The notes beneath the pieces were generated by a model. It was not told the DNA's origin and made no database searches. It saw nothing but the letters and a program-made list of their open reading frames with translations. Of a stretch of 64,000 bases of DNA, positions 1 to 64,000 are shown piece by piece. Within the stretch, counting starts at the first letter, position 1, and every line of letters begins with the position of its first letter. Where the stretch lies: positions 513,490 through 577,489 of the forward strand of contig CP174360.1 in assembly GCA_045401155.1 (NCBI GenBank), read 5' to 3'. The DNA comes from Candidatus Minusculum obligatum. GTDB taxonomy: Bacteria; Patescibacteriota; Minisyncoccia; Phycocordibacterales; Phycocordibacteraceae. The position numbers and the translations under genes are program-made.

Positions 1-2258
1 TTCTCGTGATCTTCACTTTCATGTGTAGCAAATCCAATTGAACTCATGCGATCAATAAATTCTGCTCCTACATTTGAGGTAAGAATCACAATTGTATTCT
101 TAAAGTTTACCTTTCTTCCCTTTCCATCTGTAAGGTGACCACTATCAAGTACCTGAAGAAGAATATTAAATACCTCAGGATGCGCCTTCTCAATCTCATC
201 AAATAGAATTACTGAGTATGGACGATGCCGCACCTTCTCTGTAAGAGTTCCACTCTCTTCATGTCCAACGTATCCAGGAGGCGCTCCCACCATCTTAGAT
301 ACTGAGTGCTTCTCCATAAACTCACTCATATCTACACGAATAAGGTTATCCGGATCATTAAACATGAACTCAGCAAGACGCCGTGCAAGCTCTGTCTTAC
401 CAACTCCTGTTGGCCCGAGGAACATAAATGAACCAATTGGTCGGTTAGGATCTGAAATTCCCACACGTGAGCGCTTCACTGCATTTGAAATAGCTTCGAT
501 AGCCTCATCCTGTCCAACGATGTTATCTTTAAGCGCCACTTCCATACGTGCAAGCTTCTCAGCCTCTTCTTCAAGCATTTTTGAAACAGGAACTCCAGTC
601 CAGCGAGAAACCACTGATGCAATATCCGCTTCAGTAACCTCTTCTTTTAGAATACGTCGAGACTTTTGAAGTGTCTTCATGCGCTTCATTTTTGCCTCAA
701 GCTCCTTTTGCACCTCTGGAATCTGCCCATATCTAATCTCAGCAGCTGTTCCAAGATCTGCAACAGCCTCAGCATTATCCGCCTTTACCTTAAGCTCATC
801 GAGCTGATTTTTCATTGCACGAATAGACTCAAGCACTTCTTTCTCATTCTTCCACTTAAGCTCAAGCTCACTTGTCTTCTCCCGAAGATTAGCAATTTCT
901 TTCTCTACCTTTCGGATACGAGTATTAATTTGCTTCTTCGTATCATCATCTTCCAGATCCTTTTCAAGCGCTGCTTTTTCAATCTCAAGACGCCGAATCT
1001 TTCGGTCAGTGTCCTCAAGCTCAGCGGGCTTATTCTCAAGCGCAATACGAAGTGTAGATCCTGATTCATCAATAAGGTCAACTGCCTTATCTGGAAGATA
1101 TCGCTCAGTAAGATAACGAGAAGAAAGTTCTACTGCCGCGACAATCGCATCATCTGTAATACGCACGCCATGATATAGCTCATACTTGTCTCGAAGACCT
1201 CGAAGAATTGCAATCGCATCTTCAATACTTGGTTCATGCACATATACGGGCTGAAAACGCCGTGTAAGTGCCCCGTCTTTTTCAATATATTTTTGATACT
1301 CCTTGAGCGTAGTTGCACCAATGGTTCTAATCTCACCCCGGGCAAGCGCCGGCTTTAACATCTCACTTGCACTTACCGCACCTTCAGCGGAACCTGCACC
1401 TACAAGCGTGTGAAGCTCATCAATAAACAGAAGCACCTTTCCTTCAGATTTTTCAACCTCTTTCATGATGTTTTTCATGCGATCTTCAAACTCTCCACGG
1501 TACTTTGTTCCCGCAATCATCATTCCCAAATCAAGAGAAAGAAGCTCCTTCTCTTTTAAGGACTCTGGAATGTCTCCACTTGCAATACGCTGTGCCAAAC
1601 CTTCTGCGATAGCAGTCTTTCCAACTCCTGCCTCTCCAATGAGTACTGGATTATTTTTTGTACGCCTTGAAAGAATCTGGATCACACGATTAATTTCTTC
1701 ATCTCGCCCAATAACAGGATCAAGCTTATTCTCTTGCGCCATTTGCGTAAGGTTCCGTGTGTATTTAGTTAGTGCGCGGAACTTCTTTGGAGCTTCTACC
1801 TCTCCATCATTATTTTGCTTAATCTCAGTAAGTACTGAAAGCACCGTCTCCTGGTCAATCTTAAATCGATTAAGCAGCTCTTGCGCCTGTCCTGGATTCT
1901 CAATAAGCGCTACAAATAAATGCTCGGTGCCAATGAAAGAATCTCCAAGGTCTGCAGCAATAGCGCCAGCACTCTCAAGAGCCTGTGCTAGATCAGGAGT
2001 TAGATACAACTGGTAACTTGGAGAGAGTGTTGAGGAGCTTTCAGGAGACTCGAGCATCTCAAGCAAAGAGTCTGCAAGCAAAATGGCATCAATGTCCATT
2101 CGATCGAGCATTGAAAATACGAGACTCTCTTCTTGTAATACAAGTGCAGCTAAAAGATGCGCTGGGTTTACATGATTTTGCCCACGCTCAATAGCAAGCT
2201 CGTGCGCCTTACGCACCGCTTCCTTTGCTTTTGTTGTGAAATTCTTAAATGGTTGCAT
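1..2258 (-). CDS. clpB: ATP-dependent chaperone ClpB (C-terminal ~100 aa cut by window edge)
   Basis: Reverse-strand translation gives N-domain (MQPFKNF...), two AAA+ modules (GEAGVGKT, Walker B), a coiled-coil middle domain and the C-terminal GYVGHEESGTLTE motif. It is not in the ORF track because it runs off the edge; the +strand ORFs in this span are antisense shadows. Confidence 0.85.
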   Translation of the reverse strand, partial: MQPFKNFTTKAKEAVRKAHELAIERGQNHVNPAHLLAALVLQEESLVFSMLDRMDIDAILLADSLLEMLESPESSSTLSPSYQLYLTPDLAQALESAGAIAADLGDSFIGTEHLFVALIENPGQAQELLNRFKIDQETVLSVLTEIKQNNDGEVEAPKKFRALTKYTRNLTQMAQENKLDPVIGRDEEINRVIQILSRRTKNNPVLIGEAGVGKTAIAEGLAQRIASGDIPESLKEKELLSLDLGMMIAGTKYRGEFEDRMKNIMKEVEKSEGKVLLFIDELHTLVGAGSAEGAVSASEMLKPALARGEIRTIGATTLKEYQKYIEKDGALTRRFQPVYVHEPSIEDAIAILRGLRDKYELYHGVRITDDAIVAAVELSSRYLTERYLPDKAVDLIDESGSTLRIALENKPAELEDTDRKIRRLEIEKAALEKDLEDDDTKKQINTRIRKVEKEIANLREKTSELELKWKNEKEVLESIRAMKNQLDELKVKADNAEAVADLGTAAEIRYGQIPEVQKELEAKMKRMKTLQKSRRILKEEVTEADIASVVSRWTGVPVSKMLEEEAEKLARMEVALKDNIVGQDEAIEAISNAVKRSRVGISDPNRPIGSFMFLGPTGVGKTELARRLAEFMFNDPDNLIRVDMSEFMEKHSVSKMVGAPPGYVGHEESGTLTEKVRHRPYSVILFDEIEKAHPEVFNILLQVLDSGHLTDGKGRKVNFKNTIVILTSNVGAEFIDRMSSIGFATHESEDHE

Positions 2259-3054
2259 TTTCTTCTTCAGGTTCTTCCGAAGACGTGAATGCATTTAGTA
2301 CAGAAACAATTTCATCGGCACTTATAAACCGTGCTCCTGATCCTTCTGCAACTTTTACGTGCATTCCAATTATGTCTCCGAGCGTTGTAATAAGTGTTGT
2401 TCCATACGGAAGTCTTGATTGTGCAATATTTGTATCAATATTTGCTCCCGTAATCAGTGAGACGATACCTGTCTCAACTGCCCCCTTCTTTGCAAGTGCA
2501 AAGACACTCTGTCCTCGACGAACGTTCTCCATGCTTGCAAACTCATATCCCGTAATCTTAGGCAGCACCTGCCCTTCTTTCAAGACCGGTTGCAATAGTG
2601 CCACTCCATTCTCTGCCTCATCTACCACCTCTGCTGAAACCACAGTTCCTTCATGGAAGGCAATGAGTAGATTCTCTTTCTGCACCCCATCAACTCCAGT
2701 TGCGATAAGCCCTTGCTTTGGCAAGAACAGACCTGATGCAATTGCTGGAGTTGTAGTTGCTGCAGAGTAGATTGAAACAACGCGTGGTGCATGTGCTTGC
2801 ACAGAATCTCCTAGCACATCTTCTTCCTTTACCACCACGGTTGTCTCTCGAGTAACAACAGCTGCTCCACCACCCTCCACTTGCTCAACCTTCTCAATTG
2901 TTCGTTCAACTACACGGTTTACAGTCTGCGTAACAGTCTGTGGAGTCTCCTCCAAAAGACTTACAGTTAATACTCCAGTTGCAGTTGAAGTAACAAACGA
3001 TACAAGAAGCGTTAGAAGTAAAAGTTGTGATTTTGAGAGCTGTTCGATATCCAT
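2245..3054 (-). CDS. Trypsin-like (HtrA/S1C-family) protease homolog with N-terminal TM anchor and no PDZ domain; catalytic triad apparently not conserved
   Basis: Blocks collinear with the HtrA protease domain (GSGF..TNNHVV / DLALL / GNSGG regions), but the His, Asp and Ser positions appear substituted (ATGVDGV / ENGVALL / PYGTT). Overlaps the clpB start by ~14 nt on the same strand. Confidence 0.5.
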   Translation of the reverse strand: MDIEQLSKSQLLLLTLLVSFVTSTATGVLTVSLLEETPQTVTQTVNRVVERTIEKVEQVEGGGAAVVTRETTVVVKEEDVLGDSVQAHAPRVVSIYSAATTTPAIASGLFLPKQGLIATGVDGVQKENLLIAFHEGTVVSAEVVDEAENGVALLQPVLKEGQVLPKITGYEFASMENVRRGQSVFALAKKGAVETGIVSLITGANIDTNIAQSRLPYGTTLITTLGDIIGMHVKVAEGSGARFISADEIVSVLNAFTSSEEPEEENATI

Positions 3055-3142
3055 ATCCTAAGTATACGAAGCAAGCGAAAGAAAGACAAATTACAACGCT
3101 TGAACTAATAGAAATGTACGACTAATCACTACCTAGGTCAAC

Positions 3143-4813
3143 CTATTTTTCTTTTTCAAAATCAAGATACGCGAATGGGTCCACATCACCTCGAAGCACT
3201 TTCTTTCCTGGATTAAAAATATCTATCGGGTCCATTATTTTCTCTACTTTTTCAAAGAGATCCATCATCTCACTACCGAACATACGCTCTACATACGGAG
3301 TACGCACATATCCATCATTGTGCTCTCCTGAGATTGATCCATTGTATGAGAGCACTAACTCATATACACGCTCGCTCATCTCCTCAATAATTTGCCGAGC
3401 ATCTTTCCTCTTAGGATCCATAAGTGGAATGATATGGAAATTCCCATCCCCCACATGACCTGCAATTGTATACGTAAGGTCATACTCATTAAGAATTGCA
3501 TTTAACTTCGGAAGAAATTCCGTAAGTGTCTTTGGTGGCACCACAAAGTCTTCAATAAATGGCGCAGTTCGCTTCCCGCGCACCTTTTTGCGCAGCAAGT
3601 TAAAACTCTCTCGACGTACGGTCCAGTATTTTTGTGCAGCCTTTTTGTCTTTTGCAAAAAATGTTCCAATCTCTTTATTATCTTTTTTAATCTCCTCAAG
3701 AAGCTTCTTTGCTTTCTCTTGTACTTCTTTTTGATCATGAGACGTAAACTCAACCAAAAGCACAAGCTTGGGCACTCCTGATGTAAGAAGTCGTATAACC
3801 TCAGGAAGAAAAGAGATCCCTAGAGAAATAATGTTACTTCGCATCTGCACCGCAAACTCTGGAAAGTACTTTGTCGCAAGTTTAAATGTGTTGTCATCGT
3901 ATGACTCAAATGAATCTGGAGCGTGTTTTAAAATCTTTGGAATAAGAGATCCAAGATCATTTAGATCTTTTACAAAGAACACTGCCATCGAAGACTTTTC
4001 CTTTGGTGGAATAAGTGCAAACTTTATCTTCGTCACAATTCCCATGGTTCCCTGACTTCCAACTAAAAGCCGTGCAAGATTTAGAGAATGGGACCCATCT
4101 CCAATGTCCCAAAGCGCATACCCTGAAGAGTTCTTCTCTACTCCGGGCTTCTTCTTCTCAATAAGATCTTTATTCTCCGCTATAAGATTTCCAATCTCTC
4201 TATAGAGCGCACCCTCAAACGTATCTTCTTTTTTCTTTTGAGAGAGAAGGTCTCCTTCTAGATTTTTAAATGTATATACCTCTCCATCTGCAAGCACCAC
4301 CTCAAGCTCTTTTACGTATCGTGCCGTCTTCCCATATTTTAAATTCTTCTCACCCCCTGAATCATTTCCAACCATTCCTCCCACTGTACAAATTTCTCGA
4401 GATGCCGTGTATGAAGGGAGCTCAAGATTATGTTTTTTGGACTCTCTATCGAAATCTCTGAAATATACTCCCGGTTCTACGTACGCAAAATCATCCCCAA
4501 ATGCCAAAATCTTTGAAAAATGCGGAAGCATATCAACCACAATTGAATCAGTAAGCGGTCCACCACTCATATCAGTCCCTGCAGCTCGAGGTGTGAGATC
4601 TATGTCTCTACCCTTTTCTTTTTCTGCTTTTACAAAACGAACAAGCTTCTGCAGATCCTCTACATTTTTAGGAGCAACAACTACAGACGGCTTACGTACA
4701 AAAAGGCTCGCATCTCGACTATATTTTTCTAACGTTTCTTTTGAGTCATCAACATCTCCGTCGATGACATTTTTGAGTTCCTCGGCAAGAGTCATATGCC
4801 GAAATTGTATCAC
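3143..4813 (-). CDS. FAD-binding oxidoreductase (FAD-linked oxidase / GlcD-like, PCMH-type FAD domain)
   Basis: PSVVVAPKNVEDLQKLVRF and downstream G-rich FAD-binding motifs; 556 aa. Confidence 0.6.
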   Translation of the reverse strand: MIQFRHMTLAEELKNVIDGDVDDSKETLEKYSRDASLFVRKPSVVVAPKNVEDLQKLVRFVKAEKEKGRDIDLTPRAAGTDMSGGPLTDSIVVDMLPHFSKILAFGDDFAYVEPGVYFRDFDRESKKHNLELPSYTASREICTVGGMVGNDSGGEKNLKYGKTARYVKELEVVLADGEVYTFKNLEGDLLSQKKKEDTFEGALYREIGNLIAENKDLIEKKKPGVEKNSSGYALWDIGDGSHSLNLARLLVGSQGTMGIVTKIKFALIPPKEKSSMAVFFVKDLNDLGSLIPKILKHAPDSFESYDDNTFKLATKYFPEFAVQMRSNIISLGISFLPEVIRLLTSGVPKLVLLVEFTSHDQKEVQEKAKKLLEEIKKDNKEIGTFFAKDKKAAQKYWTVRRESFNLLRKKVRGKRTAPFIEDFVVPPKTLTEFLPKLNAILNEYDLTYTIAGHVGDGNFHIIPLMDPKRKDARQIIEEMSERVYELVLSYNGSISGEHNDGYVRTPYVERMFGSEMMDLFEKVEKIMDPIDIFNPGKKVLRGDVDPFAYLDFEKEK

Positions 4814-4816
4814 GCT

Positions 4817-5998
4817 CTATAGGAAGGCTTTCCCTTCTTCATCTAGAAATGCGACGCATTTAATAAGTGCCGCAACAAATGCTTCCATATCTTTTTTCTT
4901 TGTATCTGGCCCAAGCGTAATACGAAGCGTAGAAAGCGCCCTTCCCTCATCTTGTGTTAGTACACGTACAACATCTGAGCCTTTACCTGCTCCTGAGTCA
5001 CAGGTAATCTTGGTTGAAACCGCAAACCCTTCTTTATCTAAAAGTGCTGCAAGGTACTCACTGTCTCGTCCCACAAATGACATATTTATATTATTTGGGC
5101 TTCGTTCTTCTTTATCTCCATTTAAAAATACATTTGAAATATTCTTTTCAATTTCATTGATCGTCCAATTCCGCAAAAGTGCGATTTCTTCTGCACGCTT
5201 CTCGTATAATTTCTGAGCCTTCTTTAAAGCCTCTGCAAACCCAACTGCAAGAAACACGTTCTCTGTACCTGGCCTATACCCCCACTCTTGCTTCCCTCCA
5301 AACACAATTGGAAAAAGTTCTACATTTTTTTTCTTTATCAAAACGCCACTACCTCGTGGTCCACCAAACTTTTGTCCATCTAGCACGAGCATGTCGACAC
5401 CCACACGCTCCATAAGCACTGAGTGGAATAGTGCAGCTTGAGCAGCATCTGCATGCACCGCGATACTTTCATTATATTTTGCAACCACCTTCTTTATCTT
5501 CCGAAGCGGCATCACGGTACCAATCTCACTATTTACATACTGTACTGATACGAGCACTGTTTTATCCTGGAGCTCTTTCTCAATACTCTCTGGGGTAATG
5601 ATTCCTGCTTCATTTGGGAATACCACGCTCACATGCACACCCTTCTCCTTAAGCGCCTCAATGCTCTTAAGTACATTTACATGCTCAATAGCAGAAGTGA
5701 TTACGTGCATATCTTTATATGTACGCCCTTTTTTCTTTAATCCTTCAATGTGCCCGATAATGGCAAGTGTGTTTGCTTCAGTTGCTCCTGACGCAAAGAT
5801 AATCTCCTCAGGTTTTACCTTAAGTGCGTCTGCGACAGATCTACGCGCTTCTTCAAGCACTTCTTTCGCCTCTCTGCCTTCGGTGTGATTTGCACCAGGA
5901 TTTCCATACACATCGAGCATGTACGGACGCATCTTTAAAAACACGTCTTTATCCATTGGCATGGCACTCGCGTAATCTAAATAGACTCTCTTCTTCAT
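4817..5998 (-). CDS. Cysteine desulfurase (class V aminotransferase, IscS/NifS-like)
   Basis: Starts at internal Met MKKRVYLDYASAMP. PLP-fold motifs, active-site region and C-terminal TCDSGAG-like loop. The upstream part of the long ORF is an unlikely extension. Confidence 0.75.
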   Translation of the reverse strand: MKKRVYLDYASAMPMDKDVFLKMRPYMLDVYGNPGANHTEGREAKEVLEEARRSVADALKVKPEEIIFASGATEANTLAIIGHIEGLKKKGRTYKDMHVITSAIEHVNVLKSIEALKEKGVHVSVVFPNEAGIITPESIEKELQDKTVLVSVQYVNSEIGTVMPLRKIKKVVAKYNESIAVHADAAQAALFHSVLMERVGVDMLVLDGQKFGGPRGSGVLIKKKNVELFPIVFGGKQEWGYRPGTENVFLAVGFAEALKKAQKLYEKRAEEIALLRNWTINEIEKNISNVFLNGDKEERSPNNINMSFVGRDSEYLAALLDKEGFAVSTKITCDSGAGKGSDVVRVLTQDEGRALSTLRITLGPDTKKKDMEAFVAALIKCVAFLDEEGKAFL

Positions 5999-6016
5999 AT
6001 ATATTGTTGTACGCTC

Positions 6017-6541
6017 TTGTTTGCAAAAGAGCAAGTAAGCGACTACCATAGCTCCATGACTGAGCTTTTTGGATTTTCTATCACTGCCGAGATGATGATC
6101 ACCGCACTTGCGGGACTTTTTATCTTGAATCTTATTCTTCTGACGCTTGTAATTGTTCTCTTTGTTCGCCTTGGAAAAGTGTTTAAAGGAAAAGGTGCGC
6201 AAAACTTTGAAGATGTGATCGCAACACTTGTAAAACACAAGGGTTCTGTAGAGGAATTTCAAAAAGAAGTGGTAAAAACATTTGAAAACCACAAACTCCG
6301 TATTGCAAAGTCCATTAAAAACCCAGAAGTACTACGCTTTGACGCCTTTCACGGCACAGGCGAAGGTGGGAAGCAAAGTTTTGCTACCGCGCTTGTAAGT
6401 GAAGATGGTAATGGTATGGTGCTCTCAAGCCTATATATGCGCGATAAAATGCGCATCTACGCAAAGCCAATTACTGGCTTTACCTCAACCTTTGAACTCA
6501 CTGAAGAGGAGCAACAGGCACTAGCTAATGCAAAGAAATAA
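6017..6541 (+). CDS. DUF4446-like small membrane protein
   Basis: One N-terminal TM helix then a conserved KGAQNFEDVIATLVKHKGSVEEF region typical of the DUF4446 family; the true start may be the internal Met at ~6056. Confidence 0.45.
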   Translation: MFAKEQVSDYHSSMTELFGFSITAEMMITALAGLFILNLILLTLVIVLFVRLGKVFKGKGAQNFEDVIATLVKHKGSVEEFQKEVVKTFENHKLRIAKSIKNPEVLRFDAFHGTGEGGKQSFATALVSEDGNGMVLSSLYMRDKMRIYAKPITGFTSTFELTEEEQQALANAKK

Positions 6542-6542
6542 T

Positions 6543-8030
6543 ATGAGCGACAAAAATACAGTACGACCTCCAGTAGTAGCCGTAATGGGACACATTGACC
6601 ACGGTAAGTCTTCACTGCTTGATTACATTCGTAAAAGTAACATCGTAGAAGGAGAAGCAGGCGGTATCACCCAGCATGTTTCAGCATATGAAGTACTACA
6701 CAGTACTGATGATGGAGAGAAAAAGATTACCTTCCTTGATACACCAGGACATGAAGCCTTCCAGGCAATGCGCTCAAGTGGAGCAACCATTGCAGACATT
6801 GCCATTCTTGTTGTTGCTGCAGATGACGGTGTAAAACCTCAAACCCTTGAGGCGCTTGCTGCAATTAAAGATGCATCTATTCCCTACATTGTCGCTATCA
6901 CAAAAACAGATAAGCCAGATGCAAATATAGAGAAAGTAAAGACATCTCTACTTGAGAATGAGATCTATCTTGAGGGACTTGGAGGAGATGTGCCGTACAC
7001 TCCAGTATCTTCTAAGACTGGAGATGGTATTCCTGAACTTCTTGATCTTATTCTTCTTGCAGCAGACCTGCAGGAGCTTACGGGAGATGCCTCAGCTCCA
7101 GCTGAAGGTATTGTGCTTGAAGCTACACGAGATAAGCAGCGTGGAGACTCAGCGACACTTATCATCAAGAACGGAAGCCTCTCTACTGGATCATTTATCG
7201 TTGCAGGAAGCTCTATTGCCCCTGTACGCTTCATTGAGGACTTTATGGGAGAGCGCGTAGATTCTGCCACATTCTCTTCTCCTGTGCGCATTGTAGGCTT
7301 CTCAGAGCTACCTCCAGTTGGAGCTCTATTTACAACCGTAGATAAGAAGAAAGAGGCCGAGAAACTTGCAAAGGAAGGGGGTGTAACAATCGAGAAAGTC
7401 TCAATGGAGCAAAAGAGCGAGACTGGAGAAATTCTCCCTCTTATTATCAAAGCGGACGTGGCAGGAAGTATCCCAGCTATCGTACACGAGCTTGAAAAAA
7501 TCTCACACGACAATATCGGCATCAAGGTACTTGATAGCGGATTAGGAGCCATCAATGAAAACGATATTAAAACAGCCATTGCTGCTCCAAACGGAATCTG
7601 TGTAGGGTTTAATACAAAGATCGACTCAGCTGCAGCCGATCTTGCAGATCGCATGGAGATTGATGCAAAAACATTTACCATTATCTATGAGCTTGCTGAG
7701 TATGTAGAGGAAGTGCTAAATGCCCGCGCACCAAAAGTGAAAAAGGAAGAAATACTTGGACGAGCTAAGATTCTTCGACTCTTTAATAAAAATGGAAACA
7801 AGCAGGTGTTTGGAGGAAAAGTAAAAGAAGGAGAAATTAAGGTGAAGCACAATGTACGTGTATATCGTCGTGATGTGCTTCTTGGAGAAGGAAAACTTAC
7901 AAACCTTCAGAGTATGCGCGCAGATGTGGATAGCGTACCTACAGATACTGAGTTTGGAGCAGAAATTGAAAGTAAGGTTGAACTTGCTGAAGGAGACTAC
8001 ATTGAGGCGTATACTATAGTTGAATCATGA
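6543..8030 (+). CDS. infB: Translation initiation factor IF-2, short form lacking N-terminal domains
   Basis: G domain [25 protein letters not shown], then domains II-IV; ~495 aa. Confidence 0.9.
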
Positions 8031-8350
8031 CCGAGAGACAGCAAAAGGTGCGCGAGGAGATCATCAAGATAAGTGGTGAGTTTATTGCTCGTGAAGCAAA
8101 CCGCAATAACCTCATCACAGTGACTGATGCAAACATTTCTCCTGACCTAAAGCAGGCAACCATTTTCATCAGTGTCTTTCCTACAGATAATGAAGAGGGT
8201 GCGCTTGCCTTCTTAAAGCGACACCGAAATGATTTTCGAAGTTTTGTAAAAAAGCGAATTTCATTTAAAGTACTTCCATTCGTTGATTTCAAGATTGATT
8301 ACGGGGAGAAAAATCGTCAACGAATTGATACACTCTCTTCGGAGGGGTAA
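8027..8350 (+). CDS. rbfA: Ribosome-binding factor A
   Basis: RbfA-family sequence (KQATIFISVFPTD...); ATGA overlap with the infB stop; conserved infB-rbfA order. Confidence 0.85.
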   Translation: MTERQQKVREEIIKISGEFIAREANRNNLITVTDANISPDLKQATIFISVFPTDNEEGALAFLKRHRNDFRSFVKKRISFKVLPFVDFKIDYGEKNRQRIDTLSSEG

Positions 8351-8353
8351 GAT

Positions 8354-8425
8354 GGCCTGATGGCGAAGTGGTAACGCTGCGGTTTGCAAAACCGCCATGC
8401 GCGGGTTCGATTCCCGCTCAGGCCT
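8354..8425 (+). tRNA. tRNA-Cys (GCA)
   Basis: Cloverleaf by eye: acceptor ggcctga/tcaggcc, anticodon stem gcggt/accgc with loop ttGCAaa, T-arm gcggg-ttcgatt-cccgc, discriminator U. No encoded CCA. Confidence 0.85.
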
Positions 8426-8432
8426 CAATTTT

Positions 8433-8519
8433 GCCGGGATGGTGGAATTGGTAGACACGAGGGACTTAAACTCCCTTGATCAATTTATGATCGTGCGGGT
8501 TCGATTCCCGCTCCCGGCA
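8433..8519 (+). tRNA. tRNA-Leu (TAA), long variable arm
   Basis: Acceptor gccggga/tcccggc, anticodon stem aggga/tccct with loop ctTAAac, variable hairpin, T-arm gcggg-ttcgatt-cccgc. Confidence 0.85.
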
Positions 8520-8568
8520 CAAACATCTATTGCAAAATCTCGATAGTTCGATACTATCTCCCCTATAT

Positions 8569-8641
8569 CCGCCTATAGCTCAGCTGGTAGAGCAACTGCC
8601 TCTTAAGCAGTGGGTCCTAGGTTCGAGTCCTAGTGGGCGGA
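8569..8641 (+). tRNA. tRNA-Lys (CTT)
   Basis: D-arm gctcagctggtagagc, anticodon stem actgc/gcagt with loop ctCTTaa, T-arm ctagg-ttcgagt-cctag, acceptor ccgccta/tgggcgg (apparent C1:G72). Confidence 0.75.
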
Positions 8642-8660
8642 CACGCATTTGCGTAGCCAC

Positions 8661-8742
8661 GGGGATGTGGCGGAATTGGTAGACGCGCTAGTCTTAGGAA
8701 CTAGTAGGGCAACCTGTGGGGGTTCAAGTCCCCCCATCCCCA
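8661..8742 (+). tRNA. tRNA-Leu (TAG), long variable arm
   Basis: Acceptor ggggatg/catcccc, anticodon stem ctagt/actag with loop ctTAGga, T-arm ggggg-ttcaagt-ccccc. Confidence 0.85.
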
Positions 8743-8756
8743 CAAGTGTATGAATG

Positions 8757-8784
8757 AAGCCGCTTTATTAAGCGGTTTTATTCT
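8757..8784 (+). terminator. Rho-independent terminator after the infB-rbfA-tRNA cluster
   Basis: Hairpin gccgcttt-atta-aagcggt followed by a T-run. Confidence 0.6.
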
Positions 8785-8811
8785 TGACTATTGACATGTT
8801 TATGGTATAAT
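8784..8811 (+). promoter_or_regulatory. Sigma70-like promoter (TTGACT-16 nt-TATAAT) for the SPFH operon
   Basis: Near-consensus -35 and -10 hexamers with 16-nt spacer upstream of 8869. Confidence 0.55.
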
Positions 8812-8868
8812 AAATCTAGACACGTTGTTTGTCATCAAAACCTAGCAAAACAGAAAGGGGGTTCCTCC

Positions 8869-9870
8869 ATGTGGTGGAGCACATCTCTTTGGATCACTGG
8901 AGGAGTCCTCCTCTTGCTGATCATCGCGTTTTTCCTTTCCAAGAAAGGAACTACGCTTTCATTGGCTGTTGGTGTCGCTTTTAGCGTCCTCATCGGTCTT
9001 CTCATCTATGGAACAATCATCTATGCGCTTCGGCTCGAGATGTTCGTTCCGTCTTGGTTCGCGCAAATAGCCGCTCAAGTCATAGCGGCGGCAGCTGGCT
9101 TTCAAGTCTATCGGTTTGGAAGCGTTCTTGTGCCCCTAAAGCACAAGGCCGTGATCACCATCTTCGAAGAACGTCGGGATGAATGTCCGACCCTCGAAGA
9201 AGGCGCTGCCTGGCTTTTCCCCGGATTCATGAATGCCATCGCGGTCGATGCTCGGAAGTTCAATATTGATATTCCGCCTTTTTTCGTCTTCACAGAAGAC
9301 CTTATTAAGGTGGAGCTCAATCTTTCGAGCATCCTCTCGGTTGAGTGCCCAAACAAATATCTAAATGTCGATGCTGCAGAAAATATGATTCAGCAGCTCG
9401 CACGGCGCGCAGCGCGTGCCTGCTCAAACGACATTGGCGTAAGAGACATTGTCAAGCAAGACGACAAGATCTCCACCGCCATTCATGAAGAAGTTCAGGG
9501 TATTGTCTCTGATTGGGGCCTGAAGGTCCACTATATCAAGGCGGAGAATATCACGCCGCCTGATGAGATCGCGATGGAAGCTCAGCGCAAAGTGATCGAA
9601 GAGATCCAGCGCGAGGCGGAAGAGTATGAGGCGGAAACGCTTCAGCGGAAAATTTCCATTCTCGTCGACAAGTTCGAAAAGTATGGAATGACGCCGGACA
9701 AGGCCGCAAACCTGATCCAAGCAGAATCCAGCAAGATCACGCGTACGGCGTTTGACCTTGAGGGCATTGACAGTGTTAATGTCCTTCAGGCAGTCATCGC
9801 TTTCGCCGAAGCTCTGAAGGGCAAGGGATCGAAAGATACTGCTGGTACGGAAGAGGAGAGTGCGTCATGA
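8869..9870 (+). CDS. SPFH/band-7 domain membrane protein (HflK/HflC-stomatin family)
   Basis: Start MWWSTSLW preceded by an AAGGGGG Shine-Dalgarno. N-terminal TM segments, then a region collinear with HflK (VELNLSSILSVECPNKYLNV ... ITPPDEIAMEAQRKVIEEIQREAEEYEAE vs VEMNVQYRVTNPEKYLYSV ... RPPEEVKAAFDDAI..EAEAY). Gene body is markedly GC-richer than surrounding DNA. Confidence 0.75.
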   Translation: MWWSTSLWITGGVLLLLIIAFFLSKKGTTLSLAVGVAFSVLIGLLIYGTIIYALRLEMFVPSWFAQIAAQVIAAAAGFQVYRFGSVLVPLKHKAVITIFEERRDECPTLEEGAAWLFPGFMNAIAVDARKFNIDIPPFFVFTEDLIKVELNLSSILSVECPNKYLNVDAAENMIQQLARRAARACSNDIGVRDIVKQDDKISTAIHEEVQGIVSDWGLKVHYIKAENITPPDEIAMEAQRKVIEEIQREAEEYEAETLQRKISILVDKFEKYGMTPDKAANLIQAESSKITRTAFDLEGIDSVNVLQAVIAFAEALKGKGSKDTAGTEEESAS

Positions 9871-10307
9871 GCATGCCAACATCCCGTGCCGTTGAACACG
9901 GCCGCAATGCAACACCGCGAATGCTCTGGCTCTGGCTCATCATCGCGGCAATCATCGTTGGAAACGGGATCTATCACGTTCAGAAAATCGAACGCTCTCC
10001 CCTTTCCCAGCTCGCGCAAACGTCGAGAGACGCTACTTCGTTACCTGCCCAAGATACACCATGGGAGAACCAGGTTCTTGCAGCCGGCGAAGATACCCGC
10101 ATTCAATATGTGCCTGGTGGCTACCGGGTCTGCGTCAGCTCCTGGAGCGATCGTCAACGGTACTTCTGGTACGATGACGATCTTGAAGGAGATCTGAGGC
10201 CCCATGGTGGCGGAGACGTGACCATTGAACGTTTCCAGTTTCGGAACAGTTCGGACAACGAACTCCCGGTCCGCTTTCGGCTCATACCGTATGCACAAAC
10301 TTGCTAG
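9867..10307 (+). CDS. Membrane protein, possible NfeD-like partner of the SPFH protein
   Basis: ATGA-coupled to the SPFH gene. N-terminal TM helix plus a C-terminal ~70-aa soluble beta-rich region. SPFH genes are classically paired with nfeD; assignment is by context only. Confidence 0.4.
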   Translation: MSMPTSRAVEHGRNATPRMLWLWLIIAAIIVGNGIYHVQKIERSPLSQLAQTSRDATSLPAQDTPWENQVLAAGEDTRIQYVPGGYRVCVSSWSDRQRYFWYDDDLEGDLRPHGGGDVTIERFQFRNSSDNELPVRFRLIPYAQTC

Positions 10308-10321
10308 GTGTTGATACTAGC

Positions 10322-10358
10322 AAAACGGCGACCCCTCGGGGCCGCCGTTTTCTTTTTC
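10322..10358. terminator. GC-rich bidirectional rho-independent terminator between convergent genes
   Basis: aacggcgacccc-tc-ggggccgccgtt hairpin with T-run on + and A-run before it. Confidence 0.7.
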
Positions 10359-10359
10359 T

Positions 10360-10626
10360 TTACTGCAGATCTATCGGGGCATCGAGCCCAAATAGATTAA
10401 GAGTGATTCGCAACAATCCGAACACACCAATCATTATGGCAAGTCCGACAATTCCCCAAATCATATGACCCCTTCCTTTTGCACGCGTATCTTCACTTTG
10501 TCCAAAGGTGCCAATAAACTCAAGCACACCGTAAATAAAGATAACTGACGCAACACCAACAAGAAGTAAGATTAGAGGATTTACTATCTCTCGAACAATA
10601 CCATCAAGTAATCCGTCTAGATTCAT
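10360..10626 (-). CDS. Small two-helix membrane protein, paralog 1 of 4 (VirB2/TrbC-pilin-like architecture)
   Basis: 88 aa; TM1 - SEDTRAKGRG loop - MIWGIVGLAIMIGVFGLL TM2; shares a conserved motif with the next three ORFs. Confidence 0.55.
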   Translation of the reverse strand: MNLDGLLDGIVREIVNPLILLLVGVASVIFIYGVLEFIGTFGQSEDTRAKGRGHMIWGIVGLAIMIGVFGLLRITLNLFGLDAPIDLQ

Positions 10627-10630
10627 TTAA

Positions 10631-11026
10631 CTAGCGAATGTCCACTTCTGGAGGAGTAATAGTCTCTCCTTCAAGACCAAATGTTCCTACAAGAATGTTT
10701 ACAAGTCCCCATACTGATACCATCACGAAGAATGCAATGATTCCCCAAAGCATCAGCTGCTGACCTTCTTTTCGCTTGTCTTCTGAAGTTCCTCCAAGAA
10801 TAAAGCTTGTGAAAAGTCCCCAAACAAACACAATAAGTGCAAGCGCAAATACAAGCGGCACTAGTGTTCCATTAATAAAATTAATAACCGCATCTGCAAG
10901 ACCTTCAATGCTTCCAGCATTTTCAAACTGTGCAGCTGCAAGCAGTGGTGTAACCGCTACTGCGTACAGCGCAAGTCCACTTAGTGTTCCTGCTCCTAAA
11001 ATTCGTGTGTTCTTTTTCATACCCAT
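10631..11026 (-). CDS. Small two-helix membrane protein, paralog 2 of 4, with Sec-type signal peptide
   Basis: 131 aa; signal peptide ending AAA-Q, then TM1 - SEDKRKEGQQ loop - MLWGIIAFFVMVSVWGLV TM2. Confidence 0.55.
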   Translation of the reverse strand: MGMKKNTRILGAGTLSGLALYAVAVTPLLAAAQFENAGSIEGLADAVINFINGTLVPLVFALALIVFVWGLFTSFILGGTSEDKRKEGQQLMLWGIIAFFVMVSVWGLVNILVGTFGLEGETITPPEVDIR

Positions 11027-11083
11027 ACATAATACCGACCATATAGGTCGGCATCTAGATAAGTGAGTATTTAATGTGGATAT

Positions 11084-11329
11084 CTAAATACCAAATGATT
11101 TAAGTATAATGCGCACCAATCCCCACATAGAAACCACAACCGCAAACCCTATAATCCCCCACAACATGAACTGCGCACCCTCACTCCTAGACTTCGCATC
11201 ATCATATTTAACAAAGAAGTAGTTAAATATTCCCCACAAAAATAGCAAAAGCATTATTGCCAGCAACATAGGAATGATGCTGTTATTAAATATTTTTATG
11301 AGATATGTAACGAATTCTCGAAATGTCAT
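11084..11329 (-). CDS. Small two-helix membrane protein, paralog 3 of 4
   Basis: 81 aa; TM1 - DDAKSRSEGAQ loop - MLWGIIGFAVVVSMWGLV TM2. Confidence 0.55.
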   Translation of the reverse strand: MTFREFVTYLIKIFNNSIIPMLLAIMLLLFLWGIFNYFFVKYDDAKSRSEGAQFMLWGIIGFAVVVSMWGLVRIILKSFGI

Positions 11330-11751
11330 GATCCGCTTCCTATAGCTTCTACGGTCGCTTTAATAGCCTCTGCAATGATTTGCGCACCAATTAATATTAC
11401 TGCCCCTACAAGTGTCCAAAGTAGTGCTGCGCGAGCAGTCTTAATTGCCTCTGGATTTCCACGTGCATTTACAAACATAAACCCAACCACAACAATCATC
11501 ACAATCACCACCAATGTACCTAGGCGAACAATAAACTCTAAAATGTCAGTTAAAAACTCTTCCAGAGAATCAGCTTTTAGGGGGTTTTGAAGCTGGAACG
11601 TTGTGTTTCCAGGATTACCACCAGGAGTACCTACGCTGCCAGGATTACCTCCCGGGCTTCCTGTGCCACCAGGATTGCCTCCCTGCGCAAGAACCGCAAC
11701 CGGCGTCAAAACAAGAGAGAGTCCAAATAGAAATGAGAATAGTGTTTTCAT
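11326..11751 (-). CDS. Divergent paralog 4: signal peptide + GGNPG tandem-repeat linker + two-helix hairpin (VirB2/TrbC-like)
   Basis: 141 aa; signal peptide ..AVLA-QGG; three imperfect 10-aa repeats GGNPGxxGxP encoded by a ~30-nt tandem DNA repeat (11610-11700); then TM1 - NARGNPEAIKTAR loop - TM2. Confidence 0.5.
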   Translation of the reverse strand: MKTLFSFLFGLSLVLTPVAVLAQGGNPGGTGSPGGNPGSVGTPGGNPGNTTFQLQNPLKADSLEEFLTDILEFIVRLGTLVVIVMIVVVGFMFVNARGNPEAIKTARAALLWTLVGAVILIGAQIIAEAIKATVEAIGSGS

Positions 11752-13007
11752 AATTGTCGTAATAGTCGTTGTGCTTTTGTTAATGCTCCTATCGCATCTT
11801 CTCTACCACTTACTACATCATCAACCATAGCAGAGAAGATCTCGCCCACCTGCTCTGGCTGTGGAGAGAGCCATGCTTTTGCAATAAACGCTTCGTTATA
11901 TGCAAGATCTAGTACAGGATCTGCCTGTCGATTTGAAAGCAGTGTGCGCAGTACTGGAGCAATGTTTGATGCACTTGAAAATGCGTATGCATTGTTTTGA
12001 TTAATAAATGCAAATGCTGCAGTCTGAGATCCACTTACACTACGAGCTGCTTTTGGCACCGCAAATACATACACACTTCCGTATACAACCGGCACCCCAC
12101 CTTCAAGCTGTGGGAATGGAGCTGCTGCAAATGAGAGGTTTGGGTTTAATCCAGAAAGCACCTTTCCTTCGCTTGCTGGCGCAAAGTATAGCGTTAGATC
12201 TCCAAGCAAAAACGCCTTCTGATCCTCTTCTAAACTTTTATTCCATGAATACGCACTTGTATTTGGATTTGCAAACTCTGTATAGAAGCGAAGCGCACTC
12301 TCTGTGTCCTCACTATCTCCTCCAATAAGCTCTATCTGCCCTCTTGTATCACGAATGGGTGACCCTACTTGGAATAAGAAGCTTGCGAGCACCTTTTCTG
12401 CATGACGGATATTGCTATACGCACCAAGCGCTACAAAACTTTTATTGATTGAAAAACTTCCTGTTGTCTCAACAAAACGCGGCACAAGACCAACAAACTG
12501 CTCCCAAAACGCAGGTGCCTGACTTACGCGAGCACTATTAAGATGTGTCTTGTTATAAAACATCACAAGTGGGTCTACACCAACTGGAATACCAAGGTAC
12601 CCGTTTTGTGTAATCACCACATCTGCAACATCAACAAACGTGTCATCAAAGGTACGTGCTGGATATGTTTCAAAACTAATCGGCGCAAGTGTTTCTGAAA
12701 TTGATCCCAAAAGCTCATGCGGTACTAAAACCATGTCTGGCCCACGATCTGCAGCGAGCGCCTGGATATATGAATCATAAAAATCACTTTGATCTACCTC
12801 TACATAACTCACCCGATCAAAATCATCACGTCGATCTCGTACATTTCCAAGTGCTGCGCGCACCTCCTCCTTTGGAAGCGTTCCCCAAATAACAACTTCT
12901 CCAATAGTATTTTTATTATTTGAAGGATTTGCACCCGCAAAGACTAAAAGTCCGACGATAGCAAAAATCGCAAACCCCGCTGTTAAAATTAATTGAAATG
13001 GCTTCAT
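11748..13007 (-). CDS. Extracellular solute-binding protein (ABC-type family 1, MalE-like), membrane-anchored, orphan
   Basis: N-terminal TM anchor; VVIWGTLPKEE, LVPHELLGS, YLGIPVGVDPLVMFYNKTHL blocks typical of SBP_bac_1. No permease or ATPase adjacent. Confidence 0.5.
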   Translation of the reverse strand: MKPFQLILTAGFAIFAIVGLLVFAGANPSNNKNTIGEVVIWGTLPKEEVRAALGNVRDRRDDFDRVSYVEVDQSDFYDSYIQALAADRGPDMVLVPHELLGSISETLAPISFETYPARTFDDTFVDVADVVITQNGYLGIPVGVDPLVMFYNKTHLNSARVSQAPAFWEQFVGLVPRFVETTGSFSINKSFVALGAYSNIRHAEKVLASFLFQVGSPIRDTRGQIELIGGDSEDTESALRFYTEFANPNTSAYSWNKSLEEDQKAFLLGDLTLYFAPASEGKVLSGLNPNLSFAAAPFPQLEGGVPVVYGSVYVFAVPKAARSVSGSQTAAFAFINQNNAYAFSSASNIAPVLRTLLSNRQADPVLDLAYNEAFIAKAWLSPQPEQVGEIFSAMVDDVVSGREDAIGALTKAQRLLRQL

Positions 13008-13546
13008 GCTGGTTTCTTAAATACTAACGCATAATGGTGCGGTCCCGCACGAAATGCTTTCTCCTTGTGAAATCCCATATCGAGGAACAGGCGCTCTGCC
13101 TTATACTCCTCAATTACATTTTCCTGACGAGGACCAATGTTCCCATAGCTCCCTGCCCAATCAACTACGAGCACCTTTCCTCCTGGTTTTAAGATACGCC
13201 TGATCTCTGTAAGCGCGGCATTTGTATCCTCAATCTGAAACAGTACATTTCCTAAAATAACTGCATCGGCAGTCTCTGCTTTTAGTTTTGTGCCAAACTG
13301 CACCTCAATATCTCCCCATACGGTAGTGATATTAGAGAACCCATGCTCTACCGCCTCACGCTTAAGCGCCTTAAGTACATCCTCTTGTACATCAAGTGCA
13401 TACACGCGACCATCCGCACCAACAACAGGTGCTGCTGCAAGCGCGTAGTGCCCTACACCACTTCCAACATCAACAACGCGCATACCCTCACGCAGCCCCA
13501 TTTGTAGGATATTTGATTGCGGATTAGAAAATTCCATTACCCTCAA
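13004..13546 (-). CDS. Class I SAM-dependent methyltransferase
   Basis: VVDVGSGVGHYAL motif I, acidic motif II (ALDVQED), KPGGKVLVVD. Confidence 0.7.
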   Translation of the reverse strand: MRVMEFSNPQSNILQMGLREGMRVVDVGSGVGHYALAAAPVVGADGRVYALDVQEDVLKALKREAVEHGFSNITTVWGDIEVQFGTKLKAETADAVILGNVLFQIEDTNAALTEIRRILKPGGKVLVVDWAGSYGNIGPRQENVIEEYKAERLFLDMGFHKEKAFRAGPHHYALVFKKPA

Positions 13547-13577
13547 GTATAGCAGGGCTTAATATAAAAAAGAGAGA

Positions 13578-16052
13578 TTACTCAACAGTTAGAAGAACAA
13601 TTGAAGCAACCGCGTCTCCTGCTCGAAGCTTCATGATGCGCACTCCTTGTGTGCTTCGTCCTTGTGATGGGATTTCTGATACTCCCGTACGGATCACCTG
13701 CCCCTTCTTAGAGATAGCAACAAGCTCATACTGCTTAAGATCACCAATTAACATGCGTCCTCCCACGATCTTCCCTGTCTTGTCGGTAACTCCTGCAGTC
13801 TTAATTCCAGAACCTGCGCGCTTTTGCTGCTTATATTCCTTAAGCGGCGTGTGCTTTCCATACCCTGTCTCACTCACCACAAGAAGCTCTGCTTCTTTCT
13901 CCTTCCCTGCAGGAAGAATATGTCCTGAGACAACACGATCATCTTTAGAAAGCTTGATACCACGAACTCCAGCTGCAGTCCGCCCCATCTCGCGCGCATC
14001 TGCTTCTGGGAAGCGAATTGCCTGACCATTTTCTGTCACAATCACTACATCATCTCCCTCCGCAATAAAGTGCGCTACCACAAGCTTGTCTCCATCCTTT
14101 AGATTGATGGCGATAATTCCACTTCGACGCACATCTGAGAAGCTTTTTGCAGATACCTTCTTAATAGTTCCATCTCGTGTAATAAACAGGAGACTCATTG
14201 CTTCAAGCTCAGCACCCTTAGGTACCGCAAGTGCTCCAGTTACATGCTCATCTCCCGCAAGTGCTAGGAAGTTTGCAATACTCTTTCCTTTTGTGGCGCG
14301 ACGTCCCTCTGGAATGTCATACATTTTCACCTGATATGCTTTACCAGCATCTGTAAAGAAGAGTAGGTTTGCATGTGTTGAGGCTGTAATAAAGGTGTGC
14401 ACCACATCCTCCTCCTTTGTAGAAAGGTCAATCACACCAACACCACCGCGCTTTTGCTTCTTGTACTCATTTGGATTGGTTCGCTTTACATACCCACCCT
14501 TGGTAAGCACCAACACGCTCTCCTCCTCTGGCACAAGATCTTCTACTGAAATATTCTTAACTCCTCCCTTTACGATCTTGGTACGACGATCATCTCCATG
14601 CTTTTCAGATAGATCTGCAAGCTCTTTCTTAATAACCGTCAGCATCTTCTTTTCACTTGCAAGAATAGCCTTAAGCTCTGCAATAAGCTTTTGTACCTCA
14701 AGAAGCTCATCCTCAATCTTTTTACGCTCAAGTCCTGCAAGCTTCTGTAGACGCATCTCAAGAATCGCAGTCGCCTGGCGATCTGAGAACTTAAACTTCT
14801 TCATTAAATTGGCATGCGCCTCTGGCACATCCTTTGCTGCACGAATAATCTTGATGATCTCATCGATGTGATCAAGCGCCTTCTTAAGTCCAAGCAAGAT
14901 GTGTTCTCGCTCCTCTGCCTTATTTAAATCAAATTGTGTTCGGCGCTTTACAACCTCCTTTCGGTGTCCCAAAAATGCCTCAAGCATCTCCTTAAGAGAA
15001 AGTGTCTGTGGCACACCATCTACCAAAGCAACCATGTTGTAGTGGAACGTATCTTCAAGCTGCGTGTACTTATAGATATTATTTAGAACAGTTTGAGGGT
15101 GCGCTGTTCCCTTCAGCTCAATGATCACACGAATATCATCAGTAGACTCATCTCGAATATCTCTAATACCTTCAATCTTCTTATCTCGCGCAAGATCAGC
15201 GATCTTCATAATAAGATCAGCTTTATTTACACGAAATGGAATTGAAGAAATGACAATATGGAATCCCTTCTTCTCCTCTACGATCTCAGCCTCTCCTCGC
15301 ACCACAACTCCACCGCGTCCATTTGAGTACGCGTGTACGATGTCTTTTTGATTAAAAGCAATACCTCCAAGTGGGAAATCAGGACCTTTAACAAACTGCA
15401 GAAGATCTTCGGTTGTTGCCTTTGGATTATCTGCAAGATACACAATGGCATCGATAAGCTCTCGCAAGTTGTGTGGAGGGATATTTGTTGCCATTCCAAC
15501 GGCAATACCAAGGGTTCCATTTAGAAGAAGGTTCGGTGCGACAGTAGGAAGCACCACAGGCTCTTTGCGAGTCGCATCATAGTTTGGTCGCCACGCAACA
15601 GTATCCTTATCAATATCACGAAGCATTTCCTCAGCGATCTTATCCATCTTTGCTTCGGTATATCGCATAGCAGCTGGAGAGTCTCCATCAACAGATCCGA
15701 AGTTTCCCTGCCCATTTACAAGTGTGTAGCGCGTTGTAAAATCCTGCGCCAATTTTGCCATAGCATCATACACAGCGGTATCACCATGCGGGTGGTACTT
15801 TCCGAGCACATCTCCTACCACCGCAGCACTCTTTCTGAAGCGTGCGCTTGGTGTAAGTCCCATCTCCTTCATTACAAAAAGAATACGGCGATGTACCGGC
15901 TTAAGTCCGTCTCGCACGTCAGGAAGTGCACGCATGGTAATAACGCTCATTGCATAATCAAGGTATGCAGTACGCATCTCCTCTACAATGCTTTGGTCAA
16001 TTACATTTGAAGCAACTACCTTCTCCTCATTTTCTTCCTTTTTCTTTGCCAT
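13578..16052 (-). CDS. gyrA: DNA gyrase subunit A
   Basis: [25 protein letters not shown], active-site Tyr region, C-terminal beta-pinwheel repeats; 824 aa. Confidence 0.92.
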
Positions 16053-16053
16053 A

Positions 16054-16407
16054 TTAGAATGTCAGTACGGTATCACGCTCCTTCTCCTCAATCGTAGATG
16101 AACGATCTGTCTCTACAATCTCAAGACGAGCCTCTCCTTCATATTGCCCCGGAGCCTCTTGCGAAAGATCTTCAAAAGAAGCTGCGGCACCCGCAAATCC
16201 AGCCTGGAATGTATTAGCAAGATCAGAAATTGGGTGTGTATTACTCTCCTGCTCTCCCACTGGCTTATATGCAAGTGGCTTTGCAACAACCATAGTCACA
16301 CCCCAGATCATAAAAATAGAAAGGCTAATTGCTGCAGCAGAAGTGTACGCATACTTCTTACGTACATGCTCTGGCTTTTGTCTTATTTCGTGGAGTGTTT
16401 TTCTCAT
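16054..16407 (-). CDS. Hypothetical membrane-anchored protein
   Basis: ORF with one TM helix; 4-nt overlap with the upstream gene; no recognisable family. Confidence 0.35.
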
Positions 16408-17015
16408 ACCTTTAGTACCATAATAGCACCTTTTGCCTCACTTACATCCTTCTTTTTAAGGGTCAGTTTGTCTGTTGGCTTTTCAGCTCCCTCCTTGCAG
16501 AAGGTCTTGAGCGCATCCTTATCCCCCATTCCTTCATAGTGCATTGGAATGATGACATTGGCCTCAAGCTTTGTTGCAAGCTTATGTGCTTTATCTGCAT
16601 CTAGCACACCAGCCCCTCCAATTGGCACAAAAAGAATATCAACTTCATCGAGCGCCTCCCTAGCATCTGCAGGAAGATTCTCATCACTTAGTGCTCCAAG
16701 AAACACAAGTGTCATACCCTCAAGCTCAACCACATACATAGTATTAAGTCCTTCAGGACCTCCATGCTCACTCTTTGTCTGGTATCCACGAATCGCAACA
16801 CCATTCTTCTCATATGCTCCAGGACCTGCGATAACAAAAGAATCATCTTTTGCGCCATTAAAATCAGAATGAATCTTTGAGATAAGGGTAATATCCGCAC
16901 CAAACTTAACTGCAGGAAGCTTTGAATCCTTACTTGGTGGATCAAATACAAGTGTCGTGTCACCAAAACTAACCTTAAAACATTGCCCTCCGTGATGCGT
17001 AATAACCATAGTCAA
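16404..17015 (-). CDS. MBL-fold metallo-hydrolase
   Basis: Metallo-beta-lactamase-like His/Asp spacing (ITHHGGQCF..., IPMHYEG). Confidence 0.55.
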   Translation of the reverse strand: MTMVITHHGGQCFKVSFGDTTLVFDPPSKDSKLPAVKFGADITLISKIHSDFNGAKDDSFVIAGPGAYEKNGVAIRGYQTKSEHGGPEGLNTMYVVELEGMTLVFLGALSDENLPADAREALDEVDILFVPIGGAGVLDADKAHKLATKLEANVIIPMHYEGMGDKDALKTFCKEGAEKPTDKLTLKKKDVSEAKGAIMVLKV

Positions 17016-17149
17016 AACAGTATATCACCTTGTCCAAAATAGACAATATTTCCTTTTGTTAAGCCATATTCTATATATTTTGCAAGACCACATTTTAAAA
17101 CTATTGACAAGTTTTATATTTGTAGTACTATCCTTTCATCCCTAGAGGA

Positions 17150-17745
17150 GAGTTATGGGCTGCTCGTAATCACGAGCCTTGAAAGTGCCGACGCGACTGT
17201 CGGTGGAAAATTCTCTCAAACAATGATCCTTCAAATCCCACGAGGTTTGAACATGACCAATCGTCACATCCGGGGTTCGACCGTCAATGGTCCGGCTTAT
17301 GAAAATACGAGCTCGACCCTGGACATCGATTCCGCGCCGACGTGCGGCTGGCGGTCGGCCTGATCGGCCGGCCAGGCCGGGAGGCAGTCACCGTGTGACG
17401 TGACTCCCGCCTGAGACCAGAGCAACCACCGCGATACAAGCTGCGCGCTTGGGGAGGTACTCATGTTTGTATTTCGACTTATGTCCCCGTACGCTACGGC
17501 GTGCGGGTAACATAGCCCTCTAAAATTTCGGGCAATACCCTGGTCCGGGCAGGACCACTTGAGATCGAGAAAGAGGCGTATAAGATTAATATCGCGTGCT
17601 GTGCACCGATCACTTTATCAGAATACACGCCTACCTAGGGAGCGTACTCCCAAGATCTCTATGACTTGCGGCTGTGGAGCTTGCGCGCAAATGCGCTCTC
17701 TACAGCCCGGTCCCAACCGTCTCTCTTGAGACGGTTTTTCTTTAC
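17150..17745 (+). ncRNA. Unclassified GC-rich structured-RNA candidate (~570-600 nt; strand tentative)
   Basis: 850-nt gap with no ORF of 60 aa or more. An abrupt GC-rich core (17150-17720) in an AT-rich genome, multiple internal hairpins (e.g. GCUCGU-aauc-ACGAGC; GGGAG..GUCAC-cgu-GUGAC..CUCCC), an upstream TTGACA box (17104) and a hairpin+T-run at 17716-17745. No CR-I or CR-V RNase P motifs in canonical order, no tRNA-like end and no clean SRP domain IV were found. Confidence 0.5.
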
Positions 17746-17869
17746 ATTTCACACATTTACCGCTATATTCTCCCTACTTCAGTACGGAGTTTTTTATTAC
17801 CTGTATGTCGGCTAACACTGCACTCTTAACGCAGTACCGAATACACAACTCCCGAACAAGAAAATACAT

Positions 17870-18949
17870 ATGTTTGGAAACAATAAAGAAGTGGAACATC
17901 CACTTCATCATTTGGTTGAAGAGGCTCCAGAACCACCACAAGTTGGTGACACTATTGAGGGAGAGATCGTAGCGATCGATCGCGGACGTGTATACATTGA
18001 CCTGCCACCATTTGGTACAGGAATCATTTACGGACGTGAGTACCTTTCTGCTGCTGACATTCTTCGAAAGAGTAATATTGGAGATTCAATCTCAGCAAAA
18101 GTAGTAGACGCTTCAGGACTTGAGGGATACATCGAGCTATCTCTTAAGGAGGCGCGTCAGGCTGCTATCTGGGGAGAAGCTGAGCAGGCTATTGCAGCTG
18201 AGTCTATCTACACTCTAAACGTAGAGGATGCGAACAAGGGAGGACTTATCCTTCGTTGGCAAGGAATCGATGGATTCCTTCCAGCATCTCAACTTAAGAG
18301 CGAGCACTACCCACGTGTACAAGATGGAGATAAGGATGAGATTCTTGGAGAGCTTAAGAAGCTTATCGGAACACCTCTATCAGTACGTATCATCACTGCT
18401 GATCCTAAGGAAGGAAAACTTATCTTCACTGAGAAGTCTTCTGAAGAGGAGGAGGCAAAGACTGATGCCGTTGATAAGTACACTGTAGGTGATGTTGTAG
18501 AAGGAAAGATCACCGGAGGTGTTGAGTTTGGTCTCTTTGTAGAGATTGAACCAGGGCTTGAGGGACTTGTGCACATTTCAGAGATTGATTGGGCACTTGT
18601 TGAAGATCCTGCAGCACTATACCCAGTTGGAACTGAGGTTAAGGTGAAAGTTATCGATGTGAAGGATGGAAAGGTTTCTCTTTCTATCAAGGCACTTAAG
18701 GAGAATCCTTGGGATGCTGCAGCAAAGAACTACAAGAAGGATCAAGAGGTTACAGGAGTGGTTATTAAGTACAACAAGCATGGTGCACTTATCTCAATTG
18801 AGGAAGGTGTTGCAGGTCTTGTACATGTTTCAGAATTTGAGAGCATGACAGACCTTCGCGAGAAGCTAGAGCTTGGAAAGACATATCCATTCACTATTAC
18901 ACTCTTTGAACCAAAGGAGCAGCGCATGACCCTTGCATTCAAGGGATAA
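17870..18949 (+). CDS. rpsA: 30S ribosomal protein S1, short 4-domain form
   Basis: Four tandem S1/OB RNA-binding repeats (GDTIEGEIV..., GDVVEGKITG..., GTEVKVKVIDV..., VTGVVIKYNKHGALI...); 359 aa. Confidence 0.8.
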   Translation: MFGNNKEVEHPLHHLVEEAPEPPQVGDTIEGEIVAIDRGRVYIDLPPFGTGIIYGREYLSAADILRKSNIGDSISAKVVDASGLEGYIELSLKEARQAAIWGEAEQAIAAESIYTLNVEDANKGGLILRWQGIDGFLPASQLKSEHYPRVQDGDKDEILGELKKLIGTPLSVRIITADPKEGKLIFTEKSSEEEEAKTDAVDKYTVGDVVEGKITGGVEFGLFVEIEPGLEGLVHISEIDWALVEDPAALYPVGTEVKVKVIDVKDGKVSLSIKALKENPWDAAAKNYKKDQEVTGVVIKYNKHGALISIEEGVAGLVHVSEFESMTDLREKLELGKTYPFTITLFEPKEQRMTLAFKG

Positions 18950-18954
18950 ACAAA

Positions 18955-18978
18955 AGGGCCCCTCTCGGGGCTTTTTTG
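18955..18978 (+). terminator. Rho-independent terminator after rpsA
   Basis: gggcccc-tct-cggggc hairpin + TTTTTT. Confidence 0.7.
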
Positions 18979-19034
18979 TTTGACAGCAACTTCTTAGAAG
19001 TGTTTAGTGTTACAGGGGCAATTGGAGGAGCGTG

Positions 19035-19169
19035 ATGATACATCCGGAAAAAAGCCGCATCGTTCAAAGCCAGGGGCGACGGCGTCTGGGAAAGTATGTT
19101 CTCGGCGCCGTAATCGCAATATCCATGATCGGCGGACTCATATACGCCTGGCCTTGGCCGGAAATGTGA
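19035..19169 (+). CDS. Small hydrophobic peptide (44 aa, one TM helix)
   Basis: Strong SD (ATTGGAGGAG 7 nt upstream); MIHPEKSRIVQSQGRRRLGKYVLGAVIAISMIGGLIYAWPWPEM; sits in a GC-elevated patch; followed by a perfect hairpin terminator. Confidence 0.4.
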   Translation: MIHPEKSRIVQSQGRRRLGKYVLGAVIAISMIGGLIYAWPWPEM

Positions 19170-19174
19170 GAATT

Positions 19175-19213
19175 GACCCGCGTGCATAAGTGCACGCGGG
19201 TCTTCACGTTTTT
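19175..19213 (+). terminator. Rho-independent terminator
   Basis: gacccgcgtgca-taa-gtgcacgcgggtc perfect 12-bp hairpin followed by TTCACGTTTTT. Confidence 0.7.
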
Positions 19214-19247
19214 AGGAGTATACTTTTATTGGAAGGAGGTGATCCAC

Positions 19248-19358
19248 ATGCCCCGACTTGCACACGAGCACAGAAGCGGCTTCTGGGTAATCGCCACCAT
19301 TGTGGTGGTAGGCCTTATTATTGCCGGCATCATTGTCGTGAAGAACTCTGGCGCCTAG
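19248..19358 (+). CDS. Small hydrophobic peptide (36 aa, one TM helix)
   Basis: Perfect SD GGAAGGAGGTGATCC then ATG; MPRLAHEHRSGFWVIATIVVVGLIIAGIIVVKNSGA; GC-rich codon usage. Overlaps the pth stop on the opposite strand. Confidence 0.4.
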   Translation: MPRLAHEHRSGFWVIATIVVVGLIIAGIIVVKNSGA

Positions 19359-19948
19359 CGCCAAGAGTTCACTTCATTCTGTGCTTTCACATGACCCTCG
19401 GCGAGGATAAGCTCTACCGCTTCCCTCGCCTTTTTCTTTGCCTTGGTCCAAACAGCCGAATCTTTCCCAAAGTCACTCATCAGATACTTGATGACCCCCT
19501 CCTCCCCTTTTGGTTTTTTTACCTTCCCTTTTGGAGTTGCAGAAGAGATACCAACACGAAGTCGAATAAAATCTTTTGTCTTAATACCACGTGCGATAGA
19601 TTCAACACCCTTGTGCCCCCCTGAGCCTCCACCAAATGAGATTTTTATCTTCCCAAGCGGCATATCAAGGTCGTCATAGATCACAATCATTTTCTTTGCG
19701 GCATTCACGCTCTTCACCACCTTTGAAACTGCAGACCCGGACTTATTCATGAAGGTGTTTGGATTTAGGAGTGTTACTTTTTCTCCTGCGATCACTCCTG
19801 TTCCTTTTTCAGAATTACTTGCCTTGTGTTCTTTTAGCTTAATGTCATTTTCATCTGCCAAAAGAGACACCATCATGCGTCCTACATTGTGTTTTGTTTT
19901 CTCATACTCCCCTCCTGGGTTTCCAAGTCCTACGATTGTGTATGCCAT
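19355..19948 (-). CDS. pth: Peptidyl-tRNA hydrolase
   Basis: MAYTIVGLGNPG...KHNVG, FGGGSGGHKGV motifs. Confidence 0.9.
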   Translation of the reverse strand: MAYTIVGLGNPGGEYEKTKHNVGRMMVSLLADENDIKLKEHKASNSEKGTGVIAGEKVTLLNPNTFMNKSGSAVSKVVKSVNAAKKMIVIYDDLDMPLGKIKISFGGGSGGHKGVESIARGIKTKDFIRLRVGISSATPKGKVKKPKGEEGVIKYLMSDFGKDSAVWTKAKKKAREAVELILAEGHVKAQNEVNSWR

Positions 19949-20011
19949 ATCTCCTCGATTGTATCAAAAATTTGCATCAAGCACTTTAAGTAAGTACAAT
20001 AGTGCCCACGT

Positions 20012-20551
20012 ATGGCCTTTATTAAGTTTGTTCTACGAGAGATTGTCGTATTCCTACTGTTGGCCGTTCTCATTGTGGTTCCATTTAGGCTGTTCATCGC
20101 GCAGCCTTTTATTGTGCAAGGCGCATCTATGGAGCCAACCTACGTAAATGGTGAGTACCTTGTGATTGATCAACTTACCTATCATTTTAATGAACCTAAG
20201 CGTGGAGATGTAATCACCTTCCGCTATCCAAATGACCCTTCTGTCTTCTTTATTAAGAGAATCATCGGTCTCCCTGGGGAAACAGTAGTCGTAGATGATG
20301 AAACAGTAACAATTACTGACCCAGGTGTAGGCACCTTTGAGCTTGTGGAGCCGTATGCAAAGTTTGATGGCCCACTTTTTGGTCGCCAGAGCGTAACGCT
20401 TGGGGAGGATGAGTACTTTGTACTAGGAGATAACCGACCACGGAGCTCAGACTCTAGAGTCTGGGGCGCGCTTCCCAAAGAAAATATCTTAGGGCGCGCG
20501 TACCTTCGATTATTACCACTTTCACACATAGATTACCTACCAGGAAAATAG
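20012..20551 (+). CDS. lepB: Signal peptidase I (S26)
   Basis: GASMEPT catalytic Ser box, KRGDVI, IKRIIGLPGE, GDNR motifs. Confidence 0.88.
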   Translation: MAFIKFVLREIVVFLLLAVLIVVPFRLFIAQPFIVQGASMEPTYVNGEYLVIDQLTYHFNEPKRGDVITFRYPNDPSVFFIKRIIGLPGETVVVDDETVTITDPGVGTFELVEPYAKFDGPLFGRQSVTLGEDEYFVLGDNRPRSSDSRVWGALPKENILGRAYLRLLPLSHIDYLPGK

Positions 20552-20552
20552 T

Positions 20553-21716
20553 ATGGGACAAAACGACATTTTAATCACAATTGATCCAGATACGCTTCTA
20601 AAGCGCACACATGCGATCGCCTCATACTACGGCTTTGAGTACGTGCCTCAATTCTTAGATGCGCGAAAGGACAGAAAAGTGAAAGCAACGTACCCGGATG
20701 GCATTGATCCAAAGGTAATGGATCCGGTGAGCTCTACCTTTGCCCAATTCTTACGACAGATGAAAGAGTACGATGTAAATCCAGCAGGGCGCGCCCGCTT
20801 CCTGTGGCACTCAAACATCACTCCTGGGCGGAAAGCACCAAAGCAAATTTCAGTACACTTCCATATTCTTGGAGTTGAAAAAGCAATTGCAGACGCACTT
20901 ATGGTGCGCACAATGAAAGCACTCGTGGAAGACCTTACGAAAGAGTCTCCCAAAGTGCGTGTGAACTCTATGGGAGATGCAGATACTCTTACTCGTTACT
21001 CACGAGAACTCGGGAACTTCTTTAAGCGAAATATGTCTGAGCTATCTCCACAGTGCCAAACACATTTACGAAACGATCCACTTGAGGCATTAGATCACCT
21101 GCTTCGCTATGAAGATGGATTGGGGTATAGAGCACCTTCTCCGCTTGATTATCTTTCTGAAGGATCTCGTGGACAGCTTAAAGAGCTTCTTGAGTACCTT
21201 GAATCTACAAAGACAGAGTACGAACTAGCGCCACACCTCTTTGATCGAAAAGGAAACCTTTCAGAGACAAACTTCGAGCTTGTTACAAGCGAGGGACCAA
21301 TCGTACGCGGAGGACGATACAACACACTAATCAGCAAGTTCTATAAAGAAGGAGGGCATGCGATTGGAAGCGTGCTGCGCGCAAACGCTAAAGAAGAAGT
21401 CTCTTGCAAAAGAATTCCAAAAAAACGTGCCGCAGCACCTATTGTATTTGTGCAAGTTGGCCCTGAAGCAAAGCGTCTATCGCTCTCTCTTCTTGAGGAT
21501 CTGCGCGCAGCAAATGTAAAGATGGCACAGACTGTAGGTATTGAATCTCTTATGGATCAAATGGCTGTAGCAGACAGCATTGATTCTCCATACCTTATGA
21601 TCATGGGTCACAAAGAAGCTCTTGAAAATAGCGTGATCATTCGAGACCGTCGCACCAACTCACAAACCGTAATCCCTATTGCATCCCTTGTAGATGAGCT
21701 TGGAAGACTTGCGTAG
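20553..21716 (+). CDS. Histidyl-tRNA synthetase-like class II aaRS paralog (HisS/HisZ family) with anticodon-binding domain
   Basis: HisRS-like blocks YYGFEYV, HFHILGVE (cf. REFHQLGVE), RGGRYNTLISKF...GGHAIGSVL (cf. GGRYDGL...PAVGFA), and a C-terminal class II anticodon-binding domain (PIVFVQVG...IIRDRRTNSQ). The motif 2 arginine positions appear substituted. Confidence 0.55.
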   Translation: MGQNDILITIDPDTLLKRTHAIASYYGFEYVPQFLDARKDRKVKATYPDGIDPKVMDPVSSTFAQFLRQMKEYDVNPAGRARFLWHSNITPGRKAPKQISVHFHILGVEKAIADALMVRTMKALVEDLTKESPKVRVNSMGDADTLTRYSRELGNFFKRNMSELSPQCQTHLRNDPLEALDHLLRYEDGLGYRAPSPLDYLSEGSRGQLKELLEYLESTKTEYELAPHLFDRKGNLSETNFELVTSEGPIVRGGRYNTLISKFYKEGGHAIGSVLRANAKEEVSCKRIPKKRAAAPIVFVQVGPEAKRLSLSLLEDLRAANVKMAQTVGIESLMDQMAVADSIDSPYLMIMGHKEALENSVIIRDRRTNSQTVIPIASLVDELGRLA

Positions 21717-21759
21717 TTCAGAGACCTTGTGTACGTTACATATAGATTAGGAGGCGCAC

Positions 21760-22080
21760 ATGAGCGTTTTTATAGGAATGCTGCAAGGGCTATATCATCG
21801 CCCCGCAGACAACCTCGCAGAAGCAATTCTTTTGCGATTTGGCGCAGTAACCGGACTCGTGGCTACGTGTACGGTTATCTTCATTCTTTCTTTCGGAGGA
21901 TATGGGCTCTTTACTGTCTTAAATGAGACTATTACAACCATGACAGAGAGCACCCTTGAACTTGTTCTTGCCGTGATCTTTTACGCAGGAATGACTGTGT
22001 TTCCCTTATACGTCTTGGGATTAACGGCCCTCAAGCTCTGGAAAGACTTCTTCGACGAAGACGACTTCTCCAAAGAGTGA
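21760..22080 (+). CDS. Hypothetical small membrane protein (3 TM)
   Basis: ATG with AGGAGG SD; hydrophobic; followed by a GC hairpin terminator; mildly GC-elevated. Confidence 0.4.
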   Translation: MSVFIGMLQGLYHRPADNLAEAILLRFGAVTGLVATCTVIFILSFGGYGLFTVLNETITTMTESTLELVLAVIFYAGMTVFPLYVLGLTALKLWKDFFDEDDFSKE

Positions 22081-22085
22081 TTTCT

Positions 22086-22120
22086 CGCCCCGCTATCAAA
22101 TGCGGGGCTTCACTTTTTTA
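22086..22120 (+). terminator. Rho-independent terminator
   Basis: ccccgc-tatcaaat-gcgggg + TTCACTTTTTT. Confidence 0.65.
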
Positions 22121-22146
22121 CCCCCCTATGGTACATTCTTCCCACT

Positions 22147-22404
22147 ATGAATAACGCAACACGCGTAGAAGTTTCAAAGAAAGGAAGCGAGAACACCTCG
22201 TCTCTTATTCGGCGTTTCTCTCGAAAAGCTATGGGAGCTGCAATTGTGCGCACCATGCGAAATCGTCGATTCTTTGACCGCCCACTTTCAAAGAACGTAC
22301 AGCGAAAGAAGAAGCTGCACTCACTTGATAAGCGAGCGAACTATGAGCAAATGGTAAAACTTGGTAAAATTGATCCTGCCGCCCGACGTGGTCGCCGCCG
22401 CTAA
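22147..22404 (+). CDS. rpsU: 30S ribosomal protein S21
   Basis: VEVSKKGSENTSSLIRRFSRK...RRFFDRPLSK; basic C-terminal tail. Confidence 0.75.
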   Translation: MNNATRVEVSKKGSENTSSLIRRFSRKAMGAAIVRTMRNRRFFDRPLSKNVQRKKKLHSLDKRANYEQMVKLGKIDPAARRGRRR

Positions 22405-22784
22405 TGGATACAACTTTTACAGTAGGTGGAACGTCGCGGAGTAACCCTCCGCGATTTCCATATGCAAAGATAAAGGATGACATTCTTGGGAAAAATTTTT
22501 CTGTCTCGTTAGCATTTGTTGGCGACACGCTCTCTACACGACTAAATAAAGAACGAAGAAACAAAGACTATACCCCAAACGTACTCACCTTCCCCCTTAC
22601 AGAAAATTCTGGAGAAATTTACATAAATCTTGCTGAAGCAAAACGTCAAGCAAAAAAATACGGCATTACATATAAAAAGTGGGTGCTGCAGCTGTTTATC
22701 CACGGCCTACTACACTTGGAGGGAATGCCACACGGGGATACAATGGAAAACAAGGAGCAGCAGCTTGTAAAGAAATACGCATAG
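22404..22784 (+). CDS. ybeY: rRNA maturation endoribonuclease YbeY
   Basis: HGLLHLEGMPHGD zinc-binding H..H..H motif; stop/start overlap with rpsU. Confidence 0.8.
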   Translation: MDTTFTVGGTSRSNPPRFPYAKIKDDILGKNFSVSLAFVGDTLSTRLNKERRNKDYTPNVLTFPLTENSGEIYINLAEAKRQAKKYGITYKKWVLQLFIHGLLHLEGMPHGDTMENKEQQLVKKYA

Positions 22785-22804
22785 ACTGCTGCTGGCATTT
22801 GAAA

Positions 22805-23977
22805 ATGGCACGCCGTATTGCAACAGGTATAGATATTGGTACCCACCAAGTGAAGGTGGTTATTGCTGAGGTCGTGCAAAACAAAGGAGGATCTACCTAC
22901 CCTAAAATCCTTGGAACTGGAATCTCTGAGAGCAAAGGACTTCGCCATGGATATATCGTAAATAGCACTGACGTTTCTAAGAGCGTTATGGAGGCGCACG
23001 AGCAAGCGCAGACCGCGGCTGGTGTGCATACAAAAAAAGCATTTCTTTCAATTGGAGGTATTGGTATTGATGAGATAAAGACAAGCGGAGAAACCATCAT
23101 CCAGCGCGCTGACTCTGAGGTAACCGATTTAGATGTAGAAAAGGCCGTAGAGGCTGCACGAATGCTCGCAGAGCCAAATCTAACCAACAGAAGAATTCTG
23201 CACCAAGTCCCTCTCACCTATTCTCTAGATGGACACAAGATCCACGGGAACCGCCCACAAGGAATGACGGGGACAAAACTTGAGGTTGAGGTGCTTTTCA
23301 TAACAACCCTAAAACAACATCATGATGACCTTGTATCTGCAGTAGAAGAAACTGGTATTGAAGTATTAGACGAGATGGCCTCACCGCTTGCAGGAAGCTT
23401 TGTAACCCTTTCAAAAGAACAAAAGATGAAAGGATGTGTCCTTGCAAACATTGGAGCTGAAACAGTGTCTATTGTTATCTACGACCACAACATTCCTGTA
23501 TCGGTAAAAGTATTTGATATTGGAAGCGCAAACATTACAGATGATCTTGCGCTCGCACTACGTATTCCTCCAGAGGATGCTGAGAAGCTAAAGCTAAATA
23601 AACTTGCAGGAGAAGGATATCCTGAGAAGCGTGTGCAATCTATTATCCAACAACGACTAAAAGCAATCTTCGCGCTTATCGATACACACCTAAAAGAGAT
23701 TGGTAAAAACCAGATGCTCCCTGCAGGAATTATTCTTGCTGGAGGAGGTGCAGGTATTGGAGAGATTCGTGACATTGCACGAAGCTGTCTAAAACTTCCC
23801 TCTCGAACTGCACAATTACATGTGCCAGAAAAAACTCAAATTAAGGATTCTTCATGGGCAGTGGCATATGGACTAACCATCTGGGGCCTTACAAGCGAGC
23901 AAGAGACACCCACAGGTACCATGGTACGCGGCATGGGAAATTCATTCACAAAATTCTTTAAGCAGTTCCTTCCATAG
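22805..23977 (+). CDS. ftsA: Cell division protein FtsA
   Basis: MARRIATGIDIGTHQVKVV actin-fold N-terminus; immediately upstream of ftsZ. Confidence 0.88.
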   Translation: MARRIATGIDIGTHQVKVVIAEVVQNKGGSTYPKILGTGISESKGLRHGYIVNSTDVSKSVMEAHEQAQTAAGVHTKKAFLSIGGIGIDEIKTSGETIIQRADSEVTDLDVEKAVEAARMLAEPNLTNRRILHQVPLTYSLDGHKIHGNRPQGMTGTKLEVEVLFITTLKQHHDDLVSAVEETGIEVLDEMASPLAGSFVTLSKEQKMKGCVLANIGAETVSIVIYDHNIPVSVKVFDIGSANITDDLALALRIPPEDAEKLKLNKLAGEGYPEKRVQSIIQQRLKAIFALIDTHLKEIGKNQMLPAGIILAGGGAGIGEIRDIARSCLKLPSRTAQLHVPEKTQIKDSSWAVAYGLTIWGLTSEQETPTGTMVRGMGNSFTKFFKQFLP

Positions 23978-24063
23978 GACACACATACGCCTTTAATGTC
24001 AACGCTTTGCAAGCGTTGTTTTGTTTCTGTATGATAGGTACCACTAGTTAACGCGCGTAAGAT

Positions 24064-25263
24064 ATGGCAAGAAAAGTACAGCCCGACGTAGAATCATTCG
24101 CTCGAATCCGAGTGGTTGGAGTTGGAGGATCAGGAAATAATGCGGTTAATCACATGATTAACTCAAAAGTTAAAGGGGTCGAGTTTATTGCAATTAATAC
24201 CGATGCCCAAGACCTTCATCGCTCACTTGCGAAGAAGAAGATTCATATTGGAAAGAACGTGACTCGTGGTCTTGGAGCTGGAGGACACCCCGAGACAGGT
24301 CAGAGGGCAGCTGAGGAAACTCGTGAGGAAATTCAGGAGGCTCTAAAGGGATCAGACATGGTATTTGTTACCTGTGGAATGGGAGGTGGAACCGGAACAG
24401 GAGCCGCACCTGTAATCGCACGCATTGCCCAAGAGGTAGGGGCACTTACTGTTGCTGTGGTTACAAAACCATTTGCCTTTGAGGGACAGCAGCGAACTCG
24501 AACTGCAGAGCACGGGCTTGCAAACCTAAAAGATGCTGTAGACGCGTACATCGTTATTCCAAACGATAAACTTCTAACTATTGTTGATCAGAACACTACG
24601 AGCCGAAACGCATTTGCTATGTGTGACGATATTCTTCGACAGGCTGTTGAGGGTGTATCTGACATCATTACAACTCCAGGAGAGATCAATACTGACTTTA
24701 ACGACATTAAGTCTGTAATGGAGGCAGCAGGGCCTGCACTTATGGGTATTGGTATTGCAGATGGCGATACACGCGCAAAGGATGCTGCGGAGATTGCGAT
24801 CAATTCCCCACTTCTTGATGTGTCTATCTCAGGAGCCAAAGGAGTCCTTCTTGCCGTTTCAGGAAGCGACGACCTTGGAATTCTTGAAGTGCAAGATGCT
24901 GCAAAGGTAGTTACTGAAGCAGTAGACTCTGATGCGAAGATCATCTTCGGTATCATGAAGGATGAGAAACTTAAGAAGGGCCACATCCGCGTGATCGTAA
25001 TTGCTACAGGATTCCCTGAGAAAGGAGCATCTGTGACTCCAGAGCGAAGCACATCATCTTCTCTATTCTCTCTTCCACGAAAGGAACAGGAGGATGAGCG
25101 AGACCGTATCTACAACACGGTAATTCCAAAGACAAAAGAGGAACCAGAAGAAGAGGTTGAGGAGAAAACTCCTGAACCAGCGATGAAGGAAGAGGAAGAA
25201 GAGGAGGAGCCAAAGGAAAACCTGGGAGGCGCAATCCCCTCATTCCTTCGACGCCACAAATAA
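24064..25263 (+). CDS. ftsZ: Cell division protein FtsZ
   Basis: [24 protein letters not shown] tubulin signature, acidic C-terminal tail. Confidence 0.95.
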
Positions 25264-25322
25264 GCAAAGATATTCTAACTAATGTATACTGGGTCCTATT
25301 AAGGGCTCAGTATTCATTTTGT

Positions 25323-26243
25323 ATGCAGTATGATCTTGTAATTATTGGAGGTGGACCAGCAGGAGTAGCAGCTGGAGTATATGCGGCACGTAAAAAACTA
25401 AAGACCGCACTTATTACAAAAGACTTTGAAGGACAGAGCGTTGTCTCAGAAGGCATTCAAAACTGGATTGGAGAAGTTTCTATTCCCGGACCTGAACTTG
25501 TAAAGAAGTTTAGAGAACATCTTGATGCATACAAAGATGATGTTGTTGAAATACATGAGGGACATTGGGCAGAAAAACTAGAAAAGAAAGGTGATCAGAA
25601 CTTCCTTCTAACTACAGACAAGGGAGAGTTCTCTTCTAAAGCGGTGATTATTTGCTCAGGTGCAACAAGGAGAAGACTTGAGGTTCCTGGCGCAGATATT
25701 TTTGAACACAAAGGAGTTACATACTGTGCTTCATGTGATGGACCACTCTTTAGCGGGATGGATGTAGTTGTTGTCGGTGGAGGGAACGCTGGATTTGAAA
25801 CAGCAGCCCAACTTCTTGCGTATGCAAAAAGTGTAACGCTTCTACACCGCGGAGAAACTTTCAAAGCAGATCCTATAACTGTGGAGCGTGTACTCTCACA
25901 CGAGAATATGACCGGAATCACAAATGCCAATATTAAAAAGGTAAATGGTGAGAAATTTGTAACTGGCATTACATACGAAGTAAACGGTGAGGAAAAAGAA
26001 CTTCCTACAGCTGGTGTATTTATTGAAATTGGAATGGTTCCTTCTACAGACTTTGCAGCAAACCTTGTAGAGCTTGATGACTACAAACGAATTAAAGTGG
26101 ATGGAAAATCTCAGCAGACAACCACTCCCGGTGTCTGGGCTGCAGGAGATTGTACAAATGAGCTGTATCACCAAAACAATATTGCTGCAGGAGATGCAGT
26201 AAAAGCTCTAGAGGATGCATACGTGCACCTTAAGGCAAAGTGA
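25323..26243 (+). CDS. trxB: Thioredoxin-disulfide reductase-like FAD/NAD(P) oxidoreductase
   Basis: DLVIIGGGPAG, CASCDG redox-active disulfide, GGGNAG NAD(P) site. Confidence 0.8.
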   Translation: MQYDLVIIGGGPAGVAAGVYAARKKLKTALITKDFEGQSVVSEGIQNWIGEVSIPGPELVKKFREHLDAYKDDVVEIHEGHWAEKLEKKGDQNFLLTTDKGEFSSKAVIICSGATRRRLEVPGADIFEHKGVTYCASCDGPLFSGMDVVVVGGGNAGFETAAQLLAYAKSVTLLHRGETFKADPITVERVLSHENMTGITNANIKKVNGEKFVTGITYEVNGEEKELPTAGVFIEIGMVPSTDFAANLVELDDYKRIKVDGKSQQTTTPGVWAAGDCTNELYHQNNIAAGDAVKALEDAYVHLKAK

Positions 26244-26665
26244 TGCAGAATATCCGTACAGCCCCTCAGCTACTCGTACGAATCTTTATTCGTCCTCTAT
26301 TTCCCTTCTTTCAATGGCTTGTGCTTAGTCTTGGAATTGTAAAAGCACCAAAAGAACGACAACAGTTTCTATTAGGATCTCTTAAAAAAGAATTATCTAT
26401 CTCTGACGCAAAACAACATCTTCATACGCAAGGGTTCTTTTTAAATCGTATTGCATTTAATGACCCTGGACAAACCTTAAGTATGCGAAAGCTTTCTTTA
26501 GAGAATCCCCGGTGGCAATACCACGTACGTATTTTTGAAGATGGAGAAGTTCGTGGACACTTTGAAAGAACTCCAGAAGACTATCCTTTACGGCACCTAA
26601 AAGCCGATGGGCAAATTAAAAAAGAAGAAGACTTTGCCTTCTTCTTAAAAGAAATTTTGGAGTAA
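26240..26665 (+). CDS. Hypothetical protein
   Basis: ORF only; start uncertain; convergent with the AOX-like gene. Confidence 0.25.
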   Translation: MMQNIRTAPQLLVRIFIRPLFPFFQWLVLSLGIVKAPKERQQFLLGSLKKELSISDAKQHLHTQGFFLNRIAFNDPGQTLSMRKLSLENPRWQYHVRIFEDGEVRGHFERTPEDYPLRHLKADGQIKKEEDFAFFLKEILE

Positions 26666-27352
26666 TTACGAGCGCGGTACAGAAATACGCTCAATTGATT
26701 TATTTCTGTGAATTAACTCATCGTCTCGAATTGAGCAAAATAGCTCATATTCATTCAGACATTCACGTCCATAAAATTTTAAAAACTCGCTTTCTACTGT
26801 TTTCTTTTTCATTTCTTCCCCACACTGCTCAATAAACTCACTGTACTGCTGATACGCGTGTGACTCAAAAAGATAATTGAGTTCAAGTGCTGACTTTCTT
26901 TTCACCGTATAAAGAATAGAGCTTACGATGTAATAAAAGAAAGAAAACAGAAGCGGGATAAGGTAGTGTCGAAATGGCCCTCCAAGACCCTCTCTTTTTG
27001 CAATCTGGCTCATTACCACCACGTGCATCGTTTCATTATCTTGGGCGATTCTTCCAAAACGAGATGTATATGTAAGATTAATTGCTTTCTTCTCATCTCC
27101 ATACATGGCGGTTAAAAACATGTATGAGACCCACTCCCATGCCTGGTATGGAATACGTGCAATAACTTCTACTGCCTTAAATTTCTCGTATGAAGGCTTC
27201 TTTCCATATACAAAATTTCCAGCGCCAACAAGTATTGTTCCAAAAATCTTTGCGGTTAAACCAACCTTGTAGTCGTTACATTTATTCTCGTATTTTTTCT
27301 TAAATTCAGGGTCTTTCAGCTTCTCTAGGAGCTCTTCGTGTTTTGGATCCAT
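26666..27352 (-). CDS. Alternative oxidase (AOX/PTOX)-like di-iron carboxylate protein
   Basis: Four AOX-type iron-ligand motifs in order: VEVIARIP (cf. LETVAGVP), DNETMHV (cf. NERMHL), LFESHAYQQY (cf. LEEEAxHSY), IRDDELIHRN (cf. RADEAHHRD). Confidence 0.55.
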   Translation of the reverse strand: MDPKHEELLEKLKDPEFKKKYENKCNDYKVGLTAKIFGTILVGAGNFVYGKKPSYEKFKAVEVIARIPYQAWEWVSYMFLTAMYGDEKKAINLTYTSRFGRIAQDNETMHVVVMSQIAKREGLGGPFRHYLIPLLFSFFYYIVSSILYTVKRKSALELNYLFESHAYQQYSEFIEQCGEEMKKKTVESEFLKFYGRECLNEYELFCSIRDDELIHRNKSIERISVPRS

Positions 27353-27426
27353 ATACGCACAATTCTAGCAAAATTATATTCATACTGGCGTTTTACCCTC
27401 AGCATGCTACAATCGCCGCTACTTAC

Positions 27427-27498
27427 GGCCCTATCGTCTAACGGCTAGGACGCCACCCTTTCACGGTGGAAATCGGGGTTCGATTCCCCGTAGGGTCA
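27427..27498 (+). tRNA. tRNA-Glu (TTC)
   Basis: Acceptor ggcccta/tagggtc, anticodon stem ccacc/ggtgg with loop ctTTCac, T-arm cgggg-ttcgatt-ccccg. Confidence 0.85.
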
Positions 27499-28497
27499 CA
27501 CAAATTCAGGCTCATGCACGAGCTCTACATTTAAATTAAACCTGACCCTCTCAACAACATGTTGGTAGATATTTTTAATATCTTCTGAAGAAGCATTTCC
27601 TTTATTAATAAGCATGTTCGCCTGCACAGAAGAAACACATGCGTCATTTATACAAAATCCTTTGAGCCCCACATGTTCAATAAGTGCTCCTGCAGGAATT
27701 TTATAGCCACTCTCCATCTCAAAACACTTCTTCTGAACCTCCTCTGGAAGAAAACTAATATCCTTAACTTCTACGTTTTTAAAGAAAGATCCAACACTAA
27801 AAACCCTTTCTGGGTCAAGATCTTTTTCTTTTCTAATTGTAATAACTGTGTCTCGTATATTTTTCTGAGAAACTTCACCTACTCGATCCTGAAGTCCTCT
27901 GTATGTAAGTATCGGATGCTCTGTTTTAGAAAGGCGTAATTCGACGTGCGTAATAATATATCGACCCTTTTTCTTTGTATTAAAAATGCTTTTTCTATAT
28001 CCGAAGCTACACTCCTTATTATCGAGCACTCCATACACCCCATCTTTTGTATCAAATATATGTACACGTTCTATATATGAAGATGCCTCTACTCCATATG
28101 CACCGACATTCTGAACCGCAAGACCTGCAACAAGTCCTGGAATCCAAGAAAGATTTTCAAGACCCCACCAACCTTTATCTACCGTATGCTGTATAAAATT
28201 GTCTAACACCTCAGATCCACCAACCTTCACCAAGACACTTTCATCACTCTCCTCTAGCACAGAAGTACCTAAAAATTTTGGGGAAATGACAACCGCATCT
28301 ATTTCTCCATCAGGCAGCACGATATTGCTTCCACCACCTAAAACAAAAACTGGTAGATCTTTTTCTTTTGCAAAAGAAACTGCGCTCTCAAGATCATCCG
28401 TATCTATAAAATATCTCGCAGAACCACCAACCTTAAGGGTTGTTTTTTCTTTTAGCGAATAGCGCTCGTGTATCTCCATCATATTGAATAGTACCAA
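27496..28497 (-). CDS. murB: UDP-N-acetylenolpyruvoylglucosamine reductase
   Basis: FAD-binding PCMH domain (PVFVLGGGSNIV), MurB C-terminal domain. Confidence 0.85.
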   Translation of the reverse strand: MVLFNMMEIHERYSLKEKTTLKVGGSARYFIDTDDLESAVSFAKEKDLPVFVLGGGSNIVLPDGEIDAVVISPKFLGTSVLEESDESVLVKVGGSEVLDNFIQHTVDKGWWGLENLSWIPGLVAGLAVQNVGAYGVEASSYIERVHIFDTKDGVYGVLDNKECSFGYRKSIFNTKKKGRYIITHVELRLSKTEHPILTYRGLQDRVGEVSQKNIRDTVITIRKEKDLDPERVFSVGSFFKNVEVKDISFLPEEVQKKCFEMESGYKIPAGALIEHVGLKGFCINDACVSSVQANMLINKGNASSEDIKNIYQHVVERVRFNLNVELVHEPEFV

Positions 28498-28518
28498 TAA
28501 ATACGCTACGCTTCATGC

Positions 28519-29676
28519 ATGAAGATACTTGCTATCGAAACCTCATGTGACGAAACAGCCGTTTCAGTCATTGAAGCATCTGGAGATGAAGCTGCGGCTC
28601 ATTTTAACGTACTTGGAAATGCGCTCCTTTCACAAATTGAGCTCCACCGAGAATACGGTGGCGTATTCCCTACACTTGCTAAGCGTGAGCATGCAAAGAA
28701 CCTCGTGCCTATTGCACGCGCGACGCTCACTGAAGCAGACATGATCAAGAGCAATTACACAGAACTTCCTGAGAGTCTTGAAAATCACATCATCGAACTT
28801 CTCGAAAGAGAGCCTGAGATGACCACAAATCTCATTGAATTTCTAAAGGAAGTAGAAACTCCAGATATTGATGCCATAGCCGTGACAAAAGGACCAGGAC
28901 TTGAACCTGCTCTTTGGGTTGGTATTAACTTTGCAAAAGCACTTTCTCTTGCCTGGGATAAACCACTTATTCCTGTAAATCATATGGAGGGGCACATTTT
29001 CTCTTCGCTACTTAAAGATGATGCCATCGAGCATACAAAACTCCCTCTTCTTGCCCTTTTGATCTCTGGAGGACATACAGAGCTTGTACTTATGAAAGAC
29101 TGGCTCTCATATGAACTTATTGGAGAGACACAGGACGATGCTGTAGGAGAGGCCTTTGATAAAGTGGCACGCATGATGGACCTTCCATATCCTGGAGGAC
29201 CTGAAATCAGTAAGCTTGCAGAGATTGCACGAAGTGAAAAACTAGAAGAAGTATTTAAACTTCCTCGTCCAATGCTTGATAAAGACAATTGTGATTTCTC
29301 ATTCGCAGGACTTAAAACCGCAGTGCTCTATACCCTAAAAAATATTGAAAATATATCTGAAACAGATAAAAAGAATATTGCGCATGCATTTGAAAATGCT
29401 GCAGCTGAAGTGCTCCTAAAAAAGACTTTGCGGGCAATTAGTGAACATAACGCACAAACACTCGTACTTGGTGGCGGAGTATCAGCAAACCATCACATAC
29501 GACGCGTGTTTGAAGAGACAATAACTACAGAGCACCCAGAAGTAGATCTTTGTCTCCCTGATCCAAAACTAACCACAGACAATGCAATCATGATTGGCAT
29601 CGCCGGATACTACAGAGCTCTCAAAGAAGAATTTGAAAAAGACTTCTCTGCTGATGGAAACCTAAAGGTGCACTAA
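28519..29676 (+). CDS. tsaD: tRNA N6-adenosine threonylcarbamoyltransferase TsaD (Kae1/YgjD family)
   Basis: MKILAIETSCDETAVSVIE, HMEGH..., GGGVSAN motifs. Confidence 0.88.
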   Translation: MKILAIETSCDETAVSVIEASGDEAAAHFNVLGNALLSQIELHREYGGVFPTLAKREHAKNLVPIARATLTEADMIKSNYTELPESLENHIIELLEREPEMTTNLIEFLKEVETPDIDAIAVTKGPGLEPALWVGINFAKALSLAWDKPLIPVNHMEGHIFSSLLKDDAIEHTKLPLLALLISGGHTELVLMKDWLSYELIGETQDDAVGEAFDKVARMMDLPYPGGPEISKLAEIARSEKLEEVFKLPRPMLDKDNCDFSFAGLKTAVLYTLKNIENISETDKKNIAHAFENAAAEVLLKKTLRAISEHNAQTLVLGGGVSANHHIRRVFEETITTEHPEVDLCLPDPKLTTDNAIMIGIAGYYRALKEEFEKDFSADGNLKVH

Positions 29677-29677
29677 A

Positions 29678-29706
29678 ATAACCGCTTCAAAAGCGGTTAT
29701 TTTTCT
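29678..29706 (+). terminator. Rho-independent terminator after tsaD
   Basis: aaccgcttc-a-aaagcggtt + ATTTTTCT. Confidence 0.6.
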
Positions 29707-29724
29707 GGTACTCTCTACATACAT

Positions 29725-31905
29725 ATGGACGAAAAATTTAATACACCGTACAACCCACAGGAGACAGAATCACGCATCTATCAGATGTGGGAAGATTCAA
29801 AACTATTTAATCCTGATGAAGCTGTTGCCCAGGGTCACACTGATGAGAATGCTGAGTCATATACAATCGTCCTTCCCCCACCAAACGTAACTGGAGTGCT
29901 TCACATGGGACACGCTTCAATGCTTGCAATTGAAGATACATTTATTCGATACAATCGAATGCAAGGAAAGAAAACTCTTTGGATTCCTGGAACAGACTCT
30001 GCATCTATTGCCACACAAAACGTGGTTGAGAAGAAACTAAAGAAAGAAGAGAAGCTTTCTCGGCATGATATTGGACGAGAAGGACTTCTTGAAAAAATTG
30101 CTGAGTTTGTGGAAGAGAGTAAAAACACCATCATTTCTCAAATCAAAGGTATGGGAGCGTCTCTTGATTGGTCTCGATATGCCTTCACCATGGATGAGAA
30201 ACGATACGCTGCCGTAAACGAAGCATTCATCCGCATGTTTAACGCAGGACTTATTGTGCGAGGACACCGAAGCGTAAACTGGGATCCAAAAGGACAAACA
30301 GTAATCTCAGATGACGAGCTTGATTACAAAGAAGAAAAAACAAAATTCTACTATCTAAAATATGGTCCATTTACCATTGGTACTGCACGACCCGAAACAA
30401 AGTTTGGAGATAAATACGTAGTAATGCACCCAGATGATGAACGATACAAGGAGTACGAGCATGGTCAGAAAATTGAAGTTGAGTGGATCAATGGACCAAT
30501 CACTGCAACCATCATCAAAGATGAAGCGGCAAATCCTGAGTTTGGATCTGGAGTAATGACTATTACCCCATGGCACTCTCAAATCGACTTTGAAATTGCA
30601 CAGCGGCATAATCTAGAGTATGAACAAATTATTGATTTTTATGGAAAGCTTCTTCCTGTTGCAGGAGAAGAATTTGCAGGAATGAAGATTGCTGATGCTC
30701 GAGAAAAAATTATTGAAAAACTTGAGAGCAAAGGACTTGTTGAAAAGATCGACGACAATTACGTACACAATATTGCAACAGGAGATCGAACAGGTGCTGT
30801 TATCGAACCACAAATCATGGAGCAGTGGTTTATTGATGTAAATAAGAAGTTTACCCTTCCTCACTCAAATATAAACGGAATTACTGCTGGATCAGAAGTA
30901 ACACTCAAAGAACTTATGATCGCGGCAGTTAAGAATGAAAATATTGAAATCCTTCCTGAACGATTTAATAAAATTTACTTCCACTGGGTAGAGAATCTAC
31001 GCCCATGGTGTATCTCTCGCCAGATCTGGTACGGACATCGTATTCCTGTTTGGTATAAGGGAGATGAGATTAAAGCTCAAGTTGAATCTCCAGGAGACGA
31101 TTGGAAGCAAGACGAAGATACGCTTGATACGTGGTTCTCTTCAGGGCTTTGGACGCTCTCTACACTTGGATGGCCAGAGAAGACAAAAGATCTAGAGACA
31201 TATCACCCAACAAGCATGCTTGAGACTGGGTATGACATTATCTTCTTCTGGGTAGCCCGAATGATTTTGATGACTACATTCCTTACAGGAGATGTACCAT
31301 TTAAGAAAGTATTCCTACATGGAATGGTGCGCGATAACAAGGGACAGAAAATGAGCAAGAGTAAAGGAAACGGTATTGATCCACTTGATCTTATTTCTGA
31401 ATACGGAGCAGATGCTGCGCGCTTTGCACTTATCACTGGAGCCGCGCCAGGAAATGATATTCCCCTTGATGTACAGCAAGTAAAAGGATACAAACGCTTC
31501 ACAAATAAAATCTGGAACGCGTCACGTTTTGTACTTATGAATACAGAAGGTATAGATATCACAAACAAGCCAGAACTTTCTACTGAAGACCAAAAAGATA
31601 TTGACGAGCTTCACGAAATGGTTGCTGAGGTAGAAAAGCATATCGATACATACCGACTCGATCTTGCCGCAGACCGTGCATACCATTACTTCTGGCACAC
31701 ATTCGCTGATATTATTATTGAGAAGAGTAAGAAAGATCTTGAAGGAGACAATAAGGAAGCAGTTGCGTGGAAGCTGCATTACATCCTTAGAACATCTCTA
31801 AAGACCCTTCACCCCTTCATGCCATTTGTTACTGAAGAAGTTTGGCAATCTCTCCCAGAGACAGATAGTAAATACCTTCTCGTTGCAAAGTGGCCAAAAG
31901 CCTAA
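29725..31905 (+). CDS. valS: Valine--tRNA ligase, short form
   Basis: PPPNVTGVLHMGHA (HIGH), KMSKSKGN (KMSKS); 726 aa suggests the C-terminal coiled-coil extension is absent. Confidence 0.85.
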   Translation: MDEKFNTPYNPQETESRIYQMWEDSKLFNPDEAVAQGHTDENAESYTIVLPPPNVTGVLHMGHASMLAIEDTFIRYNRMQGKKTLWIPGTDSASIATQNVVEKKLKKEEKLSRHDIGREGLLEKIAEFVEESKNTIISQIKGMGASLDWSRYAFTMDEKRYAAVNEAFIRMFNAGLIVRGHRSVNWDPKGQTVISDDELDYKEEKTKFYYLKYGPFTIGTARPETKFGDKYVVMHPDDERYKEYEHGQKIEVEWINGPITATIIKDEAANPEFGSGVMTITPWHSQIDFEIAQRHNLEYEQIIDFYGKLLPVAGEEFAGMKIADAREKIIEKLESKGLVEKIDDNYVHNIATGDRTGAVIEPQIMEQWFIDVNKKFTLPHSNINGITAGSEVTLKELMIAAVKNENIEILPERFNKIYFHWVENLRPWCISRQIWYGHRIPVWYKGDEIKAQVESPGDDWKQDEDTLDTWFSSGLWTLSTLGWPEKTKDLETYHPTSMLETGYDIIFFWVARMILMTTFLTGDVPFKKVFLHGMVRDNKGQKMSKSKGNGIDPLDLISEYGADAARFALITGAAPGNDIPLDVQQVKGYKRFTNKIWNASRFVLMNTEGIDITNKPELSTEDQKDIDELHEMVAEVEKHIDTYRLDLAADRAYHYFWHTFADIIIEKSKKDLEGDNKEAVAWKLHYILRTSLKTLHPFMPFVTEEVWQSLPETDSKYLLVAKWPKA

Positions 31906-32622
31906 ATGATTGAACTACAAACGATTATATACGCAGCGCTTGGCGGTATTTTACCTGCTCTTATTTGGCTGTACTTTTGGCTTAAGGAAGACTCTCGATG
32001 TCCTGAGCCACGACACTTAATTATCCTTGCTTTTATTGCAGGAATGATTGCGGTACCACTTGTGCTTCCTTTCCAAAAATGGGCACTCGCGCACTATGGA
32101 GAACTGAGTATTGCACTTGTATTTGTCTGGGCTGCGGTTGAAGAACTTATGAAGTATGGAGTGGCTGCGGTTGCCGTACTTTGGCGCCGAGAAGTAAATG
32201 AGCCAATAGACGCCATGATGTATATGGTTACTGCAGCGCTTGGATTTGCGGCACTTGAAAACACCCTCTTCCTCCTCTCTCCTATTGCTGACGGAAGCTT
32301 AGTCGATAGCTTTGTTACAGGAAATCTTCGATTCCTTGGAGCAACATTGCTTCACGTACTAGCTTCTGCTCTTGTTGGATTTGCAATGGCAATATCATTT
32401 TATGCGCACAAAAAACTCATGCCGCTATATACCAGCATCGGACTTATCCTCGCGATTGCATTGCATACCATCTTTAACCTTCTTATAATTTCAAATACAG
32501 GACAGAACACACTTGCAGCGTTTTTCTTTGTTTGGATTGGCGTAGTGGTACTTCTTGTGTTGTTCGAAGTAGCGCGTGTTATCCGATTCAAAAAACCTAA
32601 GAAAAAAGGTGTGCGAAACTAA
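31906..32622 (+). CDS. PrsW-family intramembrane metalloprotease
   Basis: Multi-TM; AAVEELMKYG (EExxK), GFAALEN (FxxxEN), LLHVLASAL (H) motifs. Confidence 0.65.
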   Translation: MIELQTIIYAALGGILPALIWLYFWLKEDSRCPEPRHLIILAFIAGMIAVPLVLPFQKWALAHYGELSIALVFVWAAVEELMKYGVAAVAVLWRREVNEPIDAMMYMVTAALGFAALENTLFLLSPIADGSLVDSFVTGNLRFLGATLLHVLASALVGFAMAISFYAHKKLMPLYTSIGLILAIALHTIFNLLIISNTGQNTLAAFFFVWIGVVVLLVLFEVARVIRFKKPKKKGVRN

Positions 32623-32624
32623 TT

Positions 32625-33158
32625 ATGTTTGGAAAAAAGAAAAAACAATCTCTATTTGAAAAGCTTACAGGAAGCGTAAGCTTAAGTGAGGACTATGATG
32701 CATTTGAAGATGACTTCAAACCAGAGGCTCCTGAAGAAACGCCTGTAGCCCCTAGAAAGATGATGGTAAATGAACATGACGAACCACTACCCCCTGAGCT
32801 TGAAGAGGAGCTTGAAGAGGAAGAAGGGTCAGGACAACTTCCTGTAGATGTATACCAGAGTCCAAATGAGATTGTTATTCGTGCATTTGTAGCAGGTGTA
32901 CGCTCAGACATGCTTGATATCTCAATCACTCGAGACATGGTAACGATCTCAGGAGCTCGAGAAGTGCGTGAAGAAGTAGACAATTCTGACTATTTCCATA
33001 AAGAACTGTACTGGGGATCATTTTCTCGAACTATCCTCCTTCCTCAAGAAGTTGATGTAGATGGGTCATCTGCTTCAGCAAAAGACGGACTTCTTACCCT
33101 TATCCTTCCAAAACTAGATAAAGCACGGCAAACAAAACTCAAGGTAAAGAATGGATAA
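32625..33158 (+). CDS. Hsp20/alpha-crystallin family small heat-shock protein
   Basis: Acidic N-terminal extension then an alpha-crystallin domain (PVDVYQSPNEIVIRAFVAGV...GLLTLILPK). Confidence 0.8.
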   Translation: MFGKKKKQSLFEKLTGSVSLSEDYDAFEDDFKPEAPEETPVAPRKMMVNEHDEPLPPELEEELEEEEGSGQLPVDVYQSPNEIVIRAFVAGVRSDMLDISITRDMVTISGAREVREEVDNSDYFHKELYWGSFSRTILLPQEVDVDGSSASAKDGLLTLILPKLDKARQTKLKVKNG

Positions 33159-33162
33159 ATAA

Positions 33163-33196
33163 AAAGAACCCGGTATCGGGTTCTTTTTATTTTTGT
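33163..33196. terminator. Bidirectional rho-independent terminator
   Basis: agaacccg-gtat-cgggttct flanked by A-run and T-run. Confidence 0.65.
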
Positions 33197-33268
33197 GCTG
33201 AGAGGCAGATTCGAACTGCCGACCCCTTGTGCTTCAAACAAGTGCTCTAACCAACTGAGCTACCTCAG
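33195..33268 (-). tRNA. tRNA-Phe (GAA)
   Basis: Reverse complement folds: acceptor gctgagg/tctcagc, D-arm gctcagttggttagagc, anticodon loop ttGAAgc, T-arm ggcag-ttcgaat-ctgcc. Confidence 0.85.
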
Positions 33269-33270
33269 CA

Positions 33271-33591
33271 TTATTCCCCTGCCTGGTGATTCTCAAGCGC
33301 CCCTTGCACCTGATCTAGTCCAGGAATCTTGATCAACCCTTCAAAAATACTTGCGTCTCCTGACTTAATACTTTCAAACGTATTGGTTGCTCCGTCAACG
33401 TATGGCTTTAGAAGTGCAAAGTAGATAATGATTGGTAGGCCAAGAATAACTGCCCATACCAAGAAACGAATGATACCGCTCACGAACATGCCTCGCTGTA
33501 TACTCCTGATACGGCGATTGTTCTCCTTTGCAAGTCTAAGGTTCTCTTTTACCAGCCTTTCTAGTCTCTGGTCATCATCCATACGATGCAC
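33271..33591 (-). CDS. Hypothetical small membrane protein
   Basis: ORF with central TM helix, between two tRNA genes. Confidence 0.35.
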   Translation of the reverse strand: MHRMDDDQRLERLVKENLRLAKENNRRIRSIQRGMFVSGIIRFLVWAVILGLPIIIYFALLKPYVDGATNTFESIKSGDASIFEGLIKIPGLDQVQGALENHQAGE

Positions 33592-33625
33592 CTTAATATA
33601 GCAAATATAAAGGATTTTAAAAGTG

Positions 33626-33697
33626 TGTCCCCACCAGGAGTCGAACCCAGATTTTTTCCTTAGGACGGAACTGTTCTATCCATTGAACTACAGGGAC
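33626..33697 (-). tRNA. tRNA-Arg (CCT) candidate
   Basis: Reverse complement: acceptor gtccctg/tggggac (two G.U), D-arm gttcaatggatagaac, anticodon loop gtCCTaa on a 4-bp stem, T-arm ctggg-ttcgact-cctgg (two G.U). Confidence 0.6.
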
Positions 33698-33753
33698 AAT
33701 AGGAAAAACATACCATAGCAATCAAAAAACCGCCTCAAGAGGCGGCTTTTTGA

Positions 33754-33999
33754 TTAAAGACCCAGAAGCTCTTTAAGACGATCCTCATCATATCCGATTA
33801 CCATCTCTTCTCCGATGAAAATAACAGGTACCCCCATCTGTCCACTCTTTTCAATCATCTCTGCACGCTTCTCCTGATCAACAGAAACATCATGCTCTGT
33901 ATACTCAACGCCATTTTCTTTGAAAAACTCTTTTGAAGTTTGGCAGAAATGACATGTTGGTGTGCTGTAGATTGTTACTTGCTTATCCATGTGTATCAA
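33754..33999 (-). CDS. Glutaredoxin-family protein (NrdH/GrxC-like)
   Basis: CHFC redox motif after beta-1 (VTIYSTPTCHFCQ), thioredoxin fold; ~80 aa. Confidence 0.75.
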   Translation of the reverse strand: MIHMDKQVTIYSTPTCHFCQTSKEFFKENGVEYTEHDVSVDQEKRAEMIEKSGQMGVPVIFIGEEMVIGYDEDRLKELLGL

Positions 34000-34030
34000 T
34001 TTCTATTATGTAATTAGAGGCAGTATACCA

Positions 34031-34399
34031 CTACTCAAATAAACGCAAAAACCAACCAAAAATACCCTCTTTATTCACTTGTTCGGTTGTTGTTGCGGGC
34101 AATGCGTCAAGCACCACAATTACCTCCTCTCCCTCTTTTGCAACATCAAACGTACTCCGCACAAGCGCCTCTTGCCCTCTTTTTGTACTAAGCACTTCAA
34201 GATCTTCAGTAAGGATAGCTTCGCGCTCCTTCACGCTCTCAAACTCTCGAACAGCTTCTGCACGCTTACTTGCCGCCTCCCGCTCCTTACCAAGCAAATT
34301 AAAAACTGTAACCCCTAAAAACCCCACTAAAAGCACTAAAACAAACAGCGTAATACGATTATATATTGGAGAAATTCCTCTTTTCGCACGTCGTGCCAT
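34031..34399 (-). CDS. Septum-formation initiator-like (FtsB/DivIC-like) protein
   Basis: N-terminal TM helix followed by a coiled-coil-prone region. Confidence 0.4.
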   Translation of the reverse strand: MARRAKRGISPIYNRITLFVLVLLVGFLGVTVFNLLGKEREAASKRAEAVREFESVKEREAILTEDLEVLSTKRGQEALVRSTFDVAKEGEEVIVVLDALPATTTEQVNKEGIFGWFLRLFE

Positions 34400-34521
34400 A
34401 TGTGCTAGTATAGCACCATGTTATTTGACCCCAAGGTTCGAAAAGTGCTACGTGTAGTCTTTATTGTGGTTGCCGTACTACTTATTCTCTCAATGACCAT
34501 CGCTTTCACTCCTATTTTCTA

Positions 34522-36309
34522 CTAGGAGTCACTCTTAATCATTTTCATAAACACCTCCTCTGGGATATCTACTTTTGCATTAGCAAGAGCCTTTTTCTTT
34601 CCCTTTTTCTGCTTTTCAAGAAGCTTACGTTTACGCGTAATATCTCCTCCATAAAGATGCCCTGTAACATCCTTTCGAAGGGCTGAGAGTGATTTAGATG
34701 AGAGAACACGACCCATAGCTTGCGCCTGGATCTTTGTAACAAACTGCTGCCGAGGAAGAATCTCGTGCAACTTCTCTACAAGCTTCTCTGCATCTTCTTG
34801 CGCTCTTCGCCTTGAAACAATACGTGTAAATGCAGGCACCACCTCCTCTGCCACAAGTACATCAAGACGAACCACATCTGCATTTCGCATCTCAAGCATC
34901 TCATAACTAAGGGATGCATATCCGCTTGATACACTCTTCACACGATCAAAAAATCCACGCATAAGCTCACGAAGCGGCATCTCCGCAAGAATCTCCATAC
35001 GCCCATCTCCAAACGTCTCTGTGGCTCCTACAGCAGCCTCGTGCTCATACAGAAGCTTTAGAATATTATCAATCGTCTCAGGCGTGGTGATAAGCGTGAT
35101 TAATACCCACGGCTCAGATACTGATGCAACGTCACCATGCTCAGGGAACTTAGATGGTGTGTACACGGTAATTGCCTCTCCCTTTTTATTTGTTACCTCG
35201 TAGGTAATTGTTGGCATCGTAACAATAAGTGCCAAATTAAACTCACGTCGCAAACGCTCCGTAATAATCTCAAGGTGTAGCATTCCCAAAAACCCACACC
35301 TAAATCCACGCCCAAGAACTCCTGAAGCCTCCTCCTCAAATGAGATAGATGAGTCTGTAAGCTGCAATCGCTCAAGCGCCTGGCGAAGCAGCGGCAGATC
35401 ATCCTGACTCTCAGGATATACAGATGCCCACACTACAGGTGAAGCCTCCTTGTATCCAGCAAGACTCTCTAGCTTTCCATCCTTTTTACCTACCGTATCT
35501 CCGACATTTACAACTCCTGGCTCCTTAATACCGGTCACAATATATCCAATCTCTCCAACTTCCAGAGAATCTGCCGGTGTTTCCTTTGGCGTAAATACTC
35601 CAACCTCTTGTGCAATAAATCCTTTGCCTGCCTGCTTAAAGTAAAGCTGATCCCCTTTCTTTACCTTCCCATCAAAAAGTCGTGTATAGAGAATAATTCC
35701 CCGGTGATTTGAATAATCAAAATCAAAAATAAGCGCCCGCGGTTCATTTGCCTCTCTATTCTCTGGAGCAGGCACACGCTCAATAAGGGCGTTTAGAAGG
35801 TCTTCTGAACCCTCTCCTGTCTTTCCTGATGTATGGATAATGTCTTCTTTAGAACAATCAATAAGACGAACGATCTCATCTGAAATCTCATCAATGCGCG
35901 CATATGGAGAATCAATCTTTGAAAGCACCGGGATAATCACACACCCCTGCTCTCGCGCCATCGCGAGCGTTGAAAGTGTCTGCGCCTGCACACCCTGCGT
36001 ACTATCCACCAAAAGCACCACCCCCTCTACCGCCTTAAGCGCTCGGGATACCTCATATGCAAAATCAATGTGCCCTGGAGTATCAATAAGATTAATGATG
36101 TACGAAACCCCATCCTTTTCGTACTTCATGCGCGCAGGCTGCATCTTGATTGTAATACCGCGCTCACGCTCAAGGTCCATCTGATCAAGCACCTGATCCT
36201 TCATCTCTCGCTGCGTAATGGTCCCGGTACGCTCAAGAAGCCGATCTGCAAGCGTCGACTTCCCATGATCAATATGGGCAATGATTGAAAAATTTCGTAT
36301 CTCTTCCAT
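34522..36309 (-). CDS. lepA: Elongation factor 4
   Basis: IRNFSIIAHIDHGKSTLADRLL G domain, LepA-specific C-terminal domain. Confidence 0.92.
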   Translation of the reverse strand: MEEIRNFSIIAHIDHGKSTLADRLLERTGTITQREMKDQVLDQMDLERERGITIKMQPARMKYEKDGVSYIINLIDTPGHIDFAYEVSRALKAVEGVVLLVDSTQGVQAQTLSTLAMAREQGCVIIPVLSKIDSPYARIDEISDEIVRLIDCSKEDIIHTSGKTGEGSEDLLNALIERVPAPENREANEPRALIFDFDYSNHRGIILYTRLFDGKVKKGDQLYFKQAGKGFIAQEVGVFTPKETPADSLEVGEIGYIVTGIKEPGVVNVGDTVGKKDGKLESLAGYKEASPVVWASVYPESQDDLPLLRQALERLQLTDSSISFEEEASGVLGRGFRCGFLGMLHLEIITERLRREFNLALIVTMPTITYEVTNKKGEAITVYTPSKFPEHGDVASVSEPWVLITLITTPETIDNILKLLYEHEAAVGATETFGDGRMEILAEMPLRELMRGFFDRVKSVSSGYASLSYEMLEMRNADVVRLDVLVAEEVVPAFTRIVSRRRAQEDAEKLVEKLHEILPRQQFVTKIQAQAMGRVLSSKSLSALRKDVTGHLYGGDITRKRKLLEKQKKGKKKALANAKVDIPEEVFMKMIKSDS

Positions 36310-37979
36310 TAGAATTCAGATTGCGGCTCTAGCTTTCGTTTATTGAAAAAGCTCATAACTCCAGCCTGTATCTCCTTATACTCCCTATTTGAGAGTCCCC
36401 AGAGTACAAACAAGAACGCTGCAAGACCCAGAGTACCAGCAAGTGCGCCTTGTGCAAGTACGGCAGGCAATGAGGTGAGCGCAAAAATACCACCCAAAAG
36501 CGTAAGCGTTGTATATGCTGTTGCCCCCGCAATAATAGATGCTGCAAAGCTTTGGAAAAATACAGGGATGATTTCTTTTGCAAAACCAGCATACCTACTC
36601 GCGAACAAGAAAAACGCTAGCAACCCTGCTCCAATTTGCCCCAACGCAACCCCAAGAGAAATAGATGCAATCTCAGTTCCTGGCACAAATGACACGCGGA
36701 GCAATGACTCCATAAAGTACGTATACACGGGAACATGTGTATGCACCATAAGCAATAGAACCGCTGCACCAATAGAGACAACCGCACCAATTCCTTGGAT
36801 AACAAGCGGTGTAAATGTTTTCCCAGCCGCATAGTATGCGCGCGCAATAAGAAGAATAAGTGCCTGCCCCACAATAGAAGTCATAAGAAGTGCAAGCACA
36901 GCAGCGGTAAGACGTGTGTCGTCCCACGTAAACTCTCCTGTACCAAACACCACGCGCACAATATGCGCACGTAGCACCACAAATAACACGAGAGAAAGCA
37001 TTGACCACAAAATGAGGTGTCGCGCTGCATCTGATACACGACGCACAAAATTCTCTATATCATTTGCTGCATAGAGTGTGGCAAGTGTAGGAAATGCAAC
37101 AACCGCATACGACGCTCCAATAAGTGCAAGCGGCACTCCCTGCAAATTGTACGCGAAGCTAAAAATTGTAATTGATCCCTCCTTTAAAGGGGCTGCGAGC
37201 ACCGTAACCGCAACTCCAATAACAATAGGAGCAGACAGTGCGAGCGCTCGCGGGAATGAGTGCATTACAATATTTCTAATACGCGTAAAACTTGGGACCT
37301 TTAGATATGGAGTAAGCTTTGCACTAACAACAATTGGTAAGTGGATCACCATGTGCAAGAAAGCACCAAGCACCACTCCAAACCCAAGCCCTGCCATACC
37401 ATAAATAGGTTCTAGGAAAAGAATTCCGAGGATAATTCCGACATTGTAGAACACTCCAGAGAGCGCATAAAGCAAGAATCTCTTCTCAAGCTGCGTCACG
37501 CTACTTACAACACTTGAAAGCCCCAGCAAGATTGGCTGCAATAGAAGAATTCTTGTAAGTAACACGAAATCAGAAAATACCTCTGTGTCTGCAAAACTTG
37601 GATAGAGTGCCTCTAGTATCTGTGGCGTGTAAACCGCAACCACAATGCCAACTGCACCTAATGTAATCGTTAAAAACAAAAGTGCATCAGAGAGAAGCTC
37701 TTTTGCTTTTTGTTTTGATTCTTCACTCGCCCTTGCGATAAGCGGAATCAAAATGTAGGCAGATACAAGAGATGCAATGAGTGCGAAGAGAAGGTCTGGC
37801 AATTTAAACGCTGCATAGTACACATCAAGTAACTCACTTGCTCCAAAACTATGTGCAAGTATACGATCACGCAAAAGCGCAAGCAATTGCGCTAAAAACG
37901 TGAATATCGCTACTGTATATGCCGCGGCATGTAGATTCGCTACTTCTTTGCGAATGATGCGGAAGAAGGAACGAACCAT
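36309..37979 (-). CDS. murJ: Lipid II flippase MurJ (MviN family)
   Basis: 14-TM MOP-superfamily profile, LAQLLALLRDRILAHSFGASELLDVYYAAFKLPD N-terminal signature. Confidence 0.8.
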   Translation of the reverse strand: MVRSFFRIIRKEVANLHAAAYTVAIFTFLAQLLALLRDRILAHSFGASELLDVYYAAFKLPDLLFALIASLVSAYILIPLIARASEESKQKAKELLSDALLFLTITLGAVGIVVAVYTPQILEALYPSFADTEVFSDFVLLTRILLLQPILLGLSSVVSSVTQLEKRFLLYALSGVFYNVGIILGILFLEPIYGMAGLGFGVVLGAFLHMVIHLPIVVSAKLTPYLKVPSFTRIRNIVMHSFPRALALSAPIVIGVAVTVLAAPLKEGSITIFSFAYNLQGVPLALIGASYAVVAFPTLATLYAANDIENFVRRVSDAARHLILWSMLSLVLFVVLRAHIVRVVFGTGEFTWDDTRLTAAVLALLMTSIVGQALILLIARAYYAAGKTFTPLVIQGIGAVVSIGAAVLLLMVHTHVPVYTYFMESLLRVSFVPGTEIASISLGVALGQIGAGLLAFFLFASRYAGFAKEIIPVFFQSFAASIIAGATAYTTLTLLGGIFALTSLPAVLAQGALAGTLGLAAFLFVLWGLSNREYKEIQAGVMSFFNKRKLEPQSEF

Positions 37980-37983
37980 AGTA

Positions 37984-40371
37984 CTACTGACCTAGACCTC
38001 CAAGCTCCTCAAATGGATTCTCACCATTTTCAAGTGCTGTAATTTGATCTGCGACAAGCTCAGCATTTTGCTCTGAAAGACTCGCAACAGTATTAAGTAC
38101 CTCGATAGCCTCCTCATACTGCCCATCCTCTGCAAGGAATGTTGCAAGAACATAGTGCCCATTTGCAAATGAAGGATTTACATTTGTTGCTCGTGTAAGT
38201 GCCGCGATAGCGCCATCAAGATCTCCTGTTGCTTCTCGCAGAATAGCAAGCTGGAATAGGATGTTTGCATTATTTGGCTGGAAGAATGCAGCTGCCTCAG
38301 CACTCTCAAGTGCTTCCTGCGTATTTCCTTCTTGCACCTCAAGCTGAGATAGAAGGAAGATTGCGTCTACATAATCCTGCTTTAGAGAAATTGCTTCTTG
38401 CAATAGCTCTCGAGCAGCTTCTGTATCCTGATTTGCAATCTCAAGCTGCGCCATAATCAGAGGAATCTCTGGATTTTGAGGGTTTAGCTTTTGCGCCTCC
38501 TCATACGCAGCTTTCGCATTGTCATACGCTCCCTCAACCCGAAGCGGCACTACCAACTGATATACATTTCCAAGTGTCAGCCAGTTCTGATAATTCTCTC
38601 CTCGAACCTGTGTTGCAAAAAGCGCTGCCTCCACAGTACTTCCAAGAGCTGCTTGGAATGCTTGAGATCGCTCCTCCTGACTTAGAGACTCATCATTTAC
38701 GATTGTGTTTAGGTCACTTTGTCCAAGCCCTGCTCCAAGACGATAGAATCGATCACTTTGGTTAAGTGTAAGCGCTTGATTAAGTGCATCTCCTGATCCT
38801 GCACGATCTCCATTTTGTGCATACACAACTGCCTGATTGTAGAAAACACTTGCAAGATATCGCTCTCCTGCAAAGAAGATTGTCACAATACTTGAAAGCA
38901 ATACAAGTGTAAGTGTGAATACCAACATAAATCCAATACGCGGACTTCGTGAGAAGAAGATTCCCCACTCTCGCTTCTGATTTCCACTAAAGCGAAGTGT
39001 GGCAATAAAGATTCCCGTCATTGCAAATGCCAAGAATAATACTGAAGGTCCAGGTACATGTAGTACTGAGAATGTCCATAGGTATAGGGCTACCACGTAA
39101 CTTCCAAGAGAAAGCGCAAACATTCCTTGATGCTGTGCTCGTGAGAAGATAAGCGCTCTAAATCCTACATAAATAAAGAAGACAAAGAACGCAAGCCACG
39201 CAAGAGCCCCAAGAATTCCTGTCACTGCAATCATAGATGGCACATACCCAATTCCTGCAGAGAAATCTACATTCCAGAAGATAGTGTTATTAATCTCAGC
39301 TGGCTTTGTAAGAAGCCACTGACTTCCAAATGTAGTTGGTCCTGTACCAAAGATTGGGTTTTGCGCGTATGCATTTGCAGCAACATCAAGCGTTGCCTGC
39401 CATGATGGACGAACTGCAACCTGCTCAAACCCAAGGGCATTTGAAAGAATGTTCCCTAGTGAAGAACTACCAATCACCATGATGATAGAAGCCGCAAGTA
39501 CAATGAGTGAGAGCACAAGGTTGTTTCCACCTTGAACCGGTGCATTCATATCATTCATTGACTGCTGTCCCTGCTCTCCTTCTCCAGAATATAAAGCAGT
39601 AACTCCTTCAATATCATCGTGCACTCCTCCACTTTGCTTTAGCATTCCATGAATAAATACTCCTAGCGCAAACAGGCCTAGCACGATCCACACAAGTGTG
39701 AAGTTTGCTCCCGCAAGGAAGATAAGTGAAAGTGCAAGAAATACATACAGCCATCGCTTTGTTTTCTTACTTGGACGTCCAAGCAAAAGTGCCATTAGGA
39801 TTCCAAGCACAGACGCTCCAAGGAATACCGCAAAGTCGCTAATGCTTCCAAGCGTGTTTACTCCATCTCCTGCGGTTACCCCAATACCCTGAAGAATTCC
39901 TGTGTTGAGGATAAAGAAAATGATTTGCGCCAAAAGCACAAGACCAACACCAACAAATGATGCCTTTATAACGTGTGAGAATTGCTCTGCCTTGCGAAGC
40001 GTAAGTGCTAGCACTGATGCAAACACTGTACCTGCAAGGACAAACCCTACCGTACTTGCCTCAATCTGATTTCCAAAGATAGAGAATCCGAGATTTCCTC
40101 CTGAAAATACTGCTGAGAGTAAATATGCGGCTGGAATACCCCAAAGCACTCCAAGCAACATAAGCGGCGGCATAATGATACTCCCACGACGAAGTCGCGT
40201 AAGAATATACAAAGCAAGCCCAAGTACTGCGGCAATAACGATTGCAATTGTTTTTGTAAATCCAAATGGGATTGATGCCATTGGAATAAGAAGTACAGGA
40301 ATAATCGCAAGTGCTGCTGCTGCAACAGTTACGGTCCCCGACTCAAGTGTAAACGGTAGTTTTCTTTCCAT
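37984..40371 (-). CDS. Large polytopic membrane protein with O-antigen-ligase-like (Wzy_C) core and C-terminal TPR repeats
   Basis: Many TM helices in the N-terminal 500 aa; the C-terminal ~280 aa form repeated TPR-like 34-aa units. Confidence 0.55.
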   Translation of the reverse strand: MERKLPFTLESGTVTVAAAALAIIPVLLIPMASIPFGFTKTIAIVIAAVLGLALYILTRLRRGSIIMPPLMLLGVLWGIPAAYLLSAVFSGGNLGFSIFGNQIEASTVGFVLAGTVFASVLALTLRKAEQFSHVIKASFVGVGLVLLAQIIFFILNTGILQGIGVTAGDGVNTLGSISDFAVFLGASVLGILMALLLGRPSKKTKRWLYVFLALSLIFLAGANFTLVWIVLGLFALGVFIHGMLKQSGGVHDDIEGVTALYSGEGEQGQQSMNDMNAPVQGGNNLVLSLIVLAASIIMVIGSSSLGNILSNALGFEQVAVRPSWQATLDVAANAYAQNPIFGTGPTTFGSQWLLTKPAEINNTIFWNVDFSAGIGYVPSMIAVTGILGALAWLAFFVFFIYVGFRALIFSRAQHQGMFALSLGSYVVALYLWTFSVLHVPGPSVLFLAFAMTGIFIATLRFSGNQKREWGIFFSRSPRIGFMLVFTLTLVLLSSIVTIFFAGERYLASVFYNQAVVYAQNGDRAGSGDALNQALTLNQSDRFYRLGAGLGQSDLNTIVNDESLSQEERSQAFQAALGSTVEAALFATQVRGENYQNWLTLGNVYQLVVPLRVEGAYDNAKAAYEEAQKLNPQNPEIPLIMAQLEIANQDTEAARELLQEAISLKQDYVDAIFLLSQLEVQEGNTQEALESAEAAAFFQPNNANILFQLAILREATGDLDGAIAALTRATNVNPSFANGHYVLATFLAEDGQYEEAIEVLNTVASLSEQNAELVADQITALENGENPFEELGGLGQ

Positions 40372-40451
40372 ATTAATTAATTCTCACACGCGAATAATAC
40401 TTACTATGATAGCACCTCTATAAAAGGTGCTCTCTAGTTTTCCAAAGGGAT

Positions 40452-41486
40452 TTAGAACTCCCAATCCCCCTTTAGTCCTGTTGACTGAGTGTAGTTCACT
40501 ACAGTCGTCTCAAAAAAGTTACTCTTGTCATTATCTGTATCTTGTAGTCGCTCAAGGTGCACGTACGGATTCTTTTCTGCCTCAGGATAAATTGGATCGA
40601 TACCAATACGAGCCATACGCTCATTTGCAAGCCACTGTGTGTACTCACGGATTGTATCCTTACTAATTCCTGGAATATCCTCTCCCATAATGTGATTGCT
40701 CCACATAATCTCTTGATCAACCGCAGCCTTTGTCATATCGATGATTACCTGCTCATCAAACATCTCTGGAAACTCTTTCTTAATTTCATTAAGAATATTT
40801 GCAAACATCACCACGTGCGTAAGCTCGTCCCGACGAATATACGCGATCATTCGTCCTGTTGCGAGCATCTTCATATTGTCTACAAGCGTATCGAAAAATG
40901 CGAACCCGTTGTAGAAATAAAGTCCCTCAAGAAGATAGTCGGCAACAAGTGTCTCAAAGAAATTCTTATCGCTTGGATCATCAATAAAGCGCTGGTAGAT
41001 ATCTCCAATGTATCTATTACGCTCAAGAAGCGTTTTGTCCGTCTTCCAGAAATAGTAAATTTCATTTCGCTCCTTTGAGTCCACCACTGACTCAAGAATA
41101 GTTGCATAACTTTGTGAATGAATAGCCTCCTGGTACGCCTGAATAGCAAAAAGAAGATTTACCTCAGGAGCCGTAATGTAATCTGAAATATTTGGAAGGT
41201 TTACGGTCTGCACTGAATCGAGGAAGATAAGGAATGAAAGAATTCCCTTATATGCCTTTTGCTCTGCAGGAGAAAGATCACTATGAAATGCATTAGCATC
41301 CTCCTTAAGTCCCATTACCTTCTCTGGAATCCAGAAGTTTCCAACCATGACAGGATAAAGCTTCTTTGCCCAACTATACTTTGTCGCATTAAGCTGAAAC
41401 AGTCCTGTGGTTGAACCCTTGATAATAGTTCGATTGGCAACAGTATCATCCCCTTCCGGATTAAAAATCCTATTTTCTTGAATCAT
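40452..41486 (-). CDS. nrdB: Ribonucleoside-diphosphate reductase beta subunit (class I R2)
   Basis: Di-iron ligands (EAIHSQSY, ExxH), radical-Tyr region, C-terminal DWEF tail. Confidence 0.88.
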   Translation of the reverse strand: MIQENRIFNPEGDDTVANRTIIKGSTTGLFQLNATKYSWAKKLYPVMVGNFWIPEKVMGLKEDANAFHSDLSPAEQKAYKGILSFLIFLDSVQTVNLPNISDYITAPEVNLLFAIQAYQEAIHSQSYATILESVVDSKERNEIYYFWKTDKTLLERNRYIGDIYQRFIDDPSDKNFFETLVADYLLEGLYFYNGFAFFDTLVDNMKMLATGRMIAYIRRDELTHVVMFANILNEIKKEFPEMFDEQVIIDMTKAAVDQEIMWSNHIMGEDIPGISKDTIREYTQWLANERMARIGIDPIYPEAEKNPYVHLERLQDTDNDKSNFFETTVVNYTQSTGLKGDWEF

Positions 41487-41499
41487 ATTTCTTACTTAC

Positions 41500-44262
41500 T
41501 TATCCGCTACAACTTTCACACACATTATATTTTGGCTTCTCTGGAGCAGGACTTGCCGCCATCTTTGGAGCCTCCTTTTTTGTAGATGGCTCATTATCTA
41601 CCTTTGCTGAGAGACTCCGCACGTAGTACACCGTCTTAATTCCCTTTTCATGCGCACGAATGTAATACTGGTACAGCTGCTGTGGTGAGGTTCGTTCTGG
41701 ATTAATCATCCATTCGAAACTAATTGACTGGTCAATCCACTGATAGATTTCTGCGATCAGATCGATCACATCCTCCATATTCATGTTGATGTACTCCTTG
41801 TAGTACGGGAAGTTGTCTTTATCTAGCTGCGGCGCAACACGAATCGTTGGAGATGAAAGATTGTTCTCCACAAAGTATCGCTTATAGATTGGAAGAAGTG
41901 CGGCTGTAGTTCCTACCACTCCAGCAGTTGAAGTGTTTGGTGCAGGACCAGTGTGGTACCCAAATCTAAATCCACTTGTGGTCATATCAGCAAATAGCTC
42001 TTCCCACTGCTGTGCACGATTTGGATTATTCTCCATGAACCACTCCTTCTCACGTCCAAGTAAGATTCCTTTACTATACTGAGATCCCGGGAATAGCTCG
42101 TAGTGCCCACGCTCCTTAGCAAGATCTGCACTTGCTCGATACATATGATATGAGTATCGCTCAAAGAGCTTATTTACCTCCTTCTTTGCCTCCTCTGAAT
42201 CATAGGCAATGTGATTTGTTGCCAGATACTCAGCAAGACCAAGGTACCCAACACCAACTGGACGGTACCGCTTTGCAGTACGCTCTGACTCCTTAATTGG
42301 GTAGTAGTTAAGCGTAATCACGTTATCAAGCGCACGCATAAGAACGGGATACACTTCTTTAACGGTCTTCTCATCATTTACTTTTGCAACGTTTACTGAA
42401 GCTAGATTACACACCACAGTATCTCCTGCCTTGTACTTAAGTGTAATGGTTCCATCTTCGTGAGACTCTTCTTGGAACTTAGATGGCGAAGTATTTTGAC
42501 AAATCTCAGTACATAGCTGTGTTGAATATACATTTCCAGCGTGTTGGTTTGGATTTAATCTGTTTACAGTATCTCGGAAGAAGATGTACGGCATTCCTGT
42601 CTCCACCACTGTCTTAAGGTGCTTCTTAAATAGCTCCTTTGCATTTACTGTCTTCTTAAGCTTTAGACGATCATCTCGTTCAAGCTCCTCATAGAAGGCG
42701 TCAAACTCTTCATTAAAGTGGTCTTGGAGTCGCTTCCCATAGAGTGTCTCAACCTCGTGCGGATCAAAGAGTGTCCAATCTGCATTCTCTTTCATACGTC
42801 GCATGAATAGATCTGGAACTGAGATAGCCGGAAATACATCAAAAGCCTTGTTTCGAATATCCCCTGTCTCAGTCTGAAGATCTAGGAAGTCATAGATATC
42901 TCGATGCCACATATCAAGTGTCACAGAAATAGCACCCATACGAGCCCCAAGCTGATTTACAGCCACACCGGTATCATTAATAACCTTCAGCCATGGATTT
43001 ACTCCTCCTGAAGCCTTTTCTACTCCTCGGATAGCAGCTTCTCGCGAACGAATGTGCCCCCAATACATTCCAACTCCCCCTCCAAACTTAGAAATCTGTG
43101 CAACATTCTCAATTGCATGGTAAATCGCACGAAGATCATCATCCACATTTAGTTTGAAACAACTTGAAAGCTGGTGGTAGTTTGTTCGTGAGTTAAGAAG
43201 TGTTGGTGTTGGAAGAGAAATCTTCTGTGTAGAACACGCATCATATAGCTTAAATGCATATTGAAGACGATTCTCACTTGCCTCAGGAATCGCAAGGAAC
43301 AAGGCTACAGACATATATAGCTCCTGTGGAAGCTCCTTTACTACTCCATTTGGATTTAGAAGGTATCGCTTTGAAAGCGACAGTACAGTAGTGTACTGAT
43401 AGCTATCATCGTAACTTTGCTTTAGATACTCACCTGCTTTTTTAATGTCCTCCTTTGTGTAGTACTTAAAGAAGTCTTTATAGTAGAGCCCTTTCTCTAC
43501 GTACTCCTCAAAGAGCGCAAGATATGTATCTGGAGTATAAATATCCTTAATATCAATTTTTCGATTCTTTGTAGCCTGCTTATATAGATTCTCAAGAAGT
43601 AGTCGTGCCGCAATATGCTGCCACCATGTATTTTCGATGGTCACCATATCAATCGCAGTCTTAATCATGAAGCGATTAATATCTTTTGTCTCCATGTCAT
43701 TTGCGAGATTTCGCTTAAATGCCTCTAGAAAATCCTCAAAGTGACATTTATTCTCATATCCTCGACATACACGATTAAATACACGCTTAATCTTTGTAAG
43801 CTCAAATGTCTCAATCTCTCCATTTGCTTTTTTTACTGAGAATTTCTTCTCATCTAGCTGTGCTAGAAGATCATAGTGATTCTTCTTTCTTGCCTGCGCT
43901 CGCTCATCTCGATACAAAATGTAGTGCTTTGCAACATCAAAACGCTTTGCTTCCATGAGCGCGTTCTCAACTGCATCCTGCACCTGCTCAACAGTAAGAA
44001 GTTTTACCCCCTCAGTATGCGCATGCCGCTCAAGATTAATGAGCATCTCATCAACAAGCCCTGAAATGAAGCTCGTGTCGTCTACTCCTACAGCAGTACA
44101 CGCCTTTGCAATGGCTTCTTCAATCCGCCGACGATTAAATGGAACAACACGCCCATCTCTTTTTTCAATATTCGCGAGTACCGCATCTCCCGGCACAATA
44201 CGAGGCCCTTCGGCGCTACTAGGTGGTGTTCCTATGACCGTTTTCGTCGGCAGTTTATCCAT
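41500..44262 (-). CDS. nrdA: Ribonucleoside-diphosphate reductase alpha subunit (class I) with N-terminal ATP-cone
   Basis: Start at MDKLPTK. ATP-cone (VEKRDGRVVPFNRRRIEEAI), catalytic-Cys regions, C-terminal CESCSG redox tail. Confidence 0.9.
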   Translation of the reverse strand: MDKLPTKTVIGTPPSSAEGPRIVPGDAVLANIEKRDGRVVPFNRRRIEEAIAKACTAVGVDDTSFISGLVDEMLINLERHAHTEGVKLLTVEQVQDAVENALMEAKRFDVAKHYILYRDERAQARKKNHYDLLAQLDEKKFSVKKANGEIETFELTKIKRVFNRVCRGYENKCHFEDFLEAFKRNLANDMETKDINRFMIKTAIDMVTIENTWWQHIAARLLLENLYKQATKNRKIDIKDIYTPDTYLALFEEYVEKGLYYKDFFKYYTKEDIKKAGEYLKQSYDDSYQYTTVLSLSKRYLLNPNGVVKELPQELYMSVALFLAIPEASENRLQYAFKLYDACSTQKISLPTPTLLNSRTNYHQLSSCFKLNVDDDLRAIYHAIENVAQISKFGGGVGMYWGHIRSREAAIRGVEKASGGVNPWLKVINDTGVAVNQLGARMGAISVTLDMWHRDIYDFLDLQTETGDIRNKAFDVFPAISVPDLFMRRMKENADWTLFDPHEVETLYGKRLQDHFNEEFDAFYEELERDDRLKLKKTVNAKELFKKHLKTVVETGMPYIFFRDTVNRLNPNQHAGNVYSTQLCTEICQNTSPSKFQEESHEDGTITLKYKAGDTVVCNLASVNVAKVNDEKTVKEVYPVLMRALDNVITLNYYPIKESERTAKRYRPVGVGYLGLAEYLATNHIAYDSEEAKKEVNKLFERYSYHMYRASADLAKERGHYELFPGSQYSKGILLGREKEWFMENNPNRAQQWEELFADMTTSGFRFGYHTGPAPNTSTAGVVGTTAALLPIYKRYFVENNLSSPTIRVAPQLDKDNFPYYKEYINMNMEDVIDLIAEIYQWIDQSISFEWMINPERTSPQQLYQYYIRAHEKGIKTVYYVRSLSAKVDNEPSTKKEAPKMAASPAPEKPKYNVCESCSG

Positions 44263-44423
44263 ACCAATTACATGAGTGTTACTACTAATTTGATATAGAG
44301 ATAGTAGCACTGTAAACAATGTAAAGACCTGTGGATATCCCCTCAAAACAAGACTCCGAAACATATTTTACTACGTAGGCAATACCCTCCTTCTGTCGCC
44401 CTTTTGTTTGGCCCTCAAATAGA

Positions 44424-44460
44424 AAACACTCGGGTTTTATCCCGAGTGTTTTCATTTTTT
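44424..44460. terminator. Palindromic rho-independent terminator immediately downstream of rnpB
   Basis: aaaacactcggg-ttttat-cccgagtgtttt, a 12-bp hairpin flanked by A-run and T-run. Confidence 0.7.
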
Positions 44461-44778
44461 ATATCGTGGCTATAAGCCGGATTCTGTACCATCTCTGGTG
44501 ACAATCATTTACCTTGCCATTTTGTTACCAAAATGATCTTTGCGGCACTCTCTAGAAACTAGAGTACGGCCTTGCACGCAGATAGGAATTTAGCCGTTTC
44601 ACCCATATGTTGCCATATGATTATCCCACAAGGGGTCCCTCTCATCTCTGATCAGGCGTCACTGCTCGCATCCCTAAGATTGCTCTCGACGGGCGTTACC
44701 CGCTACCCTGCTACTGAAAAATCAGTGCGTGTCCGGACTTTCCTCACATATTGCGCGATTGTCCACCACGACAAGCAC
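44460..44778 (-). ncRNA. rnpB: RNase P RNA (bacterial-type rnpB)
   Basis: Reverse complement contains GAGGAAAGUCCGGAC (CR-I/P4 5' strand), CAGGGUAGCGGGUAACGCCCGUC (P5-P5.1-P7 region, cf. CAGGGUGCCAGGUAACGCCUGG), AUGGGUGAAACGG (CR-II-like) and ACAGAAUCCGGCUUAU (CR-V/P4 3' strand). P1 pairs GUCGUGGU with AGCCACGAU. Length ~320 nt. Confidence 0.85.
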
Positions 44779-44792
44779 TATTATACAATCTT

Positions 44793-45293
44793 TTAATCTT
44801 TCGTAAAGAGTCCGCCGAAGTTAAATACAGCAGGTCGGTATGAGATGAGCTTTAGCTTTGAGCGCTCTCCTACGCCATGCTCCTCAATAAATCCTGCATT
44901 TGTCTCAAGTACATACCGAGCATTTGTTGGAGGATAAAAAATCTTTGGATAACTACTTGTGGGCACGTTTGCCTTATAATACACAACCCTAAAATCCTCA
45001 TTGAGCCACATGATATCTATTGGAAAATTCATTCCTTTCATCCAAATACCGTACTTTTCATTCTCATCAAATACAAAAAGGAGTCCGTGACTTTGCGGCA
45101 AACTCTCAAGACCTGAGAGTCCTTTTGCGCGTGTCTCTGGAGTGTTTGCAATCGCCACTTTAAGCGGCGTGTTATTTACGTACGCGTAGTAGATCTTTGT
45201 ACTATCTAACTGGTTGTTAAAGAGCACAGAGCCAGCATAAAAGAACATGGCCCCGAATCCAGCTAGAAGGATTGTATAAAAGATTATTTTCAT
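44793..45293 (-). CDS. DUF192 (COG1430) family protein with N-terminal TM helix
   Basis: LKVAIANTPETRAKGLSG...GLLFVF...GIWMKGMNFPIDIMWL...YVLE conserved DUF192 blocks. Confidence 0.65.
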   Translation of the reverse strand: MKIIFYTILLAGFGAMFFYAGSVLFNNQLDSTKIYYAYVNNTPLKVAIANTPETRAKGLSGLESLPQSHGLLFVFDENEKYGIWMKGMNFPIDIMWLNEDFRVVYYKANVPTSSYPKIFYPPTNARYVLETNAGFIEEHGVGERSKLKLISYRPAVFNFGGLFTKD

Positions 45294-45315
45294 CGGGAAA
45301 CACCCCTAGTATACC

Positions 45316-45702
45316 CTACTCACTTGTTTCTCCGTCAAAGTGTTCGTGGGTTTCTTCTGCCTTTGTCTTGTGCACTGTCCCGTGCTTATGCTCTGGAGGC
45401 ATGTAAAGAGAATATAGCTTCATCACTTCCTTCCCTGTATTAATTACATTGTGACAAGCTCCAGCCGGAATAATAAATGCAAAATCATCTTCTACTTCAT
45501 GCTCTACACCATCAATAATCACTTTCCCACTTCCTTGTTCTAGGCGAATAAATTGATCTAGATGATGTGTTTCCTCACCAATCTCATCTCCAGCTTGTAT
45601 CGCCATTAACACCAACTGACTATGCTTTGTTGTATAAAGCACACGACGATAGTCCTCATTTTCCAGTGTCTCTTTTTCTATATTTGCCACGTATCCTTTC
45701 AT
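45316..45702 (-). CDS. Cupin-domain protein
   Basis: Start at MKGYV. Two-His/Glu cupin motifs (GEETHHLDQFIRLEQG ... IPAGACHNV). Confidence 0.6.
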   Translation of the reverse strand: MKGYVANIEKETLENEDYRRVLYTTKHSQLVLMAIQAGDEIGEETHHLDQFIRLEQGSGKVIIDGVEHEVEDDFAFIIPAGACHNVINTGKEVMKLYSLYMPPEHKHGTVHKTKAEETHEHFDGETSE

Positions 45703-45931
45703 ATAAAATAAGTATATCAAAAAACACAAGAGGCGACCGATGTTGGTCGCCTCAAGGTCCTGAAAGAGCGAGAATGCGCTCTTTTTCAACTAGGAAGCCA
45801 GCAGCTCACGCGACTGGAATCACCTCCTTTCCATGCCACGTTTGCGTGCTCATTGAATCACACGATCGGTCATGATCGCCTCCCTAGGTTGCCTAATTCC
45901 AATATACTCCGTAAATAAACCGCCGCAACAT

Positions 45932-46819
45932 TTATCCCCTTAGCGCCTTCACCCGCTCTTCAATTGGAGGATGCGTAGAAAACAGCTTTGCCATATGCTT
46001 CCCAACAGCCGCCTTCCCAAATGGATTGCTAATAAATAGATGTGCCGTTGCATTGTTTGCCCGCTTCATAGGAGCAGCATATCCACCAATTTTCTCAAGT
46101 GCTGTTGCTAGTCCTTCCGGATACCTTGTAAGTAGCCCTGCTGAAGCATCCGCCAAAAACTCTCGCTTACGAGAAATTGCTAGATGAATAAGCTGGGCCG
46201 CAATAGGAGCTAGGATCGCAAATACAATACCAGCAATCGCAATTGCGCCGTTGCCTCCTCGATCATTACTCTTCATACCTCCATAAAAACTCATGCGCAT
46301 AAACATATCTGCAAGAATTGTGATAAATCCAAGCAATACTACTGTCACCGTCATCACGAGCATGTCTTTATTTTTAATATGTGAAAGCTCATGTGCAATA
46401 ACTCCCTCAAGCTCATTCTTTTCAAGCATTCCCAAAAGCCCTGTGGTCACCGCAACTACCGCATGTTTTTCATCTCGCCCTGTCGCAAATGCATTTGGCG
46501 CATTATCTTCAATCACATACAGCTTTGGCATTGGAAGTCCTGCCGTAATTGAAAGATTCTCTGTAATATTCCAAAGATCAAAATACTCTTCTCGTGTTAC
46601 TTTCTTTGCGCCATTCATTGAAAGCGCGATCTTATCTGAGAACCAGAAGCTTCCCACATTCATCACAAGCGCAAACGCCACCGCAATGAAGAGAATAAAC
46701 TGTGCATCGTAGTAGTACGAGAAGAACCACCCAAGCCCAATCACTACCAACGCAAACGTGATCATCAAAAACCACGTTTTATACACATTTTTACTCTGCT
46801 GACTATATAGTGATGCCAT
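45932..46819 (-). CDS. htpX: Zinc metalloprotease HtpX (M48)
   Basis: HELSHIKNKD (HExxH) with TM helices flanking. Confidence 0.85.
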   Translation of the reverse strand: MASLYSQQSKNVYKTWFLMITFALVVIGLGWFFSYYYDAQFILFIAVAFALVMNVGSFWFSDKIALSMNGAKKVTREEYFDLWNITENLSITAGLPMPKLYVIEDNAPNAFATGRDEKHAVVAVTTGLLGMLEKNELEGVIAHELSHIKNKDMLVMTVTVVLLGFITILADMFMRMSFYGGMKSNDRGGNGAIAIAGIVFAILAPIAAQLIHLAISRKREFLADASAGLLTRYPEGLATALEKIGGYAAPMKRANNATAHLFISNPFGKAAVGKHMAKLFSTHPPIEERVKALRG

Positions 46820-46866
46820 ATGTGGTGTATGATTCTCTCTTCAGTTCTTTAAGACAGGAGGAGAGC

Positions 46867-46977
46867 ATGTGGGATTTCATATCCGCAACCGACCTTCGCT
46901 TTGTCTTTGCAGTTGCTGGAGTTGTAATAGCTCTCGCACTTGCAGTTTGGAGCTCGATACAGAGCAAGCCAAGATAA
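46867..46977 (+). CDS. Small membrane peptide (36 aa)
   Basis: SD GACAGGAGGAGAG then ATG; MWDFISATDLRFVFAVAGVVIALALAVWSSIQSKPR; followed by a gcgcaccggtgcgc hairpin + TTTT terminator. It lies between two minus-strand genes. Confidence 0.4.
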   Translation: MWDFISATDLRFVFAVAGVVIALALAVWSSIQSKPR

Positions 46978-47013
46978 GGAGAAGAAGCGCGCCGCACCGG
47001 TGCGCTTTTCTCG

Positions 47014-47595
47014 TTAGATAGAGACCTTTACAGGATCCTTTGCTGCCTCTTCCTCAAGCTCAAAGAACTCTCGAGAAGAGAAATTGAACATTCCTGCAAT
47101 AAGATTTGTTGGGAATACCTCAAGTGCGGTATTTAGATCTCGTACAACAGTGTTGTAGAAACGTCGAGCTGCCTGAATCTTATTTTCTGTATCCGTAAGC
47201 TCGTTTTGTAGATTAAGGAAATTCTCATTTGCCTTAAGATCTGGATATGCCTCAGAGACCGCAAAGAGTGACTTAAGTGCCCCACTAAGCATATTCTCAG
47301 CCTCAGCCTGATCATGTGCTCCATCTGCATTCATTGCAGCTGTTCGCGCTTTTGTAACCTCTTCAAATACAGACTTCTCGTGTGCCGCGTAACCCTTTAC
47401 AGTCTCTACAAGATTTGGAATAAGGTCGTATCGACGCTTAAGCTGTACATCAATATCTGCCCATGCCTCCTTACCACGATTAACAAGCCCAACAAGGCGG
47501 TTAAATGTGAAAATAACCCAAAGAATAAGTGCCCCTACGATTCCTAGTGCGATATATAGTGCTGTCATATGTAGAGCATTGTACCAAAGGTTCAT
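47014..47595 (-). CDS. LemA-family protein
   Basis: N-terminal TM then the LemA core (RLVGLVNRGKEAWADIDVQLKRRYDLIPNLVE...). Confidence 0.75.
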   Translation of the reverse strand: MNLWYNALHMTALYIALGIVGALILWVIFTFNRLVGLVNRGKEAWADIDVQLKRRYDLIPNLVETVKGYAAHEKSVFEEVTKARTAAMNADGAHDQAEAENMLSGALKSLFAVSEAYPDLKANENFLNLQNELTDTENKIQAARRFYNTVVRDLNTALEVFPTNLIAGMFNFSSREFFELEEEAAKDPVKVSI

Positions 47596-47607
47596 TTTTA
47601 CGTTATA

Positions 47608-47635
47608 TTGACTTTATATATAAAAATGGTATAAT
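47608..47635 (+). promoter_or_regulatory. Sigma70-like promoter (TTGACT-16-TATAAT)
   Basis: Near-consensus hexamers 45 nt upstream of the 47680 ATG. Confidence 0.55.
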
Positions 47636-47679
47636 ACAAATAAGTTGATCTTTCACACCTACAGCCTGAGGAGGGCACC

Positions 47680-48105
47680 ATGTTTAAACAAATCACGTTC
47701 ATCGCGGTTATGATGATTCTTTTCGCCATGATCGGCGCCACATATCTGGCGCTCGGCAACTACCTCATCGTTGGGGCAGGTGCCGCGCACGACCCGGCGT
47801 TCGAACGCTTCACGTTCCTCGGCGCCCTATACGTCATAGCGTACTGCGCCAGTATGGGCGTCGGCCTGCTGATCTCGGCTACATTCAAAAAGCGCCGAGA
47901 TCGCGATAACAATCCGGGAGAGGTCGTCATGGCGACCACGATCATCCAAATGGTCATCTTCTTCGTCGGCCTGGCCCTCATGGGCGCCATGGCGCTCGAA
48001 ATGACGGAGCAGTCAATCATCGCCGGCGTCGGCGCCATGATGATCTCGAATGTCCTGGTAGTCCGCTTCTCCTTCGAAGGAGGAAAGCAGATCGCCACGG
48101 CCTAA
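47680..48105 (+). CDS. Hypothetical 4-TM membrane protein encoded in a high-GC patch
   Basis: ORF with SD GAGGAGGG, strongly GC3-rich codons (~57% GC vs ~41% flanks), own promoter and terminator. Confidence 0.55.
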   Translation: MFKQITFIAVMMILFAMIGATYLALGNYLIVGAGAAHDPAFERFTFLGALYVIAYCASMGVGLLISATFKKRRDRDNNPGEVVMATTIIQMVIFFVGLALMGAMALEMTEQSIIAGVGAMMISNVLVVRFSFEGGKQIATA

Positions 48106-48125
48106 TCGAGCCCTCAGGCAAAACC

Positions 48126-48172
48126 AAAACCCCCGGCAAGACACCATGTCTTGCCGGGGGTTTCTCATTTTT
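48126..48172. terminator. Bidirectional rho-independent terminator
   Basis: cccccggcaagaca-ccatg-tcttgccggggg, a 14-bp hairpin + TTTCTCATTTTT. Confidence 0.75.
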
Positions 48173-48184
48173 ATATTGAGAATA

Positions 48185-50135
<1,951 letters not shown>

Positions 50136-50232
50136 ATTTTTACGCTCAAATTACCTATAAATTGTGGACGTAGTATAAAGAAACGAAATATCTCTTGCAA
50201 ACAGATAATCTCATGGTATCTTTCTAGTAACG

Positions 50233-50463
50233 ATGGAAGCAGTAGCTAATATCCTGCCATACGCGCAGATCATTCTCTCTATCCTTCTTATTGTGAGCAT
50301 TTTGCTACAACAGCGAGGTGCAAGCATTGGAGGGGCTTTTGGTACAGATAATTTTTCTTCTACCTTCTACAAGCGACGAGGAATTGAGAAAGTGCTATTC
50401 CAAGCGACAATTGGTATCGCTATTCTTTTCGTATTATCAGCAATTCTTGCACTTGTTATCTAA
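50233..50463 (+). CDS. secG: Preprotein translocase subunit SecG
   Basis: Two TM helices with the LLQQRGASIGGAFGTDN...FYKRRGIE loop typical of SecG. Confidence 0.7.
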   Translation: MEAVANILPYAQIILSILLIVSILLQQRGASIGGAFGTDNFSSTFYKRRGIEKVLFQATIGIAILFVLSAILALVI

Positions 50464-50468
50464 GCAAC

Positions 50469-52178
50469 ATGGAAACGCGACCCCTTCGCGACACACTTAA
50501 CAAAAGCTTCTCCCTTCCCCTAGCAAATAAAGCAACTCAGGTTATTCGTTCGCTTTCTCCCGGGGACAAGGTGATTTTTACAATACTTGCAGTACTTATG
50601 AGTATTGGTGCACTTTTTGCACTTACTGACCTTAAGGATCAGATTGTGGAAGAAGTTCCAGCACACGGCGGAACACTAACTGAAGGGGTTGTAGGATCTC
50701 CACGATTCGTAAACCCACTTCTTGCACTCTCTGATACAGACCGTGATCTTGTAGAACTTACCTTCGCAGGACTTATGGGAGTAGACGAGAAAGGAAATCT
50801 TGTTCCTGAGCTAGCTGAAAGCTATGAGATATCAGAAGACGGGAAGATTTACACATTTACTCTTAAAGAAGGAGTAATATTCCACGATGGAGAGCCTGTA
50901 ACCGCAGAGGATATTGCCTTTACTGTATCTAAGGTGCAGGACCCTCTTATTAAGAGTCCAAAGATTGCTAACTGGCTTGGCGTGCAAACTGAAGTGGAGG
51001 ATGATCGAACTATTTCATTTATCCTTTCAGATCCATACGCGCCATTTCTTGAGAACGCGACACTTGGCATTCTTCCAAAACACATCTGGGCAGATGTCCC
51101 AAGTGAAGAATTTCCTTTCTCTCAATTTGTAGTTGAACCAATTGGCGCAGGTCCATACAAAGTGACGAACGTGAAGCGAGATAGCTCTGGAATCTTGAAA
51201 GAATACAACCTCCGATCATTTAGTGATTACGCACTTGGGAAACCCTATATCAATGCAATTACTATAAAGTTCTATGGAAACGAAAGTGCACTGCAAAAGG
51301 CACTTACTCGTGGAGAGGTAGAGAGCGCCCACTCCCTTATCCCTGAGAATATTGGAGATAGTTTCCAAGTAGTCAAAGGAGCGTACTTGCGAGTATTTGG
51401 AGTATTCTTAAACCAAAACGAAAATGAGGTGCTTGCTGACAAGGAAGTGCGACAGGCCCTCTTCACCTCTGTTGATAGACAAATGATTATTGATGAGGTA
51501 CTTTCTGGGTACGGAACGGCACTCACCTCTCCACTTCCAGGTGTTGCAGATGATCTTCCAGAAGATCCAACAGCAGAGGCAATCCAAATCCTTGAGAATG
51601 ATGGATGGGAGTTTAGTGTCGAAAATCGTGTTTGGGAAAAAGGAAATGATGTAATTCGCATCACCCTTAGAACCAGTAACGTGCCTGAACTTGCGCAGAC
51701 CGCGCAGATCATAAAACAAAACTTTGAGGCAATTGGCGTGCCTACAAGCCTTGAGTTATATGATACGGGTGAGCTGAGCCAGGGAGTAATTCGTCCAAGA
51801 AATTATCAAGGACTACTCTTTGGTATGGTGCTAGGTCGGGTTCCAGATCTATACGCATTTTGGCATTCAAGCCAGCGTAATGATCCGGGTCTTAACGTGG
51901 CACTATATGCGAACGTAGATGCAGATGATGCACTTGAACGTTTGCGTGAGACACAAAATGCAGAAGATCGCGAGGAGTATCTTGAGCAGTTCCTAACTGA
52001 GGTTGCTGCTGACATTCCTGCAATCTTCACACATGCACCAGAACTTACATACTTTATGCCAAAGGATGTGAAGGGTGTGTCATTGCCGCCACTTACTACT
52101 GCAAGTGACCGCTTCTCTAGCGTACACACGTGGTATCGAGAGACTGAAAAGGTTTGGCCATTTTTAGTACAACAGTAA
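50469..52178 (+). CDS. ABC-type substrate-binding protein family 5 (oligopeptide/nickel-like), membrane-anchored
   Basis: N-terminal TM anchor and SBP_bac_5-like blocks; no adjacent permease genes. Confidence 0.55.
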   Translation: METRPLRDTLNKSFSLPLANKATQVIRSLSPGDKVIFTILAVLMSIGALFALTDLKDQIVEEVPAHGGTLTEGVVGSPRFVNPLLALSDTDRDLVELTFAGLMGVDEKGNLVPELAESYEISEDGKIYTFTLKEGVIFHDGEPVTAEDIAFTVSKVQDPLIKSPKIANWLGVQTEVEDDRTISFILSDPYAPFLENATLGILPKHIWADVPSEEFPFSQFVVEPIGAGPYKVTNVKRDSSGILKEYNLRSFSDYALGKPYINAITIKFYGNESALQKALTRGEVESAHSLIPENIGDSFQVVKGAYLRVFGVFLNQNENEVLADKEVRQALFTSVDRQMIIDEVLSGYGTALTSPLPGVADDLPEDPTAEAIQILENDGWEFSVENRVWEKGNDVIRITLRTSNVPELAQTAQIIKQNFEAIGVPTSLELYDTGELSQGVIRPRNYQGLLFGMVLGRVPDLYAFWHSSQRNDPGLNVALYANVDADDALERLRETQNAEDREEYLEQFLTEVAADIPAIFTHAPELTYFMPKDVKGVSLPPLTTASDRFSSVHTWYRETEKVWPFLVQQ

Positions 52179-52188
52179 TTAGAAATAT

Positions 52189-54039
52189 ATGAACGATAAT
52201 AGAAAACCAAATACACGAGGACGACGTCCTCATGGTAAGCGACGGGAAGCTCCTGACCTTACTGGAAACAAGACAGTTCGCAGCAAGCGAAATGCACGCA
52301 TGGACATGCGTCGAAATGCTCCTCCAATTCCACGGCGAGCACCAGATTATTTCCCTGAATTACCTGGGAAAGATGTGGCCCGAATTATTCCTCTTGGAGG
52401 AGTAGAGGAAGTGGGACGAAACTGTACCGTAGTAGATATCAACGGAGACATTTTCATTATGGACGTAGGATTCCAGTTTGTTTCAGAAGATGGAGCCCCT
52501 GGAATTGACTATGTGCTGCCAAACACAAAATATCTTGAAAAAAACATTGACCGTATTAAGGGTGTGATTATCACTCACGGTCACCTTGACCACATTGGGG
52601 GAATTCCATTCATCATGGGACGAATTGGAAACCCAACCATTTACACACAGAACCTAACATCTGTGATGATCAAGAAGCGACAAGAGGAATATCCTGATGC
52701 GCCAAAACTTGATATACAAGAGGTAAAGGTTGGAGATCGAATTAAAGTTGGAAATACTTTCATTAAATTCTTCCCCGTAACACACTCTATTCCGGACTCA
52801 ATGGGAGTATCACTTGAGACACCACATGGAAACATTGTGATCTCAGGAGACCTTAAGCTTGAGCACGAGGATGGAAAGCCAAGTGATAAAGAAGAGAAGA
52901 TTTGGGGAAAGCTCTCAGAAGATAAAAACATCTTCTTTATGGGAGACTCTACAAATGCTGAGCGTGATGGATTCTCAATGCCTGAAACAAAGGTGCATCA
53001 AACTATTGAGGACATTATTAAGACCGTAAAAGGACGACTTATCATCGGAACCTTCGCGTCTCAGTTTGAGCGAATGGTGAAAATTCTTGAAATGGCTGAA
53101 AAGCTTGGAAAGAAAGTGGTACTTGAAGGACGAAGTATTAAAACAAACGTAGAGATCGCAAACCAAGTAGGACTTCTGAACATTGCGAAGAACGTGATCA
53201 TCCCATCTGGAGATATTGATAAGTATCCACCAGATAAAATCATTATCGTCGCTACGGGAGCCCAGGGAGAGGAGTTTGCCGCCCTTATGCGTATTGCTAC
53301 AAACAAGCATAAGTTTGTAAAACTTACACCACGAGACACTATTGTCTTCTCTTCATCTGTGATTCCAGGAAACGAAGTTTCTGTACAGAAACTAAAAGAC
53401 AATCTGTACCGACACGACATTACCCTGCTGCACTATAGAACAAGTGACGTGCACTCAACCGGACACGGTAATACGGGAGAGCTCGTGTGGATTAATAAGA
53501 AAGTAAACCCTACATTCTTCATGCCGGGGTACGGATACCACACCATGCTTCGATGTCATGCTCGAGCTGTAGAGCAATCTGGATTCCCTAAGGAGAACAT
53601 TATTATCCCTGATAATGGAACAATCATTGATATCCATGAAGGAAAGAAACTACAGATCCACAAGGAAAAAGTTCCAGCAGCGCCGCTACTTGTAGATGGT
53701 ATTGCAATTGGAGACATGCAGGAAGTTGTGATCCGAGATCGACAGATGCTTGCAAAGGATGGAATCTTCGTAGTGATCGCAACAGTACAACTTAAAACTG
53801 GGAAACTACGAAAGTCTCCTGACATTATTTCTCGAGGATTTGTATACATTCGAGAGAATCAAGAAATGTTCCAACAGGCCCGCATCCTCATCAAGAAGAG
53901 TGTTGAGGACACCACAAGAAACATGCATCCAATAGATCTTGATCTTGTGAAAAAAGAGCTTACAGAAACACTTGAAAGCTATCTATTCCAAAAAACGAAC
54001 AAAACACCTATCGTTATCCCCGTTCTAATCGGTGTGTAG
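52189..54039 (+). CDS. rnj: Ribonuclease J (beta-CASP metallo-beta-lactamase RNase) with basic N-terminal extension
   Basis: VIITHGHLDHIGG (HxHxDH), beta-CASP motifs and C-terminal domain; the first ~45 aa are Arg/Lys-rich. Confidence 0.85.
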   Translation: MNDNRKPNTRGRRPHGKRREAPDLTGNKTVRSKRNARMDMRRNAPPIPRRAPDYFPELPGKDVARIIPLGGVEEVGRNCTVVDINGDIFIMDVGFQFVSEDGAPGIDYVLPNTKYLEKNIDRIKGVIITHGHLDHIGGIPFIMGRIGNPTIYTQNLTSVMIKKRQEEYPDAPKLDIQEVKVGDRIKVGNTFIKFFPVTHSIPDSMGVSLETPHGNIVISGDLKLEHEDGKPSDKEEKIWGKLSEDKNIFFMGDSTNAERDGFSMPETKVHQTIEDIIKTVKGRLIIGTFASQFERMVKILEMAEKLGKKVVLEGRSIKTNVEIANQVGLLNIAKNVIIPSGDIDKYPPDKIIIVATGAQGEEFAALMRIATNKHKFVKLTPRDTIVFSSSVIPGNEVSVQKLKDNLYRHDITLLHYRTSDVHSTGHGNTGELVWINKKVNPTFFMPGYGYHTMLRCHARAVEQSGFPKENIIIPDNGTIIDIHEGKKLQIHKEKVPAAPLLVDGIAIGDMQEVVIRDRQMLAKDGIFVVIATVQLKTGKLRKSPDIISRGFVYIRENQEMFQQARILIKKSVEDTTRNMHPIDLDLVKKELTETLESYLFQKTNKTPIVIPVLIGV

Positions 54040-54088
54040 TAAAAATCCCCACTTCGGTGGGGATTTTTAGTGATACTATAGTCGGTAA

Positions 54089-55246
54089 ATGGATGCTCAA
54101 GCAAAAGGTATTACAATCACCAACTTTTTTGGTGCACTTCACTATTTCCTTACGGTCTATATCACAGCGCCGTATCTTGCCCAGTTCGTAAGTGAAGCGA
54201 TGGTGGGACTTATTTTCTCTGCAGGAGCACTTCTCTCTCTTGCAGGATTTCTTCTGATTCCAAAACTACTAAAGCTCACGACACTTAAACGGCTTGCCCA
54301 GATCATAAGCTTAGTACAACTTGGCGTGCTTGTGGGGCTTGCGGTGCAACCACCTCTTCCCTTGATACTGATATTTGTTGCAATGCTTACTGCACTTCCA
54401 GCACTTATTGGATATGCATTTGATATCTTTCTTGAACAAGCCACAAAAGATGAAGGCAGTACCGGAAATATACGGGGACTTTTTATTACCGTTGGAAATG
54501 TTGCGCTCGTGATATCACCTCTCGCAATTGGATATATCCTTGGAGACACGAATCTTTATGAGCGCATCTTTGCACTTGCCGCTGCAACACTTGTGCCCTT
54601 TACTCTACTTCTTGCAACGCTTATAAAAAACCCAAAACCAAAAGACGTGGGAGCACTGTCTCTTAGGAGCACACTAAAGTGCCTAATGCATTCAAAAGAT
54701 GTAATGCTTGGAGCTGCTGCACATTTCACCATGCTCCTATTCTTTTCTTGGGTATCAATTTATATCCCCCTGTACCTACACACCGAACTTGGTATCGCAT
54801 GGGAAAGTCTCGGGTGGGTATTTAGCATCATGCTTCTTCCATATGTGTTCCTTGAGTACCCTATTGGTGTTATCGCAGATAGGTGGTTTGGAGAGCGTGA
54901 GCTTATGATGCTTGGATTTGGCGTTATGGGAATAACCATGGCGGCTATAAGCTTTATTACATCTCCACTTGTTTCCCTTTTCCTTATTGTGGTACTTGTT
55001 GGAACCCGTGTAGGAGGCGCCATAACTGAAATTACGACAGAGACGTATTTCTTTAAACATGTTGATGGAAACGACATAAATTCAATTAGTCTCTTTAGAA
55101 CACTTCGTCCACTTGGTGCACTTATCGGACCACTTATTGGAAGCTTGGGACTTCTTTTTGTGCCTCTTCAAAGCCTCTTTATGATTCTTGGAGGAATTTG
55201 CCTCATTGGTATTCCGATTGCCTTTTTCCTAAGAGACACGCGCTAG
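54089..55246 (+). CDS. MFS transporter
   Basis: 12 predicted TM helices in a 6+6 arrangement. Confidence 0.6.
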   Translation: MDAQAKGITITNFFGALHYFLTVYITAPYLAQFVSEAMVGLIFSAGALLSLAGFLLIPKLLKLTTLKRLAQIISLVQLGVLVGLAVQPPLPLILIFVAMLTALPALIGYAFDIFLEQATKDEGSTGNIRGLFITVGNVALVISPLAIGYILGDTNLYERIFALAAATLVPFTLLLATLIKNPKPKDVGALSLRSTLKCLMHSKDVMLGAAAHFTMLLFFSWVSIYIPLYLHTELGIAWESLGWVFSIMLLPYVFLEYPIGVIADRWFGERELMMLGFGVMGITMAAISFITSPLVSLFLIVVLVGTRVGGAITEITTETYFFKHVDGNDINSISLFRTLRPLGALIGPLIGSLGLLFVPLQSLFMILGGICLIGIPIAFFLRDTR

Positions 55247-56025
55247 GTAGCAAGTGCCAAACCACGACCCTTTTTTACAACCATCCCTTCTTTTTTTAAT
55301 TTTTCTACTTGAGCCATCATGCGCTCCTTTTCATATGAGAGGTCTTTGATCTTCCCACCTTTAGAAAGAACCCTTACGATCGCGCCACGTATTTCTCTAT
55401 CTGAACCCTTAAACTTTGATTGCTTTACGTAATGCTTACTCTTGCTGTTTACCTGAACACCTTGCTGCTTAAGATATGAACCATGGTCCATAAGCGCCCA
55501 ATACCACTCTCTGGGATTATTTTTATCAAGCGTTTCTTCTACAATCTTTAAAATCTCTTTGTCTGTCACGTCTTTTTTGTCTTCAAAAAAATAGTGCGTA
55601 TACACCGTACGTATATTTGTCTCTATACACGGAATCGCCTTATTAAAAGCAAACGCTTGTATTGCAGCTTCAGTATACGGACCAATACCAGAAATTTTTT
55701 GTAAATCATTTTTTGGAAAAATTCCTTTATATTCTTTTTCTATATACTTAGCACCCTCATGCAGTAATTTCGCACGGCGATTGTACCCAAGACCCTGCCA
55801 CGTTATAAGCACGTCTTTAAGTGGCGCCTTTGCGAGAGCGTTAATGGTTGGAAACTTTTTTAAAAACTCTTTATATTTTGGAATAACTCGAGATACCTGT
55901 GTCTGCTGAAGCATAACTTCCGATACCCATATCCTATATGGGTTTTTTGTCCTCCTCCACGGCAAATCTCTTCCTTCTTTTTTATAAAAAGAATAGATTT
56001 TCTTTTTAAACGTCTTCTGCTCCAT
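55243..56025 (-). CDS. MutY-family A/G-specific adenine glycosylase-like HhH-GPD protein lacking the 4Fe-4S cysteine motif
   Basis: LPWRRTKNPYRIWVSEVMLQQTQV (MutY N-terminal signature) and an HhH-GPD core; no C-x6-C-x2-C-x5-C cluster. Start ambiguous (M1 at 56064 or M14 at 56025), overlapping pspC. Confidence 0.6.
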   Translation of the reverse strand: MEQKTFKKKIYSFYKKEGRDLPWRRTKNPYRIWVSEVMLQQTQVSRVIPKYKEFLKKFPTINALAKAPLKDVLITWQGLGYNRRAKLLHEGAKYIEKEYKGIFPKNDLQKISGIGPYTEAAIQAFAFNKAIPCIETNIRTVYTHYFFEDKKDVTDKEILKIVEETLDKNNPREWYWALMDHGSYLKQQGVQVNSKSKHYVKQSKFKGSDREIRGAIVRVLSKGGKIKDLSYEKERMMAQVEKLKKEGMVVKKGRGLALAT

Positions 56026-56212
56026 CAGCCTCTGGCACAATAAACAAACCAAGAACGTAGGCAATCATTCCTGGGAAAATACCTGTAAACAAAGTCATTA
56101 CGACATACCCAAATCGAAACACTACCGGATCAATGTCTACATACTCCCCAATACCACCAAAAATTCCTGCGAACACCTTATTCTTTTTACTTCTTCGTAG
56201 ATACTTTTTCAT
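56006..56212 (-). CDS. PspC-domain protein
   Basis: KVFAGIFGGIGEYVDIDPVVFRFGYVV PspC-domain signature followed by a TM helix. Confidence 0.7.
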   Translation of the reverse strand: MKKYLRRSKKNKVFAGIFGGIGEYVDIDPVVFRFGYVVMTLFTGIFPGMIAYVLGLFIVPEADGAEDV

Positions 56213-56235
56213 TGCAGGTACTATAGCACAAACAA

Positions 56236-56481
56236 AAAGCCGCTGAGAAACTCAGCGGCAACGAGTGGATCCAGGGACCTTACTTTCCTGAAGTAGGTAC
56301 CAGCTCGTGAACTGCGCATCGACACGAGATACTAGGCGCTCTGGGACGAGGGTTCTATCAGGACATTCAAGTTATCCGACCCCGAAAGGTCAGAACGAGA
56401 TAGTCGCAACAAGATACCCCACGATCACCGTTAAGGAACGTTCCCAATCGGGTCCCCGTGGATTTGGGTGCCCCGGATCCA
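56236..56481 (-). ncRNA. Unclassified GC-rich structured-RNA candidate (~245 nt) with paired 5'/3' ends and terminator
   Basis: GC-rich ORF-free block between pspC and the nth-like gene. On the minus strand there is a TTGACA-17-TATTTT promoter (56488-56515). The RNA starts near GGAUCCGGGGCACCC, which pairs with the 3' GGUCCCUGGAUCC, and contains internal hairpins (GGAACGUUCC; GACCU-UUCG-GGGUC). A terminator gccgctgag-ttt-ctcagcggc + U-run lies at 56239-56259. Confidence 0.5.
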
Positions 56482-56511
56482 AAAAGAAAATACTCAATTT
56501 CTAAAGTGCTG

Positions 56512-57180
56512 TCAACCTTTGTGCCACCCAACCGCCGCTTCAGGATATATCTTTATGAGCGGATCCTCTGAGGTATCGTACCTCCTTGCAGGAGCAATGT
56601 TTCTCCCATACTCAATAGCAAGATACGTAAAATTAAACCAATCTTTTTTAGGAATCACTTCCATCAAATCTTTTTCTATTTTTTCTGGAGTCGTATGATC
56701 TGTGAGATCAAATCGTATTGCAAAGCGCTTCACATGCGTATCTACTGCAATCCCCTCTACAATCCCATATGCATTCCCCAATACAACATTTGCGGTCTTC
56801 CTCCCCACTCCAGGGATCGTAATCATTTCCTCAATAGTTTTTGGAATTTTTCCATCAAAATCCTCCTTTACAACCTTTGCAGCGGCAAGAATATTTTTTG
56901 CTTTGTTTTTATAAAACCCTGTTGATTTAATATCTTGCTCAAACTCTTTAAGATCTGCTCGAACGTAATCATCTAATTTCTTATACTTCTTAAAAAGCTT
57001 CTCGGTAACCTTATTTACCATCTTGTCTGTACATTGTGCAGAGAGCGCAACCGCAACCACAAGTTCCCAGTTATTAGAATACTTTAAAATCATCCCTGCC
57101 TCAGGAAAAATGCTTTTTAGTTTTTTAATTAGGTTTTTTGCTCGAACCTTTCTCTCCTCCATAGTATTACTGTAGTTCAT
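56512..57180 (-). CDS. Endonuclease III-like HhH-GPD glycosylase lacking the 4Fe-4S cysteine motif
   Basis: HhH motif (ITIPGVGRKTANVVL), catalytic Lys/Asp region (VDTHVKR); C-terminus has no Cys cluster. Confidence 0.65.
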   Translation of the reverse strand: MNYSNTMEERKVRAKNLIKKLKSIFPEAGMILKYSNNWELVVAVALSAQCTDKMVNKVTEKLFKKYKKLDDYVRADLKEFEQDIKSTGFYKNKAKNILAAAKVVKEDFDGKIPKTIEEMITIPGVGRKTANVVLGNAYGIVEGIAVDTHVKRFAIRFDLTDHTTPEKIEKDLMEVIPKKDWFNFTYLAIEYGRNIAPARRYDTSEDPLIKIYPEAAVGWHKG

Positions 57181-57631
57181 CTAGATCCTTCAAAACCTCC
57201 TCTGCGTGCAGCTTTGGCTTTACATTTTCATACACTTTCATAATCTTTCCTTCTGGATTAATTAAGAAAGAATTTCTAAAAACTCCTTGATATACTCTTC
57301 CCATAAACTTCTTTTCACCCCAAACCTTGTAGGCATCAATTATTTTTCTATCCTCATCTACTAAAAGTGGGAACGAAAGATCAAACTTTTCTGCAAACTT
57401 CTTATGACTCTCTAATGAATCCGGAGATACTCCAAGAACCACTGTATTTCTTTTTTCAAAATCTTTCTTATACTCTTCAAAAACCTGCCCCTCTACTGTA
57501 CACCCGGGAGTATTATCTTTTGGGTAAAAATATAAAAGCACCCAACCACCTCTGTAATCTTCTAGACTGTGCTCCTTTTCGTTTTGGTCTATTGCCGTAA
57601 ACTTTGGCGCTTTTTTATGCAGCAGATCCAT
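57167..57631 (-). CDS. Thiol peroxidase / peroxiredoxin (Bcp-like, AhpC/TSA family)
   Basis: Start at MDLLHKKAPKF. FTAIDQNEKEHSL...PKDNTPGCTVEGQ peroxidatic Cys motif. Confidence 0.8.
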   Translation of the reverse strand: MDLLHKKAPKFTAIDQNEKEHSLEDYRGGWVLLYFYPKDNTPGCTVEGQVFEEYKKDFEKRNTVVLGVSPDSLESHKKFAEKFDLSFPLLVDEDRKIIDAYKVWGEKKFMGRVYQGVFRNSFLINPEGKIMKVYENVKPKLHAEEVLKDLDELQ

Positions 57632-58337
57632 TTTCTTGTTTTTCTTTTGCCTCCTCAAGCCTCTTTTCTTCTTTTTTAACAACTTTTTCTGCAACCTTGC
57701 GCTTTGTATAAAGGTTCATAAGCGCAAAGATAAGCATGCTTGAAAATACAATTCCTAGAACATTTACAAGATATAGCGTAAATGCACCTGAAATAACTTT
57801 GATATCAAGATTTGCAAGCCCAACTCCAATAGTTGCAAGCGGTGGAATAAGCGCCACCGAAACTGCAATCCCCGGAAGCGTAGCTGAGAGTGCTGGCTGC
57901 GCTAGTGAATACGAAACAGCAAGGCCTGCAACGATTGCAACACCGACATAAATAAGAGATGGCTCTGTGCGAAGCAGAATCTCATCTGTAAGCGGCGCAA
58001 ATGGAGAAAATATCAGAGTTGCAAGTGCTGCTGTAGCAACGGCCGCGGCAGACGCTTGCAAAAACGTCATGATCGAACGAGCAATAAGCGGACCATCAGA
58101 CATAATGATAGATAGCGAAATAGAAAGAATTGGAAACAGAATTGGAGCCAAAAGCATTGATCCAATTACAACTGCTGGGTTATTTGCAACAAGACCAAGT
58201 GTGGCCATAAGCACTGAAAGTACAATGAAAAAGAAGAAATCAAAGTCTCCTGTGCTCTCTCGAATCAAAAGATCAACCGCTTTGGTCTTGTCTGAATCGT
58301 TAATCGTCCGCAGGTGTGCAATAAAGTTAAATACCAT
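57615..58337 (-). CDS. DUF389-family polytopic membrane protein
   Basis: Repeated hydrophobic segments with the DUF389/TIGR00341-like pattern (LLAPILFPIL...PLATIGVGLAN). Confidence 0.45.
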   Translation of the reverse strand: MVFNFIAHLRTINDSDKTKAVDLLIRESTGDFDFFFFIVLSVLMATLGLVANNPAVVIGSMLLAPILFPILSISLSIIMSDGPLIARSIMTFLQASAAAVATAALATLIFSPFAPLTDEILLRTEPSLIYVGVAIVAGLAVSYSLAQPALSATLPGIAVSVALIPPLATIGVGLANLDIKVISGAFTLYLVNVLGIVFSSMLIFALMNLYTKRKVAEKVVKKEEKRLEEAKEKQENGSAA

Positions 58338-58357
58338 ATGTGTAGACTATAGCATTT

Positions 58358-58834
58358 TTACCCTTCCTCTCTTCGCATCATTGGTGGAATAAGATCTGTA
58401 TATCGAGGCGCTTCCTTTGGAATTCTAATGATAAGCAACGCAACAATAATAAGAAGTGTTGCCAGAATTGCTGAAAGCATGCAGTACATGCACACCGCAC
58501 CAATTACAAAGAACTGTAGGTAGACGAAATACAGGGACGCGAGAAATCCAATTGATGCTCCCAGGGTAAATAGTTGAGATAACATGCGCACGCGCACCAT
58601 AAGCATAGTTGCCGCCAACACAAACATTCCAAAATAGAAAAGTACACCCCACGATGCAAGTGGCACCCCAAGCACAATTGAGTACGGACTTGCTGCAACA
58701 GCGTTACATCCATTTAAAATACTGCAGTTAAGAGGCTCTCCTGATACGTGCGACTGCACAAGGTAAAAAGAATTTGTTAGTCCGATAAAAGAAAGAATTA
58801 CTCCTGCCCACACCAATCCAATATATTTTTTCAT
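58358..58834 (-). CDS. Vitamin K epoxide reductase (VKOR) family protein
   Basis: Start at MKKYIGL. Four TM helices, loop Cys pair (CSILNGC) and an active-site CMYC (CxxC) in the last TM. Confidence 0.7.
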   Translation of the reverse strand: MKKYIGLVWAGVILSFIGLTNSFYLVQSHVSGEPLNCSILNGCNAVAASPYSIVLGVPLASWGVLFYFGMFVLAATMLMVRVRMLSQLFTLGASIGFLASLYFVYLQFFVIGAVCMYCMLSAILATLLIIVALLIIRIPKEAPRYTDLIPPMMRREEG

Positions 58835-58856
58835 ATCTAATATCCTATAGAATTTC

Positions 58857-59087
58857 TTACAGTTTCTCAAATCGAGGAGATCCCTCATGCAGCTCCAAAA
58901 ATCGATCTATACTCTGTACCCAAACAAGATCTTTATTAGCAACATCTTGATACACCACAACTTCCTCAAGCTCATCTTTTTCAGATGACCGCCCCACAAA
59001 AAGCACATCGTACTCATTTCCCTTGTAGTGGCGATACCTCCCAAGCTCTAGGGTTTTTGCCTTTTCTGAGTATTCAAGATCCGCCAT
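58857..59087 (-). CDS. DUF1653-family protein
   Basis: Start at MADLEY. GRYRHYKGNEYDVLFVGRSSEKDELEEVVVYQDV matches the DUF1653 signature. Confidence 0.6.
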   Translation of the reverse strand: MADLEYSEKAKTLELGRYRHYKGNEYDVLFVGRSSEKDELEEVVVYQDVANKDLVWVQSIDRFLELHEGSPRFEKL

Positions 59088-59088
59088 A

Positions 59089-59280
59089 TTATTCTCCCTT
59101 CTTCCAATTTCTAATAACAAGACGCTTTCTCTTCTCATCCACTTCGACAACAAGCTTTTGTCGATCCTTCCATTTAAATTTTCTAACTGCCTCAATCGGC
59201 ATTGTTACGCTGTAGCTTGCACCTCCTGCAATCTTAGTGAGCGCACGCACATGCCGTTTTTCTAGATCTTTTCCTACCAT
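59089..59280 (-). CDS. AbrB/MazE/SpoVT-family swapped-hairpin DNA-binding protein
   Basis: ALTKIAGGASYSVTMPIEAVRKF resembles the AbrB-N / MazE motif (GGSLxVTIPKEI); 63 aa. Confidence 0.5.
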   Translation of the reverse strand: MVGKDLEKRHVRALTKIAGGASYSVTMPIEAVRKFKWKDRQKLVVEVDEKRKRLVIRNWKKGE

Positions 59281-59321
59281 ACAGGAGAGAGTATAGCATA
59301 TTTAACTACGTAGTTTAAACC

Positions 59322-60056
59322 CTATGGCAACGCGATATCTTTCTTTTCACCACACATAATATCACGACACACATTTGTGTTTGGTCGTGGAATTTTTGCA
59401 AAAAATACTGCAGAAAATACATAGAAAAGCATGTGAAAGATTAAGGCATAGATTATTCCTCCTGACACGTACAAAATGAGAAATGGAATAGCAAACCCAC
59501 CTGCAAGCGCAATAGTGCTGTAATGAAGACCCCACATAAGTCCTGAGGTGAAAAATAGGTATATATGAGAGAGTGCAAAAATTGCTACAAAAATAAGTAC
59601 AATTGCTGGATAGTTTACACCCGCAATCGCAAGCTGGTGCACCAATATTCCTGCCACAAGCTGCTGAGAGAATACGTCCCCTGCTTTTGCAACAATATAC
59701 CGCTCTTCAAGAGAAAGCATTGTTTGCCCAGGAAATAAGGCAACAAGCCATCCGGGACTCCCAATAGTTCCTCGCAAATATGAAAAGACTGCCGGAAACA
59801 ATACAAAGAAACAAAAGATGAGTGCCAGCCACCCAACAAGCTTTACCTCACTAAACAAAAGTGAAACTTCTTTTTGAAAAAGTATTAAAAAAATTACAGA
59901 CCATGCTCCAAAATACAAAAGCGCTCTTGCTGGAGCCGCAACAAATGTGAGTTTAAACATTTGCTTGAAAAGCAAAACATAGCCAACTCGAACAATAGTC
60001 GCAAGCGCGAGTACAATCCAAAACGCTAAAGGAATGGTTAAAAGCACTTCGTACAT
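59322..60056 (-). CDS. CPBP-family (CAAX/Abi) intramembrane metalloprotease-like protein
   Basis: Multi-TM; SLEERYIVAK (EExxxR-like), FALSH (FxxxH), HMLFYVFSA (H) motifs. Confidence 0.45.
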   Translation of the reverse strand: MYEVLLTIPLAFWIVLALATIVRVGYVLLFKQMFKLTFVAAPARALLYFGAWSVIFLILFQKEVSLLFSEVKLVGWLALIFCFFVLFPAVFSYLRGTIGSPGWLVALFPGQTMLSLEERYIVAKAGDVFSQQLVAGILVHQLAIAGVNYPAIVLIFVAIFALSHIYLFFTSGLMWGLHYSTIALAGGFAIPFLILYVSGGIIYALIFHMLFYVFSAVFFAKIPRPNTNVCRDIMCGEKKDIALP

Positions 60057-60121
60057 TAAAAATAGTGTACCGCAATGGTGTACATATCACTAAATTATGA
60101 CAAAATTAATCCAAAGAAAAT

Positions 60122-61027
60122 ATGTCATACATTGGCTTCCCAAAAGAACTTATACCATCGCTGATTTGTCAAAAATGTGAATCTGCTTTGGGCTTGGAAG
60201 TAAAGCAAGAGAATAAAGATAGAATAGTTTCCGGAAATTTAAAGTGTTCAAAGTGTGAGAAAACATACGCCATAAGGAAAGGAGTGGTTTTATTTTTAGA
60301 AAAAGAAGAAGTAAAAAGCGAAATTCAAAAAAAAGAAATTGAAGAGCGCGATAAACAAGCGCAAGGTTATGATAAACGTCTTGCTCCTAGATATTTTAGA
60401 GAAGTTGTGCCCACATTAAAATTTCTTGGAGATACATCTAATAAGAAACTAATTGAATATGCTTGCGGAACTGGACGTGTCACAACAGAGATCAAGGAAG
60501 GAACTCATATTCTAGCCATAGATTTTTCTGTTGAGTCTTTAGAGGTTTTATCGTCAAAAATTAAACCGGATTCTATCACTGGCCTGGTTTTGGCTGATGC
60601 TTCTAAATTTAAATCAGCAAATAATTTTTTTGATTTTGCCCTAGCTGCCCAGTTTATTGAACATTTACCAAGCATTAATGATAGAAAAGAATTTCTACTC
60701 AATGTTTCAAATTCAATAAAAAAAGAAGCTGTTTTTGTTTCAACAGTCTACTATCAGGACCTTAGAAGAAAACTAAAAGGCCTTAAACCTGAAGGCAGTC
60801 ATAAAGATGCTATATTCTTCCATTATTTTTCTATCAAGGAATCTAAGAAAGAATGGTCTGAATACTTTAAACACGTGGAAGTAGTTCCAATCGATATAGA
60901 ACTACCCCTACAAGCTCGATTATCTTTAAGCCCAGAGGTCTCTGGGTTCATATCAGAAAGACTTCAGAATATTTACCCACTTAATCTGTTTGGACACCTA
61001 CTCTGTGTCATAGCAAATAATAAATAG
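60122..61027 (+). CDS. Class I SAM-dependent methyltransferase with N-terminal Trm112-like zinc-ribbon
   Basis: C-x2-C ... C-x2-C (CQKCES...CSKCEK) then a methyltransferase fold (YACGTGRVT, LAIDFS). Confidence 0.6.
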   Translation: MSYIGFPKELIPSLICQKCESALGLEVKQENKDRIVSGNLKCSKCEKTYAIRKGVVLFLEKEEVKSEIQKKEIEERDKQAQGYDKRLAPRYFREVVPTLKFLGDTSNKKLIEYACGTGRVTTEIKEGTHILAIDFSVESLEVLSSKIKPDSITGLVLADASKFKSANNFFDFALAAQFIEHLPSINDRKEFLLNVSNSIKKEAVFVSTVYYQDLRRKLKGLKPEGSHKDAIFFHYFSIKESKKEWSEYFKHVEVVPIDIELPLQARLSLSPEVSGFISERLQNIYPLNLFGHLLCVIANNK

Positions 61028-61105
61028 AGAAGGCGAACATTATTCCAATACCCACTAAACAGAAAATCCGCCAAAGCGGATTTTCTGTTTAGATACTATA
61101 ACGTG

Positions 61106-61177
61106 CTGCCCAGCAGGGAATCGAACCCCGATTTTTGGTGCCAGAAACCAACGTCCTACCGTTAGACGACCGGGCAA
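61106..61177 (-). tRNA. tRNA-Gln (CTG)
   Basis: Reverse complement: U1:A72 acceptor tgcccgg/ctgggca, D-arm gtctaacggtaggac, anticodon stem ttggt/accaa with loop ttCTGgc, T-arm cgggg-ttcgatt-ccctg. Confidence 0.75.
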
Positions 61178-61256
61178 GTAATCCGTAGAATAGTCTAAAA
61201 TCTAATATAATTCAAACGAAATGGGGCGCACCATTTTCAGACACGCCCCAAAAAGA

Positions 61257-61610
61257 TCACAATACTTGAGAAGCACGGATGCTCTCAAACCCCCTCCTCT
61301 GACTATGAGGATCGAGGTTCGGAGTATTGACTCGATGGCCCTTCTCGTACGCCTGTCTGCGAAGCTGCAGATTATGCGGCGAAAGCACCCGCAAACAATC
61401 CATCGGAAGCTCATCAGCAACCTCAGTCAGATGGAAGTGAGCAAGGATTGCCTGACGCCCTTCTTCAGTGAGGCTTTCACTTTCCCAGCGGACGCCAACT
61501 TTTTGAGAAACAGTCCAGGTGTCCTGCTCCTCAAACGACCAATCCGCCTGAATGCATCCATACTCGTCGATATTCACCGAAAAGCAGGCTTTTTGATTTT
61601 CAGAGGACAT
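61257..61610 (-). CDS. Hypothetical protein encoded in a GC-elevated patch next to tRNA-Gln
   Basis: ORF with SD GGAGGAG; ~50% GC vs ~40% flanks; no recognisable family. Confidence 0.4.
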   Translation of the reverse strand: MSSENQKACFSVNIDEYGCIQADWSFEEQDTWTVSQKVGVRWESESLTEEGRQAILAHFHLTEVADELPMDCLRVLSPHNLQLRRQAYEKGHRVNTPNLDPHSQRRGFESIRASQVL

Positions 61611-61683
61611 TTTCTCCTCCCCTTTCTATTTCGAGCTCAATTACTCTTAATTTGAAGATATTCCTCAAATATAAAACTGTCAA

Positions 61684-62610
61684 CTATGACTTCAAGTACT
61701 TTTGTACTGCCAAGAAACTTGAGACTACTCCAAGGAAGATTCCAGAGATAAGGAGGATACCGAACACAAGCGCAAAATGAGACGTATAGTACTCAAAAAT
61801 GTTTACTCCCCCTAGCCATTCTTGCGTATATTCTGCAAAATAGAACGTAACTGGATAGAAAAATATTGCTGTAAGGATAGTTGCAGTAACTCCATAAAGA
61901 ATTCCTTCAACCACAAACGGTCCGCGCACGTACATGTTTGACGCTCCTACAAGGCGCATCACTTTAATCTCCTCTCGTGCTGAGTAAATCGCAAGACGAA
62001 TGGTATTAAAAGCAATAATAATTGAAGCGATAATGAATATTCCTGCAAGAATAATTCCAATACGCTCAACTGCGTCAGTAATACTATTCAATCTTTCAAT
62101 TACAATCTTGTTCTGGAAATAGTTAATATCATCAATGATTGATGTCCCTCCTGCCCCAAGAACGGGATCTGTCTCAAGAAATGCTGCAATACTCTCATAC
62201 TGAGATGGCTCAACAGCCTTAATTGCAAGAGAAGCCCCTAGGGGGTTCTCTCCAAGCTCATCAAGCGCCTGGAGTGTAAGCTGATCATCCTTGTGTCGCT
62301 CACGAAACTCCGCAAGCGCCTGATCCCTATTTGTATAAGTCACGTATGACACCTCTGGAAGACCTTCAATCTGATCCTTAAGTTCTAGAATCTCAGGCTC
62401 TGGAGCGTCTACAACAAAATATACGTTCACATCCACCTTGTCTCGCACCTGATCAAGCACGTTTGTAAGCGTGGTGTTCATAAACATGATAGACCCAATG
62501 ATCATAAGCGTTACCGTCATGATCAAAACGGTCGCAAAAGAAACAAGACTGTTTCTAAAGAAACTAATTGCACCTGCCTTACATACTCGTTTTATATTTG
62601 TGAAAAACAT
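61684..62610 (-). CDS. ftsX: Cell-division ABC transporter permease-like protein FtsX
   Basis: Four-TM FtsX topology with large periplasmic loop; directly downstream of ftsE. Confidence 0.8.
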   Translation of the reverse strand: MFFTNIKRVCKAGAISFFRNSLVSFATVLIMTVTLMIIGSIMFMNTTLTNVLDQVRDKVDVNVYFVVDAPEPEILELKDQIEGLPEVSYVTYTNRDQALAEFRERHKDDQLTLQALDELGENPLGASLAIKAVEPSQYESIAAFLETDPVLGAGGTSIIDDINYFQNKIVIERLNSITDAVERIGIILAGIFIIASIIIAFNTIRLAIYSAREEIKVMRLVGASNMYVRGPFVVEGILYGVTATILTAIFFYPVTFYFAEYTQEWLGGVNIFEYYTSHFALVFGILLISGIFLGVVSSFLAVQKYLKS

Positions 62611-62612
62611 AT

Positions 62613-63293
62613 CTATAGAATATATCGTCCATGCTTATCATCTCGCACCACCTTTCCATTCTCCATGGTAACCACACGACGACCAACTGCATCTACTACC
62701 CCTTTATTGTGTGTTGTTAGGATAACCGTTGTTCCAAGTTCATTAATCTTCTCAAGAATCTGCATGATCTCATGCGTGTTAATTGGATCTAGGTTCCCTG
62801 TTGGCTCATCTGCAATGATAACATCTGGCTGATTGATGATTGCGCGCCCAATCGCAACTCTCTGACGCTCTCCTCCTGAAAGCTCGTGTGGGAAGTGATC
62901 TCCCTTATCTCCAAGACCAACAAGGTCAAGAATGTGTGGCACATCAGATGCAATCTCCGCATCAGTTCTCCCTGCTGCCTCCATAGCAAAGGCAATATTT
63001 TCGTATGTGGTTTTATTATCAATCAAACGGAAGTCCTGAAATACAGTTCCCATTCGCTTTCGATAATTGTGAAGCTCTCCTCGTGGAAGCTCATTCACAC
63101 ACGTAGACTCAAAAAACACACTACCCTCACTTGGCCGCTCCTCTGCCAAAAGCATACGAAGCAGTGTTGTCTTACCTGCTCCTGACTGCCCCACAATAGA
63201 AACAAACTCTTTAGGTCCAATAGAAAGGGTCACACCCTCTACGGCATGTGAACCCTTTCCATACTTCTTGGTTACATTATCAAAATAGATCAT
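62613..63293 (-). CDS. ftsE: Cell-division ATP-binding protein FtsE
   Basis: Walker A GQSGAGKTT, LSGGERQRVAIGRA signature, Walker B IIADEPTGNLD. Confidence 0.9.
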   Translation of the reverse strand: MIYFDNVTKKYGKGSHAVEGVTLSIGPKEFVSIVGQSGAGKTTLLRMLLAEERPSEGSVFFESTCVNELPRGELHNYRKRMGTVFQDFRLIDNKTTYENIAFAMEAAGRTDAEIASDVPHILDLVGLGDKGDHFPHELSGGERQRVAIGRAIINQPDVIIADEPTGNLDPINTHEIMQILEKINELGTTVILTTHNKGVVDAVGRRVVTMENGKVVRDDKHGRYIL

Positions 63294-63311
63294 GGCTCAA
63301 TTCCCTCTATT

Positions 63312-64000
63312 CTACTTCCTCTGCCTCATTGCGTCTATAAAACTATCAAGGTTTCCAGAAAATACCTTTTCTGGGTCACGCACCTCAATGTCTGTACGAT
63401 GATCTTTCACCATTTTATATGGATGTAATACGTATGAACGAATCTGATTTCCCCACTCAATAGCAGTATCCTTTGTCGTTGAAAGATCACGAAGTTCACT
63501 CTTTTTCTCTTCCTCAAGCTTAGTTGCAAGTTTACCTCGAAGCATTGCAAGAGCCTTCTCCCTATTTGCAAGCTGAGAGCGCTCGCTTGAAACATGCACT
63601 GAAAGCCCTGTAGGTGTATGGGTTGCACGAACTGCCGTCTCTCTCTTATTTACATTCTGTCCTCCTGCGCCACCACTTTTTGCAAACGAAAGCTCTATAT
63701 CATCATCTGGAATAGATAGCGTCGTAGACTCTGTAATAACCGGTAACACCTCAACAAGCGCAAATGATGTCTGCCGCTTACCTGCTGAGTTAAATGGAGA
63801 GAGTCGTACAAGTCGATGTACGCCAGATTCATACTGAAGTGTCCCGTACGCGTTTTTACCCGCAACTTCAATTGAAATATTTCGATACCCTCCAAGATCA
63901 TTTGGAGAATCGTCTAATACAAATACATCCCAGCCCTTACTCTCTGCAAAGCTTCGATACATGCGATACAGCATACCTGTGAAATCCTCAGCATCATCTC
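63312..64000 (-). CDS. prfB: Peptide chain release factor 2 (N-terminus beyond window edge)
   Basis: GGQ motif (SGGAGGQNVNKRETAVR) and SPF tripeptide (VRLSPFNSAGKRQTSFA) diagnostic of RF2; the ORF continues past 64000. Confidence 0.85.
   Translation of the reverse strand, partial: DDAEDFTGMLYRMYRSFAESKGWDVFVLDDSPNDLGGYRNISIEVAGKNAYGTLQYESGVHRLVRLSPFNSAGKRQTSFALVEVLPVITESTTLSIPDDDIELSFAKSGGAGGQNVNKRETAVRATHTPTGLSVHVSSERSQLANREKALAMLRGKLATKLEEEKKSELRDLSTTKDTAIEWGNQIRSYVLHPYKMVKDHRTDIEVRDPEKVFSGNLDSFIDAMRQRK

Follow-up and report, generated by a model that had tools for sequence, protein, structure and literature searches.

To judge from their profile matches, four small genes in this region genuinely encode VirB2-like "pilins", members of a family that has been reported before from ultrasmall Patescibacteria. 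Their setting is an old, conserved operon next to gyrA and not a mobile island, and the variable part of the region is the neighbouring SPFH gene pair only. The region lies in the window, the whole 64-kb stretch of DNA that was analysed. It holds two adjoining, converging units: a plus-strand SPFH unit (8784-10351) and a minus-strand unit (~17015-10360) in the order Lactamase_B-like gene, 117-aa protein, gyrA, SAM-methyltransferase, MalE-like protein and four pilin paralogs (Table 1). The chromosome is that of a Paceibacteria-type Patescibacterium related to "Patescibacteria group bacterium UBA2103", and both units would belong to its core. The best explanation, which we consider reasonably probable, is that of two converging core-chromosome units, with T4SS pilin paralogs in the gyrA unit and a hypervariable SPFH cassette in a conserved slot. 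The conserved operon context of the pilin array appears to be undescribed.

Table 1. Features of the two converging units and the adjoining tRNA genes, with positions in the 64-kb window.
Feature	Position	Strand	Evidence or remark
tRNA-Cys(gca)	8354-8426	+	ARAGORN, Rfam
tRNA-Leu(taa)	8433-8520	+	ARAGORN, Rfam
tRNA-Lys(ctt)	8569-8642	+	ARAGORN, Rfam
tRNA-Leu(tag)	8661-8743	+	ARAGORN, Rfam
Sigma-70-like promoter (putative), TTGACT-16-TATAAT with extended -10 TG	8784-8811	+	11/12 consensus matches, upstream of SPFH gene
SPFH/Band 7 membrane protein, 333 aa, N-terminal hydrophobic region	8869-9870	+	Band_7 73.9 bits, E 2e-20
Single-pass membrane protein, 146 aa, hypervariable C-terminal domain with Cys pair	9867-10307	+	ATGA overlap with SPFH gene
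GC-rich hairpin, two-way intrinsic terminator (predicted)	~10322-10351	both	dG, z, U-run
Pilin, C type, 88 aa, without signal peptide, last in array	10360-10626	-	PF18895 32.5 bits
Pilin, A-long type, 131 aa, Sec signal peptide TPLLAAA↓Q, then two-helix hairpin	10631-11026	-	PF18895 36.9 bits
Pilin, A-short type, 81 aa, without signal peptide, second in array	11084-11329	-	PF18895 26.2 bits
Pilin, B type, 141 aa, first in array	11326-11751	-	PF18895 34.5 bits; start overlaps SBP stop
Membrane-anchored MalE-like solute-binding-fold protein (SBP), 419 aa	11748-13007	-	SBP_bac_8 40.7 bits
Class I SAM-dependent methyltransferase, 180 aa	13004-13546	-	Methyltransf_31 72.1 bits
gyrA	13578-16052	-	conserved housekeeping context
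117-aa protein	16054-16407	-	between Lactamase_B_3 and gyrA
Lactamase_B_3	16404-17015	-	upstream of gyrA

The original prediction had placed four small minus-strand ORFs convergent on the SPFH pair and had read them as VirB2/TrbC-type proteins, and both statements held. An HMM search assigned the small ORFs to a known pilin family, Pfam T4SS_pilin (PF18895): three paralogs exceeded its gathering score of 26.6 bits, and the A-short type, just under it, matched a clade-specific pilin HMM (E 2e-26). On the TrbC/VirB2 family PF04956 the B type scored 27.7 bits (E 3e-6), just under the cut-off of 27.9 bits. Among 68 members of the B-type family, all 68 matched PF18895 and 45 matched TrbC (best E 1e-9). 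The four paralogs are only 22-32% identical to one another; the B and A types are homologous by profile alignment (hhalign, 97.9% probability, E 4e-13). For the A-long type 649 homologs were found, and all 120 listed carried PF18895, with every source name given being Patescibacteria. The B type combines a signal peptide (TPVAVLA↓Q) with a Gly/Pro-rich (GGNPG)n tract and a hairpin of the TrbC/VirB2 kind, and its gene contains a 30-nt tandem repeat at 11609-11668. The AF2 model of the A-long type (pLDDT 78.5, helices 9-36, 40-77 and 82-115) shows a predicted signal helix followed by a helical hairpin. Fold searches returned generic helical hairpins only, with no VirB2 or TraA, and PDB sequence searches gave no match. 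A common loop and TM2 motif had been described for all four proteins; it was present in three paralogs and absent from the fourth.

The methyltransferase and the MalE-like binding protein that had been noted beyond the pilin genes were likewise confirmed by their Pfam matches. The end of the methyltransferase gene overlaps the SBP start by 4 bp, and the SBP gene is translationally coupled to the first pilin gene, as judged from the overlap of the two. The best solved relative of the SBP was 2gh9, a maltodextrin-binding protein (E 5e-6), and no ABC permease or ATPase was found in the block. Between 10.3 and 17.3 kb there was only one minus-strand promoter-like site (17046-17019); weak minus-strand terminator-like sites were also listed at 13494-13476 and 16196-16182. 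The Lactamase_B_3 gene, the 117-aa gene and gyrA are probably co-transcribed with the pilin array. The window holds no further pilin gene, and none of its ORFs of at least 150 aa, all of which were checked, encoded VirB4, VirD4, a relaxase, an integrase or a transposase. The pilin-like genes are orphans there, as had been predicted. No T4SS ATPase or channel gene was found in the window or in about 110 related loci inspected, so that the case for a T4SS link is based on family homology and on studies published for other classes.

We compared this arrangement with 56 related loci anchored on gyrA (GyrA 65-90% identical) and with 31 metagenome loci, each at least 7 kb long, that were found through the pilin alone. 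The block of Lactamase_B, gyrA, methyltransferase, binding protein and pilins was present in 53 of the former and 30 of the latter. The methyltransferase occurred in 52 of the 56 loci, at a median gap of -4 bp to the SBP gene; the gap from the SBP gene to the first pilin gene had a median of 3 bp and was at most 20 bp in 56 of 60 loci. All 276 pilin ORFs were on the gyrA strand, and in the relative L081 the gene calls gave an identical gene order. Among 47 complete arrays, the order was BAAC in 18, BAAAC in seven and BBAAAC in five, with cluster C last in 41. The order here is B, A-short, A-long, C, in which the position of A-short is conserved. Across about 80 genomes the paralog order was conserved, with position-specific orthologs.

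VirB2-like arrays in Patescibacteria were already published in 2023 and 2025 (PMC10633639, PMC12102498, PMC12857230), and the suggestion that these proteins are components of an undescribed appendage was not upheld. Such arrays are essential in Ca. Southlakia epibionticum (PMC10633639). In one survey, 441 were reported, and VirB2-like genes were found in 1,948 assemblies, of which only 1,135 had them close to virB4 (PMC12102498). The published arrays (Ca. Southlakia epibionticum ML1 SEML1_0006-0019, Nanosynbacter lyticus TM7x, PMC12102498) and the present one are detected by the same families, PF18895 and PF04956. They are alike in consisting of 2-11 divergent tandem paralogs (mean identity ~25% in the published arrays, within the range found here), in being chromosomal and without a relaxase, and in having a monoderm host. 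According to the legend of Fig. S9, however, the published arrays lie inside or near the virB4 cluster, and they come mostly from Saccharimonadia and Microgenomatia. In contrast, the present array belongs to a Paceibacteria-type genome, has no T4SS gene within 64 kb, and is embedded in a gyrA operon with translational coupling to a MalE-like protein and a methyltransferase.

Similarities were also seen with Agrobacterium VirB2 (T-pilin) and IncP TrbC, namely a Sec signal peptide, two hydrophobic helices, a short cytoplasmic loop, the near-threshold TrbC/VirB2 match of the B type and a processing site resembling the PAxAQ motif described for VirB2 (PMC4074166); P..A.AQ occurs in 30 of 88 A-long proteins. 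VirB2 and TrbC are, however, encoded by a single gene in a complete virB or trb operon of a diderm and are cyclised by a dedicated or host enzyme, whereas here there are four paralogs, two of them without a signal peptide, in a monoderm without adjacent machinery. The tandem virB2 genes of Anaplasma, Bartonella and Rickettsia are likewise divergent chromosomal copies side by side, away from part of the machinery. Those arrays vary between strains, and a role in antigenic variation within animal hosts has been proposed for them, whereas each position in the present array has its own ortholog conserved across a bacterial class. The Mbov_0395 family (NF045849, the pilin-like family of Mycoplasma ICEs) resembles the present proteins as a small two-helix protein of a monoderm MPF-FATA-type system and differs in its location in mobile ICEs with VirB4 and a relaxase. 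Matches of the four paralogs to NF045849 (E 2.6e-8 to 1.5e-3, 18-33 bits) were below its 40-bit cut-off and would fit a monoderm T4SS origin. The two pilins without a signal peptide speak against reading the array as T4SS subunits, as do the fold and PDB searches. Described T4SS clusters lack such tight links with a solute-binding-fold protein and a housekeeping operon, and the links found here could point to a T4SS-independent role.

The SPFH unit presented a different picture in composition and conservation. The near-consensus site upstream of the SPFH gene had been predicted and was found, and it would function as a promoter. The SPFH stop codon overlaps the ATG of the 146-aa ORF in ATGA (9867-9870), and by this overlap the two are, at the sequence level, translationally coupled, as had been claimed. 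The hairpin predicted to close the pair had a dG of -24.0 kcal/mol on the plus strand and -24.7 on the minus strand (z -4.5 and -4.7), and none of 200 shuffles folded as well. It is followed by a U-run, with T-runs in the sequence, and lies between the converging SPFH pair and pilin operon. The expected GC richness of the pair was also observed: GC was 0.51 and 0.55, and GC3 was 0.575 and 0.578 (z = +5.1 and +5.2 against 52 other genes), i.e. ~0.58 compared with 0.36 +/- 0.04. An indexed search returned only four homologs of the SPFH protein, which is identical to an NCBI "SPFH domain-containing protein" from Patescibacteria group bacterium UBA2103. It is 50-55% identical to the L012 and L081 orthologs, compared with 61-88% for neighbouring genes; the SPFH gene evolves fast.

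The proposed NfeD-like nature of the partner was not supported: the 146-aa protein matched no Pfam or NCBIfam family, the NfeD HMM included. It had only two true homologs among 1.84 billion representative proteins, and its AF2 model (pLDDT 45.7) was unusable. Partner proteins in relatives share a common architecture and not a common sequence, and that of L081 is mosaic. SPFH-NfeD operons pair a stomatin or flotillin gene with one for NfeD, E. coli qmcA-ybbJ being an example. In those operons, as here, translation of the SPFH gene is coupled to that of a small protein that has a membrane anchor and a beta-rich soluble domain. The present partner differs from NfeD in its few homologs and in an outer domain that has a Cys pair and is exchanged between lineages.

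The original prediction regarded the whole of 8.35-13.5 kb as an island gained by horizontal transfer, with the tRNA cluster as its insertion site and orphan conjugative pilin genes as its cargo. The block does adjoin four tRNA genes, all of them recovered as predicted, the SPFH pair is GC-rich (GC3 z = +5), and its SPFH type differs between sister genomes, which carry two unrelated types. However, the same four tRNAs adjoin rbfA in all 21 related loci spanning the region, and a search for att-like repeats of a tRNA 3' end gave none; the tRNA cluster is part of the conserved neighbourhood and not an integration site. The compositional shift reported downstream of the tRNAs was confined to 8869-10307, the pilin, SBP and methyltransferase genes having a GC3 of 0.29-0.44, typical of the genome. 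No integrase, transposase or relaxase accompanies them. The synteny comparison, chosen beforehand as the test that could refute the island, found the block at the same location in relatives with as little as 65% GyrA identity and in nearly all pilin-anchored metagenome loci. The island reading is refuted by these data for 10360-13546, and for the whole region we regard it as barely credible. Part of it applies to the SPFH pair, whose composition looks foreign and which has been replaced from one sister genome to the next. In 12 of 21 loci, however, its slot is occupied by an SPFH pair (HMM), and in most of the other nine by a similar large-plus-small gene pair. The GC3 excess need not mean import: gene-specific bias or biased gene conversion could also account for it.

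It is also possible, though rather unlikely, that VirB2-family proteins have been co-opted here, independently of any T4SS, into a constitutive envelope complex with the MalE-like protein, and perhaps the methyltransferase, that is expressed with gyrA. Such a complex could be a small hetero-oligomeric membrane channel or a surface fibre capturing a host-derived sugar or other ligand. The tight gene spacing and retention of the block in relatives, the lack of an ABC permease or ATPase and of VirB4 beside any array, and the fixed paralog order, which implies distinct, non-redundant subunits, all agree with it. However, VirB2/TrbC-family proteins are known only as T4SS pilins, gene adjacency alone is no proof of a physical complex, and 2,417 of 3,035 Patescibacteria assemblies contain VirB4 (PMC12102498), which makes the presence of a partner machine probable. 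Another view is that these small, very hydrophobic proteins, two of which have signal peptides, are secreted and act on membranes in the manner of bacteriocins or holins and are not structural subunits. We consider this highly improbable in view of the T4SS_pilin and TrbC matches, the lack of PHROG or PADLOC matches and of adjacent immunity, export or lysis genes, and the position-specific orthologs in a housekeeping operon class-wide, as toxins are usually patchy.

In the preferred reading of two converging core-chromosome units, the strong promoter would drive an SPFH membrane-scaffold protein and a co-translated single-pass partner, whose outer domain may diversify rapidly and be exchanged between lineages by recombination. 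The SPFH unit would then be a hypervariable cassette in a conserved slot and not a mobile island. Each of the four pilins would enter the cytoplasmic membrane as a hairpin of two helices joined by a short, positively charged loop on the cytoplasmic side, and the two with signal peptides would be cut by signal peptidase I at A-x-A↓Q, which resembles the processing site of Agrobacterium VirB2. They may form non-redundant subunits, one TrbC-like and three accessory, of a pilus or conduit of a relaxase-less, monoderm-type T4SS, the ATPase and channel genes of which would lie elsewhere in the genome, typically near dnaA. The binding-fold protein coupled to them probably acts as a surface partner, either as an adhesin or as a ligand-capture module. 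The conserved paralog order argues for fixed subunit roles in these arrays and not for the antigenic or host-range variation proposed in PMC12102498.

The pilin genes are part of a housekeeping neighbourhood. The window covers mainly housekeeping genes on the chromosome of a Patescibacterium (CPR), with a short IF-2 of 500 amino acids, rbfA, gyrA, rpsA, pth, lepB, ftsA/Z, murB and murJ, as well as lepA, ribonucleotide reductase, groEL, RNase J, RNase P RNA and others. Most of the local features named in the original prediction were recovered where it had placed them (the tRNAs, a promoter, the SPFH gene and its ATGA-coupled ORF, a terminator, four small paralogs, a MalE-like solute-binding protein and a methyltransferase), and their positions are listed in the table.

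Features of the window that are discussed in the text (positions in nucleotides unless noted)
Feature	Position	Strand	Remark
Four tRNAs (Cys, Leu-taa, Lys, Leu-tag)	8354-8743
Promoter-like site upstream of the SPFH gene	8784-8811		11/12 consensus matches
SPFH/Band 7 gene	8869-9870	+	Band_7 (PF01145) 73.9 bits; gathering score 23.6
146-aa ORF (small partner)	9867-10307	+	joined to the SPFH gene by an ATGA overlap
Hairpin between the converging units	about 10322-10351	either	-24 kcal/mol and z about -4.6 for both strands, flanking T/A runs; predicted two-way terminator
Pilin gene, C type, 88 aa	10360-10626	-	all four pilin ORFs converge on the SPFH pair
Pilin gene, A-long type, 131 aa	10631-11026	-
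Pilin gene, A-short type, 81 aa	11084-11329	-
Pilin gene, B type, 141 aa	11326-11751	-
30-nt tandem repeat in the B-type gene	11609-11668		encodes a Gly/Pro-rich (GGNPG)n tract between signal peptide and hairpin
MalE-like binding protein	11748-13007	-	beyond the four pilin ORFs by coordinate
Methyltransferase	13004-13546	-	beyond the binding protein by coordinate
Weak terminator-like site	13494-13476	-
gyrA	13578-16052	-
Weak terminator-like site	16196-16182	-
Gene-free gap (855 bp)	17016-17869		separates the Lactamase_B_3 gene from rpsA; no ORF exceeds 56 aa
Promoter-like site in the gap	17104-17131	+
Hairpin and T-run in the gap	about 17712-17745
228-aa ORF	26666-27352	-	weak alternative-oxidase (AOX) Pfam match, 33 bits
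Bacterial RNase P class A RNA	44457-44774	-
ftsEX	61.7-63.3 kb		only ABC genes in the window

HMM searches supported the original prediction that the four small proteins are VirB2/TrbC-type pilins. On PF18895 (T4SS_pilin), which has a gathering score of 26.6 bits, the 88-, 131- and 141-aa proteins scored 32.5, 36.9 and 34.5 bits, respectively. The 81-aa protein reached 26.2 bits, just below the cut-off, and matched a clade-specific pilin HMM with an E-value of 2e-26. The same clade-specific HMM found only these four pilin genes in the window. The B-type family from related genomes matched PF18895 in all 68 members. TrbC/VirB2 (PF04956) was borderline for the 141-aa protein (27.7 bits versus a cut-off of 27.9, E 3e-6), and 45 of its 68 family members matched this model at E 1e-3 or better, the best at 1e-9; the other three window proteins had no direct PF04956 match and are linked to it through a profile-profile comparison, in which the B type was homologous to the A-long type (97.9% probability, E 4e-13). 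Sub-threshold matches to NF045849, a pilin-like family of Mycoplasma ICEs, were obtained from all four proteins. These sequence comparisons support their classification as VirB2-family pilins of a known kind.

Alignment, hydropathy and an AF2 model agreed on an architecture of two hydrophobic helices with a short basic loop between them. The model of the 131-aa protein, built from 100 sequences (pLDDT 78.5), has a signal-peptide helix followed by a long hairpin of helices 40-77 and 82-115. Fold searches with this model returned generic hairpins and coiled coils only, so the structure is neutral towards the HMM evidence; among PDB sequences, neither the pilin profile nor the 141-aa protein retrieved a pilin. 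Two of the four proteins carry signal peptides, which end in TPLLAAA|Q (131 aa) and TPVAVLA|Q (141 aa), and the 81- and 88-aa proteins have none. With their predicted cleavage, these A-x-A|Q ends recall PAxAQ, the motif at which Agrobacterium VirB2 is processed (PMC4074166), and P..A.AQ was present in 30 of 88 relatives of the 131-aa type. Low-complexity tracts similar to the repeat-encoded one of the 141-aa protein were seen in B-type orthologs (85-223 aa), where their length varies.

An NCBI protein of 129 aa, assigned to Patescibacteria group bacterium UBA2103, matched 98% of the 131-aa pilin at 100% identity, and a second NCBI protein under this organism name was identical to the SPFH protein over its full length; both are encoded on a 578,798-bp contig. 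Two different genomes bear this name, the source of these NCBI matches and the metagenome-assembled genome DCYT01000001.1 (our locus L012). The latter, the original UBA2103 assembly, shared 90% identity with the window in GyrA and 55% in the SPFH protein. No exact match to either the 131-aa pilin or the SPFH protein was found in the contig index.

The gene context of the pilins was compared in 80 GyrA-anchored loci, whose GyrA was 65-90% identical to that of the window. The genomes are species representatives and carry the labels Kaiser-, Nomura-, Wolfe- and Adlerbacteria and Paceibacteria. Mapping by tblastn and HMMs showed that nearly all loci follow the order Lactamase_B_3, (a 117-aa protein), gyrA, methyltransferase, MalE-like protein, pilins. 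Downstream of gyrA, 56 loci extend for 3.5 kb or more; 53 of these contain both the binding protein and pilins, and 52 contain the methyltransferase. We also surveyed metagenome contigs independently, anchoring on the pilin itself with the A-type alignment, as the B-type alignment was too divergent. The same context was found in 30 of the 31 pilin-anchored loci of 7 kb or more. The JGI contig L081 showed the complete gene order of the window, including the SPFH pair.

The packing of these genes is operon-like. All 276 pilin ORFs lie on the gyrA strand. The gap between the binding protein and the first pilin has a median of 3 bp and does not exceed 20 bp in 56 of 60 loci, and the methyltransferase overlaps the binding-protein gene (median gap -4 bp). 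Promoter matches on the minus strand are lacking inside the block; on the same strand, scans listed two weak terminator-like sites. The spacing and the lack of internal promoter matches suggest that the pilin array is co-transcribed with gyrA. The binding protein scored 40.7 bits on SBP_bac_8 (cut-off 27), and its best solved relative was the maltodextrin-binding protein 2gh9 (E 5e-6). The operon contains no ABC permease or ATPase gene, either in the window or in the relatives.

Clustering of the pilins revealed a fixed grammar. The array starts with the B type, which has a signal peptide and a Gly/Pro-rich tract, and continues with the A-short type, which lacks a signal peptide. One to four A-long types with signal peptides come next, and the C type is last. 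Among 47 complete arrays, the orders BAAC, BAAAC and BBAAAC occurred 18, 7 and 5 times. Therefore, the paralogs are old and positionally orthologous.

Another gene came to light in two related loci. It is larger, lies after nifS, a 269-aa gene and clpB, and is about 8-10 kb from the array (L081 1-36; L105 17978-19093). The L081 product has 272 aa and a weak PF18895 match on record. The 371-aa ORF of L105 was matched by the clade-specific pilin HMM only; no Pfam family reached an E-value of 0.001. Synteny would place the counterpart just outside the window, before its start.

The original prediction interpreted the region as a tRNA-adjacent accessory island with a change in composition and a GC-rich SPFH pair. 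The shift in composition was confirmed for the SPFH pair (8869-10307), where GC3 is 0.575 and 0.578 (z = +5.1 and +5.2 versus 52 other genes), but it is absent from the pilin, binding-protein and methyltransferase genes (10360-13546), whose GC3 of 0.29-0.44 is native to the window (mean 0.357). The Cys/Leu/Lys/Leu tRNA set adjoins rbfA in 21 of 21 loci spanning the region. We did not find any att-like direct repeat of a tRNA 3′ end, only repeats internal to the tRNAs, and Pfam scans of all window ORFs of 150 aa or more gave no integrase, recombinase or transposase. Relatives carry the block in the same place, and its composition in the window is native; the island is thus refuted for 10360-13546, and the island reading as a whole is very unlikely. 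This removes a false positive for horizontal transfer: tRNA adjacency and an odd GC content in one gene pair do not make an island. The four tRNAs stand beside rbfA across the clade (loci L003-L076), and the more distant genomes have them in a shuffled order and orientation.

Only the SPFH pair stands out as unusual. An indexed search gave only four homologs of the SPFH protein, and HMMER, run in full against 1.84 billion representative proteins, gave only two real homologs of its 146-aa partner. Between the window and L081, neighbouring genes are 61-88% identical, against 50% for the SPFH protein and 33% for the partner. In two sister genomes, L001 and L002 (GyrA 89% and 86% identical), the same slot holds an SPFH protein without BLAST similarity to that of the window, still recognised as Band_7 by HMM (27-28 bits). 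With iterated HMMs, SPFH proteins convergent to the array were found in 12 of the 21 spanning loci, and most of the other nine have a similar pair of one large and one small gene in the slot. The GC3 excess is graded among relatives (SPFH/partner 0.50/0.45 in L012, 0.40/0.42 in L081 and 0.40/0.50 in L001).

BLAST finds no similarity between the small partners of different lineages, except in two pairs of sister loci. Their architecture is common to the lineages compared (ORFs of L001-L076), with one or more N-terminal transmembrane segments and a C-terminal domain that usually contains an internal Cys and a second Cys among the last 1-8 residues. This pattern suggests a disulfide-bonded, fast-evolving ectodomain. 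We compared the partner copies of L081 (8978-9427), L002 (16199-16669) and the window. The L081 partner is a mosaic: its N-terminal part resembles the window protein (E 2e-10), and its C-terminal domain is 48% identical to that of L002 (E 2e-28), which implies domain exchange by recombination. The SPFH proteins of L081 and L002 are unrelated by BLAST. The pair is best read as a recombining, hypervariable cassette in a conserved slot, where close relatives have undergone at least one replacement, and not as a mobile element. The partner had been described as NfeD-like, for which we found no support: neither NfeD (PF01957) nor any other Pfam or NCBIfam family matched at E 1 or better. Its AF2 model, from two sequences, was unusable (pLDDT 45.7).

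The pilins have no T4SS machinery nearby. In agreement with the original prediction, the Pfam scans of window ORFs of 150 aa or more found no VirB4, VirD4 or relaxase, and no VirB4 or other T4SS channel or ATPase genes adjoined the arrays of related loci. The sole pilin-anchored metagenome locus with another context, L129 (6920-14398), has two pilin-like genes directly upstream of an F-type ATP synthase operon, and VirB4 was not found beside them either. The second of these genes (89 aa) might be a c subunit caught by the hydrophobic-hairpin HMM.

We propose that the pilins would be membrane-inserted subunits, extracted and polymerised by a relaxase-less T4SS of the monoderm type. The main rival is a T4SS-independent complex of the pilins with the binding protein. 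Family membership in PF18895 speaks for the first explanation, and the few base pairs between the binding protein and the array, with no T4SS genes adjoining, speak for the second. Under the T4SS explanation, the tightly coupled MalE-like protein is a candidate surface partner. The fixed paralog set would then reflect distinct structural roles rather than variation, for which the core status and fixed order of the genes and their tight coupling to the binding protein argue. We also considered a toxin (bacteriocin or holin) and rejected it as very unlikely. PADLOC and PHROGs gave no relevant matches; the match of the methyltransferase to mad2 reflects a generic SAM domain.

A wider reading can be imagined, though we think it improbable. 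In Paceibacteria, the VirB2-like pilins would have parted from the T4SS gene cluster and joined the MalE-like protein and the methyltransferase in a housekeeping operon. Together, these proteins would form a constitutive, hetero-oligomeric surface fibre or conduit of four to seven fixed subunit types, with the binding protein capturing a host-derived ligand. Such a nutrient-scavenging or host-docking organelle would be distinct from the T4SS of effector or DNA transfer, and the SPFH scaffold with its recombining, disulfide-bonded ectodomain partner would be a diversifying surface module.

Two further observations concern other parts of the window. The gene-free gap 17016-17869 has a GC content of 0.537, compared with 0.435 for the window, and a 616-nt stretch of it folds with z = -5.8. 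It had no Rfam match and no tmRNA. Similarity was limited to L001 (about 300 nt at 73% identity), and the equivalent gap of L081 is not GC-rich. The gap could be an unannotated, lineage-specific structured RNA. The AOX match is a surprise in a CPR genome, as such a genome is said to have no respiratory chain.

Earlier work has already described VirB2-like pilins in Patescibacteria, as well as tandem VirB2 arrays. VirB4 was reported in 2,417 of 3,035 assemblies, with the system usually encoded near dnaA (PMC12102498). That phylum-wide survey, which used exactly PF04956 and PF18895, found VirB2-like genes in 1,948 assemblies, of which 1,135 have them near virB4, and 441 arrays of 2-11 genes; arrays close to virB4 are marked on its array map (supplementary Fig. 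S9). A series of predicted pilins within the T4SS cluster is essential in Ca. Southlakia epibionticum (PMC10633639). Patescibacterial systems have been called unique among monoderms in a review (PMC12857230), and the T4SS and pilin array of Ca. Southlakia is the only T4SS shown to be essential for its carrier's own growth (PMC10633639, PMC12857230). The survey does not mention gyrA or solute-binding proteins, and we found no description of the conserved operon context in it (PMC12102498); the source genome and its relatives were not found in its supplement. What appears to be new is the gyrA-methyltransferase-binding protein-pilin operon with its fixed paralog order in Paceibacteria and, next to this operon, the recombining SPFH/partner cassette.

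Patescibacteria account for a large part of bacterial diversity, and they appear to rely on host cells. In Paceibacteria, their largest class, the pilin paralogs are core genes that keep a fixed order, sit with gyrA and are closely coupled to a protein with a binding fold. This MalE-like protein is a concrete candidate partner, which could be tested for host binding.

Follow-up and report, generated by a model that had tools for sequence, protein, structure and literature searches.

GC-rich patches in a marine Patescibacteria genome as probable small hypervariable slots at fixed chromosomal positions

Introduction

Phage morons, known from lambdoid phages, are independent promoter–gene–terminator units of atypical composition that sit among genes unlike themselves. 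Among cellular genomes, the replacement flexible islands of aquatic bacteria are swapped by homologous recombination (Lopez-Perez, Martin-Cuadrado and Rodriguez-Valera 2014, PMC4033161) and carry peaks of synonymous substitution at their boundaries (PMC4033161). In Patescibacteria, most gene transfers take place within the phylum (PMC12455944).

The window analysed here, a stretch of 64,000 nucleotides taken as a whole, comes from a metagenome-derived marine Patescibacteria genome (NCBI name "UBA2103") assigned to a Paceibacteria/Kaiserbacteria-like group of marine, ultra-small Patescibacteria. Within it, a first-pass annotation had listed five GC-rich patches (A–E), interpreted as self-contained membrane-protein units acquired repeatedly from a GC-rich donor. 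These loci share with replacement islands a fixed position in all strains, an equivalent architecture holding divergent or non-homologous genes, and a distribution incongruent with the core that points to exchange through conserved flanks; the products are envelope-associated in the islands (PMC4033161), and here transmembrane (TM) segments are predicted for six of seven ORFs, the product of E being soluble. Unlike the islands, they comprise one or two genes (0.1–1.4 kb) in a promoter–terminator frame rather than a multi-gene glycosylation cluster, and their payloads are orphans that are GC-richer than the core. With morons they have in common a self-contained layout, a composition unlike that of the neighbours, and small accessory, often membrane, proteins; they differ in lying between core chromosomal genes, in lacking phage homologues, and in having positions and promoters conserved across the clade.

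Composition and codon usage of the patches

Whole-window GC is 43.5%, rather than the ~41% previously given for the genome. Patches A (8869–10307; 52.3% GC), B (19000–19360; 52.9%), D (47650–48170; 57.0%) and E (61200–61620; 49.4%) are GC-elevated as described, the fraction of same-size windows that are as GC-rich or richer being 0.003, 0.02, 0.0004 and 0.05, respectively. Patch C (21760–22120; 46.3%) is no bulk-GC outlier because the corresponding fraction is 0.20, and it is atypical in GC3 only. The original list also missed the GC-richest patch of the window, at 17104–17745. The remaining GC peaks are tRNA genes.

With core codon usage as the reference and the amino acids of each protein taken into account, GC3 revealed an excess of G/C-ending codons in all seven patch ORFs: A1 (GC3 0.575, z +8.6), A2 (0.572, z +6.0), B1 (0.59, z +3.0), B2 (0.66, z +4.2), C (0.505, z +3.7), D (0.779, z +10.9) and E (0.526, z +3.7), against z −3.4 to +3.1 for 37 core genes. 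Codon log-likelihoods (z −3.8 to −13.1) bear out a foreign-looking usage. Across the 49 ORFs of the sister-covered regions, 12 of them non-core, all five with GC3 ≥ 0.5 are non-core (hypergeometric P = 4e-4). Payloads in sister genomes reach GC3 values of 0.60 (D homologue), 0.52 (a 77-aa ORF in the same slot), 0.48 (E orthologue) and 0.33–0.51 (SPFH alleles); set against backgrounds of 0.30–0.35 in those genomes, the A, D and E counterparts are elevated too.

Such elevation, in counterparts of A, D and E occupying the same sister slots, is what would be expected if the ORFs were vertically inherited, clade-restricted, fast-evolving orphans whose GC3 was raised or maintained in place by GC-biased conversion (gBGC) at loci of frequent recombination between divergent alleles, or by selection on the mRNA for slow translation or RNA stability. 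We consider this explanation possible, though on the unlikely side. No GC3 gradient was seen in the core genes flanking the units, and genuine GC-rich genomes fit the units' codon usage better than native usage tilted towards G/C (delta logL 4–43). The units show excess mRNA structure (z −2.4 to −4.1), but control genes reach overlapping values (z −0.5 to −3.6). A GC3 shift from 0.36 to 0.78 also stands far above the effects reported for bacterial gBGC. For D, the codon tables of Ruegeria, Pseudomonas and Mycobacterium do as well as any, a result in keeping with a GC-rich donor; codon usage cannot name a donor, because all GC-rich genomes fit equally well.

Slots conserved in position, payloads divergent or replaced

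The sister genomes compared were L006, L007, L008, L086 and L167 for slot A, L003 and L087 for slot D, and L087 for slot E, drawn from independent NCBI, JGI, ENA/Tara and Logan assemblies. Core proteins of the window are 85–91% identical to those of the sisters. Four of the five listed units (A, B, D and E) recur at equivalent positions, and three (A, D and E) are flanked by conserved promoter or terminator sequence; with the slot upstream of the S1 gene, regulatory sequence is conserved at four slots. The payloads are either 50–63% identical to their sister counterparts or swapped for another type, far beyond core divergence. In alignments of A1, A2, D and E with the sisters, identity follows the order codon position 2 > 1 >> 3, and these ORFs are therefore genuinely coding. 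Segments that fail to align between near-identical sisters are mostly 46–53% GC, against 42–43% overall.

The metagenomic origin of the genome raises the question of whether foreign GC-rich fragments were chimerically joined into the contig during assembly or binning. This is scarcely credible, since the junctions lie inside promoter or terminator sequence that is conserved in NCBI, JGI, ENA/Tara and Logan assemblies, and orthologues of A, D and E occupy the same loci in independent assemblies.

Slot A is present in all five sisters between tRNA-Leu and the pilin genes, each time as an SPFH gene with a small TM partner. Its plus-strand promoter (TTGACT-16-TGgTATAAT, 8784–8811), recognised from sequence and sister conservation, is kept in every sister, as are the 5'UTR hairpin and the RBS as far as 8868, whatever the payload type. 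A1 (8869–9870, plus strand) encodes a 333-aa SPFH/Band_7 protein (PF01145, E = 1.8e-20) with two N-terminal TM segments and, in structure searches, remote matches to QmcA and stomatin. A2 (9867–10307, plus strand), the start of which overlaps the end of A1 by 4 nt, encodes a 146-aa partner that has a single TM segment and whose C-terminal part is rich in beta structure; its AF2 single-sequence model, with a TM helix and six strands, has a pLDDT of 51.7, which does not suffice for a fold search. The terminator (10322–10358, hairpin at about 10324–10349) is kept in all sisters and also serves the convergent pilin operon. With its Band_7 domain behind an N-terminal anchor and its translationally coupled, one-TM, beta-rich partner, the pair resembles SPFH (stomatin/QmcA-like)/NfeD operons, but A2 has no match in Pfam or NCBIfam, NfeD included, and two very divergent pair types alternate at this one locus.

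Both cassette types consist of a Band_7 protein and a TM partner, and sister SPFH proteins are either 50–63% identical to A1 or belong to the second type, at 15–21%. Which type a genome carries does not follow its core relatedness. L006 and L007 have a near-identical core (S1 98% at the amino acid level; 4-fold-site identity 0.77–0.93, S1 0.93), yet their SPFH proteins share 16% identity and belong to different types. Between the window and L007, SPFH identity at 4-fold sites is 0.32 and thus saturated (chance 0.26), against 0.50–0.61 for core genes. The closest allele to that of the window is found in L167, a low-GC relative, at 63% identity and with a GC3 of only 0.39. Some features of this slot agree with change in place: polarised third positions of the window allele have changed more often at AT sites (16 of 32) than at GC sites (5 of 19), an excess in the AT-to-GC direction, and the L086 partner protein appears, by eye, to be a mosaic of the two cassette types. 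The swap between SPFH types is nonetheless not vertical descent, and the same holds for the replacement at slot D and the insertion of unit C described below.

At slot D, the signals were as the first-pass annotation had claimed: a consensus plus-strand promoter (TTGACT-16-TATAAT with a TG motif, 47608–47635), retained in L003 and L087 along with some of the 5'UTR, precedes D (47680–48105, plus strand), a 141-aa, 4-TM orphan, and a bidirectional terminator hairpin of 17–18 bp, seen in the sequence, follows at 48127–48163. L003 and L087 are 91–96% identical in DNA and have the slot D promoter and terminator in common; L003 carries a 140-aa D homologue, and L087 a 77-aa, 2-TM ORF instead. The boundary peaks of replacement islands have no obvious equivalent in the coarse block identities of this pair.

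Unit E occupies 61683–61222 on the minus strand, with a promoter-like site (61683–61655), an RBS (AGGGGAGGAG), the annotated ORF ACJKSS_03330 (61610–61257; 117 aa) and a terminator (61250–61222). Its product has no predicted TM segment and would be soluble, so that the description of all five units as encoding membrane proteins holds for six of the seven products. The L087 orthologue, 58% identical, lies at the equivalent place between conserved flanks. For D and E, identity at 4-fold sites is 0.44–0.45, against 0.52–0.58 in the flanks (n = 31–43, small samples); because this divergence is only modestly above that of the flanks, both could be vertical, fast-evolving genes. In a rough relaxation model, the GC3 of 0.78 in D is unreachable from any ancestor common with L003, and the window's D would therefore need either a distinct event at a later time or a force that keeps its GC3 high.

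Around the S1 gene lie two further slots. The overlooked patch upstream of it (17104–17745, plus strand) has a promoter (17104–17131), a payload of ~600 nt and a terminator (17715–17736); it peaks at 63.5% GC and is non-coding in that it contains no long ORF. The promoter is conserved, and the slot occurs in four of five sisters. Slot B, between S1 and Pth, is present in L006, L007, L008 and L086; tiny TM peptides lie 3' of S1 in every sister, in varying sets, with position and peptide architecture the only common features. In the window it holds, on the plus strand, B1 (19035–19169; 44 aa, or 45 aa with GTG at 19032 as start codon), with the RBS GGAGGAG, a C-terminal TM segment and a hairpin on its 3' side (near 19176–19203), and B2 (19248–19358), a 36-aa single-TM peptide with the RBS GGAAGGAGGTGATCC. 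B2 and the convergent Pth gene overlap at their stop codons, an arrangement also found for the final peptide of the set in L006 and L007. At less than 60 aa, hydrophobic and with one TM each, B1 and B2 are of the size of type I toxins.

Unit C is the sole clean window-specific insertion among the five units. This ~388-bp segment (21717–22104, plus strand) begins directly 3' of the stop of a HisZ-like gene and contains an RBS, a 106-aa ORF (21760–22080) and a hairpin (22087–22108); L006, L007 and L008 have only a spacer of 46–49 bp at the site. The ORF previously called a 3-TM protein has two or three predicted TM segments. The claim of self-contained transcription units between core genes applies to A, D and E, which have their own promoter and terminator; for C, discrete as it is, an RBS and a terminator were recognised but no convincing promoter.

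Searches for donors and mobile elements

A search of 1.84 billion representatives returned a single relative of D, P0002, from a sister, and the SPFH protein gave only four matches at E < 1e-10, the three non-self ones all at slot A in low-GC relatives; neither protein has a homologue beyond the clade. The units had no relatives among 50,697 phage records, 72,556 plasmids or IMG/VR, and for C and E the JGI metagenomes likewise gave none. PHROG offered only weak, uninformative matches (A1 to a 'lipoprotein' family, E = 7e-4; B2 to a family of unknown function, E = 2e-3), PADLOC and NCBIfam matched no unit, and Rfam at the gathering threshold found nothing in the window except tRNAs and RNase P. 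Near the units there was no integrase, repeated boundary sequence or attC-like site, and no prophage genes stood beside them, the flanks being core genes. Different slots had no repeat family in common.

These results bear first on the model of the first-pass annotation, in which small units were acquired several times over in separate events from a GC-rich organism, with the episymbiont's host a plausible candidate. Foreign-looking codon usage, the absence of C from three sisters and the proximity of A and E to tRNA genes all speak for it. We regard it as highly improbable, as A, B, D and E occupy the same loci in sisters, with the promoter or terminator of A, D and E conserved, no organism outside the clade supplied a match to D or the SPFH protein, and no phage, plasmid or IMG/VR record matched the units. 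The annotation had taken the recurrence of the same genes with the same composition across the lineage as grounds against acquisition, and this is partly what was found, given the shared positions of A, B, D and E and the elevated GC3 of the A, D and E counterparts. Its picture of a flexible genome survives in the C insertion and in the SPFH cassette and D payload, which are swapped between near-identical sisters. As for mobility signatures of recent acquisition, integrase and shared boundary are lacking, and tRNA adjacency is limited to A and E.

Very unlikely too is an origin as moron-like units, that is, superinfection-exclusion, defence or toxin genes left between core genes by a phage or another mobile element. 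The independent promoters and terminators of A, D and E, a composition unlike the flanks, the small membrane products and the toxin-like size and hydrophobicity of B1 and B2 would all suit it. Against it stand the empty PADLOC, NCBIfam, phage, plasmid and IMG/VR searches, the uninformative PHROG results, the lack of flanking prophage genes, and stable chromosomal positions with host-type promoters throughout the clade. By residence the units are not phage morons, their flanks being core genes and phage homologues being absent from the collections searched. Nor do the units look like integron gene cassettes: no attC site or nearby integrase was seen, and the only inverted repeats seen at cassette ends are simple terminators.

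Discussion

Taken together, these comparisons lead us to favour, with somewhat better than even confidence, a reading in which the GC-rich patches are small hypervariable slots at fixed positions, whose payloads have diverged, been swapped or come to be present or absent, as in replacement-type flexible islands in miniature. A clade-wide regulatory frame at A, D, E and the slot upstream of S1 (promoter plus 5'UTR/RBS or terminator, where comparable) would receive a payload consisting of an orphan protein or pair, mostly membrane-anchored. Populations would retain divergent alleles, which may pass between genomes by homologous recombination in the shared flanking sequence, and diversifying selection may plausibly act on envelope components. 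That D and the SPFH protein lack relatives beyond the clade in the searches run also agrees with the vertical alternative.

GC-richness is a payload property in the clade genomes measured (A, D and E), not the mark of a one-off transfer from a host. Among 81 S1-anchored loci of the wider group, median GC is 55% and only five fall below 45%; the present clade is thus a low-GC outlier, and for this reason our preferred reading is that payloads circulate via unsampled GC-richer relatives, with incomplete amelioration. The searches run found no GC-rich donor carrying any unit gene, and exchange by recombination between conserved flanks presupposes donors within the same low-GC clade, a poor fit with a distant GC-rich source. 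The cause may otherwise be GC-biased conversion at recombining loci. High GC3 restricted to recombining or allele-exchanging loci is a likeness to the GC heterogeneity attributed to bacterial gBGC, although the shift here is much larger (GC3 up to 0.78 against 0.36) and the flanks are unaffected (Lassalle et al. 2015, PMC4450053).

A bolder and distinctly doubtful extension of the hypervariable-slot reading is that these are dedicated 'expression slots', in which a fixed promoter, 5'UTR and terminator receive GC-rich ORFs for small envelope proteins, swapped in repeatedly from an unsequenced reservoir, which might be a partner organism of high GC or a mobile element specific to Patescibacteria. 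Were this so, the slots would constitute a cassette system for cell-surface diversification, and payload composition would serve as a genomic tracer of the partners with which these episymbionts exchange DNA.

GC-rich units against the core of the window

The window has a GC content of 43.5%, not the ~41% given in the first-pass annotation, and carries core genes for IF-2, RbfA, GyrA, S1, Pth, LepB, S21, FtsA, ribonucleotide reductase, LemA, an M48 peptidase, GroEL/ES, RNase J and FtsEX, together with eight tRNAs and the RNase P RNA. Against a GC3 background of 0.36 ± 0.05 (ORFs of at least 150 aa), the listed units reach 0.51–0.78. These are an SPFH cassette at slot A (A1, SPFH/Band_7, 8869–9870; its partner A2, 9867–10307), the peptides B1 and B2 in the S1–Pth spacer (slot B), a 106-aa ORF insertion (unit C, 21717–22104), a 141-aa protein at slot D (47680–48105) and a 117-aa ORF near tRNA-Gln (unit E, minus strand, 61257–61610, annotated ACJKSS_03330); by slot we mean a fixed position between core genes, and by payload its variable coding content.

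Each ORF was compared with the core codon usage prediction for its own amino-acid sequence, so that membrane-protein composition cannot account for the GC3 excess. The resulting z-scores were +8.6 (A1), +6.0 (A2), +3.0 (B1), +4.2 (B2), +3.7 (C), +10.9 (D) and +3.7 (E), against a range of −3.4 to +3.1 across 37 core genes, and codon log-likelihood z-scores of the units ran from −3.8 to −13.1; the elevated patches proposed from sequence alone are thus borne out. Bulk GC is extreme for A and D, with only 0.3% and 0.04% of same-size windows equally GC-rich, and moderate for B and E; C, equalled by 20% of windows, is no bulk outlier. The promoters, RBSs and hairpins described in the first-pass annotation were likewise found, with the exception of C, billed as a self-contained transcription unit, which has an RBS and hairpin but no convincing promoter of its own. 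E had been counted among the membrane proteins, yet no TM segment is predicted in it. The patch list overlooked the GC-richest patch of the window, a non-coding ~600-nt segment at 17104–17745.

Sister genomes

Anchoring on the S1 protein recovered three close sisters, L006 (UBA3533), L007 (UBA2103) and L008 (NORP156), whose S1 proteins are each 90–91% identical to that of the window, and 77 more distant relatives (S1 70–75%). Further sister loci (L001–L005, L086 and L167) were added through homologue look-ups, and L087 through an RNase J anchor. Core proteins of the sisters are 85–91% identical to those of the window, and identity at 4-fold-degenerate sites in the core is 0.50–0.61 against a chance value of 0.33–0.41, so synonymous sites have diverged without being saturated. 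Across the wider group of 81 S1-anchored loci (L006–L086), median GC is 55% (range 40–65.5%) and only five loci fall below 45%; the window's clade, at 40–43%, is a low-GC outlier inside this GC-rich group. The order of S1 followed by a convergent Pth gene holds in 71 of the 81 loci, with a spacer of 14–2298 bp.

Conserved slots with variable payloads

Slot A lies between tRNA-Leu(tag) and T4SS-pilin genes, and all five sisters covering the position carry an SPFH protein there with a single-TM partner of ~130–156 aa. The surroundings are retained: upstream, the terminator of the tRNA cluster, a promoter, a 5′UTR hairpin and an RBS; downstream, a terminator. The type 1 SPFH alleles (window, L007, L086 and L167) are 49–63% identical to one another, and a second Band_7 type in L006 and L008 is only 15–21% identical to them. 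Between the window and L007, 4-fold-site identity of the SPFH gene is 0.32 against 0.26 by chance, which is saturated, unlike the flanking core. L006 and L007 are nearly one genome here (S1 98% at the amino-acid level, 4-fold-site identity 0.93, adjacent pilin 93%), yet their cassette types differ, so the cassette has been replaced between close relatives.

Cassette GC3 exceeds the local background in every genome compared. For SPFH and partner, respectively, it is 0.575 and 0.572 in the window (background ~0.36), 0.505 and 0.447 in L007 (0.34), 0.40 and 0.50 in L006 (0.315), 0.405 and 0.42 in L086 (~0.32), and 0.33 and 0.40 in L008 (0.30); in L167, SPFH only, it is 0.39 (0.32, from RbfA). A1 is a stomatin/QmcA-like SPFH protein translationally coupled to A2, a partner predicted to combine a TM segment with a beta-rich part. 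Single-sequence AF2 models of A2 (pLDDT 51.7) and E (pLDDT 40.7) were too low in confidence for meaningful fold matches.

Two further features relate to this slot. L007 carries an extra small unit (1355–1850 of that locus), starting MSGKEYGRGRSDG..., between two near-identical copies of the slot-A terminator, an arrangement that suggests addition of units by recombination at terminator sequences. In the window, an array of four small ORFs (10360–11751) has ordinary GC3 and 72–83% identity to sister counterparts; its first two ORFs match the T4SS-pilin family PF18895 directly, and the other two are positional counterparts of pilin-annotated genes in L086.

At slot D, the promoter and part of the 5′UTR are common to the window, L003 and L087. 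D is a 4-TM orphan whose sole relative, both in a word-indexed search and when 1.84 billion representatives were searched exhaustively with a profile, is P0002 (58% identity), which adjoins LemA in the UBA3533 lineage and has a GC3 of 0.60 against a background of ~0.35. L087 is 91–96% identical in DNA to the UBA3533 lineage and has the same slot D promoter, 5′UTR and terminator, with a 77-aa 2-TM ORF (GC3 0.52) as payload. Directly to the right of the slot, GroES–GroEL (48185–50135) stands in the window genome only; at that place a response regulator, a 162-aa gene and SecG are found in the UBA3533 lineage, and a comparable but shorter set in L087, making this a local rearrangement adjoining slot D.

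The S1–Pth spacer holds tiny tail-anchored peptides in a set that changes from sister to sister: L086 has three and L007 two, L006 has one together with a 148-aa protein, and L008 has a 2-TM ORF on the opposite strand. The stop codon of the last peptide overlaps that of Pth in the window and likewise in L006 and L007. B1 and B2 are single-TM peptides, and similarity among slot B peptides is only marginal. The RBS of B2 (19234–19248, GGAAGGAGGTGATCC) is apparently complementary, over ~12 nt, to the 3′ end usual for 16S rRNA, as judged from the standard anti-SD rather than computed, which is unusually long for a 36-aa peptide gene.

E, a soluble orphan, has a 118-aa orthologue in L087 (58% identity, GC3 0.48) beside FtsX and tRNA-Gln, with the promoter region conserved. 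A, B, D and E all have counterparts in sisters; C is absent from L006, L007 and L008. The HisZ-like/S21 spacer measures 46–49 bp in these three genomes; in the window it contains an extra ~388 bp, inserted right after the stop codon and consisting of an RBS, the ORF and a hairpin abutting the ancestral T-run. C encodes a 2–3-TM orphan that is a singleton in the protein collection, and is the only demonstrable recent insertion among the units. A scan of JGI metagenomes with C and E returned no match.

The overlooked GC-rich patch, which lies upstream of the S1 gene, marks a sixth slot. Its promoter (TTGACAAGTTTT...; 17104–17131) is conserved, but the GC-rich payload behind it differs from genome to genome and is missing in L008. 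In the window this payload spans ~600 nt at 55% GC (peak 63.5%), ends in a terminator (17715–17736) and contains no ORF longer than 46 aa; the fold of 17104–17745 is much more stable than that of shuffled sequence (z −5.7). It may be a structured RNA of a new type or a small-peptide unit. A short ORF start, MT.R.IRGS, is seen again in L006 and L007. When the GC-rich non-coding patches and the sister loci were searched against Rfam, only tRNAs and RNase P matched.

Other variable segments

A ~280-bp intergenic segment between a PspC-like small gene and nth (56221–56504, 50% GC, no Rfam match) corresponds to a segment over which L003 and L087, though near-identical, do not align; the window has blocks conserved with L087. 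Two genes at 59322–61027 are missing from the sisters. One encodes a 244-aa orphan of unremarkable composition (GC3 z −0.6), the other a 301-aa SAM-methyltransferase of 34% GC (GC3 z −4.4) whose N-terminal residues 9–56 match NCBIfam Trm112 weakly, under the curated cutoff, and which also hits PADLOC mad2 (E = 3e-11). In L087 the position is taken by a CMAS-type methyltransferase. With its low-GC methyltransferase, this insertion shows that the flexible genome here is not uniformly GC-rich. L006 carries a 93-aa ORF (18748–19029 of that locus, GC3 0.55) where the window genes abut (26665/26666); sisters thus have private GC-rich insertions too.

Coding signature and the hypervariable fraction

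Orthologue identity of A1, A2, D and E is 0.70–0.82 at codon position 2, 0.64–0.75 at position 1 and 0.35–0.44 at position 3, as is typical of coding sequence that purifying selection maintains. Of 49 ORFs, 12 lack a sister orthologue of at least 65% identity, and these include all five whose GC3 is 0.5 or higher (P = 4e-4). Where near-identical sister pairs fail to align, the segments are mostly 46–53% GC against 42–43% overall; the patches accordingly mark the hypervariable fraction of the genome. This fraction is organised as small slots with conserved flanks, a pattern described for replacement flexible genomic islands (PMC4033161), but with only one or two genes per slot here. The slots are occupied by units that are exchanged or evolve fast, and we infer that their products are envelope-associated components under diversifying selection.

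Source of the GC

The first-pass annotation proposed repeated acquisition from a GC-rich donor, plausibly the host, a reading that our analysis does not support: homologues of A1 and D were found only inside the clade, and A, B, D and E sit at the same positions in sisters. Among 5.8 billion proteins, A1 had four matches at E < 1e-10, one being itself and three the same locus in low-GC relatives. Protein searches, including the 1.84 billion representatives used for D, found no homologues of A1 or D outside the clade; IMG/VR, phage and plasmid collections contained no relatives of the units; PADLOC and NCBIfam gave no hit for any unit, and PHROGs two weak, uninformative hits only (A1 and B2); and no boundary repeats common to the slots, MITEs or attC sites were found. 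Together these results count against a host or cross-phylum donor.

Tables from real GC-rich genomes describe the codon usage of the units better than native usage does when a G/C tilt is fitted to it (delta logL 43 for A1, 23 for A2, 21 for D, 14 for E and 4 for C). As a donor fingerprint it fails: GC-rich Patescibacteria tables fit no better than those of Ruegeria, Pseudomonas or Mycobacterium, so codon usage names no donor. In a simple relaxation model, with 4-fold-site identity of the core as its calibration, the E values fit an ancestor whose GC3 was about 0.6–0.65 and the D homologue of L003 implies about 0.8, while the GC3 of D in the window (0.78) is unreachable from any shared ancestor and so needs later import or a maintaining force.

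The main in-place alternative is GC-biased gene conversion (gBGC), described in bacteria (PMC4450053), acting at recombining loci. Polarised third-position changes in the window SPFH allele lean that way, with AT-to-GC at 16 of 32 sites against GC-to-AT at 5 of 19, small numbers at sites near saturation. GC3 of the flanking core genes, however, is unrelated to slot distance, a weak test because conversion bias needs mismatches. As another possible reason for the high GC, mRNA structure was compared with synonymous-codon permutations: folding is more stable in the units (z −2.4 to −4.1), and likewise in several core genes (z down to −3.6).

Implications for Patescibacteria

A life attached to other cells is presumed for Patescibacteria, whose surface and host-interaction genes are largely unknown. 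Here, composition alone picks out genes that vary between near-identical genomes of a marine clade, namely orphan small membrane proteins and an SPFH pair, at fixed positions and with conserved regulatory sequence around most of them, giving a short list of genes that are candidates for roles as phage receptors, in host recognition or in envelope remodelling. The analysis also corrects a tempting inference: on its own, a GC-rich patch in the genome of a low-GC symbiont is no evidence of host transfer. The flexible genome is in this case GC-richer than its core, the reverse of the usual pattern. The case is relevant to the question of whether the base composition of streamlined genomes is shaped by gene flow or by biased conversion.

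Follow-up and report, generated by a model that had tools for sequence, protein, structure and literature searches.

The window, by which we mean the whole 64-kb stretch of Candidatus Minusculum obligatum DNA that was analyzed, includes a neighborhood with gyrA, a gene for a 117-aa protein, an MBL-fold hydrolase gene, rpsA and pth. Upstream of rpsA lies a gap described in the earlier note as free of ORFs, and no ORF of 60 aa or more overlaps 17016–17869 on either strand; the longest ORFs are 56 aa (+ strand) and 55 aa (− strand). This label is valid only at the 60-aa threshold, with two shorter ORFs inside the gap, both led by Shine-Dalgarno (SD) sequences on the + strand (17253–17363, 36 aa, and 17463–17510, 15 aa). 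GC content is 0.27–0.29 at 17000–17149, then climbs to 0.44–0.49, reaches its maximum of 0.68–0.70 at 17300–17449, stays at 0.48–0.57 until about 17750 and drops to 0.40–0.42, with a mean of 0.435 for the window. The GC rise reported for this region is therefore real (peak 0.70), but the true core spans about 250 nt (17250–17500) and not ~570 nt. The + strand folds at −246.8 kcal/mol, compared with −205.6 ± 7.1 in shuffled sequences (z = −5.83), and the − strand gives z = −4.72; the hairpins already pointed out by eye are present in the minimum-free-energy fold.

Reading the gap along the + strand, we recognized the following features, the last three of which are context outside the cassette:

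17104–17131, + strand: sigma-70 promoter P1 (TTGACA, 16-nt spacer, TACTAT; 10 of 12 matches)
17138–17252, + strand: structured 5' leader of the 'beta' type, from predicted folds
17253–17363, + strand: ORF1, 36 codons, MTNRHIRGSTVNGPAYENTSSTLDIDSAPTCGWRSA followed by a stop
17330–17448, + strand: GC-rich hairpin cluster (GC 0.68–0.70), including GGGAGGCAGUCAC...GUGACUCCC, overlapping the end of ORF1 and filling the spacer
17449–17707, + strand: structured 3' domain, from alignments A2, A3 and A7
17451–17457, + strand: strong SD GGGGAGG (SD2)
17463–17510, + strand: mini-ORF2, MFVFRLMSPYATACG followed by a stop
17715–17745, + strand: intrinsic terminator of the cassette, AACCGTCTC-TCTT-GAGACGGTT plus T run
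17741–17769, + strand: rpsA promoter (TTTACA-17-TATATT)
17770–17795, + strand: hairpin plus T run in the rpsA leader
17811–17838, + strand: conserved rpsA leader, GCTAACACTGCACTC..GCAGTACC

The TTGACA box previously noticed at 17104 is part of P1, from which we infer a transcription start at about 17138, and the hairpin and T run noticed at 17716–17745 form an intrinsic terminator that is kept, with G-U changes, in all four lineages having the 3' domain. G-U pairs are conserved on the + strand only, which points to it as the transcribed strand. We show here by sequence comparison that the gap reads as one self-contained accessory transcription unit of ~610 nt, predicted to run on the + strand from P1 to its own terminator (about 17138 to 17745). 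The T run of this terminator adjoins the −35 element of the rpsA promoter. The true rpsA leader is 17770–17869, with rpsA starting at 17870, and the rpsA promoter and leader are present in every relative, including L007, where the site is empty.

Using a comparison set of 13 syntenic loci, we show that the stretch separating rpsA from the MBL-fold hydrolase gene is a hotspot for variable cargo, at which the cassette is accessory and dispensable. L007, a close relative, lacks the cassette and P1 altogether, and the TTGACAAGTTTTA box of the promoter is missing there. In other relatives this promoter is followed by small protein genes or by GC-rich cassettes that differ from one another, one to three per site, and the TTGACAAGTTTTA box is kept in L001, L002, L004, L005, L006, L096 and L102 ahead of quite different cargo. 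Each hotspot unit has its own promoter; there are two units at the site in L005 and three in both L006 and L103, where up to three terminated units are stacked. A 131–142-aa secreted protein is encoded behind the same promoter in L096 and L102, an RNA-like unit together with a 116-aa membrane protein in L085 and L088, and an unrelated protein in the slot upstream of rpsA in L087, while small ORFs lie upstream of rpsA in L083, L056 and L084. That the gap is a strain-variable accessory cassette at a hotspot had been overlooked. A MITE or IS-derived element was rejected: inverted repeats are absent from 17000–17880, where the sole direct repeats are two short ones attributable to chance, leaving neither TIR nor TSD, and the 64-kb window holds no second copy. 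A check for an integron gene cassette found no integrase among the neighbor genes. Downstream, two small transmembrane proteins are encoded at 19035–19169 and 19248–19358.

The cassette is a mosaic of a structured leader, ORF1, mini-ORF2 and a 3' domain of ~260 nt. The 3' domain is carried only by the window, L001, L005 and L103 (the copies in L099 and L100 are identical to that of L005), and this non-coding part is better conserved than the cassette peptides. Its helices comprise a hairpin, CCCGUACGC-UACG-GCGUGCGGG, at 17486–17507, a pairing of GAGAUC (17561–17566) with GAUCUC (17654–17659), GCCC/GGGC and GGUCC/GGACC helices with inner hairpins, and a long hairpin at 17670–17707. Covariation against homologous loci, which the earlier note had proposed as a check, proved real in this 3' part. 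RNAalifold returned 92 pairs, 14 compensatory, for one 3' domain alignment, and 76 pairs, 22 compensatory, for the four lineages, three of the latter falling in the hairpin at 17486–17507. Of the alignment cells, 94.5% were paired, with 14 double changes, compared with 0–3 double changes when partners were slid, and none of 500 shuffles equaled the real value. The GAUCUC segment can also pair with SD2 (at 17453–17458), about 200 nt upstream; the segments of this proposed switch are invariant and hence beyond covariation testing. Neither nhmmer nor covariance model R1 detected further copies of the domain in related loci, and none appeared in viral or metagenome scans. Supported by covariation and without a known relative, this domain may be considered a candidate for a new RNA family.

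In the predicted fold of the leader, GAGAG (about 17147–17151) can pair with CUCUC (17213–17217), enclosing hairpins at 17162–17177 and 17188–17205. The 3' part of the leader contains AAUGAUCCUUC, which resembles an anti-SD, and after it the SD GAGG (17242–17245). The motif AAAWYCTCTCAMA-TTG-NTC-TTC and a closing helix GUGAGAG/CUCUCAC are common to the window, L004, L085, L088 and unit 2 of L103, and an anti-SD-like UCNUUC occurs in all five of these leaders. Neither the number nor the sequence of their inner hairpins is constant; the closing helix is nearly invariant, hence beyond covariation testing. An Rfam search matched the leader to no riboswitch class.

ORF1 follows this leader. Only the N-terminus of the window copy, M-x4-I-R-G-S-T, belongs to the family M-x(3-5)-[IVC]-R-G-S-[P/T]; its relatives read SIRGSP, YVRGSP or SCRGSP, such that the core is R-G-S-P in L001, L005, L006, L004 and L103 and I-R-G-S-T (ACC) in the window. 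The SD and start codon are present in 6/6 lineages. Across these lineages the R, G and S codons vary as CGA/CGG/CGC, GGG/GGT/GGC and TCT/TCC/TCG, amounting to at least six changes at third positions, all synonymous, and none at first or second positions. Because these codons vary at third positions only, the N-terminus of ORF1 is probably translated, the coding evidence being six sequences and three codons. Beyond about codon 10, neither frame nor length is conserved: the ORF spans anywhere from 14 to 42 codons, and L005 and L006 carry a +1 shift. This pattern matches a leader peptide with a regulatory role more closely than a protein with a function of its own. No sequence similar to the GC-rich hairpin cluster occurs in any relative examined, which makes the GC-rich part the least conserved part of the cassette, a point missed in the earlier reading. 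Hairpins just 3' of RGS(P) had a stability not above that of shuffled sequence (z −1.8 to +0.9), and we dropped them as support for stalling.

Mini-ORF2 keeps the pattern F-x-F-R-L-[MI]-x-P, its start codon and its SD spacing in four lineages, and runs directly into the covarying hairpin, after which comes a conserved multi-helix stretch of ~200 nt. In L103, ORF2 has a GTG start at SD spacing, ends at Pro-UAG and carries two synonymous changes (TTT>TTC and CGA>CGC) that disrupt an alternative helix of the three-sequence fold, AUUUCGA:UUGAGAU; we rejected this helix, which is lost in L103. Counting minimal changes in codons 2–9 of the four sequences gives 3 at the first, 3 at the second and 4 at the third position, with no clear periodicity. 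Pro closes ORF2 and the L103 mini-ORFs alike, and a stop or a hairpin comes next; this context is known to slow termination. The cassette RNA holds two very short ORFs that look translated, and these had escaped the earlier reading of the gap.

Searching Rfam at the gathering score across the 64-kb window yielded only RNase P and tRNAs, and relaxing the threshold to E≤10 for 16900–18000 added three chance matches only; nothing relevant was found in eight related loci. No known family was matched, and the proposal that rnpB lies elsewhere in the window was correct (44457–44774). The earlier interpretation was supported in part: a highly structured RNA without an Rfam family, predicted to be independently transcribed, held up, but the candidate identities (divergent tmRNA, OLE-, ROOL- or GOLLD-like RNA, rpsA leader) did not, and the cassette does not read as a large housekeeping RNA. 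ARAGORN found 8 tRNAs and no tmRNA in the window. blastn of the RNA gave one 89-nt chance match in a phage collection and none in plasmids, a word scan of viral contigs for GGGAGGTAYTCATGTTT gave 3 chance SD/ATG matches, and a scan of metagenome contigs for TCATGTTTNNNTTTCGACTTATG gave one chance match, inside a ribosomal-protein operon.

The peptides were equally without relatives in the databases searched. Eight cassette peptides had no match in Pfam or NCBIfam, nor did any gap ORF of ≥40 aa on either strand in Pfam. The ORF1 family had no candidate in a word-indexed set of 5.8 billion proteins, and phmmer with the window ORF1 against 1.84 billion representatives returned only long FG-GAP, Calx-beta and Flg_new repeat proteins, which we judged to be chance matches (a 20-residue match at 45–50%, with scores summed over near-identical repeats). 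Across all loci, SD-led short ORFs were screened for R-[AGS]-[PSG]-P close to their start; the cassette ORFs alone gave credible matches, and 'MISIRAGP' in L066 was discarded as antisense within a coding gene. We also rejected a type I toxin-antitoxin system: the peptides are hydrophilic, and there is no promoter-like site on the − strand within the cassette.

The ORF1 core recalls known arrest peptides. HAPIRGSP is the 8-residue segment of Mannheimia SecM that is sufficient for arrest, and RxxP cores (RAGP, RAPP, RGPP) are the hallmark of a widespread family of arrest motifs avoided in proteomes (PMC12526060; PMC12992588). We tested for the RAPP-like core, defined as R-[A/G]-[P/G/S]-P whose final Pro is decoded in the A site. 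The [IVC]-R-G-S-P of 5/6 lineages fits this core, whose family includes SecM, ApcA, ApdA, ApdP and CruR, and SIRGSP of the ORF1 relatives contains the IRGSP of the minimal SecM(Ms) segment. As in those peptides, the residues before the core vary and the peptide after it is irrelevant, and here a structured RNA lies 3' of the putative stall site. The window copy, however, has Thr in place of the essential last Pro and falls outside the core; because the arrest mechanism needs an A-site Pro, ribosomes may fail to stall on this copy. The RAPP-like motifs also stand near the C-terminus of longer proteins with localization signals, whereas the ORF1 motif occupies residues 5–9 of a peptide without a signal, TM or hydrophobic segment that could provide a pulling force. 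Moreover, those peptides precede a regulated protein gene, whereas ORF1 is followed by a structured RNA and terminator, with no sec or yidC gene, and then by the independent rpsA promoter.

Other known systems share different aspects of the cassette. Leader-peptide attenuators (erm, cat/cmlA leaders, TnaC) likewise use very short SD-led ORFs with an SD maskable by alternative pairing, and in them a stalled ribosome is thought to re-pair neighboring hairpins, but they control a resistance or metabolic gene, whereas the cassette has only an RNA domain and a terminator downstream. Dual-function sRNAs (SgrS/SgrT, RNAIII/hld, SR1/SR1P) are likewise promoter-to-terminator units of a few hundred nt combining a small ORF with a conserved structured RNA; here, in contrast, the peptide is conserved only N-terminally and the unit varies from strain to strain and can be exchanged at a hotspot. 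OLE, ROOL, GOLLD, raiA and HEARO were likewise found as long, GC-enriched, ORF-poor intergenic regions with covarying helices, but the cassette has no covariance-model match, a narrower distribution (four lineages), a GC-rich part that is the unconserved part, and translated-looking ORFs inside.

Our tentative explanation, to which we give somewhat less than an even chance, is that the cassette acts as a translation-coupled riboregulator or dual-function RNA. In this model, the multi-hairpin leader could mask the first SD, and ribosomes loading on the mini-ORFs would pause or stall at the Pro-ending motifs. Stalled ribosomes could then melt or re-pair adjacent helices, for example by swapping GAUCUC between SD2 and GAGAUC, and such a helix switch might decide what becomes of the conserved 3' RNA domain or how it folds; this domain would be the real output, acting on a putative target. 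A bolder version, which we regard as doubtful, is that the cassettes are riboregulators of a new class in Patescibacteria, free-standing, exchangeable and based on ribosome arrest, with an N-terminal SecM(Ms)-type R-G-S-P, no localization signal or downstream protein gene, and a second, Pro-ending mini-ORF, both ORFs gating the folding, stability or release of an RNA output. Strains would swap these units at the hotspot that lies between a fixed promoter and rpsA. If the riboregulator reading is right, it would extend RAPP-like arrest peptides to ultra-small Patescibacteria in a minimal N-terminal format with RNA rather than protein as output; if wrong, the cassette would merely be a lineage-restricted small RNA or small-ORF gene.

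The first of these simpler readings, a purely non-coding small RNA, would make the ORFs and SD-like GGAGG boxes structural or protein-binding elements, with the 3' domain or the whole RNA acting in trans or binding a protein. The very stable fold and the strong covariation of the 3' domain speak for it, as do the unconserved, frame-shifted C-terminus of ORF1 (L005 and L006), the ability of SD2 to pair with GAUCUC, and AUGA-stem-GAGGAUU, a related RNA-level motif that recurs in other cassettes irrespective of reading frame. However, it leaves the third-position bias of the R-G-S codons unexplained, along with the SD and start at proper spacing in all family members (even the GTG of L103 ORF2) and the synonymous L103 changes that break helix AUUUCGA:UUGAGAU, and we consider it unlikely. 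A small-protein gene or two-peptide operon, with structured UTRs stabilizing the mRNA for 36-aa and/or 15-aa effectors (toxin, bacteriocin-like, signaling or RiPP precursor), strikes us as distinctly unlikely. This genome and its relatives are rich in small genes that follow an SD and have a promoter and a terminator to themselves (the two downstream genes; L083, L056 and L084), and the cassettes, like accessory peptide genes, vary between strains and come in arrays, but only about 10 N-terminal codons of ORF1 are conserved amid frame shifts and lengths of 14 to 42 aa. The peptides are hydrophilic, without signal or TM segment, and have neither Pfam/NCBIfam matches nor homologs in the two large protein sets beyond chance repeat-protein matches; no modifying enzyme or transporter gene is adjacent, and the 3' non-coding domain is better conserved than they are.

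The riboregulator or dual-function reading also has to be set against explanations that deny the cassette a function or place it elsewhere. It could be non-functional passenger DNA, a decaying, horizontally acquired GC-rich remnant at a recombination hotspot behind a resident promoter, in line with a core (17300–17450) without homolog, the empty L007 site, highly heterogeneous cargo and a degenerate window motif (RGST). Yet the 3' domain retains 94.5% pairing with compensatory changes at 67–75% identity, and its signals are undamaged, from the promoter through the two SDs and two start codons to the terminator; we regard this reading as improbable. Control of rpsA in cis, through a conditional terminator or a long leader that would tune P1 read-through into the S1 gene, seems to us very improbable. 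The cassette does directly precede rpsA in the same orientation, with an overlap between its terminator and the rpsA −35, but rpsA has its own conserved promoter and leader in every relative, L007 does without the cassette and P1, L096, L102, L085 and L087 have protein genes of unrelated kinds at this place, and L006 and L103 contain stacks of as many as three units, each with a terminator. The earlier suggestion of a 5' leader of rpsA fails on the same conserved promoter and leader and on the cassette having its own terminator. The chance that the gap encodes a divergent known large RNA (tmRNA, OLE, ROOL, GOLLD, 6S, SRP or RNase P) is close to nil. Length, GC enrichment and hairpin density are similar, but there is no Rfam match at either threshold in the window or eight related loci, RNase P lies elsewhere, and the cassette is absent from a close relative with its conserved part in only four lineages. 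A divergent tmRNA, raised in the earlier note, has neither a tRNA-like domain (ARAGORN) nor an Rfam tmRNA match at E≤10 to support it and would have to be missing from L007; the ORFs here carry SDs and AUG starts, unlike an SD-less tag frame, and a conserved housekeeping gene does not square with an empty site in L007 and unrelated cargo in other relatives. The OLE-, ROOL- or GOLLD-like RNAs suggested alongside it gave no match even at E≤10.

On the riboregulator reading, GC-rich ORF-free gaps in these reduced genomes can be strain-variable mini-gene or RNA cassettes, not housekeeping RNAs, and a hotspot that pairs a fixed promoter with swappable GC-rich cargo bears on the flexible gene pool of streamlined symbiont genomes.

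Between the MBL-fold hydrolase gene (16404-17015, minus strand) and the S1 gene rpsA (17870-18949, plus strand) lies a gap, 17016-17869, that holds no ORF of 60 aa or more, as the earlier note had reported. The closest S1 homologues and loci have names that would place the genome among Patescibacteria of the Paceibacteria/Wolfebacteria type. GC content starts at 0.27-0.29, peaks at 0.70 (17350-17449) and is back to ~0.42 beyond 17750 (window mean, 0.435); the jump described previously is thus real, while the GC-rich core measures ~250 nt rather than 570. We recovered both transcription signals that had been claimed, a promoter (TTGACA-16-TACTAT, 17104-17131; P1) and a hairpin with a T run, which is a 9-bp terminator at 17715-17745. 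Folding of the plus strand across 17135-17750 gave -246.8 kcal/mol, below the energy of dinucleotide shuffles (z = -5.83). Apart from the size of the core, the original observation is real.

The feature belongs to no known family. Rfam 15, the comparison proposed in the earlier note, matched RNase P (44457-44774, consistent with the earlier placing of rnpB elsewhere) and eight tRNAs in the whole window and nothing in the gap, where E<=10 gave three chance matches only. Eight related loci yielded no relevant Rfam match, phage and plasmid collections contained no sequence similar to the cassette RNA, and ARAGORN found no tmRNA, which removes the suggested divergent tmRNA. That the element is a divergent member of a known RNA class is thus extremely improbable. 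The RNase P RNA itself (class A) looks reduced, from its low score (106 bits, where the gathering score is 100) and short match (318 nt for a 367-position model).

The cassette has the following layout:

~17138 (predicted transcription start) to 17745, plus strand: whole cassette, in four parts
Part 1: leader, two hairpins inside GAGAG/CUCUC, then an anti-Shine-Dalgarno-like UCCUUC
Part 2, 17253-17363: ORF1, with GAGG 8 nt upstream
Part 3: GC-rich cluster of hairpins; no relative has a homologue
Part 4: GGGGAGG, 5 nt, the ATG of ORF2 (17463-17510), a multi-helix domain and the terminator

We collected syntenic loci through the S1 protein. In close relatives (S1 84-91% identical) the hydrolase end is kept, as are the promoter and leader of rpsA and, at loci that carry a cassette, P1; the sequence between these flanks is wholly different. 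One locus, L007, is an empty site that also lacks P1. L005 carries two units and L006 and L103 three, each with its own promoter, Shine-Dalgarno (SD)-led short ORF, hairpins and terminator. In L096 (1719-2120) and L102 (1763-2161) the same P1 drives a GC-rich gene for a 131-142-aa secreted protein in place of the RNA cassette; a 116-aa membrane protein accompanies an RNA-like unit in L085 and L088, and in L087 a 243-aa protein accompanies a 40-aa ORF unit. In distant relatives (S1 ~72% identical) the gap is mostly 150-250 nt, with small ORFs in a few. The differing cargo and the empty site mark the locus as a hotspot of GC-rich accessory cargo and show that the window element is dispensable; this by itself excludes both a housekeeping RNA and the rpsA 5′ leader suggested earlier. 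No terminal repeats were found around the cassette. The secreted protein of L096 and L102 is rich in Ala, Pro and Asp and has a signal peptide; a long structured 3′ UTR follows its gene.

From 17449 on, the cassette is 73-75% identical to L001 and L005 and 67% to L103, the only part common with other loci. L001 and L005 are collinear over their entire unit and their leader differs from the window's, whose motif recurs in L004, L085, L088 and unit 2 of L103. Because the downstream part but not the leader is shared with L001 and L005, the cassettes are mosaics. Searches with an nhmmer profile and with covariance model R1 recovered the structured 3′ domain (~17449-17707) from the window, L001, L005 (whose copy is identical in L099 and L100) and L103 and from no other locus; scanning viral and metagenome collections for DNA words produced chance matches only. 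In the comparison for covariation that the earlier note had proposed, RNAalifold predicted 92 pairs from three sequences, 14 changed on both sides, and 76 pairs from four, 22 changed on both sides. In the three-sequence alignment 94.5% of cells were paired, the 14 compensatory pairs fell to 0-3 when partners were slid by 1-3 columns, and none of 500 shuffles attained the observed values. GAUCUC (17654-17659) could pair with the ORF2 SD, GGAGGU (17453-17458), or with GAGAUC (17561-17566); covariation is uninformative on this choice because both pairings are invariant.

ORF2 reads MFVFRLMSPYATACG, MFRFRLMVPYATACG, MFRFRLMFPYVTACG and (GTG)IFIFRLINP in four lineages, all of which keep the SD, the start codon and F-x-F-R-L-[MI]-x-P. 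Its Pro codon opens a hairpin, CCCGUACGC-UACG-GCGUGCGGG (17486-17507), of which three stem pairs are swapped compensatorily in L103, creating a UAG directly after Pro; selection there therefore acts on the hairpin rather than the peptide tail. Two synonymous substitutions in L103 (TTT>TTC, CGA>CGC) disrupt a helix that the three-sequence fold had proposed over the ORF2 codons, a hint, from four sequences, in favour of ORF2 translation.

ORF1 (36 codons) is SD-led in six lineages and opens with M-x(3-5)-[IVC]-R-G-S-[P/T]. Its Arg, Gly and Ser codons (CGA/CGG/CGC, GGG/GGT/GGC, TCT/TCC/TCG) differ at third positions only, with at least six changes and none at first or second positions across the six lineages, a signature of translation, so ORF1 is probably translated. 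Beyond about codon 10 there is no protein conservation and length varies from 14 to 42 codons; in L005 and L006 residual similarity to the L001 ORF1 runs on in another frame. This pattern fits a peptide whose function would reside in the nascent N-terminus. In L005 (1628-1720) and L006 (1544-1660) ORF1 ends after 14 codons (TAA) and the resemblance to the L001 C-terminal part lies in a different frame; the tail may be non-coding, or there may be recoding at or after the RGSP site.

The SIRGSP of the ORF1 family contains IRGSP, the core of HAPIRGSP, an 8-residue segment of Mannheimia SecM that suffices for ribosome arrest (PMC12526060). RxxP 'RAPP-like' motifs (RAGP, RAPP, RGPP) are avoided by bacterial proteomes and recur in regulatory arrest peptides (PMC12992588). 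HAPIRGSP belongs to this class, and arrest by the ORF1 family is a lead from sequence identity; the window ORF1, however, reads IRGST, without the Pro that this mechanism needs. Outside the cassettes, scanning for further RxxP mini-ORFs turned up no credible candidate, hairpins after RGS(P) were not statistically special, and cassette peptides had no meaningful match in Pfam, NCBIfam or two large protein sets.

The feature is real, narrowly distributed and dispensable, and its putative function is best described as leader/arrest-peptide-linked RNA regulation, a new variant rather than a new large housekeeping RNA. We tentatively favour, at somewhat under even odds, a translation-coupled riboregulator or dual-function RNA: ribosomes would initiate on both mini-ORFs and pause, or possibly stall, at the Pro-ending motifs; they would then remodel neighbouring helices as a putative switch, and remodelling might determine how the conserved 3′ domain folds, how stable it is or whether it is released, the domain perhaps acting on a target. 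A purely non-coding sRNA is unlikely; a small-peptide gene with long UTRs is a little less likely again. Decaying passenger DNA is improbable, and a regulator acting by read-through into rpsA very improbable.

The rpsA 5′ region (17770-17869) is conserved in all relatives, distant ones included. It contains a hairpin, CTCCCTAC-TTCA-GTACGGAG, with a T run overlapping the promoter, then GCTAAC(A/C)CTG-hairpin-CAGTACC (17811-17838). No Rfam model matches this region, a candidate leader for S1 autoregulation. Just downstream of rpsA are two SD-led small genes, 19035-19169 (44 aa; own promoter-like box and terminator) and 19248-19358 (36 aa), each with one predicted transmembrane helix; in relatives the slot is occupied by other small genes, which makes the downstream flank of rpsA variable as well.

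A recurrent motif (SD, 5-6 nt, AUGA, stem-loop, GAGGAUU), absent from the window, occurs in relatives' cassettes at these sites:

L002: 3776-3812
L005: 2288-2330
L006: 1680-1715
L103: 1590-1630
L085: 2240-2305
L088: 86-150

Its stem covaries (GGGC/GCCC, GGCC/GGCC, GGGCA/UGCCC), and it fits the k-turn or box C/D pattern (UGA, C-stem, 3-nt bulge and GA, then U.U and A-U). Between a LemA-like gene and groEL the window has a second GC-rich island (47680-48105), whose GC content reaches 0.66 where the genome stands at 0.43. It codes for a multi-pass membrane protein of 141 aa and has a promoter (TTGACT...TATAAT, ~47600-47630), an SD and a strong terminator (~48130-48165) of its own; in composition it resembles the accessory cargo upstream of rpsA and looks to be of one kind with it.
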